A stretch of DNA of 64,000 nt from Eledone cirrhosa (GCA_964016885.1 OZ024742.1:185504001-185568000), one strand, 5' to 3'; counted from the first letter of the stretch, positions 1-64,000 are shown. Notes: a model not told the origin generated them from the sequence alone. Translations and numbers: made by a program.

Positions 1-2420
1 TTGGAAGCATGGAAGCTTTGAAGGATGCTGTGTCCCAACAACTAACAACTGGTGCAGGTAGCTTGCTTCATGCTTCATGCTTCAGAGTGAGAAAAAAATG
101 TTTCCAAAAGTCATGGAAGCTGTGCTGTTTTCTGATTTTGTAAGCATGCCCACGTGTGTTAGACACATGGAATTCAAAAAGGTGCTCAGGGTTGTTGTTG
201 ACAAGATGGTTGATAATCTTGTGGGTGTCTACCAATTCTCTTCCCAGACATCGGAGCTTTAATGTATCCATGCCCAGGGAAGCAAGGCGTTCAGAGTATG
301 GTTGATGCCTGGTGGAAGGTATTGGCTTGGTTGCACGTCTCTGAACAGTTTCTAGATCAATATTCTGAGCAAGAGAGGGGTTCCAAATTGGTGGTGAAAA
401 TTCTAGTGTGGACGCACCATAGCTATAAACAACTTTAAATAGATAATTGGGGAGCAGCTGACAAAGGTCTTGCTGAGTGATGTCAAGACACTTTCGGCAT
501 TCTTGACAATTTTAGAGATGTGCTTTGTCCAATGCAAATCACTGCTGACATTAATGCCCAGGTCACATTCACATTAAGACTTCTTGATATTAGTGTTGTG
601 GGGGGAGTATGTAGACACTGAATTTTTTTTCCTCCAAAAATGCATGGTGGTACACTTGTCCACAGCCAGCTTGAGTTGCCAGTCCATGATCCATTGCTGC
701 ATTGTGTCCAGGTCTGATTGCAGGAAAGATCTATAGTGTTAAGGATCTGTCCATTTTTTTTTCAAGGTAGAGCTTGATGTCATCTGCATATTTCAACAAT
801 GTGGCATTCTTTAAGTTGGCATCTATGTCATTAGTATATGCAACAAACAAAAGAGGACCAAGAACAGATTCTTGCAGTACACCAGATGACATCTCATCAG
901 ATGAAGAATGCTGTCCTAGAACCGTGACTACCTCTTTTCGACTGAGATTGAAGGACTTCAAGCAGTTAAAAAGATCATCTCTCACACCAATTGCAGAGAG
1001 TTTAGCCATAGGTCTTTTGTGTGGCACAGGATTGAAAGCTTTAGCAAAGTCAAGGTAAACAACATCCACCCATGAGTTGTCATCAGTGACTCGGGTGATG
1101 TCATCAAGAAACTCGAAAAGTTCATCGCAGCAGCTGGAGTTAGGGATACATCCAAATTGCGAAGGCCAAATCAGGATGTTAGAATTCCAGAACATCCAGA
1201 GTGTTTCTCTGACACAGGATTCCATCAGTTTGGTGATGCAGCTAGTAAGACTGACTGGACGATAGTTGACAGGCGATGTGTAGTCACCTTTTTTGAACAG
1301 AGGAATGACACTGGCTGTTTTCCACTGCTCCGGAGTAGCACCGTTGTTAAGACAGAATTGAAAGAAGAGTGAACGCTGGTGCAGAAGAAAGTACCCACCA
1401 CATTTGAGAAGCAGGTATGTAACACCATCAAGACCAGGAGAGGCATAGTTGTACTTATTCTTAAGGTGATGTTGCAGCATTGCAGGTGTAAATTCCATAG
1501 TTGTTATGGAATTTGATGTCAGAAGTGGTGGAGATGGTACACTTTGGTCTTCAACAGTCAAAATGCCTGCATAACATTCAGCAATGAGTTCTGCGCATTC
1601 TTTGGGATCGTCAGTAATCTGGCTTGTGTGGGGATTGCAAAGAGGGCCAACTGGAGAGTGAGGTCTCTGCTTTGAATGTACATATTTCCAGAACACCTTA
1701 CTGTTAGGGTTGGTTGCTCTGTGCTTTTCAAATTCAAGTACTGTTTTTTTTGTCACATGCTTGAGATGGTTGGATCATTTATTGCACTTTTTCTATTGAC
1801 ATCTGATTTATGTAATTAGTATTCCTGTTCAGCATTACAACGTTCTCTCCAGGCAAGTTGGACTGCTGCAGTTACCCAAATTGCACTTTTGTGATGTTTT
1901 TTATGTGTATGTGGTACTGATGCTACATATGCTATCCATATTGAGTTCAGGATGTTCTGAAGTATAGTGTTCACAGCTCCAGAGTCATAAAATTCAAGCC
2001 AATTTGGGCGTTGTAGCTCGGTGCAGTAAAAGTTCCAGTCTGCTTTATTCCAGTCAAAGTGAGCAGTTTGGAGATGGTTTGGGTTTTTGTTACTGTCCAT
2101 AAGAGACAGATTGGCAATGATCATAGCATGTTCCTCAGTAGTGACACTAATAACCATTTCAGGAGTAGGGGTAAAGAGTAGTGGTAAAGATCCAAAGTGT
2201 TATCACCCCTTGTTGGGGTGGTGACTTCTTGGGACCAGTTTGAGTCCAGCACTAGCTCAAGGAAATCATTTGTACTTTGCGGCCAACAAAAGGTTTCCCA
2301 ATCAATAAAAACATAAGTGGCTGTTTTCCTGGCAGCAGCTCTGAGGATATCACAAAGCTGTGTGTCTTGAGGGTAATTTGGCAGGTGGTAAACAACTCCA
2401 AGTAGAAGTGTTGACATGGT
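1..2420 (-). mobile_element. Decayed non-LTR retrotransposon (CR1/L2-like LINE): APE endonuclease remnant, reverse transcriptase and C-terminus
   Basis: ORF 731-1756 has RT motifs PLFKKGD..NYRPVSLTS, YLDFAKAFNPVPH, SGVLQESVLGP and YADD. Upstream frameshifted pieces carry APE-like motifs (QEVTTPTRGDNTLDL, WNKADW). Confidence 0.9.
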
Positions 2421-3184
2421 CATATGTATATATCACAGAAAAATGCATATTCTTGCTGTTATTGTTGTTGCTGTCTCTTTTTTATTATTATTGTCTATGT
2501 CATTGTTGTTGTTATTGTCTCTGTTCTCTTTCTCCAGTCATTGCTTCAATGCTATGGAGGGAAATAGTATTGTTTATCAAATCAATTTTAATGATTCTTC
2601 TGTTGAAAGACTAAATAATACAGTTTAATGAACATACAGACACACACATATATATCTGTGTATGTGTCTCTGTGTCACTCAGTATGTCTGTATATGTGTC
2701 ATAATCATCATTACCATTTAATGTCTAGTTTCTATGCTGGTGTGGGTTAGACATATTGCCATATTCCGTATCTATGTCTAGCTCCATTCTTGACATGGTT
2801 TCTCTGATTGAATGTTCTACCTAATGCCAACTAACCATTTTACAGAATCTACTGGAACAATTTTATCATAGCACCAGCACTACCCCTTTACAGAGCAAAC
2901 AAGGTGCTTTTTATCACAGCACTAATACTACTCCTTTTTAGTGTGGACTGGGTGCTTATAGTTGTGGCCCCAGCATAATCAGCTTACAGGGTTAACTGGG
3001 TGCTTTTTATCATGGCATCAGTACTTCCTCTTTACAATGTAGACTGGGAGTATTTTATTAGGACACCAACGTTATAACTTTACATGGCACCAGCCTACAA
3101 CATTAGGGTGTTGGTTTTGTCTTCAGCTTACAGTGGGACATGTGTACATGTGCGTTGTTATACATAAAATAAAAATCTTCACTG

Positions 3185-3830
3185 GATGATTAGTTTCCGA
3201 ATCAACACTCCAAAGACCAAGGTTATGAAGGTGGAGAGTGAACAGGTGGCCGCAGTTAAGGTGAAGTAACAGGAGCTGGACGAGGCTGACCCCTTCACGT
3301 AACTTGACAGCATCCTGAGCAACAGTGGTGACATCGAGCTGGACATCAACTGCAGGATTGAAACGGCGACCGCGGTGTTCCAACGGATGCACTCGATTTT
3401 GTCAAGCGTAGTTATCAGCACGTACATCAAGCTGCGCTTGTACACCAGCATAGCATCAGCATCTACGCCTACTAAACGTGTTAAAACACTGCCAAGACGG
3501 ATAGGTGTCAAAGGTGCCTGTGTAAGGTCACCTGGTCAGATCAGGTAAGGAACGAAGAGATCCCGTGGAGAACAATGTTGCGTACACTGCAGGAGATCGT
3601 CACGGGGCGCAGGTTCCGTTTTGCGGGTCAGCGCTTCCCACAACATCACCTCTCCAAAACGGTGATGACGTGGACTTTCCTTGAGGGCAAGCTGAAAAAA
3701 GGCAGACGAAGATGACCTGGCGACGGACGCAGGGTTGTCAACGAGCTGCCACTGACCGACAGCATTGGAGACGATTTCAGTGACTTATGTTCCCAACGTA
3801 ACAAACCGAACTAAGAGCTAAGTAATCTAT
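3185..3830 (+). mobile_element. 5'-truncated RTE-like LINE fragment (post-RT C-terminus and 3' end)
   Basis: The plus strand reads DIELDINCRIETATAVFQRMHSILSS..ISTYIKLRLYTSI, typical of the RTE C-terminal region, with frameshifts. Confidence 0.7.
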
Positions 3831-5798
3831 CTAACTATATATATATATGAAGGCTTCTGGACCCCGACGGCTGAGCTCTTGCCGTTTCAACAGCGAGATC
3901 CAAACATACTTCCATACATACATACATATATATAATATAATATAATATAATATAATATAATATAATATAATATAATATAATATAATATATAAGCAAAAAT
4001 AAATCGAAATAAAAACATCTCAATTTCTTTGTTCTGTAAAGAGTTCAATAGAGGTAACGTGAAAAAAAAAAGCATTTTATATAGCTATAACTTATTAGTC
4101 ACGCACTCGTTATTGTGTCTATGATAGAAATTATTGAATTGACAAAATCGTTATAGTCATAACACCAAAGAATACTCCTAGAATTTCCCTAAAGAAAATA
4201 AATATGGAAATTGAAATCATACGATTGAGAAGATGAGCCATTGAATAGAAATATAACAGTATTCACAAAAAAAAAAATGCAAGTGGAATTTTCAAAAAAA
4301 TGTTTATCTGGTACTATTAGAAATTATCTAGAAAACTATGGAAACGAGTGTGAAAATGCCGATTTGGTATCCCTTCAAAGATAAGAAAAAGAGTGAAAAC
4401 TGTTCTTTCATGTACAAGGTAGAATTTAATAAAGAATGTGATTCAGATAATCCGTTTTCTATGAAAAAGCACTGTCAGCAACAAAAGACGTACAGGAAAA
4501 ATATAACCAAAAAACCACGATTATCAAAGAACAGAGATTACACCAATATAAAGCATGGAATTTATATAGATTGGTCAAGGGACATCAACCCATAGAAAAA
4601 TGGAATATTTTGATTACATGTAATGAATAATTCTCTGTTGTATAAATAACATTACAAATGAATAAATAACATTATAAATAGTGAGAGGGCGGGAGAAATG
4701 GAGGCGATGACAGTGGGAGTTTGGTTCCTCTGTGTTCGGAACTGGTGTACGTTTGTGTAATTTTACACTTATTTTCGGGAGTGACTCCTAAAAAAGATTT
4801 GATCGAGTTACTTCCCCTTGACAACTATTTCACCAACCACCTAACCAGTCAGCCAGCCGCCATTATATCAACAGTCCAACCTGTCAGCTGGTCACTCACC
4901 AACCACCTAACCGACCAGCATGCTAGTCACCCAGTAACAGCCAACAAATAAAAACGAAATCACGTGACAGATCAAATGATTTCTTCTAAATTAAATATAA
5001 AGCGCCATTTTTCTCCAGATTGTGAACAAACTGTAAGGAAAAGAAGAAACTTTAAAGCCCAAAACAGTAATAAATGTAATCTGAGTTTTTCGAATATTAA
5101 TAATAATATTCGATTTATGCAAAGAGCCTCTTTTAAGCCATGTCAAATTGCAAACGAATCGAATATTCTTATTTACATTTATTACATTTATTGTATTCAG
5201 ACATGTATAGCGATAACCTTTTGTTGGTTATTATATATATAAATGTGTATGTATATATACATATATATATATATATGGTATGGAAGCCTCGACAATGCAA
5301 ATGGGTAAATCTCCGGGTAACAAGATCCGGTGGTGGAGAGAGAGATGTAAGTGGGTGTACGTTGAGATGCGTGGCGTGTATAAGACGTGTAGAGGAATGA
5401 AGGAAAGAGCATAAAGGATAAAATAAAATAACAACACGAGAGAGAGTTACCTTGGGAGAGATTTAATTGTCCCTATAAATTTCGAATTCACATCCATCAA
5501 CTGGGGGTTTTTTCCGGGGTGGGGGAAAGGTTGTCTGTCGGAAAGGTGCGAAACGCGTCCTCCGCTGTTCGTCTCATTTGCCCTTTCGGCTCCTGGCCTT
5601 CGGCCAGGCTAGTTGGCCTGGCAACCCTAACATGGTCTCTTGCGAACTAACTTCAAAACGGTAACTAATAACTTTGCTTCATTCTTTCATCTATTCATTG
5701 ACATGTCAACTATACTATTCTAAATAACTGCAACTTGTTCATTAAACGTTATATACACAACCTAGTGTCTTGTTATATTCATACACACCAATATTTCG

Positions 5799-5857
<59 letters not shown>

Positions 5858-5955
5858 GTAGGAGGTGAGTTTTATTGTAGTACAATAAAGCAATGCAGAT
5901 ATCGGATAAGAAGCACTCTACAGTTTGTAGGACTGGAGTATACATAATATATAAG

Positions 5956-6015
<60 letters not shown>

Positions 6016-6019
<4 letters not shown>

Positions 6020-6640
6020 CTACAACCAGCAAATTGCTCAAGTTACGGAGTTTGTATATCTCGGTCACAAACTATCATCAAACAACAATGGAATTGTTGC
6101 TGTGCAATATCGAATCGCTCTAGGTTGGGCAGGTTTCAACAAGAACAAGGCATGACTTACATCAAAACGAGTTTCCTATCATTTGAAGGCTAAGATCTTT
6201 GATACTTACATCCAACCAGTTGTGTTATATGGTCTTGGCTGTGTTAATTGGACGACAAGGTCACTTCAGAAGCTCTCTACATTCCAGAACGACATCATGA
6301 GACTTATCACTGGTAAGCAGCTTAGCGAGCGTATCTGTATCAGTGAGCTGCTCAACATTACCAAACTTAGACCAATTAAATCAATTGTCAAGTCTAGAGT
6401 ATTGAAACTATACGGTCATATAAAACGATCAACTTATGGTGTGAGTAGGTTATGCCTGGAAGGAAGGTTGGTTGGTAAGAGAAGCAGAGGCCGGCAGCCA
6501 AAACGATGGCTTGACAATGTCAGTTTATGGACTGGACTTGATCTTTGCTCTTTGAACTCTGCTGCTGATGATTGAACTTTGTGGAGTGAGATATCACATC
6601 TTAATGCGCAATCTGGAACTGACAGAGTTTAGCGTCACAA
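6016..6640 (+). mobile_element. RTE-like LINE 3' fragment
   Basis: ORF 6183-6575: KAKIFDTYIQPVVLYG..W...LKLYGHIKR...LEGRLVGKRSRGRQPKRWLDNV. Confidence 0.85.
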
Positions 6641-6650
6641 GATATATATG

Positions 6651-6759
<109 letters not shown>

Positions 6760-7450
6760 GTCAAACATGATTTGAACTATTTACATGTGATTGCAGTTAT
6801 TATACAAAACTTTAACCTGTACAATTTTAAAGAAATTGTCTATTTTTTCTAGTAATATATTTAGAAGTTGAGTCAATATGAAGTTGTGGCAATAATACTT
6901 AGCCTATATTTATGTTGTTGTGGTTTATTTGTTAAGCCAAGTATTTCTACTATTCCAATTTCAATGGTTGGATATACTACTCAGTACTAACTTCATTATA
7001 TGTATATATAAACATATATGTATGTATATTTGTGAATATGTATATACATATGTACATTGTATGTATATATGTATATACATGTGTGCATGTGTGTATATAT
7101 GAGCGGGGACATAGAAATAATCGGGCTGGATACCCGATCGCGCGGTTAAACCACTGGGAGTGAAGGACTCCTAACCTTTGTCATGGCATTCTCCTAGGAG
7201 AAGGCAAATCAGGGGAGGGATTGGCTCAGTGCACACTTTTTAAAAAATTCTTCCCACACAGGCATTGCACGATGGCATTAATTAATAATTAATAATTATT
7301 ACGGGGTCGATAAAATAAAGTACCAGTAATGCACTGTGATAGTTGCTGGCCTTGTGCCCAAAAGTAGAAACAATTAATTAATAATTATTGATAATGTTAT
7401 ATCATGCAATGGCCATACTCGATAACGAGAGGGCAGCCATCATATATATG

Positions 7451-7511
<61 letters not shown>

Positions 7512-7514
<3 letters not shown>

Positions 7515-7787
7515 GGGTGAAGGGTCCGTGCATGCAATGCATGCAGTGCATGCGTTATAGAATCTTGAGTTGATCAATTGCGTCGGTTGAAGCAAGCAGA
7601 ATTTTGGCTGCTTACTAAAACGTATAGACACAAAAAGAGATAACACATACACACTAGATAACACTACATGCGGCTTTGACCGGGAGGGTCATTTAGAGGG
7701 AATTGGGAGGGGGGTAAGGCTGCACAGCCCCACTTTCCGCCATGGCGTTTGGACTGCATGCCCTGCTTTCCAGGTTACCCTTCGCCA

Positions 7788-7790
<3 letters not shown>
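7512..7790. mobile_element. MITE (~280 bp) with imperfect terminal inverted repeats, inserted in (TA)n
   Basis: Left end CAGGGGTGAAGGGT...GCATGCAG versus the reverse complement of the right end CAGTGGCGAAGGGT...GCATGCAG. Flanked by (TA)n on both sides. Confidence 0.6.
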
Positions 7791-7855
<65 letters not shown>

Positions 7856-8395
7856 TATGTATGTATATAAACATTAAATTAAAAGCCAAATTATATAATA
7901 TATATAATAAGCATATTAAACAATTACAGGGGATAATTTGTAAAGAGTGTAAACACACATAGTTACGGGGGTAACATTAAACATTAATAAGAACCTCGAA
8001 TATAGATCCCTTGCAATAATGATTTATCTCCTTTGTATATATTCCATTGAAGAAATATATTTCACCATTAATCGGTGAATCATCGATGTTAAATCGTGGA
8101 TCATCGGCAAATGAGAAGATTTAACTGTCTATGATTATATGCTAAAAGCAAATCAGGGACTAACGGCGAACAGCACCTGTGGTTTTAAAAAACACATACC
8201 ACCCCGCTGTCAAGCCAGTGGAGTGAATAGGGTTATCGACAGCTAGAAATAGCAGCCGAGTCCTTTCAACATAAACAGCTCTACTAATAGAATACTTAGG
8301 AGCCGTAAATACTACCAAAATTAGATTCAAGATGCCATATCTGAGAATATCAGAAGCATGCGCCGTATCTCCTGTGGAATAAGCTGCTGCTGTTG

Positions 8396-8527
<132 letters not shown>

Positions 8528-8837
8528 TCCATTTTGACCCAGTCTTCGTCTCAACAAGACAGATGAATTTAAACTTTAAATTTTTTAATCTTTTAAATTA
8601 TTTTTAATTGAAATGTTCAACATTTGATAAGATGGATTACACTGATACATTGAAACAGGTTATAATTTATATATTTCATTTACATTATAAAAGTGATTTA
8701 AAAAAAAATTGTTCCTCTCATTTTTTCAATAATGTCACTTTGACGGATCAAAGAAGAAAAAAAGATGAACAGATTCTTTAAATATATTTTCCACTTTTTC
8801 TCTATAACCTGTTTCGTATAGAACCTTACTCCCTTTT

Positions 8838-8902
<65 letters not shown>

Positions 8903-8918
8903 AATATATGTGTATGTA

Positions 8919-9463
8919 GTCGTTGGCGACTAAACTGGCAACCCCACCAAGGTTTCTTGGTGAGGAAGGTGACTTTGGACATCCTGCAGGACTAAAAACA
9001 AAACCTGTCAAAGGGCAAAGGAGCTCTTAAGAGTCAATGGCCATCCAAAATCACCGGGAGAGATGACCCCTTAGCCTTTGTCAAGGCAGAATTCTAAGAG
9101 AAGGAAAACTCTGATATAACACCTGCAACTCTGATGGTATCTAATGATGTTGACTTGTTCTTCTTTTTGGTAAATATATCTTGTTTAAGAGAGTGGGACT
9201 GGCTTTGTGCAGTGCCTTTGCTCACTATAAAAGCTTCACGGCACAGGCATTGTTTTATATCTGGAGATCTCTCTGCACTTGTCGTCACATGGTACCATGG
9301 GCTCAGCACTATGTGTCAATAATTGTCACAAGTGTAGTGTTTGAACCAGAGTTTTCAAGTCGCTGTCTGAACTAAAACGTCACACTCGTTCAGCGCATCG
9401 GTAGGAGTTCTCCTACATGGATATAAAGTAGTGGCCGTACTCGAAAACGAGTTGGCAGCCACC
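8919..9463 (+). mobile_element. Non-autonomous RTE-5'-derived element, copy 1
   Basis: Near-identical to 31405-31950. Contains the RTE 5'-region-like motif AGAAGGAAAACTCTGA. Both copies end at GAGTTGGCAGCCACCA followed by (TA)n. Confidence 0.65.
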
Positions 9464-9505
9464 ATATGTATGTATATATATATATATATATGTGTGTATA
9501 TGAAT

Positions 9506-9537
<32 letters not shown>

Positions 9538-9549
9538 GTGTGTATGTAT

Positions 9550-10104
9550 ATGCATTTCTTTCCAATCTACACAAGTCTTCTGCACACACCATCCAGGTCT
9601 CACTACCATGCAACATTGCCGTTTATTGGCAAACATCAAACAGTCTGCCTTTCATTTTGAGGGAGAAGCCTTTTGTAGCCAGCAGTGATAGTAGCTCCCT
9701 GAACTTCTTCCATCCCGTTCTTACTCTGGCTACTGTACTTTCAGAACACCCACCTCCGCTGCTAATTCGGTCACCCAGGTAGCAGAAGCTGTCTAGTGTT
9801 TCTACCGAGCCCTACCAGACTTTGATGGCGCTTGTTTCCTGTGATCGTTTGCTGCTTACTGTCCCGGTGCAACTGCTACATATAAAGCCTACATTCTTAA
9901 CTAAACTTCCTGAGATCCCACTACATCTCTTGTGTACCCATAGTTTGCATATGGGGCAGAGGATGGAGTTTCTACCTACACCTTTCTTACAAACTGAGCA
10001 AGGCCATTTCCCTGAAGGGATCTGGGCCCTGCTTTCTCATCTACTTACTATGACCTTAGTCTTTGTCAAGTTGACTTTATGACTCCTTCTTTCAGGCCCT
10101 GCTT

Positions 10105-10108
<4 letters not shown>
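9550..10108 (-). mobile_element. RTE-like LINE fragment with Cys-rich insert
   Basis: Minus strand: CSVCKKGVGRNSILCPICKLWVHKRC...FCYLGDRISSGGGCSES...GWKKFRELL...MLHGSETW. Confidence 0.8.
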
Positions 10109-10144
<36 letters not shown>

Positions 10145-11404
10145 TTACACATACACAGGAGCTGCTGGCCAAATAATTTTCGATTCAATGGGTTAAAGAC
10201 ATATGTAAAATCAATTAGTGATCAGTTCGTCAGTCTAAAGTCCCTATGGAGAATGAGTCACCAAATAATTTTTCTATAAGCTTAAAACATGTATGTATAC
10301 ATCTATATACATCTATATATACACATGTACACCCACTCACAGATATATATATTGAGAGAGTGTGAAAGACCAAAGGTCTCAAATCCCGCCGAGGTTAACT
10401 TTGCCTTTCATCCTTACGGGGTCGATAAAATACCAGTAATACACTGGGTTTTCGTTGGCCTTGTGCCTAAAAGTAGAAACAATTATTGAAAGTCTCTGGA
10501 TGTGTATATTTCGCAAGGTACTTTATATTTTTTATTGGAGAAGGTAAGAACTGTCACTTGCATACTCTACTCTATATAACAGTACACTATACATTCACAA
10601 TTATTCAAAAATTCAACTATAACATTCTGTATTAACATTTAGTATTACTGTATACTGCCAGTAATATGTACAGTATATATACACTATAATTAGTAAAAAA
10701 AGATACACAGTTTTTTCTGCAAAAATTTGATCGCACTATTTTGTTTTCAATAGCATTCTATATGTAGGTGGGCCCCCTTTATCTCCTGGCAACCACTATT
10801 GTTAGACGACCCAGTCCGCCTCTGTATATATATATATATATATATAGCCGTCTAACCCATGCTAGCATGGAAAGTGGACTTTAAAAGATGATGATGATGA
10901 TGATATATATATGTGTGTGTGTGTGTGCTTATCTATGTGTGTATGTATATCTATATTACTCATGCCTGTTTTACTTTGCACCAGTTATAGTATGGGGTTG
11001 ACACAAAAAATACCCTTTCTAATGTCACCTACTTTACAGAGTGTACTGAATACATTATGTTATGGTGTCAGCACTTAAGATTTTGTCATGTTTTGGCATG
11101 ACTGAAAAATCCTCTCAAGTCTCTTTTGGCATGAGTAATATATATATATACATACACAAGATAGACTGTTCAGATAGACTGAATTGGTCTGTAATGACCC
11201 ATACATCCCTTGTCAACATGGAATGTACCAGTTACACTTTGTAAAGTGGTTGGCGACAAGAAGATCATCCCTTCATAGAAATGTATATGTGAGACATGAT
11301 TTGACCTGTCTACAAGGAAGTAACTCCAAATAAGAACTGACTCAGTCCTTGACAACCGACACAGTCCATGTCAGCATAGAAAAATGATTATATATATATA
11401 TATA

Positions 11405-11895
11405 TAAGTATGTACACGTACATACATATATGTATACAGACGTACAGTAGTATGTATATATATATATATACATACATGCACACATATATATATATGTACG
11501 TATGGATTCACCGAACATTTATTATAATGCTCGGTGTGTTTGTAAACAAACATCCCGTGTTAAGCCGTAGTGTCTAGCAACGATCGTTGCTCGTTTGTTC
11601 AACACTGACAAAGGAACGCTGTACTAGTTTCAAGCTTATTAGCTATCGTCAGCAACGTATACCTTCCTGCCAGATTGTTGAACGTATATACTTACCTTAT
11701 GTATATTAACGGCTGAGTAGCCCAATTTACATATCGAGTGGGTTAATCGGCCGGGTGCACCGAAAACGATAAACGGAAAAATGAAACGAAATTTCATTTC
11801 CCACTCTTAGTACGGCTGTTACTTAAATATAAGTATGTATACGTACATACATATATGTATACAGACGTACAGTAGTATGTATATATATATATACA
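11405..11895 (-). mobile_element. HHR-bearing Penelope-LTR/retrozyme-like cassette (unit ~425 bp, partly tandem)
   Basis: 11405-11470 recurs at 11830-11895. Same family as 35651-36292. Contains the HHR at 11616-11658. Confidence 0.65.
11616..11658 (-). ncRNA. Minimal type-I hammerhead ribozyme
   Basis: Minus strand ACGTTG-CTGACGA-T-AGCT-AATA-AGCT-T-GAAAC-TA-GTA|CAGCGT: 6-bp stem I, 4-bp stem II, palindromic ACTAGT stem III, GUA cleavage triplet. Confidence 0.75.
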
Positions 11896-12119
11896 TCGTT
11901 TTAATAAATATTGAATCATACAGGTGATTGAACACCTACCCTGCAACATGTAGGTCAATTTATATTACCCAGGACATTAAAAAATCACATTAAAATGAGA
12001 TAATCACTACAAATGACATAATTAGATTAAATGGAAGATACTAAGTACACGGTGTTGTCTACACTCATAAATACATACATACACACACACATTTCTATAC
12101 ATATATATATGTATGAATG

Positions 12120-15100
12120 TTTAGCAGCTAAATAGGAGTAACCCCATGGTGGTCCGTAGGTGTGCTAGAAATAGCAGCTAAATAGAGAGAACTTCATTGT
12201 GGTCTATAGGTGTGCAACAAATTGCAGCTAAATAGGGAAACATCATGGTAGTCCATAGGTGTGCTAGAAATAGCAGCTAAATAGAGAGAACTTCATTGTG
12301 GTCTATAGGTGTGCAACAAATTGCAGCTAAATAGGGAAACATCATGGTAGTCCATAGGTGTGCTAAAAATAGCCGTTAAATAGGGGAAACCTCATGATGG
12401 TTCATAGGTGTGGTAGCAATAGCAGCTACATCAGCTAAGCAGGGAAAACCTCATGGTGGTGCGTAGGTGTGCTAAAAATAGCAGCTAAATAGGGAGTGAA
12501 CTCAGGGTTGTCCATAGTTGTGCTAGGAATAGCAGCTACATCAACTAAACATGGGGAACATCATTGTGGTCCAAAGGTGTGCTAGAAATAGCAGCCAAAT
12601 AAAGGAAATCATGGTGATCCATAGGTGTGCCAGAAATGGCAGCTAAATGGGGGAACCTAATGGCGGTGCCTAGGTGTGCTAGAAATAGCACTTAGATAGA
12701 AGGAACCTCATTATGGTCCATAGGTGTGCTAGAAATAGCAGCTTCATCAGCTAAACCTAATTGTGGTCTATAGGTGTGCTAGAAATGGCAGCCAAATAAG
12801 GGTTACCTCATAGTGGTCTATAACAGAGCTAGAAATAGCAGCTGCATAGGAGGTACCACATGGTGGTCCCTAGGTGTGTTAGAAATAGCAGCTAAATAGG
12901 GGGGAATCTCATTGTGGTACAGAAATATCAGCTACATTAGCTAAACAGAGGGAACATCATGGTGGTACATAGAAGTGCAAGAAATAGCACCTAAATAGGG
13001 GGTACCTTAGGGTGGTTCATAGGTGTGCTACAGATAGCAGCTAAACAGGTGTGCCAGAAATGGTGGCTAAATGGGGGGGGGGGGGGCTCATGGTGGTTCT
13101 TAGGTGTGCTAGAAATAGCACCTAAATAGGAAGCTCATTGTGGTCCATAGGTGTGCTTGAAATAGCAGTTACATCGCTAAACAGGGGGAAAATCATGGTG
13201 GCCCAAAGGTGTGCTAGAAATAACAGCTAATTGTAGTCTATAGAAGAGTAGCTAAATTGGAGGTACCTCATGGAGGTCAATAGGCGTGCTAGAACTATCA
13301 GCTAAATCAGCTAAACAGGTGGGAAATCATGGTGGTCCAAAGGTGTGCTAGAAATAACAGCTAAATAGGGAGAACCTCATAGTGGTTGATAGATGTGCTA
13401 GAAATAACAACTAAAATGGGGGTACCTCATGGTTGACCATAGGTGTGCTAGAAATAGCAGCTAAATAGGGAAACATCTCATGGTGGTCCTTAGGTGTGGT
13501 AGAAATAGAAGCTAAATAGGGAAACATTATGGTGGTACATAGTTGTGCTAGAAATATCAGCTTAATAACAGGAACCGCATTGTAGTCCAAAGGTGCCCTA
13601 GAAATAGCAGCTACATCAGCTAAATTGGGGGAACCTCATGGTGGTTTATATGTGTGCTAGAAATAGCAGCTAAATTAGAGGTACGTCAGAGTTGTCCCTA
13701 GGTGTGCAAGAAATAGCAGCTAAATCAGGGGAGCTTCATGGTGGTTCATAATAATGCTAGAAATAGCAGGTACTAAACAGGGGGAACATCATGGTGTATC
13801 ATAGCTGTGCTAGAAATAGCAGCTAAATAGGGAAACCACATGTGTGTCAATAGATGTGCCAGAAATGGCAACTAAATGGGGGAATATTTTGGTGGTCCAT
13901 GTGTGCTAGAAATAGCAGCTAAATAGAAGGAACCTCATTATGATCCATATGTGTGCTAGAATTAGCAGTTATATCAGCTGAACAGGGGGGGGGGGACCTA
14001 CTTGTGGTATATAGGTGTGTTAGAAATAGCAGCTAAATAGGGTGAATCTCATGGTGGTCCATTGGTATGCAAGAAATAGCACCTAAATAGGGGGTACCTC
14101 AGGGTGGTCGACAGGTGTGCTACAAATAGCAGCTAAATAGAGGGAACCTCCTGGTGGTCCAAAGGTCTGCTAGAAATAGCAGCTAAATAGAGGGAACCGT
14201 ATAATGATTCATAGATGTACTAGAAATAGCAGCTAAAAGGGGGGGGGGAAACTCATGGTGGTCAATATACATGCTAAAAATAGCAGCTACATCAGCTAAA
14301 CAGGGGGGGGGGTCATGGTGGTCCAAAGGTGTGATAGAAATAGCAGCTAAATAGGGGGAACCTCATAATGGTTCATAGATGTGCTAGAAATAGCAGCTAA
14401 AATGGGGGAACCTCATAATGGTTCATAGATGTGTTAGAAATAGCAGATAAAAAGGGGGAACCTCATGGTGGTCCATAGGCGTGCTGGAAATAGCAACTAA
14501 ATAGGGAAACATTATGGTGGTTCATAGGTGTGCTTGAAATATCAGCTAAATAGGGGGAACCTCATTGTAGTCGAAAGGTGTGCTAAAAATAGCAGCAACA
14601 TCAACTAAACAGAGGGAATCTCATGGTGGTTATATGTGTGCTATAACAGCTAAATAGATGAAACACAGAGTGGTTTATAGAAGTAGTAGATATAGAAGCT
14701 AAATCGGAGATACGTCAAGGTTGTCCCTAGGTGTGAAAGAAATAGCAGCTAAATAGAGAGAAATCTCATTGTGGCCCGTAGGTGTGGTAGAAATAGCAGT
14801 TAAATGGCGGTTTCTAATTGTGCTAGAAAAAGCAGCTAAACAGGGAAACATCATGGTGGTCCATAGGTGTGCTAGAAATAGCAGCTACATCAGCGAAACA
14901 GAGGAAACTAACTGTGGTCTGTAGGTGTGCTAGAAATAACAGCAGAATAAGTGTTACTTCATGGTAATCTATAGAAGAGCTAGAACTAGTAGCTAAATAG
15001 GAGGTACCACATGGGGTGTGTGCAAGAAATAGCAGCTACATCAGCTAACAGGAGAAAACTCATCGTCGACCATAGGTGTGTTAGAAATAGCAGCTAATAG

Positions 15101-17295
15101 GGTGAATCTCATGGTAGTCCATTGGTATGGAAGAAATAGCAGCTAAATAGGGGGAAATCTCATGGTGGTTGCGAAATAGTAGCTACATCAGCTAAACAGT
15201 GGTAACATCATGGTGATCCATAGGTTTTTCGAAATAGCAGCTAAATAGGAGGAACCTCATAGAAATCGCAGCTAAATAGGGGTAAAAACAGGGTGATCCA
15301 TAGGCGTGCTTGAAATAGCAGCTAAATAGGGGTACCTCATGGTGATTGATTGTTGTGCTAGAAATAGCAGCTACATCAGCTAAATTTGGAGAACCTCATG
15401 GTGGTCTATATGTGTGCTAGAAATAGCAGCTAAATCGGAGGTATGTCAGAGTTGTCCCTAGGTGTGCAAGAAATAGCAGCTAAATCAGGGGAACTTCATG
15501 CTGGTCCATAATAATACTAGAAATACCAGGTACATCAGTTAAACAGGAGGAACATCATTGAGGATCATAGCTGTGCTAGAATTAGCAGTTACATCAGCTG
15601 AACAGGGGGAACCTAATTGTGGTCTATAGGTGTGTTAGAAATAGCAGCTAAATAGGGTGAATCTCATGGTGGTCTATTGGTATGCAAGAAATGGCACCTA
15701 AATAGGGGGTACCTCAGGGTGGTCCACAGCTAAATAGAAGGAAACTCATGGTGGTCCAAAGCTGTGTTAGAAATAGCAGCTAAATAGAAGGAACCGCATA
15801 ATGGTTTAAAGATGTACTAGAAATAGCAGCTAAAAAGAGGGAATCTCATGGTGGTCCATAGGCGTGTTGGAAAATAGCAACTAAATAGGGAAACCTTATG
15901 GTGGTACATAGGTGTGCTTCAAATATCAGCTAAATAGGAGGAACCTCATTGTAGTCGAAAGGCAGCTAAATAGGGGTACCTCATGGTTGTTGTGCTAGAA
16001 TTAGCAGCTACATCACCTAAACAGGCGGAAACCTTAAGGTGTGCTAGAAATAGCAGCTAAATACGTGGCACCACATGGTGGTCTATAAAAGTGCTAGAAA
16101 TAGAAGCTAATAGAAGGTACGTCAATAGGGGGAAATCCCATGGTGGTCCAGAAATAGCAGCTACATCAATTAATCAGAGGCAACCTCATGGTGGTCCATA
16201 GGTCTGTTAGAAATAGCAGCTAAATAGGAGGAACCTCATGGTGGACCATATGTATTCTAGAAATAGCAGCTAAATAGGAGCAAAACTTATGGTGGTCCAT
16301 AGGTGTAGTAGAAATGGCGGCTAAATAGGGTAACCTCATAGTGGTCTATAGGTGTGCTAGAAATAGCAGTTAAATAAGGTATCTCATTGTGGTCTATAGG
16401 TGGGCTAGAAATAGCAGCTAAATACAGGTACCTCAAAGTGGTCCATAGGTGTGCTAGAATTAGCAGCTACATCAGCTAAACAGAGGGAAACACATGGTGG
16501 TTCATAGGTGGGCTAGAAATAGCATCTAAATTGGGGGAACATGATAGTGGTCCATAAGTGTGAAGGAAATAGCAGCTAAATAGGACAAACCTCATGGTGG
16601 CTTATATGTGTACTAGATATAACAGCTACACTTGCTAAACAGTGGGAAACTCAGTGTGTTCCATTGGTGTATTAGAAATAGCAGCTAAATACGAGATACC
16701 TCATGGTGGCACATAGAAGTGCTAGAAATAGCAGCTACATACGGGAACGTTATGAAGGTCCTTAGGTGTGCTATAAATAGCAACTAAATAGAGGAAAACA
16801 CATTGTTGGTCATATGTGTGCTAGAAATAGCTGCTAAATAGGGAGAACATCTTGGTGGTCCATGGATGTGCTAGAAATAGCAGCTACATAGGAGGTACCT
16901 CATGGTTGTCAGTAGTTGTGCTAGAAATTGCAGCCAAATACACGAACCTCATTGTAGTCTATAGGTTTACTAGAAATATCAACTACATCAACTAAACAGG
17001 GGGAACCTGATGGTGGTCCATAGGTATGCTAGAAATAGCAGTTAAATAAGGGAAATCTCATGGTGGTCCATAGGTGTGCTAGAAATTGCATCTACATCAG
17101 CTATGCAGGGGAAACCTTAGGGTGGTTTTTAGGTGTGTTAGAAATAGGAGCTACATCAGCTAAGCTGGCTGAACCTTATTGTGGTCCATAGGTGTTCTAG
17201 ATGTACCATCTACATTAGCTAAATATCATGGTGGTTCAGAAGTTTGCTTGAAGTAGCAGCTAAATACGGGAACCTCATGGTAGTCCTTAGGTGTA
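12120..17295. repeat. Minisatellite array, ~45-55-bp diverged unit (AGGTGTGCTAGAAATAGCAGCTAAATAGGGGGAACCTCATGGTGGTCCAT)
   Basis: About 100 tandem copies over 5.2 kb. Some units carry an ACATCAGCT insertion. Confidence 0.95.
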
Positions 17296-17849
17296 CTCCT
17301 GGGTCTAAACAATATCTTTCATGGAGCTTAACAACATTAGTCCTGAGGCGGTGGATTAGCAGTATATAGTTACGGCATCTACGGCTTAATTTCAAAGGTT
17401 TGCTTTCATCCTTACGAGGTCGATAAAATAAAACCCCATTAATGCACTGGGGTCGATGTAATCGACCCCAATGCATTAATGGGGTTTTATTTTATCGACC
17501 TCGTAATCGATGTAATCGACCCCCCCCCCCACCAAAATGATTGCCTTGAGCCTTGAAATCCTTATTATCATTATGCCATGGAGGCAACCATCTTCTAATC
17601 CCATTAAACCCCTTCCCCAAAAGAACCCTATTGCTAATTTACCAACCACTAACACATGCAAATAGTGTTGACCAGTAAGTAATATCAATAATGAACAAGG
17701 TCAAGATGCAAACGCCAAATCGGACACAAATAACTGGCGCAAAGATATCACCCACCATCAGAAAAGCTGTATGACCCACCCGTGACTTCAGAGTGGCAAC
17801 CATCAATATAGGGCCACTGAAAGGTAGGTCAAGTGAGATTTTGTGTGTT

Positions 17850-19045
17850 CCTGTCGTGAGTCAGGCTCCCATACTACGATCCCACACCTGTCCTTCCTCA
17901 TAGCAGTGTCATCCAGTATCGGGTCCCTCAACTATGATGACGATGTGTGGTGGGTTCAGTGTGGTCGCTGGCCTGTCCCTCCCCATGATGGTGCCATCCA
18001 ATGCTGGGCCAGAAAACTATGGCTATGCTGTGAGTTGGGTTAGGCTCCTCATAGCGGTACTATCCAGTAATGGGCTCCAATTGGCCTCTTCAGATAGTGG
18101 TGCTATCCAATGGTCGTGAAGCTATGGCTATGCTGTGAGATGGGTTAGGTGCCTTGTATCCGTGCCATTAAGTACTGGATTCCAACTGCCTCGTTGCATA
18201 GTGGTGCCATCCAACTCCAGACACCCCTCCCCCACAAAGGTGGTTTCGTCGCATAGTGGAGTCATATGTGGTTATCCGGTTTCATATTGATAAGTGGCCA
18301 TCGCATGGTATGCCGCTGTGAGAGGGGTTCGGCGCAGCCAAGTGTCTTGTCCATTCTCATAGTGGTGTCACCAGTGCCGGGCTCTGAAACCGTTGTTCCG
18401 CTGTGGGATGGGTTCGGTGCGGCCAACTGGCCCGTCCCTCCTCATAGTGGAGTCACATGCATCCAGTACTTGAACTGAGGTTCTGCTGAGTGAAGGGTTT
18501 GGCACGGCCAACTGGCCTGTCCACCTCATAGCGGTGCCATCCAGTCCCAGGCTGCCAGAGTCTGGTTTCATATTGAGAAATGTCCGTTGCGTGGAGTGTG
18601 CCCGGCTTTGAAACTAAGGTGTCGCTGTGAGAAGGGTTCGGCGCGGCCAATTGGCTTTCCCCTCCTCGTAGTGGTATCACTGGTCCTTTCGCATAGTGGC
18701 ACCATCCAACGCCACACTCCCAAACTGTGGTTCCGCACCTGTCCCTCCTCATAGCAGTGTCATCCAGTACCGGGTCTCAAAACTGCGGTAACGTTGTGTG
18801 AAGGGTTTCACGCCGCCAACTGGCCACCCATCCTCATATTGGTGCCACCCAGTACCAGGCCCCAAAACTGGTTGCGCTGTGAGATGGGTTAGACTCCTCG
18901 TATCAGTGCCATCCAGTACCGGGTTCCAAAACTATGGTTCCACTGTGTGATGGGTTGGGATCCAAAAACATGGTTCCGTTGTGAGATGGGTTCAGCACGG
19001 CCAGCTGGCCTGTCCCTCCTCATAACAGAGCCATCCAGTTCCACA
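17850..19045. repeat. Degenerate GC-richer minisatellite, ~80-bp unit (CTGTGAGATGGGTT...GGCCAACTGGCCTGTCCCTCCTCATAGTGGTGCCATCCAGTAC)
   Basis: Recurrent motifs GTGCCATCCAGTAC, CTCATAG and GGCCAACTGGC. Confidence 0.8.
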
Positions 19046-19408
19046 CTGTAAAGGTGGTTGGTGTTAGGAAGGGTATCCAGCTGTAAAATACTAAGCGAAA
19101 TTTACAGTCCCTGCCAGAGCAAAGTGTGACACATGGCCAACTCTGACCAGACTTGCTTCCTGGCGTGGATGACCCATCTAAACCCATGCAAGCGTGGAAA
19201 CATTGACGTTAAACGGAAATGATGATGATGATGATGATATATTCAACCCATGCAAGCATGGAAAAGTGGACATAAAAACGATGATGATATATAAATACAT
19301 ATGACAAAAGTATTGGCTTGTGTATTGATTAGTATATCAATAAATGATTAAGGTTGTTCAGCTGTGATATTATAGTCTGAAATACAATATTATTGAAATC
19401 ATACTGAC

Positions 19409-19475
19409 CAATCATATTTTGTTGAGTCCATATCTTCAATCAAGTTTGTTAGCTGTTCACTCGAATTCTCTAACT
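19409..19475 (-). CDS. CERKL: Ceramide kinase-like gene, short coding exon, 67 bp, phase 1-2
   Basis: ttttacttgcAG acceptor and TG|GTCAGT donor. Encodes (E)LENSSEQLTNLIEDMDSTKYD, in frame with the previous exon and ending at the YD that precedes the GGDG motif in this family. The GGDG exon was not found and is probably left of the window. Confidence 0.7.
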
Positions 19476-19921
19476 CTGCAAGTAAAATAAACAGAACATA
19501 TTGAAATAGAACACATTTATAGAGTTAAAACAGGTAGTAAGACATCTTTGGGAAAGTTGGACAGCAGGTCTTCAGAGACCCTTTACTCCTAACATTCTAA
19601 GAGTGCTGGACTGCATCCAAGTCATGAATGCTGGGTGCTCTTTTGCTTAAGGTGTTTAACAACTTGGATATCAGAGACATGTTGTATAGGGCACCTAAGT
19701 GGTATGGAGATCACTTCTGTTCCTCCTCAATCAGATCCAGCTGATACTTCTCTCCACTGAAAAGTCCTCCTGATCTTTGTTTGCCAGATTTTCTTGGCCA
19801 GGTGCCCTTTTTATCACCAACCACTTTACAGAGTGTATTGGGAGCATTTATCAGGTAGATCACGAATACTGGGGAGGTTGTAATGTCTATGGCACAACTG
19901 AAGAGTCACCTCAACCCTTTG

Positions 19922-19969
<48 letters not shown>

Positions 19970-20717
19970 ATGTGTGTATGTATATGTATATATTCAATAA
20001 GCCAACCATATATAGCTGAAATTACATGTCATATACATTATTTGTTGGATCAGGAATATATGGAATTGTTATGATTAGTATTAACTTGAAGATTTAGGAT
20101 GATCAGTCAATGCTGTTGAGATTACACAACATCAGTGCTTTGTAATAAAAGATTTTATGTAATGCTTAATAAATTAATGGAAAAGCTAATATCACAGTAC
20201 CTTATATATAAATACAGACAACAATCTAATAGCTATAGTTAGTTTAAACACTGCTTGTAAGTCATTGCCATTGCCATATGTCAGTGTATTAAATGATGGA
20301 ATGATTGAGTTTATATCTTAAATCTGTTTTAAATAATTGGATATACACAAACACACACACACACTCGTTCCCATAACAGCAGCAGACAGAATAATCATCA
20401 TCATCATCAACATCATCATCATCATAATCATCATAATCATCAACATCATCATCATTTACATCTACTTGATAAAACCATTCAATCCATCAGGGCATTATCA
20501 AACCTGGCAGAGCCTATCTCCTCTCAGGTCTGAATACAGTAGATTTCTTCCAGAGAAAAAGGAAGTGAGAAAGAAATATAGAGGAAGAATGGACTTCAGT
20601 ACTAGATTGGTACATTTTTTGTCAACCTCGAAAGAAGAATGAAAGGCAAAGTTGACCTTTGAGAGCTGAAACGAATGCCGCAAAGCATTCTGTCTGATGT
20701 TCTAACAACCAATTCCC

Positions 20718-20752
<35 letters not shown>

Positions 20753-20755
<3 letters not shown>

Positions 20756-21060
20756 GTAGGAGGTGAGTTTTATTGTAGTACAATAAAGCAATGCAGATAT
20801 CGGATAAGAAGCACTCTACAGTTTGTAGGACTGGAGTATACATAATATATAAGAACAAAAGATGGTTAAAAGAGTTCCATGTATTTTATTATGCGCATTT
20901 ATGTTGATTTAAAACTGAACTATCCACAAGTGTTTTTTAACCTTCATATCATGTCCTCCTGTTTTATCTGATGAAAACACAAATATTATTGCATGATGAT
21001 ATTTGTTTTTGAAATGCGCATAATAAAATACATGGAACTCTTTTAACCATCTTTTGTTCT

Positions 21061-21070
<10 letters not shown>
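20753..21070 (+). mobile_element. HHR-bearing cassette with inverted arm, in (TA)n
   Basis: 20847-20900 is the reverse complement of 21012-21070. Shares its ends with 34358-35095. A solo left arm occurs at 5855-5957. Confidence 0.75.
20950..21034 (+). ncRNA. Type-I hammerhead ribozyme (family shared with 34975-35059)
   Basis: TTTTAT-CTGATGA-AAACACAAATATTAT-TGCATG-ATGATATTTGTTTTT-GAAA-TGCGCA-TA|ATAAAA. Palindromic ATGCGCAT stem III, AUA triplet, stem I extendable by CATG/CATG. Confidence 0.75.
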
Positions 21071-21094
<24 letters not shown>

Positions 21095-21482
21095 CATCCT
21101 GTTGAGGGTCTTTGCCACAAGTGCCATCAGTGAAATCTCCCTGTAGTTGTTGGTGTTAGAGAGATCTCCCTTCTTTGGCACTAGGACGATATTACTGATC
21201 CTCCACTGATTCGGGCAACTCCTTTCTCCAGTGCCTAGTTACAGAACCCCAGGATGATATCAAAATCACACCTCTTCATCACCTCTCATGCCACTCCATC
21301 TTCTCCATGAGCCTTGCCCTCCTTGATCTTCTTCTTGGCTCTCTGAAGCTCCTCTCTGGTGAAGGGTCCTATCTCAATATCCAGTTCCTCAAACAGCTGC
21401 CTGATCTCCCCAGTATTCTAGGCTGTGGAGGGTGGCTCTCCTAGTAGGGTCCTAAAATGGTCCAGCCATTTCCTCTTCCTAT
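21095..21482 (-). mobile_element. RTE-like LINE internal fragment (pre-RT region)
   Basis: PKKGDLSNTNNYREISLMALVAKTLNRMI on the minus strand. Confidence 0.75.
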
Positions 21483-22602
21483 CCTATTTATTTAAACGAA
21501 TAAACATTGATGTCTCTTGTTGAGACGAGACTATATTAGAATTCATAGAAAAATGAGAAAAAAGTTATTAAAAAGCTAAAAGTTATTAAATAACTAGAGG
21601 TGGGTGATAGGCAGATAAAACATAGAAAAGATTGAGAGTGGATTAAGGCATGGAAAAGCGTGTTGGCTCATAGAAGTGACTGGAAGAAGGAAATAAAAGG
21701 AAGGTGATGTACAAGACAAGTTCAAACACACATCTTCATCTTCACCAGCTCTCAAATCAGCAAAATGGTTTCACATGATTTAATTGAGAGTACCATTTTG
21801 AAAAGGCTGGATTATGCAACAAAAAAGTAAATCTTTTAACTGCTTAATGTAAGTAAGACGTTTTTTGCTTCGCTCTCTGATCTGTCTGCTTATCTATTTG
21901 TTATTATGTTTGTTTTGTCATAGACACATCATACACACAAAAAACATTTTTTTTTTCTGTTGCATGAGTATTTGTTTTGGTTCTTTATGTCCTGAATACA
22001 ACTTCCACCTCCCCCCCCCTCCTCATCCCCCTCCCCCTCCTCCTCATCCTCATCTTCCTCCCCCTCCTCATCCCTCTTCTTCTTCTTCTTCTTCTTCTTC
22101 TTCTTCTTCTTCTTCTTCATAAGAGGGTCATGGGGACAGAGCCCTCAAACATGTCTTCCAGAGGGTCTTATCAGAAGCAACTGTCTCCAAATGATTTGGT
22201 TGGGTCTCCAAATAAGACCAACCGAGCTTATGGATGCTATCCAACTATCATGCTGCTGGCTGGTTTCATACTTCTAGGGTCAATATAATATACATAATGT
22301 CAGTCCATGGTGGTAGATTATCAGAAATGTTAGATTATTGGATAATATGTCTTGTAGCATTTTTTCTGGCTCTTTGTGTTCTGGGTTTAAATTCTTCTGT
22401 GTTCCACATAGTTGTTAGATTTAATCCATTGAATAGGTTAACATCACTACCAAGTCCATTGGTGCCTCTAGCAGAATACACCCTTTTATAAATATTCAGG
22501 CTAGGTTATTTCTCTAAGGATATCTTCCCTCCCTTCTTCCCACCAGACTTGGAGTCCTTAAAAAGGGTTGTGATTAAACTGTATTTGCCTCTTTCAGTAA
22601 AT

Positions 22603-22745
22603 AATAAAATAAAATAAAATAAAATAAAATAAAATAAAATAAAATAAAATAAAATAAAATAAAATAAAATAAAATAAAATAAAATAAAATAAAATAAAAT
22701 AAAATAAAATAAAATAAAATAAAATAAAATAAAATAAAATAAAAA
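22603..22745. repeat. (AAAAT)n pentanucleotide microsatellite
   Basis: Perfect tandem AAAAT. Confidence 0.95.
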
Positions 22746-23076
22746 ATAAAAGTTGAGAGAAAATATAGTGCAATAATACATGATGGCTTCTAAGTTAGTT
22801 ACAATGCCATACATCTGTGGTGAGGCTAAAGTCAATTGTATCAACTCAGTACTTTACTGGTATTTTATTTAATCGATCCCAGAAGGATGAAAAGCAAAGT
22901 TGATCTTGGTGAAGCAAATATTGCAAATAATTTGTTCGACATTCTATCCACTGTTTTCACAATAATATGTACTGAATACAATAACAACAGCTTGAAATAA
23001 AATGACAATACATGTACAAAATAGGAATATTAACATTTCATAATGAAATTATATGAAAATCAATGAAATATTTTAC

Positions 23077-23208
23077 CAGAGAAGTCAATATTTGTGTTTG
23101 CATTTTTGAAGATTGGTTCCACAATTGAACCATATGACGTTAAGCCCTGTTTGTTTCCAGCATGTGGCTGACACAAAACTCTTAGATTCTTTGGACGCTC
23201 TGGGAAAT
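23077..23208 (-). CDS. CERKL: Ceramide kinase-like gene, coding exon (start of DAGK-type catalytic domain), 132 bp, phase 1-1
   Basis: ctttcAG acceptor and G|GTAAAA donor. Encodes (D)FPERPKNLRVLCQPHAGNKQGLTSYGSIVEPIFKNANTNIDFS, matching the CERK/CERKL RPKxL..NP..G motif, and is in frame with the 30486-30785 exon. Not in the ORF track. Confidence 0.85.
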
Positions 23209-23349
23209 CTGAAAGTATATTAGTATATTTTGTAATATGATAGAATGGTTAATAATTCTAATATGATAATGTATGTTATATTGAATATAACATTATATAG
23301 TTTATAATTATATTAAACATAACATTATACTGTATATAACTATATTAAA

Positions 23350-23610
23350 AGAGTGAAGGACATAATCAAGATCATTAAGAAGGGCAACATCGATGGGCTG
23401 GCCATGTCTCTCATCTCAGAGACAACAGGTAGACAATTAGAGCAACAGAGTGGACACCAAGGCAGTGGAGAAGAATTAGGGGGTGGCCAAAGACAAGATT
23501 GCACGACAACCTGACCCAATACCTCAATGCAGCATGGTCCAGTATGGTCAGAGGAAGCAGGGGACGTCAACCAAGGAAGGGTTTCCCCAACAAGAGTGAG
23601 AAGACCCTGA
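23350..23610 (+). mobile_element. RTE-like LINE 3' fragment
   Basis: DIIKIIKKG..RWAGHVS....TIRATEWTPRQWRR.RGWPKTRLHD, with frameshifts. Confidence 0.65.
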
Positions 23611-24604
23611 ATTTGGATTTAGAACTATATTAAATACACTATTATATAATTATCATCATCACCATCACCATTTTATGTCTGTTTTCCATTCTGGCATAGG
23701 GTGGATGGGTTGTCATGTTCTGAATATAACATTATATAATATATATCAATGTGTAATATTGTAAGGAGATTGGCATTAGGAAGAGTATCCAGCCATAGAA
23801 TTCATGCTAAATATGGAAGATAATGAAAAGATCCGTTACTCTGGCCTGTCTGGTTTCAGACCATTACAAGCCATCCAATCCATGCCAGCAATTAAATATG
23901 ATGAGGGGTGTGATGATGATGATGATGAATATTGAATAATTCATGATAGATTTTCCATCAGTTTCAATGAGCATCCAGTCATTCAATCAACTAGGTGTCT
24001 GACTCATGAATTAACATATAAGTGTTAGAGTATCCCACATGTAATCTTATCATAATTCTCTGGCAGAATCAGTGTGATACACTATGTAATATGACTCAAC
24101 CATTGAATTGCAGATACAGCCCATCTTATATTACAGTGTAAGTGGTTGAGTATTCCACAGGCATGTATACCCGTAATCTAATTCTGTGTGACACAATATG
24201 TGACAAGGATGGACCTTTGAGTTTAAGGTGTGATCCATTTGATGGGGCTTCTAAACTAGGCCATGGTTAAGACACTTGCCCAAGATGCCATACAGTGGGA
24301 TTGAACCTGGGAACTCCAGTTTACAAAGCAAGCTTCCTAACCACTCAGCCATGTCTATGATTACACATAATACATTATACATATATCTATGTTAACGATA
24401 ACATAAATGTTGACTGGATACAAATACATATTAACAATAGAATTCTATAAATACAACAATAATGTAATTACATAATGTATAATTGTTAATATGTAAGAAT
24501 ATTTGATGAAGATGTGGTTATGTGATCTTGTCTTGTCTGAGACTGTGCTGATCCATCCAACCCATTCCAGCATGTGAATTGGACACACACACATATATAT
24601 AGTG

Positions 24605-24930
24605 AAGGCATATGATTTAGTGGTTAGAGCGTTGGGCTTACAATTATGAGGTTGTGAGTTCATTTCCTTGACTGGGAGGTGCATTGTGTCTTTGAGCAAG
24701 ACATTTTATTTCATGTTGGAAAAAATGAGTTGTGTCGTCAATAAAGCCAAGCTGTATCAGCCTTTGCATCTCCATTGGACAACATCAGTGGTGAGGTGAG
24801 GAAAGTCAGGTATGCATAGGTAACTGCTGGTCTTCTACAAAAACAACTTGTCTTGGTTTGTGCCTCAGAGGAGAACTTTCTAGATGCAAATTCCATGGTC
24901 ATTTGTGACCAAAGGAGGTCTTTACCCTTT
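24605..24930 (+). mobile_element. tRNA-derived SINE (second family)
   Basis: A box TAGTGGTTAGAGCG, B box-like GAGTTCATTTCC and TGTGTCTTTGAGCAAGACA core. Related pieces at 25595-25700 (+), 24260-24355 (-) and 28500-28615 (-). Confidence 0.65.
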
Positions 24931-25189
24931 TTATAAATAAATGAATAGTATACTACTTGTGATGTGATATGTAAATGTATTCAGAGAACACCTGCCCACT
25001 GCATCTAACAGCCTGAACTGTGATATCAATGTTAATGTTACTATTATGGTAGCATTGCATGCATTTAGTATAATTGCATCTGGTCAGGTCTATTTAAGAT
25101 GATTATCAGTTAAATATCAAAAACAGTTTTAAAGCATGTCTAATGCTTGGATAATGTTGGTGAACTTCATCATCATCATCATCATCATT

Positions 25190-25235
<46 letters not shown>

Positions 25236-26164
25236 ACCTCATCATCATCATCATCAATGTTTTTACATTCATTTTTCCATGTATGCATAAGTTGAGGGTT
25301 TTTTTTTATTGGGCAAATTCTTTTTTATAACCAGATGCCTTTACTGATGAAAACTCATACTTTATTTTAAGGATAGTATAAGCTACTAACATAATCAAAC
25401 CTATAAGCTGCATGATATATTGTTTATGTGGCTGTTATAGTGTTGATATGAAATTTGACACAACTGCAGGATCCTCCCAACCTTTTGTTTAGCAAGCTTT
25501 CTATGATTAGATGCCCTTCCTAACACCAACCTCTTTATATTTTTGAATCATAAAAGAAAATAGAGAAGGTATGGTTATTCATATTTTTCTTGCATTAATG
25601 GTCAGAGAATTGGATTCGCAATTGTGAGGTTGTAAGTTCAATTCCCTGACTAGGTGATGTATTATGTCCTTGAGCAAGACATTTTATTTAATGTTGCTCT
25701 TTCTGCCAGGAATTGGGACTGGTAGACAGTATCAGCAATGGGAAAACCAATGGAAACATTGTTTCTTTGGTCCAGTTTGATGAGTTCCAACCCCTCTCGG
25801 CAAGTAAATAAGGTCAGATCTTGTTAATCGATTGAGTATATTAAATGAAATTCTGGTTGTGTAACCAGTTTCATATTTCCAGTTAGATATGAAAAGGATT
25901 TTCAGACACATGTAATCTGATACTGATTGTCATATTAGTGTAGCTATTATAATATTGTATAAATAATGAAGTAATATATATGTGCATATGAATATAATAT
26001 TCTCAGAGGAAGAGGAAGGCCAAGGAAGACAAGGGAGAAAAAGTAATGAAGGTAGAACATTGTAGTAAAAGGTAGAACATTGCCAAGGAAATGACAAGGA
26101 AGAACTGGTTCTGCTGGAGTAAACCTATCTAACTTATGAAAGTATAGAAAGATGGATGTAAATT

Positions 26165-26470
26165 AATGAGGGTGACGATGACAACGATGAAGAGATTGAT
26201 GGTGTTGATGGTGATGATGATGATGATGATGATGGAAATGATCATAATGATGATCATGATGAGGATGACAACTAACCATCATGGTCATGATCATGATGAT
26301 AATGACAATGCTGAAGATTATGACCATAATCATGATGATGATCATAGTAATGATGGCACTGCCATCAATAATAGTGACGATGGTTATGAAGACAATGTCA
26401 ATGATGATGATGGTGATGCCAACAATGACTATGATCAGGAGGATGAGGGTGAGGGTGGTGGTGGTGCTTA
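26165..26470. repeat. Degenerate (GAT)n trinucleotide tract
   Basis: Interrupted GAT/CAT repeats. Similar tracts at 25148-25256, 27440-27520 and 28230-28335. Confidence 0.85.
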
Positions 26471-27440
26471 TGGTGGGTGAAAAGAAATTTATAGGATAAA
26501 CACACATACACACTTGCTAAGACATACAACATACTACAGTTAAAGACTTTGTCAGTGAGACTAAATATAATCGTGTTTTGCTATTTATATAGACTGTAGG
26601 CCAGAATATTTTAATCTCAGTTTGAGAAGTGTTTTCACATGAAACTCTAGAGACATGAATAATTACTCAGCTAACAAAATTAACAAACAAACATATATAT
26701 TCTACACTACGTATTCAGATATCTTTATTCCTATCTATGTCTCATCCTTTTTCTCTCTCCCTTTAAGAAATATAGACTGTGGTAAGTCTAACTGTGTTGT
26801 CATATAGGAATATAGACTATGATAAGACTAATGATGTTGTGATAGGGTAATATAGACTGTGTTGTGATATGAGAATATAGACTAGTAAAACTTATTGTGC
26901 TGTCATATAGGAATATAGGCTATAGTACTGTGGTTATAGGTATAATTTAACCATAGTTTATATCATACAGCTTCTGCTACATCTAGTCAAACTATTTAAT
27001 AGCAGAGGAGGTTATTTCGAAATTGTAGGTGGAAATATTTCAGGCAGTAGCTTCAACTGTTGACAACTAAAGAATTCTCTCTGTGTGCAAAGGATATATT
27101 TTATGCAGAACATGTGTGAAGGCTGTAAGAAATTGAATTGCTTATGCTTCATTGGATGTGTAATGTTATTGTATATGACTGATGAACTAAAGATGAGTTG
27201 AGAGAAAAACTAAGCATAAGAGGAATCAAATGTTTTGTACAGGAGAGAAGATTGCACTGGTTCAGACATGTAATGCATATATATGATGATCACTGGGTGA
27301 AGAAGTACCAGGAGTTCCAAATGGAAGAAAGCTAAGGCAAAGTAGAACCAAGATTTGAGTAGAGGTGGTGAAAAAAAAAAAAATGCAGAGATATTGTGTT
27401 GGAAAGGATTTGTCTAATCTACGTCAGCATGAAAAAATTA

Positions 27441-27491
<51 letters not shown>

Positions 27492-29704
27492 ATGAGATAA
27501 TGAGATGATGATGATGATTTTGAGGATGTTGAACTGAAATATTTTTGTTATATTTAAATATATATATTTGACATACATATTGATAATTATTCGGCATAAC
27601 AACAATTAGGATTTAAGAAATTATCATCATCATCATCATCATCATCATCATAATCACTGTTTAACATCTATTTTCATTGCAGGAGTAGATGGATTGTCAT
27701 GAACTGAAGCTTGACTAGTCAGATGACTACTTCATGCTCATATACTCAATTTTTGTTTTGTTTTCTATGGTTAGATGCCTTTCCCAATGCCAAGCACTTT
27801 ACAGCATGCACTGGGAGCATTTTATTGTGACACCAGCACTACCACCTTACAGAGTGGACTGGATGCTATTTGTTGTGGCACTAGCACTACTATTTTACAG
27901 TGAAGACTGTGTGTATTTTGTCATATCACCAACACTACTACTTTATAGAGTGGTCTGTGTGGCACCAACACCCCCTCAAATGTTAAGTAATTTTCATAGA
28001 GCAATGTAGACCCATAAGTATAGCAACATTAAGTTTGAAATCAATATTTACATTTATAACAGGAATGTTACTAGCATTGCTATTAGCACACTTAAATCTT
28101 TATTTTTATATTTACAAAACTCTAATACTGGCATTCTTTTATGTAAATGCAATGTTTCACATTTACATAGGGAAAGAAACAAGATTGTATGATGTTCATA
28201 CCATTCCCCCACGCATTAGAAGCCTAAGCAGTGATGATGATGATAATGATGATGGCAATGATGATGATGTGAGTGGTGGCAGCAGCGACGACAATGACGA
28301 TGACGAGGATGATAGTGATAATGGTGATGATGATAGATCTTCTGTCAGTTTTGATGATCATTCCACCATTAAATCAACTGAAAGTTCAACTTAGGAATCA
28401 GCATGTAAATGGCTGTGTATCCCTTAGGCACATGTACTCAGGGAGATTCAGCATGATACAGTGTGTGACATGCTTTTGAATTACACGGGTTTCTAAATAG
28501 GCAAGAGTCAACCTGTGGCGATGATAAAGACATTTACCCAAGATACCATGCAGTTGGATCAAATCCAGGACCTTATGATTGTGAAGTAAACTTGTTAATC
28601 TCTCAGTTGTGCCTGTGGCCAGTAAATAGCTTCAGTGGAAAATCAAAACTGGCCCAGAAACCTAGTTTTCTAGGGACATTCTCCTTATACAGTGCTTCTT
28701 AAAGTCTGGTAAATATCACCATCCTCCAAGGCAATGTCTTCTCCATTCTGTCAGTAGGGACCACAAGGAGTACTGTCCCTTAAGTTTCATTATTGCAGTG
28801 GCATGTGAAATAGAGATCTCTCACTTTGTTAGTTTACATATCATTTGGATTTTTAGAAAAACATATTTATAATTTCTTTTGGGAAGGATTGTTTGTACTT
28901 AGAGCCTTGTGGTTTAAATTAAATACTTTAATCCTTTTGACAGGTACTGTTACTATGAAACCAAACAGTTCATTTTAAGGGGTTTCTAATTTAAAATCTC
29001 TAGCATAATTTTATATAAGAACCTTTTGTTAAGTTATGTTACAAATTCCTTCTAATAATACTTTCTGATTTAGGCATGAGGTCAACAATTTTGAAGGAAG
29101 GGAAAGCTGATTAAATCGACCCCAGTGTGTACTTTGTCTTATCGACCACGTAAGAATGAAAAATAAAGCTAACCACGGCAGGATTTGAACTCAGAACATA
29201 AAGAGAGGTGACTATATGCTGCAAAGTATGTTGTTCAATGCTCTACCGATACTACCAATCCAGTAATAATGAAAGAATTAATAATTTGAGCAAATCCCTC
29301 TGAATTCTTCATTGATTTATTGATATATAATGTATTTCATTATAAATAAGGTAACAAAATGGCTAATGTTCATTACTTCAGCCAACTCTAGTGTCGTTTG
29401 TATGAAGAATATTAACAATCAGATGATCTGTGTGTGGCTAAAATAACTGCTAAAAAATGAAGGATGTTTTACAATGAGTTCTTTCTTATAACATATGTCT
29501 GTAATAACATATGGACATCACAGTAATTTAATGAAAGTCTTATGTACAAAGAAATATATGAACACCACATTTTTCACATAACAATAAGGATTATGTAATA
29601 TAGATACTAATGATAGTATTATATAAACACACATGCTCTTTACATAATATACATATATAAATATATATATATGCAGGGTGTCTGCAAAAAATGTATACAC
29701 ACTT

Positions 29705-30090
29705 CAACAGCATTCTAAAAAAGAGGATATGTGGAAGCTGGAGATAAATGAGGCAAGTATGCTTCGGTGGATCTGCAATGATAATGTGTGGAACGACAAA
29801 GCATGGATGAATTGAGAGAGAAACTGGGTATGAAAGGAATGAGTAGTAGTGTGTAGGAGAGGAGTCTACATTGGTATGGGTGAAGAAATGCCAAGTAATC
29901 CCAGTGGAGAGAGATGTGCAAAGGAAGGCCAAGAAAGACCTGGATGAAAGTGGTGAGAGCTGATCTCAGTACGCTAAAGCTCGCGCAGAAGATGACAAAG
30001 GAATGTGACAAGTGGAAAGTTGTTCTACTGAGAAGGACCCATCCAACTCATGCAAGCCTGGAACAAAGAACGTAAAATAATGATGATGAT
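29705..30090 (+). mobile_element. RTE-like LINE 3' end with (TGA)n tail
   Basis: NEASMLRWICN...ELREKLG...LHWYG...GRPRKTW pattern, then the 3' UTR CATGCAAGCCTGGAA shared with local SINE tails. Similar fragments at 27160-27450 (+) and 59213-59365 (-). Confidence 0.7.
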
Positions 30091-30485
30091 ATTATATATA
30101 TATGACATATGTGTGTGTGTGTGTGGGGGGGGGGACCCTTCAGTTGTGTCAACGATAAAATGTGTCACGATAAAATGCACTTGGTAGAATGTGGAATCAT
30201 ATGTAAGTGAGATGTGAACCATCAGTCTAGCTGGGAAAGAGGACATTAAATGAAGATGATGATGACGATGATATATATATATATATCATACCTGTTTAGC
30301 ATGCATTTTTCTATGCTTGCATGGGTCAAAGAGGTCATCCGTGTTGAGAGACAAGTCTGACAGAACTGTAAATTTAGTCAGGGTTTTTACAGCTGGATGC
30401 CCTTCGTTACACCAACCACATTTACATATATATACATATAATACATTGAAAGTCTCCAAACAAAAATGTGCATAACAAAACTTAC

Positions 30486-30785
30486 CAGCAAGTATATTTT
30501 CTATTTCTTCTACCCATTTCTTACAGAGTTCTTTGCACGGATTGGAAAATACAAAGGTTTTCTCCAAGAGTTTATTTCCGGATTGTTCTTCATAGGTAAG
30601 TATAGAAATGCCCATACAGATACCTTGCCCTTCACCCTGATCTTTTGTTCGTCGATGTATAATACGGGCACCATAGACATTTTTAAATTGAACACAACCA
30701 TCATTAGACACAGAATCTAGACTTGATAACTTGGTTCGTTTGAACATTGCATTGAAGAAAGTGGATTTTTGACGACTGGCGCCAT
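30486..30785 (-). CDS. CERKL: Ceramide kinase-like gene, internal coding exon (PH-like domain), 300 bp, phase 1-1
   Basis: Acceptor ttactttcAG and donor G|GTAAG. Translation (D)GASRQKSTFF...VQFKNVYGARIIHRR...GICMGISILTYEEQSGNKLLEKTFVFSNPCKELCKKWVEEIENILA resembles, from recall, the vertebrate CERKL segment ...[45 protein letters not shown]. Confidence 0.8.
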
Positions 30786-31344
30786 CTGAAAGTAAATTTA
30801 ATACAGATAGTCAGGTAAGTGCCAATATAATTCAAATAACCATTATATTAAAGCTGTTGTATCTTTTATGTAAAACGTTGGTCAGCTTAGAAAGGGGGTG
30901 GAAAGGGTGTGTATGTGTGTGAGAGAGAGAGAGGAAAGGAGCGAGAAGAGTGTGGTGTAGAGTGGTTGGGATAGAGGTGGTAGCAACAACCCCAATTTTT
31001 TTCTTTTTAATCCTGTCTGTGACAAGTCTATATAGAAAGAGGACAATGAGAGAGTGCGTGAGTGAGAGAGTGAAAGAGAGGATGGAAGAGAGAGAGAGAG
31101 TGGTGGTGATAGTTGTGCTGGCAGTGACAGTTATTACTTTTTAAAATATCTGATGATTTAATTGTGTATGTATATATATGTATATATGTATGTGTATATA
31201 TATATATATGTATGTATATATATATATATATATATGTGTATGTATATATATGTGTATGTATATGTATATATATATGTATGTATATATATATATATATGTA
31301 TGTATGTATGTATATATATGTGTGTATATATATATATATGTGTC

Positions 31345-31950
31345 AGGTCACCAGTTGGTGCTACTGGTAACATGTATTCCAGTACAACCTGTCTCATGGT
31401 CGGGTCGTTGGTGACTAAACTGGCAACCCCACCAAGGTTTCTTGGTGAGGAGGGTGACTTTGGACATCCTGCAGGACTAAAAACAAAACCTGTCAAAGAG
31501 CAAAGGAGCTCTTAAGAGTCAATGGCAATCCAAAATCACCGGGAGAGATGACCCCTTAGCCTTTGTCAAGGCAGAATTCTAGGAGAAGGAAAACTCTGAT
31601 ATAACACCTGCAACTCTGATGGTATCCAATGATGTTGACTTGTTCTCCTTTTTGGTAAATATCATCTTGGTTAAGAGAGTGGGACTGGCTTTGTGCAGTG
31701 CCTTTGCTCACTATAAAAGCTTCACGGCACAGGCATTGCTTTATATCTGGAGATCTCTCTGCACTTGTCGTCACATAGTACCATGGGCCCAGCACTATGT
31801 GTCAATAATTGTCACAAGTGTAGTGTTTGTACCAGAGTTTTCAAGTCGCTGGCTGGACTAAAAAGTCACACTCGTTCAGCGCATCGGTAGGAGTTCTCCT
31901 ACATGGATATAAAGTAGTGGCCATACTCGAAAACGAGTTGGCAGCCACCA
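31345..31950 (+). mobile_element. Non-autonomous RTE-5'-derived element, copy 2 (longer at the 5' end)
   Basis: Direct near-identity with 8919-9463. Confidence 0.65.
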
Positions 31951-32239
31951 TATATATATATATGTAAAAAAGAAAATTTCGCTCTACATGACTGAATACA
32001 ATAAATGTAATCTGAGTTTAGCGAATATTAATAATTATTTCTACTTTAGGCACAAGGCCAGCAATAAACCAGTGTATTACTGGTACTTTATTTTATCGAC
32101 CCCGTAAGGATGAAAGGCAAAGTCAATTAGCGAATATTAATAATAACATTCGATTCATTTGCAATTATGCAAACAAGCCTCAATTTTATAGCCATGTCAG
32201 TAGAATGAGCCCCTCATTCTTGCTCTTATGTTGGCATGC

Positions 32240-32301
32240 GAACAGAACTGCAGACAATAATGTTTCTGGGTATCACCCTTCATCAGTACAGATCACTGTT
32301 C
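32240..32301 (-). ncRNA. Type-I hammerhead ribozyme with extended, internally looped stem I
   Basis: GAACAG-TGAT-CTGTA-CTGATGA-A-GGGT-GAT-ACCC-A-GAA-ACA-TTAT-TGT-C|TGCAG-TT-CTGTTC. GUC triplet. Confidence 0.8.
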
Positions 32302-32579
32302 ACCTGCCAAACTGTCAGAGCTAGTGAAAATATATGCTATTTTCAAAAATACACAGTGACTGATCAGCCTGATTTGCATATTAGCAGACTGACTGATCAG
32401 TCAGATCTGCATATTAGCAGATCCACTGATCAACCAGATTTGCATATCACCAGGCAGGCCAGTCAGTTTCCTGTATATGAGCGATAAATGGACGGCTTTG
32501 CCAAATTCAAATAAAAAAGAAAGTTTCGCTCTACATGGCTGAATACAATAAATGTAATCTGAGTTTTTCGAATATTAAT

Positions 32580-32765
32580 TATTGTTTCTACCTTTGGCAC
32601 AAGGCCAGCAATTACCCAGTGTATTACTGGTACTTTATCGATCCCGTAAGGATGAAAGGCAAAGTTAACCTCGGCGGGATTTGAACTCAGACTATAAAGG
32701 GCCATAACTCTTTGCTGCAAAGCATGGCGTCCGACCCTCTACCAATACTGCCAATCCACCGCCCT
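32580..32765 (-). mobile_element. Full-length tRNA-derived SINE with Nin-domain-like core and target-site duplication
   Basis: A box TGGCAGTATTGGTAGA, B box GAGTTCAAATCCC, core GCCTTTCATCCTTACGGG..GATAAAGTACCAG and TSD TTCGAATATTAAT. Other copies at ~7300-7375, 10380-10487, 17346-17470, 20600-20720, 22850-22950, 29060-29265 and 32035-32128. Confidence 0.85.
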
Positions 32766-33179
32766 TCGAATATTAATAATAACATTCGATTTGTTTGCAA
32801 TTATGCAAACAAGCCTCAATTTTATAGCCATGTCAGTAGATTGAACATTTCATTCTGGCTCTGATAGCCAGAAACATTAGTGTCTGCAGTTCTGTTTGTG
32901 TGCCAATATAAGAGCAAGAATGAAGTGTTCATTCTACTGACATGGCTATAAAATTGAGGCTTGTTTGCATAATTGCAAACGAATCAAATTTATTTTAGTG
33001 ACCACATATATACATATGAAAAAGTAAACATAAACAACAAAGCAAACCACACAATACAATGAAGAAATATATTAGTTTAACGCCTGATATAACAGGAAAA
33101 ATTCATCAGAAGATAGAATGAAAAATAAAAGATAAAATAGAAAGATAATGAGTCAGAGAGGAAGGTGGAAAAGAGTCAG

Positions 33180-33217
<38 letters not shown>

Positions 33218-33223
<6 letters not shown>

Positions 33224-33407
33224 TTAAAGGTCCAAATTAATTGCGTCCGTAGGTGGTGTGCCGATATGAGCACTCGATGCTCATGTGGAGCAGAGTATCA
33301 ATAATGATATATAAGGGAACCAAGAATCAGTGTTGCATCATATCCATATTTAATTACATATTACATATGTTTCATTGTCGATAAGCTCGAGGAACGATCG
33401 ATTAATG

Positions 33408-33446
<39 letters not shown>

Positions 33447-33687
33447 TTAACAACTATGTTATCATATATCTGAGGAGCTTCCGATTCCAGAGTCAGGATC
33501 GATCATTAATCGATCGTTCCTCGAGCTTATCGACAGTAAAACATATGTAATATGTAATTAAATATGGATATGATGCACCACTGATTCTTGGTTCCCTTAT
33601 ATATCATTATTGATACTCTGCTCCACACGAGCATCGAGTGCTCATATCGGCACACCACCTACGGACGCAATTAATTTGCACCTTTAA

Positions 33688-33693
<6 letters not shown>
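33218..33693. repeat. ~190-bp inverted repeat pair around (TA)n containing a degenerate HHR
   Basis: 33218-33410 is the reverse complement of 33502-33693. Confidence 0.9.
33464..33555 (+). ncRNA. Degenerate type-I hammerhead (GAAA mutated to AAAA)
   Basis: ATATAT-CTGAGGA-[long insert]-AAAAC-ATAT-GTA|ATATGT. The inverted arm keeps GAAACATATGTA, which shows the ancestral core. Confidence 0.55.
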
Positions 33694-33771
<78 letters not shown>

Positions 33772-33800
33772 AGATCCGAAGGCATGGTATAAATTTCAAA

Positions 33801-33890
33801 TCATTTTAATCACGACACATGTTTCAATAAGGGATAGATCGATCGTGTGGTCATGATCGATTGTCACTGATCTCATCAGGTGAATAATGA
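33801..33890 (-). ncRNA. Type-I hammerhead ribozyme (left arm of the 33763-34138 palindrome)
   Basis: TCATTATTCAC-CTGATGA-[long imperfect stem II with ATCGATC/GATCGAT]-GAAAC-ATGT-GTC|GTGATTAAAATGA. Confidence 0.65.
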
Positions 33891-34012
33891 AAAGTCTTCA
33901 AGAGTCTATGAGAGAGGAAAAACTAACGATGTTCACTCACTATGGGGAACAAAACTCTAGTGAGTGAACATCGTTAGTTTTTCCTCCCTCATATGAAAGA
34001 TTTGAAAACTTT

Positions 34013-34102
34013 TCATTATTCACCTGATGAGATCAGTGATAATCGATCATGACCACTCCATCGATCTATGCCTTATTGAAACATGTATCGTGATTAAAAT
34101 GA
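34013..34102 (+). ncRNA. Type-I hammerhead motif (right arm of the palindrome; GUC changed to AUC)
   Basis: TCAC-CTGATGA...GAAACATGTATC|GTGA. Inverted copy of 33801-33890. Confidence 0.55.
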
Positions 34103-34268
34103 ATGGAAATTTATACCATGCCTTGGGATCTTTATTTTGATACAAATACTCCGTTTTACATTATCTAGCTGTTCTCTTAAATATAATTGGAGATATACAA
34201 AAGCGTGGAGAACTTAATATTGCCAACAAAAGTTTATTGGACCGTATGACACAATCAATAATACACCT

Positions 34269-34357
<89 letters not shown>

Positions 34358-34361
<4 letters not shown>

Positions 34362-35094
34362 GGAGGTGAGTTTTATTGTAGTACAATAAAGCAATGCAGA
34401 TATCGGATAAGAAGCACTCTACAGTTTGTGGGACTGGAGTATACATAATATATAAGAACAAAAGAACATAGAATCAATTATTACATAATACAACACATTC
34501 TTACTCTATATCACCTTATAAAAATCCTTCGTAAACATATACAATTTTTGACGTTAGAATATTCATCCGCAATTCATTATTCTTTTCTCCCTATCATCTA
34601 ACTCATTATTCTCAATACATATTAACTCCTTCTCTTTCTTCGCACATATTTTTCTCTTTTTCTCTTCGTTAATTTTCAAATTCTTTTAATTTACACATTA
34701 TCTTCCAACGGTTTTCAACCTCTCTATGTAAAACAATATATCTTTTTCAGTTATAAAAACTATCTCTCTCTCTCTCTATCACCCATCTCTCCTCCTATCT
34801 CATCCTTCCTCACTATACTCCTCCCTCTCCACCTTCACTCTCATCTCCTCTTTTTTTCATCCCCCCCCCACTCTAAATAAAATATTTTTCCCAATATCAC
34901 ACATCAATCTAAAACTACTTCTCGTATGTTGATTTAAAACTGAACTATCCACAAGTGTTTTTTAGCCTTCATATCATGTCCTCCTGTTTTATCTGATGAA
35001 AACACAAATATTATTGCAGGATGATATTTGTTTTTGAAATGCGCATAATAAAATACATGGAATTCCTTTAACCATCTTTTGTTCTTATATATTA

Positions 35095-35095
<1 letters not shown>
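34358..35095 (+). mobile_element. Longer member of the 20753-21070 HHR cassette family, in (TA)n
   Basis: Same left arm (ATGTAGGAGGTGAG...) and same right ~170 bp including the HHR. Confidence 0.75.
34975..35059 (+). ncRNA. Type-I hammerhead ribozyme
   Basis: TTTTAT-CTGATGA-[15-bp stem II]-GAAA-TGCGCA-TA|ATAAAA. Confidence 0.75.
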
Positions 35096-35125
<30 letters not shown>

Positions 35126-35219
35126 CTAGCTTGACCACAGCCACATAGCGATTCTTAGCCATTTTTGAATCTAATTTTGGCGCGATCGGGTTGGAAAATT
35201 AGATGTCTGATTTTGAGTT

Positions 35220-35298
35220 TGTCTCCTGATGAATCCTAACTCAAGACATTCCTATTATTTGGATGTCTAAAAATACGGATGAAACCCTGGTAGAGATA
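35220..35298 (+). ncRNA. Type-I hammerhead ribozyme
   Basis: TGTCTC-CTGATGA-ATCC...AGACATTC..GGATGTCT...GGAT-GAAAC-CCTG-GTA|GAGATA: 6-bp stem I, stem II ATCC/GGAT with a distal hairpin, GUA triplet. Confidence 0.75.
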
Positions 35299-35578
35299 TA
35301 ATTACGGTATGTACACATTTCTTCTAAGTTTAATTTTACACCTAATTGTGTATGGTTGATGATATATTTAGTCAGTTTCTACATGCTGTCGAAATGTTGG
35401 ATAAATAATCTATTGGGGCCACCGCGAAGAGGCCATTTTCGATTATTTGTCGGAGATTTCTTCATAAGAGCCTTTCTTCTTATAGCTTGGTCTAATTGAT
35501 TTTTATATGGTTAATTATGCTAATTAGAAGAGGAAATAGTATATATTTTATCTAATAATTCTAAGGACATGATTTATG

Positions 35579-35650
<72 letters not shown>

Positions 35651-35654
<4 letters not shown>

Positions 35655-36289
35655 GGAAAAAAGGAAACGAAATTTCAATTATCACTCTTAGTACGGCTGT
35701 TACTTAAATATAAGTATGTATACGTACATACATATATGTATACAGACGTACAGTAGTATGCATATATATATATACATACATGCACACATATATATATGTA
35801 CGTATGGATTCACCGAACATTTATTATAATGCTCGGTGTGTTTGTAAACAAACATCCCGAATTTTGTAACAAACATCCCGAATGTTGTAAACAAACATCC
35901 CGAATTTTTTCCGTTTATCATTTTCGGTACCCCGGCCGATTAACTCACTCGATATGCAAATTAGGCTGCTCAGCCGTTAATATGCATAAGGAAAGTATAT
36001 ACTTTCAGACGTTCAACCATCTGGCAGGAAGGTATACTTTGCTGACGATAGCTAATAAACTTGAAACTAGTACAGCGTTCCTTTGTCGGTGTTGAACAAA
36101 TGAGCAACGATGGTTGCTTGACACTGTACGGCTTAATTCGGGATGTTTGTTTACAAACACACCGAGCATTATAATAAATGTTCGGTGAATCCATACGTAC
36201 ATATATATATATATATGTGTGCATGTATGTATATATATATATGCATACTACTGTACGTCTGTATACATATATGTATGTACGTATACATA

Positions 36290-36292
<3 letters not shown>
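35651..36292. mobile_element. Inverted-arm cassette of the 11405-11895 family, with HHR motif at 36036-36078 (+)
   Basis: 35710-35860 is inverted relative to 36138-36292. TTG-CTGACGA-TAGCTAATAAACTT-GAAAC-TA-GTA|CAGCGT, with one stem I and one stem II mutation. Confidence 0.75.
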
Positions 36293-36355
<63 letters not shown>

Positions 36356-36423
36356 GACTGAATTTAGTCCAGAAATAGCCGTCGAAACGGCTTGAACTCT
36401 GCCGTCGGGGTCTTGAACATTTT

Positions 36424-36479
<56 letters not shown>

Positions 36480-36559
36480 AAACTGGAACGGGAACAAAAA
36501 CAGAGAGACTACAAACAAAGGTTTATTAGTTTCACGCGCTTGAGAGTGGAGGGGGGGGG

Positions 36560-36592
36560 GCGTTTCAGGCATAAGCCCTTCTTCAGGAGAAA
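36560..36592 (-). ncRNA. Partial hammerhead core (Penelope-LTR type)
   Basis: CTGAAGA-A-GGGC-TTAT-GCCT-GAAACG on the minus strand. The cleavage site and stem I 3' strand are missing. Confidence 0.4.
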
Positions 36593-36957
36593 AGTGGGTG
36601 GGAAGAGAGTTCCGAGGAGGGTGTGTGGGGGAGTGGTGGAGAGACATTTAGAAAAAAAGAGGGGGGGAGAAAAGGGAGGAAAAATGGTTGAATGGGTACA
36701 TATAAAAATAAAAATAAACATAAAGATAAACAAGTGGTGGAAGGGTGTGGGGCGTGTAGGGATGGTGGCCGGTGGAGTAGGGAGAGGGAGGCGGGGGTCC
36801 GAGCGGGGAGGGCTGAAGGTGGTGTTTGTGTATGTATGTAGGTGTACGTGTGTATGTGAATGTGAGAGTTGGGGAAGAACGAGGTTCCATGTTCAGGAAA
36901 CGGTGTGTGTGGGGGGTGGGGTGTAGGTCGATGTGTGCGTATATATATATATATACA

Positions 36958-37035
<78 letters not shown>

Positions 37036-37497
37036 TAAGAATAAACGTGCTGCGTGGTTGCTAATGGGTTACATATGAATAAAGTTAGTCCTTCATCAGC
37101 GATCTTCCAACCAACATTGGTATTTCATCGCTTTAAATACCATATACCTCCGGTTGGTGCGAGCAACGGCTAAAAAAAGTCGTTGGGACACGTAAATAAA
37201 GGGAACAGCGAGAGTGTAAACAAACAAAGATGGTGAAGCAACGAAAAGTGAGGAAGAAAGAATCAAGTCCCAAATTTCCATGAATATAAGTTCGGTGAAA
37301 TCGTGAACGAGAGATAATAAAGACCATCAAACCTGGTTGGAATGTGAGCAAGGAAGGAATTCCGTACAGGTCTAACGGGAGGAAGAAGGAATCTAGTCTG
37401 TGAATTCGGTGAACATAAGTTCTGTGAAATCGTAGACGAGAGAGAGAAAAAAAGCGAACCTGCCTGACCAAGGGTGCAAAAGAAAAGAATTACGCAC

Positions 37498-37563
<66 letters not shown>

Positions 37564-37601
37564 TTATATATATATTTATATTCATTATATATGTATATAT
37601 T

Positions 37602-37701
<100 letters not shown>

Positions 37702-37915
37702 AGAGAGATCATCATTGTCAACATCATATTACGTCTGCCCTCCATGCTGGAACGGCTTGGGTTTGTTTGAAACTAGACGGGTCAGAGAGATTTCATCTTG
37801 CTTAAACATTCTATTTTTGACGGGGTTTCTACAGATGGATGTCTTTCGTAATGCCAACCACTTTGCACAGTGAACCGAGTGTATGTTATTGTAGCACCAA
37901 CACTTTACAGGGTGT

Positions 37916-37963
<48 letters not shown>

Positions 37964-38658
37964 AACAAATGCTTGAAATGAATGATCTGCATAAAGTGTA
38001 TACATACAAATAAATGTCACTGTTTGAGTAAGGGAAGTAGGAATCAGTCCTCGCAATTTCAAGACCGAAACTCCCTTTTGTGTGTTCAAGTAATGAGAGG
38101 CTGATCAAAATCCTTTTGAACAATTTAAGATAACGCACTAGATGTGGACCTTGTCAATAAGCCAACACGATGAAAGCAAAGAGCACGCTTCGATCTTATT
38201 TCATCTATTCAGTGAAGCATATTTCCTTAGAACACCAAGTTTACTTATACACAAATCTGCTCCCACTCTTATATTGTCACATATTGTATTACGCTAATTA
38301 GACTTAGGAATTACACTGAGGGTACACGTCACAGTGGAATAATCAACGGCATACACATTAATTCACGAGTTGGACATTCAGTTGATCGACCAACTAAATG
38401 TTCATCGTCGAAACTGACGGATAATCCACAATTTTTTTATTAAATTCTTGATAAGAATCGTATATTTGTAGCAAGATGGCCGGCTTCCTGTGTTTATCTG
38501 ACATTAATGGTGAATCATGTAATATACATACATACATACACAAATATATACATGTCACGCACACTCACACACTCACACATACACACACCCATATATATAT
38601 ATATTTTAGTATGCATAATATAAATTTATGTATAATATAGATAGATAAATATGTGTAG

Positions 38659-38730
<72 letters not shown>

Positions 38731-38856
38731 TTGTGAGTGTGTATGAGTGTACGTAAATACAATACATATGTATATATATATGTATGTGTGTGTGTGTGTG
38801 TGTGCAAATATGTATTATATATGTATATACGTACACACACACGCTCACACAAATAC

Positions 38857-38907
<51 letters not shown>

Positions 38908-39119
38908 TACATACAAACGTACATACATACATACTTACACATACACATACATACATACAAACGTACGTACATACATACATACAATTTAAAGATAAAGAGG
39001 AGAAAAGAAAAGAGAAGGAAGAAGAATATATTATCGTCTGCCGAATTTGAGAAAATCTCGTCATGAAATCATAAAACTGCCAACAACTCAGCAATAGTAT
39101 ATATTATGAAGACATTTAG

Positions 39120-42100
39120 TGAAGTGTGTAGGTGTGAAGTATGTTGATGACGTATGTGTGGTGCGTGGGTGGTGTGGAGTGTAGGTGGTGTGTGTGGGTG
39201 GTATGGCGTGTGGGTGGTGTGGTGTGGTGCGTGGGTGGTATGGTGTGTGTGTGGTGTGTGGTATGTGGTGTGTAGGTGGTATGGTGTGTGGTGCGTGGGT
39301 GGTGTGTGGGTGGTGTGTGGTGTGGTGTCGTGCTTGGGTGGTGTGGTTTGTGGGTGGTGTGTGGTGTGTGGTGTGGTGTGTGGGTGGTGGGTGGTGTGTG
39401 GTGTGGTGTGGTGTGTGGGTCGTGTGTGATGTGTAGGTGGTATGGTGTGTGGAGTGTGGGTGGTATGGGTGTAGGTGGTATGGTGTGTGATGTGTGGGTG
39501 GTGTGTGGTGTGTGGGTGGTGTGTAGGTGGTATGGTGTGTGGTGTGTAGGTGGTGTGGTGTGTGGGTGGTATGGTGTGTGGGTGGTGGGTGGTGTGTGGT
39601 ATGGTGTATGGTGTGTGGGTGGTGTGGTGTGTGGGTGGTATGGTGTGTGGTGTGTGGGTGGTGTGGTGTGGTGTGTAGATGGTATGGTGTGTAGGTGGTG
39701 TGTTGTGTGGTATGTGGTGTGTAGATGACGTGGTGTGTGGGTTGTGTGTAGGTGTTATGTGTAGTTGGTGGGTTTAGATAGTGTGTAGGTAGTGTGTGAT
39801 GTGTAAGTAGTGTGTGTAAATGGCGTGGTGTATTGGTGTGAAGTGTGTAGATCACGTGGTGTGTGGTGTGTAGGTATGAGTGTAGGTGGGTGGCGGGTAG
39901 TGTGTGTGCTGGTGTGTGTAGGTGGCGTGTAGTGTGTGTACGTGGTGTGTACCTAGTGTGTGGTGTGTATATGGTGTGATGTGTGGGTGGTGTGGCGTGT
40001 AGGTGAGGCGGTGTGTGGTGTGTAGACGGTGCGGTGTGTAGATGGTGTGGTGTGTATGCTGTGTGGTGTGTAGATGGTGTGTAGACGGTGTGGTGTGTAG
40101 ACTGTGTGGTGTGTAGACGGTGTGGTGTGGAGGCAGTGTGGTGTGTAGGCTGTGTGGTGTGTAGATGGTGTGGTGTGAAGATGGTGTGGTATGTAGGCTG
40201 TGTGGTGTGTCGGCTGTGTGGTGTGTCGGCTGTGTGGTGTGTAGGCTGTGTGGTGTGTAGGCTGTGTGGTGTGTAAATGGTGTGGTGTGTAGATGGTGTG
40301 TAGGCTGTGTGGTTTGTAGGCTGTGTGGTGTGTAGACGGTGTGGTGTGTAGATGGTGTGGGGTGTAGATGGTGTGGTGTGTAGGCTGTGTGGTGTGTAGA
40401 TGGCGTGTAGCCGGTGTGGTGTGTAGCCGGTGTGGTGTGTAGACGGTGTGGTGTGTAGTTTGTGTGGTGTGTTAGACGGTGTGGTGTGTAGGCTGTGTGG
40501 CGTGTAGACGGTGTAGTGTGTAGGCTGTGTGGTGTTTAGGCTGTGTGGTGGGTAGGTTGTGTAGTGTGTAGGATGTGTGGTGTGTAGGCTGTGTGGTGTG
40601 TAGACGCTGTGGTGTGTAGGCTGTGTGGTGTGTAGGCTGTGTGGTGTGTAGAAGGTGTGGGGTTTAGGCTGTGTGGTGCGTAGGCTGTATTGTGTGTAGG
40701 CTGTGTGGTGTGTAGACGGTGTGGTGTGTAGGCTGTGTGTTGTGTAGATGGTGTGGTGTGTGGGCTGTGTGGTGTGTAGGCTGTGTGGTGTATAGACGGT
40801 GTGGTGTGTAGGCTGTGTGGTGTGTAGACGGTGTGGTGTGCAGGCTGTGTGGTGTGTAGACGGTGTGATGTGTAGGCTGTGTGGTATGTAGGCGGCTGTG
40901 TGGTGTGTAGATGATGTGGTGTGTAGGCTGTGTGGTGTGTAGGCTGTATGGTGTGTAGGCTGTGTGGTGTGTAGACGGTGTGGTGTGTAGGCTGCGTGGT
41001 GCGTAGATGGCGTGGTGTGTAGGCTGTGTGGTCTGTAGACGGTGTGGGGTGTAGATGGTGTGGTGTGTAGGTTGTGTGGTGTGTAGATGGTGTGTAGACG
41101 GTGTGGTGTGTAGGCTGTGTGGTGTGTAGACGGTGTGGTGTGTAGGCTGTGTGGTGTGTAGACGGTGTGGTGTGTAGGCTGTGTGGTGTGTAGATGGTTT
41201 GGTGTGTAGACTGTGTGGTGTGTCGGCTATGTGGTGTGTAGGCTGTGTGGTGTGTAGATGGTGTGGTGTGGTGTGTGGGATTTGTGGCGTGCAGACGGTG
41301 TGGTGTGTGGGCTGTGTGGTGTGTAGGCTGTGTGGTGTGTAGATGGTGTGTAGGCTGTGTGGTGTGTAGACGGTGTGGTGTGTAGGCTGTGTGGTGTGTA
41401 GGCGGCTGTGTGGTGTGTAGATGGTGTGGTGTGTAGGCTGTGTGGTGTGTAGGCTGTATGGTGTGTAGGCTTGGTGGTGTGTAGACGGTGTGGTGTGTAG
41501 GCTGTGTGGTGTGTAGATGGTGTAGTGTGTAGGCTGTCTGGTGTGTAGGCTGTGTGGTGCGTAGATGGTGTGGTGTGTAGGCCGTGTGGTCTGTAGGCTG
41601 TGTGGTGTGTAGATGGTGTGGTGTGTAGATGGTTTGGTGTGTAGGCTGTGTGGTGTGTCGGCTATGTGGTGTGGAGGCTGTGTGGTGTGTAGATGGTGTG
41701 GTGTGGTGTGTGGGATTTGTGGCGTGTAGACGGTGTGGTGTGTAGACGGTGTGGTGTGTAGGCTGTGTGGTGTGTAGACGGTGTGGTGTGTTGGGTGTGT
41801 GGTGTGTAGATGGTGTGGTGTGTAGATGGTTTGGTGTGTAGGCTGTGTGGTGTGTCGGCTATGTGGTGTGTAGGCTGTGTGGTGTGTAGATGGTGTGGTG
41901 TGGTGTGTGGGATTTGTGGCGTGTAGACCGTGTGGTGTGTAGACGGTGTGGTGTGTAGGCTGTGTGGTGTGTAGGCGGCTGTGTCGTGTGTAGATGGTGT
42001 GGTGTGTAGGCTGTGTGGTGTGTAGGCTGTATGGTGTGTAGGCTTGGTGGTGTGTAGACGGTGTGGTGTGTAGGCTGTGTGGTGTGTAGATGGTGTGGTG

Positions 42101-45100
42101 TGTAGGCTGTGTGGTGCGTAGATGGTGTGGTGTGTAGGCCGTGTGGTCTGTAGACGGTGTGGTGTGTAGGCTGTGTGGTGTGTAGATGGTGTGGTGTGTA
42201 GGCTGTGTAGACGGTGTGGTGTGTAGATGGTGCGGTGTGTAGGCTGTGTGGTGTGTAGATGGTGTGGGGTGTAGATGGTGTGGTGTGTAGGCTGTGTGGT
42301 CTGTAGACGCTGTGGTGTGTAGGCTGTGTGGTGTGTAGATGGTGTGGTGTGTAGGCTGTGTGGTGTGTAGATGGTGCGGTGTGTAGGCTGTGTGGTGTGT
42401 AGATGGTGTGGGGTGTAGATGGTGTGGTGTGTAGGCTGTGTGGTGTGTAGATGGTGTGTAGACGGTGTGGTGTGTAGGCTGCGTGGTGTGTAGATGGTGT
42501 GTAGATGGTTTGGTGTGTAGGCTGTGTGGTGTGTCGGCTGTGTGGTTTGTAGGCTGTGTAGTGTGTAGATGGTGTGGTGTGTAGGTGGAGTGGTGTGTGG
42601 GATTTGTGGCGTGTAGACGGTGTGGTGTGTGGGCTGTGTGGTGTGTAGGCTGTGTGGTGTGTAGGCTGTATGGTGTGTAGGCTGTGTGGTGTGTAGACGG
42701 TGTGGTGTGTAGGCTGTGTGGTGTGTAGATGGTGTGGTGTGTAGGCTGTGTGGTGTGTAGAATTTGTGGTGTGTAGGCTGTGTGGTGCGTAGGTGGAGTG
42801 GTGTGTAGATGGTGTGGTGTGTAGGCTGTGTGGTGTGTAGGCTGTATGGTGTGTAGGCTGTGTGGTGTGTAGACGGTGTGGTGTGTAGGCTGTGTGGTGT
42901 GTAGATGCTGTGGTGTGTAGGCTGTGTGGTGTGTAGATTTTGTGGTGTGTAGGCTGTGTAGTGTGTAGATGGTGTGGTGTGTAGACGGTGTGGTGTGTAG
43001 ATGGTGCGGTGTGTAGGCTGTGTGGAGTGTAGATGGTGTGTAGGCTGTGTGGTGTGTAGACGGTGTGGTGTGTAGGCTGTGTGGTGCGTAGGCGGCTGTG
43101 CGGTGTGTAGATGGTATGGTGTGTAGGCTGTGTGGTGTGTAGGCTGTATGGTGTGTAGGCTGTGTGGTGTGTAGACGGTGTGGTGTGTAGGCTGTGTGGT
43201 GTGTAGACGGTGTGGTGTGTAGGCTGTGTGGTGTGTAGATGGTGTGGTGTGTAGGCTGTGTAGTGTGTAGATGGTGTGGTGTGTAGGCTGTGTGCTGTGT
43301 AGATGGTGTGTAGACGGTGTTGTGTGTAGGCTGTGTGGTGTGTAGACGGTGTGGTGTGTAGGCTGTGTGGTGCGTAGGCGGCTGTGCGGTGTGTAGATGG
43401 TATGGTGTGTAGGCTGTGTGGTGTGTAGGCTGTATGGTGTGTAGGCTGTGTGGTCTGTAGACGGTGTGGTGTGTAGGCTGTGTGGTGTGTAGACCGTGTG
43501 GTGTGTAGGCTGTGGTGTGTAGATGGTGTGGTGTGTAGGCTTTGTAGTGTGTAGATGGTGTGGTGTGTAGACGGTGTGGTGTGTAGATGGTGCGGTGTGT
43601 AGGCTGTGTGGTGTGTAGATGGTGTGTAGGCTGTGTGGTGTGTAGATGGTGTGGAGACGGTGTTGTGTGTAGGCTGTGTGGTGTGTAGACGGTGTGGTGT
43701 GTAGGCTGTGTGTTGTGTAGATGGTGTGGTGTGTAGATGGTTTGATGTGTAGGCTGTGTGGTATTACGGCTGTGTGGTGTGTAGGCTGTGTGATGTGTAG
43801 GCTGTGTGGTGTGTAGATGGTGTGGTGTGTAGGCTGTGTGGTGTGTACGCTGTGTGGTTTGTAGGCTGTGTAGGCTGTGTGGTGTATAGATGCTGTGTTG
43901 TGTAGACGCTGTGGTGTGTCGATGGTGCAGTGTGTAGGATGTGTGGTGTGTAGACGGTGTGGTGTGTAGGCTGTGTGGTGTGTAGACGGTGTGGTGTGTA
44001 GGCTGTGTGGTGTGTAGATGGTGTGGTGTGTAGGCTGTGTAGTGTGTAGATGGTGTGGTGTGTAGGCTGTGTGCTGTGTAGATGGTGTGTAGACGGTGTT
44101 GTGTGTAGGCTGTGTGGTGTGTAGACGGTGTGGTGTGTAGGTGGTTCGTTGTGTATATGGTTTGGTGTGTAGGCTGTGTGGTCTGTAGACGGTGTGGTGT
44201 GTAGGCTGTGTGGTGTGTAGACGGTGTGGTGTGTAGGCTGTGGTGTGTAGATGGTGTGGTGTGTAGGCTGTGTAGTGTGTAGATGGTGTGGTGTGTAGAC
44301 GCTGTGGTGTGTAGATGGTGCGGTGTGTAGGCTGTGTGGTGTGTAGATGGTGTGTAGGCTGTGTGGTGTGTAGATGGTGTGTAGACGGTGTGGTGTGTAG
44401 GCTGTGTGGTGTGTACGCTGTGTGGTTTGTAGGCTGTGTAGGCTGTGTGGTGTATAGATGCTGTGTTGTGTAGACGCTGTGGTGTGTCGATGGTGCAGTG
44501 TGTAGGATGTGTGGTGTGTAGACGGTGTGGTGTGTAGGCTGTGTGGTGTGTAGAAGGTGTGGTGTGTGGCCTGTGTGGTGTGTAGGCTGTGTGGAGTGTA
44601 GACAGCGTGGTGTGTAGGCTGTGTGGTGTGTAGATGGTGTGGTGTGGAGACGGTGTGGTGTGTAGGCTGTGTGGTCTCTAGGCTGTGTGGTGTGTAGATG
44701 GTGTGGTGTGTAGGCTGTGTGGTTTGTAGGTTACGTGGTGTGTAGGCTGTGTGGTTTGTAGGCTACGTGGTGCGTAGGCTGTGTGGTGTGTAGATGGTGT
44801 GTTGTGTATATGGTTTGGTGTGTAGGCTGTGTGGTTTGTAGACGGTGTGGTGTGTAGGCTGTGTGGTGTGTAGATGGTGTGGTGTGTAGGCTGTGTGGTG
44901 TGTAGATGTTGTGGTGTGTAGGCTGTGTGGTGTGTAGGCTGTATGGTGTGTAGGCTGTGTGGTGTGGTGTGTAGGCTGTGGTGTGTAGATGGTGTGGTGT
45001 GTAGGCTATGTAGTGTGTAGATGATGTGGTGTGTAGACGGTGTGGTGTGTAGATGGTGCGGTGTGTAGGCTGTGCGTTGTGTAGATTGTGTGGGGTGTAG

Positions 45101-48100
45101 ATGGTGTGGTGTGTAGGCTGTGTGGTGTGTAGATGGTGTGTAGGCTGTGTGGTGTGTAGATGGTGTGTAGACGGTGTGGTGTGTAGGCTGTGTGGTGTAT
45201 AGATGCTGTGGTGTGTAGACGCTGTGGTGTGTGGATGGTGTGGTGTGTAGGCTGTGTGGTGTGTAGACGGTGTGGTGTGTAGGCTGTGTGGTGTGTAGAT
45301 GGTGTGGTGTGTAGGCTGTGTGGTGTGTAGGCTGTGTGGTGTGTAGGCTGTGTGGTGTGTAGAAGGTGTGGTGTGTGGGCTGTGTGGTGTGTAGGCTGTG
45401 TGGTGTGTAGACGGCGTGGTGTGTAGGCTGTGTGGTGTGTAGATGGTGTGGTGTGGTGTGTAGACGGTGTGGTGTGTAGGCTGTGTGGTCTGTAGGCTGT
45501 GTGGTGTGTAGATGGTGTGGTGTGTAGGCTGTGTGGTTTGTAGGCTACGTGGTGTGTAGGCTGTGTGTTGTGTAGACGTTGTGTAGATGGTTTGGTGTAT
45601 GGACGGTGTAGTGTATAGATGATGTGGTGTGTAGGCTCTGTGGTGTGTAGATGGTGTGGGGTTTAGACAGTGTGGTGTGTAGACGGTGTGGTGTGTAGGC
45701 TGTGTGGTGTGTAGATGGTGTGGTGTGTAGACGGTGTGGTGTGTAGGCTGTGTGTTCTGTAGGCTGTGTGGTGTGTAGATGGTGTGTAGGCTGTGTGGTG
45801 TGTAGACGGTGTGGTGTGTTGGCTGTGTGGTGTGTAGAAAGTGTGGTGTGTGGGCTGTGTGGTGTGTAGGCTGTGTGGTGTGTAGACGGCGTGGTGTGTA
45901 GGCTGTGTGGTGTGTAGATGGTGTGGTGTGTAGACGGTGTGGTGTGTAGGCTGTGTGCTCTGTAGGCTGTGTGGTGTGTAGATGGTGTGGTGTGTAGGCT
46001 GTGTGGTTTGTAGGCTACGTGGTGTGTAGGCTGTGTGGTGTGTATATGGTGTGGTGTGTAGATGGTGTGGTGTGTGGACGGTGTAGTGTGTAGATGGTGT
46101 GGTTTGTAAGCTCTGTGGTGTGTAGATGGTGTGTTGTGTAGATGGTGTGGTGTGTAGGCTGTGTGGTGTGTGGATGGCGTGTAGACGGTGTGGTGTGTAG
46201 ACGGTGTGGTGTGTAGGCTGTGTGGTGTGTAGATGGTGTGGTGTGTAGACGGTGTGGTGTGTAGGCTGTGTGGTCTGTAGGCTGTGTGGTGTGTAGATGG
46301 TGTGGTGTGTAGGCTGTGTGGTTTGTAGGCTACGTGGTGCGTAGGCTGTGTGGTGTGTAGATGGTGTGTTGTGTATATGGTTTGGTGTGTAGGCTGTGTG
46401 GTCTGTAGACGGTGTGGTGTGTAGGCTGTGTGGTGTGTAGATGGTGTGGTGTGTAGGCTGTGTGGTGTGTAGATGGTGTGGTGTGTAGGCTGTGTGGTGT
46501 GTAGGCTGTATGGTGTGTAGGCTGTGTGGTGTGTAGACGGTGCGGTGTGTAGGCTGTGGTGTGTAGATGGTGTGGTGTGTAGGCTGTGTAGTGTGTAGAT
46601 GGTGTGGTGTGTAGACGGTGTGGTCTGTAGATGGTGCGGTGTGTAGGCTGTGCGGTGTGTAGATGGTGTGGAGTGTAGATGGTGTTGTGTGTAGGCTGTG
46701 TGGTGTGTAGATGGTGTGTAGGCTGTGTGGTGTGTAGGCTGTGTGTAGACGGTGTGGTGTGTAGACTTTCTGGTTTGTAGACGGTGTGGTGTGTAGATGG
46801 TTTGGTGTGTAGGCTGTGTGATGTGTAGGCTGTGTGGTGTGTAGATGGTGTGGTGTGTAGGCTGTGTGGTGTGTAGGCTGTGTGGTTTGTAGGCTGTGTA
46901 GGCTGTGTGGTGTATAGATGCTGTGGTGTGTAGACGCTGTGGTGTGTGGATGGTGTGGTGTGTAGGCTGTGTGGTGTGTAGACGGTGTGGTGTGTAGGCT
47001 GTGTGGTGTGTAGATGGTGTGGTGTGTAGGCTGTGTGGTGTGTAGGCTGTGTGGTGTGTAGGCTGTGTGGTGTGTAAACGGTCTGGTGTGTAGGCTGTGT
47101 GGTGTGTAGACGGTGTGGTGTGTAGGCTATGTGGTGTGTAGAAGGTGTGGTGTGTGGGCTGTGTGGTGTGTAGGCTGTGTGGTGTGTAGACGGCGTGGTG
47201 TGTAGGCTGTGTGGTGTGTAGGCTGTGTGGTCTGTAGGCTGTGTGGTGTGTAGATGGTGTGGTGTGTAGGCTGTGTGGTTTGTAGGCTACGTGGTGTGTA
47301 GGCTGTGTAGTGTGTAGATGGTGTGGTGTATGGACGGTGTAGTGTATAGATGATGTGGTGTGTAGGCTCTGTGGTGTGTAGATGGCGTGGGGTTTAGACG
47401 GTGTGGTGTGTAGACGGTGTGGTGTGTAGGCTGTGTGGTGTGTAGATGGTGTGGTGTGTAGACGGTGTGTAGGCTGTGTGTTCTGTAGGCTGTGTGGTAT
47501 GTAGATGGTGTGTAGGCTGTGTGGTGTGTAAACGGTGTGGTGTGTAGGCTATGTGGTGTGTAGAAAGTGTGGTATGTGGGCTGTGTGGTGTGTAGACTGT
47601 GTGGTGTGTAGACGGCGTGGTGTGTAGGCTGTGTGGTGTGTAGATGGTGTGGTGTGTAGACGGTGTGGTGTGTAGGCTGTGTGGTCTGTAGGCTCTGTGG
47701 TGTGTAGATGGTGTGGTGTGTAGGCTGTGTGGTTTGTAGGCTACGTGGTGTGTAGTCTGTGTGGTGTGTATATGGTGTGGTGTGTAGATGGTGTGGTGTG
47801 TGGACGGTGTAGTGTGTAGATGGTGTGGTGTGTAAGCTCTGTGGTGTGTAGATGGTGTGTTGTGTAGATGGTGTGGTGTGTAGGCTGTGTGGTGTGTGGA
47901 TGGCGTGAAGACAGTGTGGTGTGTAGACGGTGTGGTGTGTAGGCTGTGTGGTGTGTAGATGGTGTGGTGTGTAGACGGTGTGGTGTGTAGGCTGTGTGCT
48001 CTGTAGGCTGTGTGGTGTGTAGATGGTGTGGTGTGTAGGCTGTGTGGTTTGTAGGCTACGTGGTGTGTAGGTGTGTGGTGTATAGGCTGTGTGGTGTGTA

Positions 48101-51100
48101 GACGGTGTGGTGTGTAGGATGTGTGGTGTGTAGGATGTGTGGTAGGTAGGCTGTGTGGTGTGTAGCCTGTGTGGTGCGTAGACGGTGTGGTGTGTAGGCG
48201 GTGTGGTGTGTAGGTTGTGTTGTGTGTAGACGGTGTGGTGTGTAGGTTGTCTGGAGTGTAGACGGTGTGGTGTGTATGCTCTGTGGTGTGTAGGCTGTGT
48301 GGTGTGTAGACCGTGTGGTGTGTAGGCTGTGTGGTGTGTAGGATGTGTGCTGTGTAGACGTTGTGGTGTGTAGACGGTGTGGTGTGTAGGCTGTGTGGTG
48401 TTTACGCGGTGTGTTGTGTAGGCTGTGTGGTGTGTAGGATGTGTGGTGTATAGACGGTGTGGTGTGTAGACGGTGTGGTGTGTAGGCTGTGTGGTCTGTA
48501 GACGGTGTGGTGTGTAGGCTGTGTGGTGTGTAGGCTGTGTGGTGTGTAGATGGTGTGGTGTGTAGGCTGCGTGGTGTGTAGATGGTGTGGTGTGTAAACG
48601 GTGTGGTGTGTAGGCTGTGTGGTGTGTAGGCTGTGTGGTGTGTAGATGGTGTGGTGTGTTGGCTGTGTGGTTTGTAGGCTGTGTAGGCTGTGTGGTGTAT
48701 AGATGCTGTGGTGTGTAGACGCTGTGGTGTGTGGATGGTGTGGTGTGTAGGCTGTGTGGTGTGTAGACGGTGTGGTGTGTAGGCTGTGTGGTGTGTAGAT
48801 GGTGTGGTGTGTAGGCTGTGTGGTGTGTAGGCTGTGTGGTGTGTAGGCTGTGTGGTGTGTAGGCTGTGTGGTGTGTAAACGGTCTGGTGTGTAGGCTGTG
48901 TGGTGTGTAGACGGTGTGGTGTGTAGGCTGTGTGGTGTGTAGAAGGTGTGGTGTGTGGGCTGTGTGGTGTGTAGGCTGTGTGGTGTGTAGACGGCGTGGT
49001 GTGTAGGCTGTGTGGTGTGTAGATAGTGTGGTGTGTAGACAGTGTGGTGTGTAGGCTGTGTGGTCTGTAGGCTGTGTGGTGTGTAGATGGTGTGGTGTGT
49101 AGGCTGTGTGGTTTGTAGGCTACGTGGTGTGTAGGCTGTGTGGTTTGTAGGCTACGTGGTGTGTAGGCTGTGTGGTGTGTAGATGGTGTGGTGTATGGAC
49201 GGTGTAGTGTATAGATGATGTGGTGCGTAGGCTCTGTGGTGTGTAGATGGTGTGGGGTTTAGACGGTGTGGTGTGTAGACGGTGTGGTGTGTAGGCTGTG
49301 TGGTGTGTAGATGGTGTGGTGTGTAGACGGTGTGTAGGCTGTGTGTTCTGTAGGCTGTGTGGTGTGTAGATGGTGTGTAGGCTGTGTGGTGTGTAGACGG
49401 TGTGGTGTGTAGGCTATGTGGTGTGTAGAAAGTGTGGTGTGTGGGCTGTGTGGTGTGTAGGCTGTGTGGTGTGTAGACGGCGTGGTGTGTAGGCTGTGTG
49501 GTGTGTAGATGGTGTGGTGTGTAGACGGTGTGGTGTGTAGGCTGTGTGGTCTGTAGGCTGTGTGGTGTGTAGATGGTGTGGTGTGTAGGCTGTGTGGTTT
49601 GCAGGCTACGTGGTGTGTAGGCTGTGTGGTGTGTATATGGTGTGGTGTGTAGATGGTGTGGTGTGTGGACGGTGTAGTGTGTAGATGGTGTGGTGTGTAA
49701 GCTCTGTGGTGTGTAGATGGTGTGTTGTGTAGATGTGGTGTGTAGGCTGTGTGCTGTGTGGATGGCGTGTAGACGGTGTGGTGTGTAGACGGTGTGGTGT
49801 GTAGGCTGTGTGGTGTGTAGATGGTGTGGTGTGTAGACTGTGTGGTGTGTAGGCTGTGTGCTCTGTAGGCTGTGTGGTGTGTAGATGGTGTGGTGTGTAG
49901 GCTGTGTGGTTTGTAGGCTACGTGATGTGTAGGTGTGTGGTGTATAGGCTGTGTGGTGTGTAGACGGTGTGGTGTGTAGGATGTGTGGTGTGTAGGATGT
50001 GTGGTAGGTAGGCTGTGTGGTGTGTAGCCTGTGTGGTGCGTAGACGGTGTGGTGTGTAGGCGGTGTGGTGTGTAGGTTGTGTTGTGTGTAGACGGTGTGG
50101 TGTGTAGGTTGTCTGGAGTGTAGACGGTGTGGTGTGTATGCTCTGTGGTGTGTAGGCTGTGTGGTGTGTAGACCGTGTGGTGTGTAGGCTGTGTGGTGTG
50201 TAGGATTTGTGCTGTGTAGACGTTGTGGTGTGTAGACGGTGTGGTGTGTAGGCTGTGTGGTGTTTAGGCGGTGTGTTGTGTAGGCTGTGTGGTGTGTAGG
50301 ATGTGTGGTCTGTAGACGGTGTGGTGTGTAGACGGTGTGGTGTGTAGGCTGTGTGGTCTGTAGACGGTGTGGTGTGTAGGCTGTGTGGTGTGTAGGCTGT
50401 GTGGTGTGTAGACGGTGTGGTGTGTAGGCTGCGTGGTGTGTAGATGGTGTGGTGTGTAGACGGTGTGGTGTGTAGGCTGTGTGGTGTGTAGGCTGTGTGG
50501 TGTGTAGATGGTGTGGTGTGTAGGCTGTGTGGTTTGTAGGCTGTGTAGGCTGTGTGGTGTATAGATGCTGTGGTGTGTAGACGCTGTGGTGTGCGGATGG
50601 TGTGGTGTGTAGGCTGTGTGGTGTGTAGACGGTGTGGTGTGTAGGCTGTGTGGTGTGTAGATGGTGTGGTGTGTAGGCTGTGTGGTGTGTAGGCTGTGTG
50701 GTGTGTAGGCTGTGTGGTGTGTAAACGGTCTGGTGTGTAGGCTGTGTGGTGTGTAGACGGTGTGGTGTGTAGGCTGTGTGGTGTGTAGAAGGTGTGGTCT
50801 GTGGGCTGTGTGGTGTGTAGGCTGTGTGGTGTGTAGACGGCGTGGTGCGTAGGCTGTGTGGTGTGTAGATGGTGTGGTGTGGTGTGTAGACGGTCTGGTG
50901 TGTAGGCTGTGTGGTCTGTAGGCTGTGTGGTGTGTAGATGGTGTGGTGTGTAGGCTGTGTGGTTTGTAGGCTACGTGGTGTGTAGGTTGTGTGGTTTGTA
51001 GGCTACGTGGTGTGTAGGCTGTGTGGTGTGTAGACGGTGTGTAGATGGTGTGGTGTATGGACGGTGTAGTGTATAGATGATGTGGTGTGTAGGCTCTGTG

Positions 51101-54100
51101 GTGTGTAGATTGTGTGGGGTTTAGACGGTGTGGTGTGTAGACGGTGTGGTGTGTAGGCTGTGTGGTGTGTAGATGGTGTGGTGTGTAGACGGTGTGGTGT
51201 GTAGGATGTGTGTTCTGTAGGCTGTGTGGTGTGTAGATGGTGTGTAGGCTGTGTGATGTGTAGACGGTGTGGTGTGTAGGCTGTGTGGTGTGTAGATGGT
51301 GTGGTGTGTGGGCTGTGTGGGGTGTAGGCTGTGTGGTGTGTAGACGGCGTGGTGTGTAGGCTGTGTGGTGTGTAGATGGTGTGGTGTGTAGACGGTGTGG
51401 TCTGTAGGCTGTGTGGTCTGTAGGCTGTGTGGTGTGTAGATGGTGTGGTGTGTAGGCTGTGTGGTTTGTAGGCTACGTGGTGTGTAGGCTGTGTGGTGTG
51501 TATATGGTGTGGTGTGTAGATGGTGTGGTGTTTGGACGGTGTAGTGTGTAGATGGTGTGGTGTGTAAGCTCTGTGGTGTGTAGATGGTGTGTTGTGTAGA
51601 TGGTGTGGTGTGTAGGCTGTGTGGTGTGTGGATGGCGTGTAGACGGTGTGGTGTGTAGACGGTGTGGTGTGTAGGCTGTGTGGTGTGTAGATGGTGTGGT
51701 GTGTAGACGGTGTGGTGTGTAGGCTGTGTGGTCTGTAGGCTGTGTGGTGTGTAGATGGTGTGGTGTGTAGGTTGTGTGGTTTGTAGGCTACGTGGTGTGT
51801 AGGCTGTGTGGTGTGTAGACGGTGTGGTGTGTAGGATGTGTGGTGTGTAGGATGTGAGGTAGGTAGGCTGTGTGGTGTGTAGCCTGTGTGGTGCGTAGAC
51901 GGTGTGGTGTGTAGGCGGTGTGGTGTGTAGGTTGTGTTGTGTGTAGACGGTGTGGTGTGTAGGTTGTCTGGAGTGTAGACGGTGTGGTGTGTATGCTCTG
52001 TGGTGTGTAGGTTGTGTGGTGTGTAGACCGTGTGGTGTGTAGGCTGTGTGGTGTGTAGGATGTGTGCTGTGTAGACGTTATGGTGTGTAGACGGTGTGGT
52101 GTGTAGGCTGTGTGGTGTTTAGGCGGTGTGTTGTGTAGGCTGTGTGGTGTGTAAGATGTGTGGTGTGTAGACGGTGTGGTGTGTAGACGGTGTGGTGTGT
52201 AGACTGTGTGGTCTGTAGACGGTGTGGTGTGTAGGCTGTGTGGTGTGTAGACTGTGTGGTGTGTAGACGGTGTGGTGTGTAGGCTGCGTGGTGTTTAGAT
52301 GGTGTGGTGTGTAGACGGTGTGGTGTGTAGGCTGTGTGGTGTGTAGGCTGTGTGGTGTGTAGATGGTGTGGTGTGTAGACTGTGTGCTGTGTAGACGGTG
52401 TGGTGTGTAGGATGTGTGTTGTGTAGACGGTGTCGTGTGTAGGCTGTGTGGTGTGTAGGCTGTGTGGTGTGTAGACGGTGTGGTGTGTAGGCTCTGTGGT
52501 GTGTAGGCTGTGTGGTGTGTAGATGGTGTGGTGTGTAGGCTGTGTGGTGTGTAGGCTGTATGGTGTGTAGGCTGTGTGGTGTGTAGACGGTGTGGTGTGT
52601 AGGCTGTGTGGTGTGTAGACGGTGTGGTGTGTAGGCTGTGTGGTGTGTAGATGGTGTGGTGTGTAGGCTGTGTGGTGTGTAGGCTGTGTGGTGTGTAGCT
52701 GGTCTGTAGCTTGTGTGGTGTGTAGACGGTGTGGTGTGTAGGCTGTGTGGTGTGTAGACGGTGTGATGTGTAGGCTGTGTCGTGTGTAGGCGGCTGTGTG
52801 GTGTGTAGATGGTGTGGTGTGTAGGTTGTGTGGTGTGTAGGCTGTATGGTGTGTAGGCTGTGTGGTGTATCGACGGTGCGCTGTGTAGGCTGTGTGGTGT
52901 GTAGATGGTGTGGTGTGTAGGCTGTCTGGTGTGTAGGCTGTGTGTTGCGTAGATGGTGTGGTGTGTAGGCTGTGTGTTGCGTAGATGGTGTGGTGTGTAG
53001 GCTGTGTGGTGTGTAGGCTGTGTGGTGTGTATACGGTTTGGTGTGTAGGCTGTGTGGTGTGTACGTGGTGTGTGTGTAGACGGTGTAGTGTGTAGGCTGT
53101 GTGGTGTGTAGGCTGTGTGGTGAGTAGACGGTGTGGTGTGTAGGCTGTGTTGTGTGTAGGTGGTTTGGTGTGTAGGTGGTGTGTAGGTCGTGTGGTGTGT
53201 AGGTGTGGTGTGTAGGATGTGTGGTCTGTAGGATGTGTGGTAGGTAGGCTGTGTGGTGTGTAGGCTGTGTGGTGTGTAGGCTGTGTGGTGCGTAGACGGT
53301 GTGGTGTGTAGGCGGTGTGGTGTGTAGGCTGTGTTGTGTGTAGACGGTGTGGTGTGTAGGCTGTCTGGTGTGTAGACGGTGTGGTGTGTATTCTCTGTGG
53401 TGTGTAGGCTGTGTGGTGTGTAGACCGTGTGGTGTGTAGGCTGTGTGGTGTGTAGGATGTGTGGTGTGTAGACGGTGTGGTGTGTAGACGGTGTGGTGTG
53501 TAGGCTGTGTGGTGTGTAGGCGGTGTGGTGTGTAGGCTGTGTGGTGTGTAGGATGTGTGGTGTGTAGGCGGTGTGGTGTGTAGACGGTGTGGTGTGTAGG
53601 CTGTGTGGTCTGTAGACGATGTGGTGTGTAGGCTGTGTGGTGTGTAGACGGTGTGGTGTGTAGGCTGTGTGGTGTGTAGACGGTGTGGTGTGTAGGCTGT
53701 GTGGTGTGTAGGCTGTGTGGTGTGTAGACGGTGTGGTGTGTGGGCTGTGTGGTGTGTGGCTGTGTGGTGTGTAGACGGCGTGGTTTGTAGGCTGTGTGGT
53801 GTGTAGATGGTGTGGTGTGTAGACGGTGTGGTGTGTAGGCTGTGTGGTGTGTAGGCTGTGTGGTGTGTAGATGGTGTGGTGTGTAGACTGTGTGGTGTGT
53901 AGACGGTGTGGTGTGTAGGCTGTTTGTTGTGTAGACGGTGTCGTGTGTAGGCTGTGTGGTGTGTAGATGGTGTGGTGTGTAGGCTGTGTGGTGTGTAGGC
54001 TGTGTGGTGTGTAGATGGTGTGGTGTGTAGGCTGTGTGGTGTGTAGGCTGTATGGTGTGTAGGCTGTGTGGTGTGTAGACGGTGTGGTGTGTAGGCTGTG

Positions 54101-57100
54101 TGGTGTATAGACGGTGTGGTGTGTAGGCTGTGTGGTGTGTAGATGGTGTGGTGTGTAGGGTGTGTGGTGTGTAGGCTGTGTGGTGTGTAGATGGTATGTA
54201 GGTTGTGTGGTGTGTAGACGGTGTGGTGTATAGGCTGTGTGGTGTGTAGGCGGTGTGATGTGTAGGCTGTGTGGTGTGTAGGCGGCTGTGTGGTGTGTAG
54301 ATGGTGTGGTGTGTAGGCTGTGTGGTGTGTAGGCTGTATGGTGTGTAGGCTGTGTGGTGTGTAGACGGTGCGCTGTGTAGGCTGTGTGGTGTGTAGATGG
54401 TGTGGTGTGTAGGCTGTGTGGTGTGTAGGCTGTGTGGTGTGTAGATGGTGTGGTGTGTAGGCTGTGTGGTGTGTAGATGGTGTGGTGTGTAGACTGTGTG
54501 GTGTGTAGACGGTGTGGTGTGTAGGCTGTGTGTTGTGTAGACGGTGTCGTGTGTAGGCTGTGTGGTGTGTAGATGGTGTGGTGTGTAGGCTGTGTGGTGT
54601 GTAGGCTGTGGGGTGTTTAGATGGTATGTAGGTTGTGTTGTGTGTAGACGGTGTGGTGTGTAGGCTGTGTGGTGCGTAGATGGTGTGTAGGCTGTGTGGT
54701 GTATAGACGGTGTGGTGTGTAGGCTGTGTGGTGTGTAGATGGTGTGGTGTGTAGGGTGTGTGGTGTGTAGGCTGTGTGGTGTGTAGATGGTATGTAGGTT
54801 GTGTGGTGTGTAGACGGTGTGGTGTATAGGCTGTGTGGTGTGTAGACGGTGTGATGTGTAGGCTGTGTGGTGTGTAGGCGGCTGTGTGGTGTGTAGATGG
54901 TGTGGTGTGTAGGCTGTGTGGTGTGTAGGCTGTATGGTGTGTAGGCTGTGTGGTGTGTAGACGGTGCGCTGTGTAGGCTGTGTGGTGTGTAGATGGTGTG
55001 GTGTGTAGGCTGTGTGGTGTGTAGGCTGTGTTGTGTGTAGATGGTGTGGTGTGTAGGCTGTGTGGTGTGTAGATGGTGTGGTGTGTAGACTGTGTGGTGT
55101 GTAGACGGTGTGGTGTGTAGGCTGTGTGGTGTGTAGACCGTGTGGTGTGTAGGCTGTGTGGTGTGTAGGATGTGTGGTGTGTAGACGGTGTGGTGTGTAG
55201 ACGGTGTGGTGTGTAGGCTATGTGGTGTGTAGGCGGTGTGGTGTGTAGGCTGTGTGGTGTGTAGGATGTGTGGTGTGTAGGCGGTGTGGTGTGTAGACGG
55301 TGTGGTGTGTAGGCTGTGTGGTCTGTAGACGATGTGGTGTGTAGGCTGTGTGGTGTGTAGACGGTGTGGTGTGTAGGCTGTGTGGTGTGTAGACGGTGTG
55401 GTGTGTAGGCTGTGTGGTGTGTAGGCTGTGTGGTGTGTAGACGGTGTGGTGTGTGGGCTGTGTGGTGTGTGGCTGTGTGGTGTGTAGACGGCGTGGTTTG
55501 TAGGCTGTGTGGTGTGTAGATGGTGTGGTGTGTAGACGGTGTGGTGTGTAGGCTGTGTGGTGTGTAGGCTGTGTGGTGTGTAGATGGTGTGGTGTGTAGA
55601 CTGTGTGGTGTGTAGACGGTGTGGTGTGTAGGCTGTTTGTTGTGTAGACGGTGTCGTGTGTAGGCTGTGTGGTGTGTAGATGGTGTGGTGTGTAGGCTGT
55701 GTGGTGTGTAGGCTGTGTGGTGTGTAGATGGTGTGGTGTGTAGGCTGTGTGGTGTGTAGGCTGTATGGTGTGTAGGCTGTGTGGTGTGTAGACGGTGTGG
55801 TGTGTAGGCTGTGTGGTGTATAGACGGTGTGGTGTGTAGGCTGTGTGGTGTGTAGATGGTGTGGTGTGTAGGGTGTGTGGTGTGTAGGCTGTGTGGTGTG
55901 TAGATGGTATGTAGGTTGTGTGGTGTGTAGACGGTGTGGTGTATAGGCTGTGTGGTGTGTAGGCGGTGTGATGTGTAGGCTGTGTGGTGTGTAGGCGGCT
56001 GTGTGGTGTGTAGATGGTGTGGTGTGTAGGCTGTGTGGTGTGTAGGCTGTATGGTGTGTAGGCTGTGTGGTGTGTAGACGGTGCGCTGTGTAGGCTGTGT
56101 GGTGTGTAGATGGTGTGGTGTGTAGGCTGTGTGGTGTGTAGGCTGTGTGGTGTGTAGATGGTGTGGTGTGTAGGCTGTGTGGTGTGTAGATGGTGTGGTG
56201 TGTAGACTGTGTGGTGTGTAGACGGTGTGGTGTGTAGGCTGTGTGTTGTGTAGACGGTGTCGTGTGTAGGCTGTGTGGTGTGTAGATGGTGTGGTGTGTA
56301 GGCTGTGTGGTGTGTAGGCTGTGTGGTGTTTAGATGGTATGTAGGTTGTGTTGTGTGTAGACGGTGTGGTGTGTAGGCTGTGTGGTGCGTAGATGGTGTG
56401 TAGGCTGTGTGGTGTATAGACGGTGTGGTGTGTAGGCTGTGTGGTGTGTAGATGGTGTGGTGTGTAGGGTGTGTGGTGTGTAGGCTGTGTGGTGTGTAGA
56501 TGGTATGTAGGTTGTGTGGTGTGTAGACGGTGTGGTGTATAGGCTGTGTGGTGTGTAGACGGTGTGATGTGTAGGCTGTGTGGTGTGTAGGCGGCTGTGT
56601 GGTGTGTAGATGGTGTGGTGTGTAGGCTGTGTGGTGTGTAGGCTGTATGGTGTGTAGGCTGTGTGGTGTGTAGACGGTGCGCTGTGTAGGCTGTGTGGTG
56701 TGTAGATGGTGTGGTGTGTAGGCTGTGTGGTGTGTAGGCTGTGTTGTGTGTAGATGGTGTGGTGTGTAGGCTGTGTGGTGTGTAGATGGTGTGGTGTGTA
56801 GACTGTGTGGTGTGTAGACGGTGTGGTGTGTAGGCTGTGTGTTGTGTAGACGGTGTCGTGTGTAGGCTGTGTGGTGTGTAGATGGTGTGGTGTGTAGGCT
56901 GTGTGGTGTGTAGGCTGTGTGGTGTTTAGATGGTATGTAGGTTGTGTTGTGTGTAGACGGTGTGGTGTGTAGGCTGTGTGGTGCGTAGATGGTGTGTAGG
57001 CTGTGTGGTGTGTAGACGGTGTTGTGTGTAGGCTGTGTGGTGTGTAGACGGTGTGGTGTGTAGGCTGTGTGGTGTGTAGGCTGTGTGGTGTGTAGATGGT

Positions 57101-57660
57101 GTGGTGTGTAGGCTGTGTGGTGTGTAGGCTGTATGGTGTGTAGGCTGTGTGGTGTGTAGACGGTGTGGTGTGTAGGCTGTGTGGTGTATAGACGGTGTGG
57201 CGTGTAGGCTGTGTGGTGTGTAGATGGTGTGTTGCGTAGATGGTGTGGTGTGTAGGCTGTGTGGTGTGTAGACGGTGTGGTGTGTTGGCTGTGTGGTGTG
57301 TACGTGTTGTGTGTGTAGACGGTGTAGTGTGTAGGCTGTGTGGTGTGTAGGCTGTGTGGTGTGTAGACGGTGTGGTGTGTAGCCTGTGTTGTGTGTAGGT
57401 GGTTTGGTGTGTAGGTGGTGTGTAGGTGGTGTGGTGTGTAGATGGTGTGGCGTGTAGATGTGTGTATGTGTACGTGTATGTATGTTTGTATAGATGTGGT
57501 GTGTAGGTTGTGTGTAGGTGGTGAGTAGACATGCATTGTTTCGTGGTGTGTATAGATGTAGGTGTGTGTGTTTGGTGTGTGACTGTTGTGTGACAGTAGG
57601 TCTGTGTTGTGTGTGTGTTTGTGTATATGGTTATATGTGTGATGTTGTGAGTGGGTGCGG
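39120..57660. repeat. GT-rich satellite, 15-bp units GTGTGGTGTGTAG(GCT/ACG/ATG), with higher-order repeats
   Basis: About 18.5 kb. Homogeneous core ~40000-57400 with degenerate (GGTGT)n edges. Confidence 0.97.
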
Positions 57661-57737
57661 CTGGGAGAATGTGTATATGTAGATGCTGGTGTTTTATTAT
57701 ATATATATATATATACTATGCTACGTGTGTAAAGCGT

Positions 57738-57848
57738 GCGTAAAGAGAGTAAATAGATACTTAAATAAAAGGAAAAAATAAGCAAAATACATTATGTATT
57801 TTGCTTAATGTTCCTTTTATTTAAGTATCTATTTACTCGCTTTACTCT
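57738..57848. repeat. Near-perfect hairpin/inverted repeat at the left end of a probable Penelope-like cassette (57715-59190)
   Basis: GTAAAGAGAGTAAATAGATACTTAAATAAAAGGAA..AAGCAAAATACA / TGTATTTTGCTT..TTCCTTTTATTTAAGTATCTATTTACTCGCTTTAC. Confidence 0.8.
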
Positions 57849-59074
57849 CATTATATACTTATTGTGCTCATTAGCACACGACACTATAATATTACTCTCT
57901 GTATTATTATACCTGTTTATCTTTATTCACTCCCCCTACCCACCTAAGAACCACACTACCTATAACCCGGACTAACTGTGGACTAAATATAGTCTTTTTG
58001 CGCATTTCATCGGGTTTTACCAATTTCAACCTCACATCACGGGTGTGAATATATAATAATCGTTTGGTAACACGCGATGATCCGACAGATGTGACGGCTT
58101 TCCCGGCTGCGCGCCGGGCGCCCGGGTGTATGAGCCTTCCTTGAGTGCTTGGAAAAACAAATTTCCCCTTCTTTCGGTAAACGAAATTACTCGGAACGGC
58201 TGCTTTGCCCCGAGGCCCACCGCGCCGCCGGTTTTGACCGCCAAATAGTACCTTTAAATTTCTAGGCTTCATCATAACTATTAGCTGTATCATGCCTATC
58301 TCTACTGGCACGTAAATAAATCCCCCTCCTGTGTGAATTAATAGTATTCATTTGGTATAGACGATGGCCTGACGGCGATGGTGGACTTCCCACTAATACA
58401 CCCGACGCCTAAAACAGTTACATTCCTGGAGTGCTCGGAAAAATTAATTTCTATTTCTTTCGCTAGACGATATCACTCGGAACGGCTGATACGTGGTTAG
58501 GAAGGGCTGGCCAGGATCTGCAGTCGTCGCTGATTATTGACTGCTAAACAAGGGCTTAATCTTTACTCTATATCCTACCCTGAAAACTTATTGAGAATAT
58601 CTATAATACACTTAAACCTTTTCATAAAAGACTCTTTCTGTAAATTCTTTAACTAAATCTCACAACCCAAACCTTAAACCTTATTTCTCTTATTTTTCTA
58701 ATTTCATCCTATAACTAGAAACATAAGTTTAACATTCCTAATTGCTAACCGAAATTTCTGTCCTCACATTATACCATACAGTCGCCCACTATATATGCCT
58801 TTGTTAAAGATATATGTGCTTTGGAAAAAACATTTTTCGCGGCAATTTTCTAGCACGCACGGTCAGCCTGATTGTGGCATGACCTTTTCTCTTTGACGGA
58901 GAGGTAGTAGTACATTATAAGCTTACGCCTCCTCACCAGATGGTCATAAGTAGACTTAATAATCAACACTCAGGGCGACCGACTGAGGTAGAAGCTGCTA
59001 AATGGTCGGTCGTCCTCTTGTCTCTGGTTTTCAGCCCCATGGATTTTATGTTATATTCCTTTGTTATATTTCGA

Positions 59075-59132
59075 ATACCTGATGATATCACCGGATTCAT
59101 ACTGAACCCGGTGATTGAAATGATCATAGTAT
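59075..59132 (+). ncRNA. Type-I hammerhead ribozyme
   Basis: ATAC-CTGATGA-T-ATCACCGG-ATTCATACTGAAC-CCGGTGAT-T-GAAA-TGATCA-TA|GTAT. Palindromic ATGATCAT stem III. Confidence 0.75.
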
Positions 59133-59361
59133 AATAAACCTTTTAAGGATTTACACCAGTCCAGCCTGTTATTTTATAATATTTTATAATATATATATAT
59201 AGGGCGGGTAAAATTCCCGAGATCCATGGACGAGTCCTCTCCAGCGGTCTCTGTCCCTCATCATCGCTGCCATGTCCTGCGTCTCCAAGAGACCAGTGTG
59301 TTTGTCCTTAGGACATCAACATCTGTCACCTTGGTCTCTCTCTTCCAGTGTGTCCATGCAG

Positions 59362-59394
<33 letters not shown>

Positions 59395-59397
<3 letters not shown>

Positions 59398-60370
59398 AAT
59401 TAGCATATCTACCAACATATATATATATACAGATGCATACCTATGCTAGCAAATATATATGTTTTGTCTTAGTAACTTTGTGGTTCAATGCAAGGGGATA
59501 CAGAACAATTATATGAATGACGTAAAATAAGAAAATTATAAAAATTAACTTACTTACTAAAATTTCACTCCAACTAATTAGTTTCTAAAAGGGAATAAAC
59601 ATGGTTTTCAAATGGAAAGCATGGAGAAGCCGTTTCGTCATCAGGAAGTCTGTTTTCAGCTAAGATACCTGGCGATGCGTGGACACAGGGAACTTATACA
59701 AAAATAATTCAGTGGATGGAAAAAAGCAAGCGTGGACTAAATTCCAAGACATTGAAAAAATCACTGTCTACTTGGTCGGTGGCAAATTCAAAAGAATTAA
59801 TCACGTGACATCGAGGTTAATCAGTGAGGAGTGGGGTGTTAAAAAGACAAAACCTATATATTTGCTAGCATAGCTGTGCATCTGTATATATATATATGTT
59901 GGTAGATATACTAATTCTTTATAATTAACTCCAAATTATTTTGTTGAGCAAAAATTTGCCAGAACTGCTACTATAGTTCATAGTAACGGTTTGGCTACTG
60001 TCTTTTTAACACCCCCACTCCTCACTGATTATGTTTAGATATTATTTTAATTTCTATGTTGTCTATGTTACCGTCATGTTGTTGTCTGGCGTGTTCGTAT
60101 AGTACTGAACCGTTTTTTCTTCCTTTTAGTTCCCCCCAGTGTGGGTCTATCCTTTCACCTATGCTACGAGCTGTATGTATGTTGTTGTCATGTTTCTGCA
60201 AGTACCCTCTGTACATCTTATGCTATAGAATACGTTTCTAGTATTACAGTTTATCCGGTGGTTTACATATAATACATTTCCTATTAGTACAGTGGGTTTT
60301 CTTAAAAGGGTATGTTTTGCTGAACAGGGATTTTATGGTGGTTCCTGGCTTTTCTACCACCTTAATCTTT
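59395..60370 (-). mobile_element. Penelope-like retroelement remnant: frameshifted GIY-YIG endonuclease plus rearranged, inverted pseudo-LTR
   Basis: Minus strand 60370-60020: KIKVVEKPGTTIKSLFSKTYPFKKTHCTNRKCIICK / NCNTRNVFYSIRCTEGTC..TYI / TARSIGERIDPH..SVLYEHARQQH..IEIKII / SEEWG. Inverted repeats 59395-59470/59846-59920 and 59818-59850/59999-60030. Confidence 0.8.
59567..59649 (-). ncRNA. Degenerate type-I hammerhead in the Penelope pseudo-LTR
   Basis: ACTTC-CTGATGA-[imperfect stem II]-GAAAC-TAATTA-GTT|GGAGT. Palindromic ACTAATTAGT stem III. Confidence 0.55.
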
Positions 60371-60547
60371 ATATATATATAGTGCCAATAACATGGTAGA
60401 AATATGTAAGGTAGAGACTACTTTACAACTTTCGAGTTTGCCGTGTTAAATTTTCAAATGCATATTACTAACAACATAATATGAGGTCAACAAATTCGAC
60501 TCTCTACATGTATTGGTACTTCGAACCTAATGAATATTAATATTAAT

Positions 60548-60732
60548 AATTGTTTCTACTTTTGGCACAAGGCCAGCAATTCCCCAGTGCATTACTGGTA
60601 CTTTATTTTATCGACCCCGTAAGGATGAAAGGCAAAGTCAACCTCGGCGGGATTTGAACTCAGAATTGCAAGGGCCGTAACTCTATTCGTCAAAGCATGG
60701 CGTCCGACACTCTACCGATACTGCCAATTCAC
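60548..60732 (-). mobile_element. tRNA-derived SINE (Nin-domain-like family)
   Basis: Same consensus as 32580-32765. Confidence 0.85.
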
Positions 60733-61027
60733 CAATTAATAATAATTTACATATGTTTCTTTTCTCTTTTTTTTTACGCGAAATTCTTACCGCTGCCACT
60801 AAACTGGTGTCTCTTCGCTTCAACGCTTTCCACATTCCTGTCTATCTTATCTAATCAACAAGTATTCTTCTATCTACATAAGGAAAACATAATAATAACA
60901 TTATAAATAATAATGAGGTAACGCTTTTTACCTCAACCTATAATCACAAAACGTTACAATAATTCCATGTACAGTTCCTTAAATGCTTGCTTTACGCCTA
61001 ATATTTCATATGACGTCTATTCATATT

Positions 61028-61400
61028 TTGGCAGTATCGGTAGAGGGTTGGACGCCATGCTTTCTAGCATAGTTACGTCCCTTTACAGTCTGAGTTCAAA
61101 TCCCGCCGAGGTTAACTTTGCCTTTCATCCTTACGGGGTCTATAAAATAAAGTACCAGTAATGTACTGGGTTATTGCTGGCCTTGTGCCTAAAGTAGAAA
61201 CAATTATTTGAATGTGGTGGATTGGCAGTATCGGTAGAGGGTCGGACGCCATGCTTTCCAGCATAGTTACGTCCCTTTACGGTCTGAGTTCGAATTCCGC
61301 TGAGGTTAACTTTGCCTTTCATCCTTACGGGGTCGATAAAATAAAGTACCAGTAATGCACTGGGTAATTGCTGGCCTTGTGCCAAAAGTAGAAACAATTA
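61028..61400 (+). mobile_element. Two tandem copies of the tRNA-derived SINE
   Basis: 61028-61207 and 61214-61400, each with A box, B box and core. Confidence 0.85.
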
Positions 61401-61715
61401 TTTAAATGTGTTAAACTGTATTCCTTCTTATATTTCCTGCAAAAAAAAATGCAGTTATGTCTTATGTCCTATGTTGATAATTGCTAATTAACTATTTCCG
61501 ATTGTTTTCATATCCATGTGCTATTGTCAAATCTGTTGAAACAGACGTAGAAATTAAAGAATGAATTTAAGTGGTTAACATTGGTTTTTCTTCATTTCAT
61601 ATATATATATATGTCTCTGTGTGTGTGTGTGTGTGTGTGTGAATACGCATGCGCAGAAACATGACCGTTTCTGCCCATGCGTATTCATACGGTTGTCTTT
61701 CCTTTTCCGTACAAC

Positions 61716-61775
61716 TTCACTCAGACCGAGCTGAAGATCCGCATAAGGTGAAACATTTGTTCTCGGTTTGGTGAA
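61716..61775 (+). ncRNA. Type-I hammerhead ribozyme motif
   Basis: CAGACCGAG-CTGAAGA-T-CC-GCATAA-GG-T-GAAAC-ATTT-GTT|CTCGGTTTG: 9-bp stem I extendable by TTCAC/GTGAA, weak stem II, GUU triplet. Confidence 0.65.
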
Positions 61776-61857
61776 CTAACTGTTGTGGAACTACTTGTAC
61801 CAAACTTGTCCCATGGGCTGAGTGCTCTACCACTACGGATATAACCCTCCAGCGTTC

Positions 61858-61917
<60 letters not shown>

Positions 61918-62349
61918 GGTGGCCTTTATTTTTCAACTTTCTAAAAGTTTAGCTCCCACCCAATTAACAAAAAAAAACAATCTATGCAAAACTTTAGCTG
62001 AAGCGGACAACTGCAAGGCGACCCTCATCGCGAAGTGTTCGCCTGCAGAGTCATTTTTTCAGATAACATTTTTTTTATCTCTTATAGAATTTTCTCTTAA
62101 ATTAAAAACTTGTTCAGACTTATTCTTGGTATTAGAAGGATAAGTGACAATAAATATAATAGGGAAGGCAACTTGCAAAGCTGGGGACAGCGCGCAGGTA
62201 TAGGGCAAACACCTATTTTTCGCTGTGGGAGCAGCAACATTTTAACTTTCGGAAAATTACCTATTGCGAAGGGCCACCCTAATATACATATATCCGTATG
62301 TGGTTGACAGCTGAGAGAAATGAGTACTCGGTATTGAGTTATATATACA

Positions 62350-62425
<76 letters not shown>

Positions 62426-62479
62426 CGGCGATGAATTAGTTTTGCGAGGTTTTTTTATATGAAATCGTGTGTCGAAACA

Positions 62480-63470
62480 GATATTGTTATACTTGGGGAG
62501 GGTCATATTTGTGTAATATTGCCAGAATTAATAACAGAACACACTCACTGTTTGGTTGGTTTTCGCTTCTCGCTGTCTTTTATATCTGCGATCTAACTTA
62601 CTCGGTCCTCAATGTTGCGATTGACTGACCGGCGGTCAAAAATAATACAGATACAATATAGACACAAACACATATATATTCTCTTTTACCTGTTTCAGCC
62701 ATCCGGCTGAGGCCATGCTGGGGCACATATATATATAATTTACAAAAATCTTTCGTTGCACATCTGCAACATCGTCAGTGGTGTTATATTCATTGTTCCT
62801 CCTGTTGTGTTGTATGTCTACGCCATTTTTTATTCAGTCTGTCTATATATTTATTTATTTATTTGCTTGTTTGTTTATCTTATTTTATTTTGTCTTCTTT
62901 GCGCATGCGTTTGCGTGTGTGTATAGTGTTATGTGTGATGTGTGACTAGTGTGTATAGTGTTGTGTCTGCTGGGTGACTAGTGTGTGTTTATGTGCTTGT
63001 TGTTATTGTGCTTGTGTATGTATTTATTTATCTTATTTTATTTTATTTTATTTTATTTACTTATTTATACTTCTCTTAGGTCAGTGTTGTTTGTTTGGGT
63101 GTTGTTGTTGTTCCACTCATTCTTTCTGTTTAGCTTTGGTCTTCTAATTTCTATTTCACTGGCCTCTCTGATTTGCCTATCTGCTGGGTCATTCCTATGT
63201 TTAGATATTATTATATCTAACTGACGATGTTGCAGATGTGCAACGAAAGATTTTTGTAAATTATATATATATATATATATATGTGTTTGTGTCTATATTG
63301 TATCTGTATTATTTTTGACCGCCGGTCAGTCAATGGCAACATTGAGGACCGAGTAAGTTAGATCGCAGATATAAAAGACAGCGAGAAGCGAAAACCAACC
63401 AAACAGTGAGTGTGTTCTGTTATTAATTCTGGCAATATTACGCAAATATGACCCTCCCCAAGTATAACAA
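62480..63470. repeat. Nested inverted repeats with two truncated HHR cores (62745-62780 minus; 63221-63255 plus)
   Basis: 62482-62670 is inverted relative to 63283-63472, and 62737-62779 relative to 63220-63263. Core CTGACGA-T-GTTGCA-GATG-TGCAAC-GAAAG. Confidence 0.7.
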
Positions 63471-63612
63471 TATATATATATATATATATATATATTGTTA
63501 TACTTTGGGAGGCTGATGTTGCCAATAAGAAACACACGCACCAGTTGCTTTTATTATAAATTTCCAGTTGGTTGGTTGGTTGGTTCCACAACCGGATGGT
63601 TGTTCATATATT

Positions 63613-63655
63613 GTCAAAGTTCTTTCGTCACACATTCCGTGACCTCATCAGTGAC
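63613..63655 (-). ncRNA. Minimal type-I hammerhead ribozyme
   Basis: GTCA-CTGATGA-G-GTCAC-GGAATGT-GTGAC-GAAAG-AA-CTT|TGAC. Confidence 0.65.
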
Positions 63656-64000
63656 TGGGATTCTTTTCTTTGTTTTGTGCCTCTCCTTTGTTCTGTCCTA
63701 CGCCATCTTGTTTTTGTGTGTGTGTTGTGTGCTTAGTTTGCGCATGTGTTACATCCGGTGTCTGTGTGTGTTTTTATTTGTTTATTTATTTGTTTATTTA
63801 CATGTTACTAGTTAGTTGTTTGTTCTATGTGTGTGTGTTTCATTTTGTCCTTAATTGTAAGTTGTGATGTTGCTATTTCATGTTTTCTATTTAATTTTGG
63901 TTGGAGTTCATTTATGTTTATTGCCTCTGTGATTTGTTTAAACATTGCGTCTTTGCTGCGTGTAGATTTTATTTTTATTTCTATGTTCTCTAATTTGCCC

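Follow-up and report, generated by a model that had tools for sequence, protein, structure and literature searches.

Minimal type-I hammerhead ribozymes are known from the pseudo-LTRs (pLTRs) of Penelope-like elements (PLEs), for which the accessible text of Cervera and de la Pena 2014 (PMC4209133) gives 2,000-9,000 per genome. In the available parts of Craig et al. 2021 (PMC8557442), the Hydra clade of PLEs is described with hammerheads and (TA)n targets and includes Hydra-1_Obim from Octopus bimaculoides, and the accessible portion of PMC13282606 has octopus PLE families annotated by repeat pipelines. Animal non-LTR retrozymes are described as units of 170-400 nt with canonical hammerheads (Cervera and de la Pena 2020, PMC7229834), while Li et al. 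2026 (bioRxiv 10.64898/2026.07.22.740005) give 51-972 nt and allow minimal motifs; within the accessible sections of these two sources, the case for mobilisation by PLEs is built on co-occurrence and pLTR homology rather than on insertion ends. A 2020 review (PMC7761336, in its available part) likewise states that no motif in animal retrozyme repeats betrays the mobilising retrotransposon, and it calls the role of PLE minimal hammerheads unknown. For the Poseidon PLE of Anolis, both target strands are cut and extended in vitro with an uncleaved RNA template, according to the accessible part of Frangieh et al. 2024 (PMC11167929).

We analysed a window of 64,000 nt from Eledone cirrhosa (GCA_964016885.1 OZ024742.1:185504001-185568000). 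We consider it probable that its motifs are hammerheads of the minimal type I lying at the 3' ends of (i) PLEs, in six families, and (ii) five ORF-less, self-closing units that were likely copied in trans into (TA)n by Penelope RT-endonucleases. Hammerheads as such, their location within PLEs, and a preference for (TA)n have all been published before, and the class is mostly a known kind of thing; two points were not found in the literature searched, namely the full PLE footprint on ORF-less units and a load of ∼220,000 motifs per genome. That search, which took in few subscription journals and was made without Repbase, returned no hammerhead counts or retrozymes for cephalopods and no report of twin priming for PLEs.

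Hammerhead motifs in the window

A sequence-only reading of this window had listed about 15 hammerhead motifs, and CUGANGA cores are indeed present at all 16 of its sites, in the place and on the strand given. The sites belong to 12 repeat families (F1 to F12, with F11 and F12 being sisters), in keeping with the roughly 10 unrelated flanks it had counted, and each has a (TA)6+ run at most 360 nt downstream. Its treatment of 11616-63655 as one feature does not hold, as about 23 kb of that span consists of two satellite arrays. The features are listed below; sites 1 and 2 are the two 3' end sites of each unit.

11399..11896, minus: F1 copy, ORF-less ∼430-nt unit, 1.1 units; 3' end at site 1
11616-11658, minus: F1 hammerhead, intact, core 11652; palindromic helix III ACUAGU, U.U at stem II base
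20754..21068, plus: F2, predicted Hydra-type PLE 3' end; inverted tail arm 20754-20900, then forward piece
20960-21030, plus: F2 hammerhead, intact, core 20968; TA runs at both sides of the copy
31965..32582, minus: F3, about 1.2 lengths of its ORF-less ∼440-nt unit, broken at 32036-32130 where a piece of a different repeat intervenes; 3' end at site 2, abutting TA
32248-32291, minus: F3 hammerhead, core 32286
33219..33692, plus: F4 copy; inverted arm 33219-33411, (TA)16, forward arm
33464-33554, plus: F4 hammerhead, core 33470; G12 lost
33765..34271, both strands: F5, predicted Hydra-type PLE 3' end; two head-to-head arms, tail on plus arm only
33810-33883, minus: F5 hammerhead, intact
34020-34093, plus: F5 hammerhead with a helix III mismatch
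34358..35093, plus: F2 copy; inverted tail arm 34358-34467 from site 2, forward 3' UTR to site 1
34985-35055, plus: F2 hammerhead, intact, core 34993
35120..35584, plus: F6 copy, ORF-less ∼660-nt unit, 0.7 unit; 3' end at site 1
35220-35298, plus: F6 hammerhead, core 35226; a single helix III mismatch, seen in the window copy only
35649..36299, plus: F1 copy; inverted arm 35649-35863 from site 2, forward arm 35906-36299 to site 1
36036-36078, plus: F1 hammerhead with weakened stems, core 36042
36476..36939, minus: F7, putative decayed Neptune-type PLE 3' end
36560-36592, minus: F7 hammerhead remnant, core 36586
57740..59184, plus: F8 copy, ORF-less 2,077-nt unit, 0.68 unit; short inverted 5' piece, 3' end at site 1
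59075-59132, plus: F8 hammerhead, intact, core 59079
59391..60031, minus: F9 copy, ORF-less ∼530-nt unit; main arm 59391-59849 to site 2, inverted arm 59838-60031
59567-59649, minus: F9 hammerhead, intact, core 59644; 12-nt palindrome AACUAAUUAGUU
60031..60372, minus: broken GIY-YIG endonuclease fragment of F11/F12 type (tblastn 45% identity, E 9e-25), abutting the F9 copy
61662..61863, plus: F10, predicted Hydra-type PLE 3' end
61726-61766, plus: F10 hammerhead, core 61731; 2-bp stem II flanked by U.U
62425..63469, both strands: F11, sister of F12, putative Nematis-like PLE 3' end; weak stem I
62425-63220, minus: F11 long arm, core 62778
63221-63469, plus: F11 short arm, core 63221; 99% complementary to the long arm over 199 nt
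63496..64000, minus: window feature with strict core 63651

Remnants of LINE-type RTs also occur in the window. We considered F9 as the 3' end of the endonuclease fragment at 60031-60372; this was rejected, as an inverted arm opens the F9 copy at that point and the two are linked in one insertion only.

A strict type-I descriptor (stem I of at least 4 bp, stem II of at least 3 bp, an even-length paired helix III insert, and UH) matches 9 of the 16 sites, with cores at 20968, 34993, 35226, and 59079 on the plus strand and at 11652, 32286, 33879, 59644, and 63651 on the minus strand, whereas 100 dinucleotide shuffles of the non-satellite part of the window gave a mean of 0.01 and a maximum of 1. 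An earlier descriptor gave 8 matches in the window versus 0.07-0.2 in shuffles, none of 200 of which reached 8. Bare cores number 33 in the non-satellite part, comprising the 16 listed and about 17 more, with a chance level of about 18.

The remaining seven sites are decayed copies: G12 is lost at 33470 (plus); pairs are broken at 34024 and 36042 (both plus); stem II has just 2 bp at 61731 (plus); stem I has 2-3 bp at 62778 (minus); the 5' stem I arm is lost at an inversion junction at 63221 (plus); and 36586 (minus), which has neither UH nor stem I in the window copy, is not an intact hammerhead. For several window defects, other genomic copies carry the intact letter. At core 35226 the window reads CCCTGG, versus CCATGG in 22 of 24 core-intact copies, and at core 32286 it reads CATTATTG, versus CATTAGTG in 11 of 15 copies. 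Cores are mostly intact among family copies (12 of 18 in F4), except in F7 (6 of 20).

These defects lend some weight to the rival explanation that AT-rich, palindrome-rich sequence yielded the motifs by chance, or that they are dead structural relics without any cleavage activity. In its favour, too, no Rfam hammerhead family matched the window at gathering score, and none was among 115 matches at E<=1 over five loci, the matches being to TA/TG-rich microRNA models. Single motifs, moreover, fold only weakly better than shuffles (z from +0.6 to -4.0). Against this explanation stand the genome-wide counts and the covariation.

Genome-wide load and covariation

Across 79 arbitrary 10-kb stretches (790 kb), 58 motifs were found, versus 0-1 in shuffles, and the same core and pairing are kept by 17 unrelated sequence clusters; 1.3 Mb yielded at least 29 hammerhead clusters. 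Helix III is fully paired in 49 of the 58, with G-U allowed and under a descriptor that let one mismatch pass, and 33 are strict palindromes. As to (TA)n, it lies downstream of 50 of 57 motifs in these stretches versus a background of 32%. Among 28 F2-related motifs, chosen by core pattern and not by pairing, 96.6% of cells are paired (35-58% in slid controls), and there are 49 two-sided changes over 7 pairs, versus 14.2 in shuffles that ignore kinship (0/500). These changes keep stems II and III, so that the covariation anticipated among genomic copies is seen in this set; within F1 alone it is thin, amounting to one pair. Chance origin of the motifs is thereby excluded, and the reading as non-cleaving relics falls within what is left to that explanation, which as a whole we regard as extremely improbable. 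The window motifs are minimal type-I hammerheads of PLE type, for which self-cleavage is predicted.

Extrapolation from the 790-kb sample suggests a load of about 200,000-220,000 motifs per genome, or 70 per Mb. The density noted for the window is about two-fold the genome average (9 seen, 4.7 expected) and so unexceptional in this genome. Compared with the hammerheads in the accessible text of PMC4209133, those of Eledone are alike in (i) type-I topology with a short palindromic helix III and many sequence families per genome, (ii) an extra nucleotide before stem II (F11 and F12), and (iii) opposite-strand pairs 100-700 bp apart, with copies mostly truncated. They differ in number (about 220,000, extrapolated and with another descriptor), in stem II loops of 30-60 nt and helix III inserts of 6-8 nt in several families, and in many motifs lacking the G10.1-C11.1 pair.

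Families at the 3' ends of Penelope-like elements

From their coding sequence, F2, F5, F7, F10, F11, and F12 are identified as 3' ends of PLEs, having RT, then a C-terminal GIY-YIG, and the hammerhead downstream in the same sense; for F11, the EN part alone of the PLE protein was seen. The endonuclease ends 70-1,300 nt upstream of the F2, F5, F10, F11, and F12 hammerheads, with no (TA)7+ run between (the ORF lies 1.3 kb upstream for F5, in locus L237, and 167 nt upstream for F10, in locus L240), and F7 copies have 1.9-2.1 kb in common, including decayed RT/EN. The best homologue of the F12 protein is an RT-domain protein labelled Octopus vulgaris (68%). Pfam reported GIY-YIG alone for F12 (E 0.059) and no match for 7 other PLE protein pieces. 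The statement that standard annotation would miss these elements is therefore correct for Rfam and Pfam and incorrect for the repeat pipelines that annotate octopus PLEs.

Compared by eye with the accessible parts of PMC8557442, F2, F5, and F10 are putatively placed in the Hydra clade by their CxCX5C linker (CNCPIKNKC in F2, CNCRNTATC in F5, and CSCRKPEAC in F10), the DKT motif in F2, the lack of CCHH, and (TA)n targets. Further features in common with that clade, as described there, are the C-terminal GIY-YIG, a divergent RT4(B), a 3' hammerhead often with U.U at the stem II base, the inverted 5' copy, and the one-sided tail. By eye, the hammerhead sequence of Hydra-1_oBim matches no family here, and F2 and F5 differ from it in having 3' UTRs of 0.8-1.3 kb. 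By linker and RT4(B) motifs, again by eye and against figures S1-S2 of that paper, F11/F12 look Nematis-like and F7 Neptune-like; our first labels, Neptune for F2 and Poseidon for F7, were dropped on motif comparison with the Craig 2021 supplement.

F2 shows the footprint of EN+ PLEs, i.e. 5' truncation, an inverted 5' copy, and a one-ended tail, with an inverted arm in 14 of 29 copies and the tail on one arm only in 13. Stems are weak or lost in most copies of F7, F10, and F11, so some families spread with a doubtful ribozyme. For F4, copies have about 300-450 nt of upstream sequence in common, and no PLE ORF was found among the 18 loci examined.

ORF-less units

F1, F3, F6, F8, and F9 are, on sequence evidence, ORF-less self-closing units that resemble retrozymes, with lengths of 430 (F1), 439 (F3), 529 (F9), 663 (F6), and 2,077 nt (F8). 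None has a stop-free frame over 126 codons, and tblastn of seven PLE protein pieces against them gave nothing below E 0.4. Their upstream sequence continues into their own tail, and copies of more than one unit are frequent (32 of 38 in F1, 24 of 36 in F6, 26 of 40 in F9, 16 of 35 in F3, and 6 of 26 in F8) in a sample made up of the loci most similar to the window copy, a choice that selects for long copies. No sequence is detectably common to any two units, and a parent search over 1.9 Mb of loci matched no autonomous partner. Their flanks are (TA)n, in which a target-site duplication is unreadable. For F1, no RNA run was found on record; among four runs whose contigs were compared, the single possible RNA run gave no cover and a run of unknown kind gave high cover, which carries no information on expression.

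Like the animal retrozymes in the available parts of the cited reports, these units have no ORF, one type-I hammerhead per head-to-tail unit (F3 being seen to 1.7 units), low GC (33-37%), and a stable predicted circular fold (z -7.5 for F1, -4.1 for F9, and -2.4 for F6), and PLEs, the proposed mobilisers, occur in the same genome. Unlike them, they measure 430-2,077 nt instead of 170-400 nt, carry minimal PLE-type instead of canonical hammerheads, and are mostly dispersed as 1-2 unit copies in (TA)n with PLE inversion and tail footprints; circular RNA is here a prediction.

A rival explanation holds that all families are plain 3' ends (pLTRs) of autonomous PLEs, the units being locally duplicated pLTR pieces whose parents were missed in sampling. 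Six of the 12 families are such ends, and PLE insertions are described as 5'-truncated, partly tandem, partly inverted, and with a one-sided tail in the accessible parts of PMC8557442 and PMC3846280. However, in 175 copies of the five families on many chromosomes, what lies upstream of the hammerhead is always the unit's own tail, joined at a fixed point, and in no case an ORF, whereas the same type of sampling found the ORF at once in the autonomous F2 and F12, and F8 has a 2,077-nt non-coding period whose neighbours are 99.6% identical. We therefore judge this explanation unlikely and retain the reading as ORF-less units. Together with the six PLE families, they agree with the proposal of diverse, microsatellite-targeted, ribozyme-bearing retroelements; the sequence-only reading was right about the retroelements without telling autonomous 3' ends from ORF-less units, and it overrated the novelty of a class that is real and already known.

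A two-site insertion footprint

In 162 of the 175 ORF-less copies, the main 3' end is at most 10 nt away from either of two fixed TA-like sites, the sites having been read off the same data used to score them. Among 89 copies with an inverted arm, both ends are at a site in 62, and in 57 of these 62 the two arms use different sites (P 1.5e-12), while 27 of the 89 have an end at neither; in the autonomous F2, the two arms are at different sites in 13 of 13. A TA-phase run of 3-6 nt occurs at all 10 sites, such runs covering 12-21% of the units, although alignments may extend into the flanking TA and so overstate the microhomology.

The inverted arm holds at least 25 nt missing from the main arm in 20 of 80 pairs and so was not copied from it, which rules out, for these 20, that inverted arms arise solely by the first cDNA folding back and being copied. 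Arms differ from each other by a median of 3.4%, versus 4.3% from other copies (54 pairs), a slightly greater likeness that fits one source RNA and also gene conversion. Of 41 inverted arms reaching the nearest cleavage site, 38 run through it; the template was therefore uncleaved or re-ligated RNA. In a first pass, 5' ends were in excess at the cleavage site of the upstream unit (17 in 1,501 nt versus 76 in 19,721; P 3e-4). Without two doubtful copies this became 15 in 1,472 (nominal P 0.002), and after correction for the choice of counting interval about 0.05 (21 of 400 simulations). The interval from +102 to +143 is equally enriched, the site is crossed in 30 of 173 copies, and there is no such excess among inverted arms, so that the pile-up is a hint only of a template cut at this point.

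As in the accessible description of Poseidon (PMC11167929), two internal RT start sites lie 3' of the hammerhead and bound the tail. The Poseidon sites are in an AC-rich stem-loop, are not homologous to the target, and are a short tail apart, whereas those here are 30-145 nt apart, are UA motifs matching (TA)n, and are used reciprocally between arms. In vitro, Poseidon shows no strand difference in start site according to that description, in contrast to the reciprocity and microhomology that we infer.

The footprint also bears on another rival explanation, namely that the units are classical non-LTR retrozymes or satellites, multiplied either along a rolling-circle route that uses a non-PLE RT or through tandem amplification at the DNA level, and share only TA-rich neighbourhoods with PLEs. 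Their sizes, GC of 33-37%, strong circular folds, and tandem copies in 7 of 24 F1 insertions fit retrozymes (as described in the accessible part of PMC7229834), and the LINE-type RT remnants of the window also speak for it. Yet the copies are mostly dispersed, of 0.6-2 units, with fixed 3' ends and random 5' ends; junctions have no poly(A) tails; and the combination of head-to-head arms and a one-sided tail is typical of PLEs and identical in the autonomous F2. We regard this origin as very unlikely; given the same insertion footprint, the ORF-less units were likely copied in trans by Penelope RT-endonucleases.

Proposed mechanism and implications

We propose that a GIY-YIG domain, presumably of an enzyme supplied by a PLE clade of this genome, would cut (TA)n on both strands, and that RT would start within the RNA at a point 60-400 nt 3' of the cleavage site, where either of two fixed short UA motifs would likely base-pair with the TA primer. 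Both cut ends may prime, one at site 1 and the other at site 2, which would give head-to-head arms and a one-sided tail. Synthesis would cross the hammerhead, often past one full unit, implying an uncleaved multimer or a re-ligated circle as template, and random 5' truncation would leave short islands. For the hammerheads we predict slow cleavage as dimers via the palindromic helix III (cf. the dimer result of Lunse et al. 2017 as given in the accessible part of the review PMC6765202), or with protein help; cleavage would free or circularise the RNA and would be unneeded at the copied site.

A bolder reading, which we put forward tentatively and which may well prove wrong, is that this hammerhead load (about 2 x 10^5) exceeds every earlier count, with at least about a third of it in protein-less circular-RNA parasites of up to 2 kb that hijack Penelope enzymes, and that the ends record twin priming by a dimeric RT-endonuclease, (TA)n being cut on both strands and each half starting at a different UA motif. 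If so, twin priming would account for inverted arms and a one-sided tail across all PLE insertions, and PLEs would be named as mobilisers of animal retrozymes.

Thousands of dispersed copies here keep their insertion ends, and five ORF-less families show the two-site, reciprocal, TA-primed footprint of an autonomous Hydra-type PLE in the same genome; a footprint common to both is direct genomic evidence for trans-mobilisation by PLEs. For target-primed reverse transcription in vitro, it predicts that each strand starts at a different site. The copies also constitute a large natural set of hammerhead variants beyond Rfam detection.

Hammerhead motifs and their conservation

The sequence-only reading had proposed a dense set of type-I hammerhead ribozymes carried by retroelements, and both the feature and the class of element proved right: the CUGANGA core was present at all 16 sites, which belong to 12 repeat families (F1-F12). 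Nine of these sites pass a strict type-I descriptor (stem I of at least 4 bp, stem II of at least 3 bp, a paired helix III insert and UH), and the other seven do not. In the window the descriptor found 9 motifs versus 0.01 in shuffles (8 versus 0.07-0.2 with our first version). Rfam returned no hammerhead family for any of the 16 window sites. The seven sites that fail the strict descriptor are, with one exception, damaged copies of real families. The exception is the F7 site at 36586, where UH and stem I are missing from the window copy and only 6 of 20 family copies keep the core whole. At several defects of the window copies, other members of the family have the intact letter.

Genome searches with 11 of the 12 families as queries (F11 had no search of its own) returned between at least 1,175 and at least 4,117 first-look candidates per family, which are not copy numbers, and 40 of each were scored. 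The covariation anticipated among genomic copies was examined in 28 F2-related motifs chosen by core pattern alone. In these, 96.6% of cells were paired, and two-sided changes in stems II and III lay well above both column shuffles and slid controls; inside F1, covariation was seen at one pair only.

Genome-wide abundance

We sampled 24 contigs at round-number positions, taking 79 stretches of 10 kb in all, and found 58 strict motifs in 34 stretches, falling into 17 sequence clusters, versus 0-1 in 20 shuffles. This density (0.73 per 10 kb) corresponds to about 220,000 motifs in the 3.0-Gb genome (bootstrap 148,000-296,000), and the window, with 9 motifs versus 4.7 expected from the sample, is about two-fold richer. 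The proposed association with (TA)n extended to these arbitrary stretches, as a run of (TA)6 or longer lay within 500 nt downstream of 50 of 57 motifs, versus 32% of random positions. Genomic loci totaling 1.3 Mb, a set in which the searched families are over-represented, contained 304 motifs in 29 clusters. Comparison with published counts is rough because descriptors differ: PMC4209133 gives about 2,000 plus 1,300 for Schistosoma, 4,000 for coelacanth and 9,000 for Xenopus, and >6,000 are reported for a coral and 126,247 for axolotl (genome 28.2 Gb).

Autonomous Penelope-like families

Six of the hammerhead families (F2, F5, F7, F10, F11 and F12) are the ends of autonomous Penelope-like elements (PLEs). 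Upstream of the F2 hammerhead lie, in order, a 3' UTR of 0.8-1 kb, a GIY-YIG endonuclease domain with a CxCX5C linker, and a reverse transcriptase (RT) with the motifs DKT and ITMGASD...YRDDGL. An ORF of the same type lies 167 nt upstream of the hammerhead in F10 (locus L240) and 1.3 kb upstream in F5 (L237). The ORF motifs of all three families agree with the definition of the Hydra clade in PMC8557442, according to which nearly all members insert in (TA)n and have a hammerhead at the 3' end, the base of stem II often showing U.U; the supplement of that paper lists one such element from Octopus bimaculoides. The F12 ORF begins inside the window and extends past its edge (L225), and in a second copy (L239) 559 codons are open. 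By eye, the short CX4CxxC linker of F12 is similar to that of Nematis. F11 is a sister of F12 with an endonuclease of the same kind 300 nt upstream, and F7 copies share about 2 kb that includes a decayed Neptune-like RT and endonuclease.

In a tblastn screen of 1.9 Mb of loci, endonuclease ends were linked to F2, F5, F10, F11, F12 and two F2-related hammerheads. No such link was found for F1, F3, F6 or F8, and the sole link to F9 was the window copy, which abuts a fragment. For F4, no parent element was found in the F4 loci.

Side observations concern the proteins. An Asn-rich linker separates RT and endonuclease in F2 (oriented coordinates L224 4497-5787 and L221 4107-4995). It resembles the N-rich inserts that PMC3846280 describes in rotifer PLEs, and the L237 and L227 proteins have similar low-complexity linkers. 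A Neptune-type family outside the window set has largely open RT and GIY-YIG frames (L228 1-1310, L238 2330-4130).

ORF-less families

In F1, F3, F6, F8 and F9, sequence 5' of the hammerhead continues directly into the tail of the same element, and the units thereby close on themselves. Their longest frame is at most 126 codons, and seven PLE protein pieces gave no tblastn match below E 0.4 to any of the five units. F1, F6, F8 and F9 include head-to-tail dimers or trimers, and 104 of 175 copies, in a sample biased to long copies, exceed one unit. Predicted circular folds of natural monomers were more stable than those of shuffles in F1 (z -7.5), F9 (z -4.1) and F6 (z -2.4). This anatomy is that of non-LTR retrozymes as described in PMC7229834, although the units here are larger and their hammerheads are of the minimal PLE type.

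Unit lengths and the two 3'-end sites (nt from the hammerhead core)
F1: unit 430 nt; sites 251 and 306
F3: unit 439 nt; sites 179 and 213
F6: unit 663 nt; sites 365 and 468
F8: unit 2,077 nt; sites 108 and 252
F9: unit 529 nt; sites 135 and 250
F2 (autonomous): sites about 105 and 192

A sixth ORF-less family was seen at L252 8630-10000 (circular fold z -5.2). Its 311-nt units stand head to tail, four in a row and all with the same hammerhead, accompanied by an inverted fifth motif. The F8 unit (L231) contains, about 950-1500 nt after the core, two diverged GC-rich repeats of ~150 nt that are 73% alike, the remainder being AT-rich; these repeats had no Rfam match and could be a promoter or a structured RNA. 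Between 27 and 71% of F1 words were found in sequencing runs (X2-X7) of three organisms, and one X7 contig joins the F1 unit end to the unit start, which places the head-to-tail form in another organism as well.

A reciprocal two-site insertion footprint

The two 3'-end sites of each ORF-less family were read off the same copy data, with four duplicate loci skipped, and 162 of 175 ORF-less 3' ends fall within 10 nt of a site. An inverted arm is present at the 5' side of 89 ORF-less copies. Both outer ends lie at a site in 62 of these and an end lies elsewhere in 27; among the 62, the two arms use different sites in 57 and the same site in 5. Autonomous F2 showed the same reciprocity in 13 of 13 copies, with one more unassigned. 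A TA-phase run of 3-6 nt is present at 10 of 10 ORF-less sites, whereas such runs make up 12-21% of the unit.

Among 80 arm pairs, 20 have sequence in the inverted arm that is absent from the main arm, which means that both arms need an RNA template. Of 41 inverted arms long enough to reach the nearest cleavage site, 38 pass through it. At the upstream cleavage site, 5' ends may be in excess, at a level that is borderline after correction.

A one-sided tail and an inverted copy are described for PLE insertions in PMC8557442 and PMC3846280, and PMC11167929 reports in vitro cutting and extension of both strands by an Anolis PLE, with uncleaved RNA as template and two internal start sites bounding the tail. 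It was already known that PLE ends carry hammerheads, that (TA)n is targeted and that octopus has Hydra elements. Our analysis adds the scale, five families that lack an ORF and a footprint of two sites used reciprocally, and this footprint, read from insertion sequences, argues that the five families are tied to PLE enzymes. The literature searched, of incomplete coverage, contained no report of (i) reciprocal use of two sites, (ii) TA microhomology at the two sites or (iii) this footprint in ORF-less units.

Proposed mechanism

We propose that a PLE protein would bind RNA near the 3' hammerhead, cut (TA)n on both strands and prime each strand at a different one of two UA motifs. These cis-elements would be all that ORF-less RNAs contribute, and copies of more than one unit may derive from tandem transcripts or circles. 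Hammerhead cleavage is predicted to occur in dimers formed through the palindromic helix III, or with protein help; for related motifs, PMC4209133 and PMC6765202 report dimer cleavage at low rates, and the Anolis PLE study (PMC11167929) is the basis for protein help.

Window setting and other repeats

The window consists of repeats, in intergenic or intronic sequence, with 57 TA runs of at least six units and two satellite arrays (about 12.1-17.3 kb and 39.2-57.5 kb):
68-2430 (-), 6156-6575 (+), 20909-21238 (-): broken LINE-type RT and endonuclease remnants
12122-17294: 5-kb minisatellite, unit ~50 nt, higher periods 59/100/149 nt
39155-57457: TG-rich satellite of 18.3 kb with a period of about 16 and a strong skew between strands

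The minus strand of the TG-rich satellite is open in several frames as low-complexity His/Thr/Pro runs. An RVT_1 match (E 2e-18) covers 731-1771 of the LINE-type remnants, and the F2 copy at 20754-21068 adjoins another. The best named protein matches of the window's retroelements carry an Octopus vulgaris label (68%) and an Argonauta label (38%), which makes an octopod host likely.

The first ~110 codons of an open frame at 30480-30810 (-), which had no match in Pfam or PDB, resemble a protein-coding exon; if this exon is real, the element cluster at 32-37 kb lies in or near a host gene. A 74-nt palindromic island between two TA runs (36352-36425) may be a tail, standing alone, of a further PLE family; L106 and L117 have similar sequence next to their F4 and F10 copies. 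Finally, an abundant ~190-nt repeat, which we take to be SINE-like, occurs in tandem and inverted copies (61028-61410, 60540-60682, 32036-32130 and 32583-32700), and it has also inserted at fixed AT-rich spots within copies of F3 and F4.
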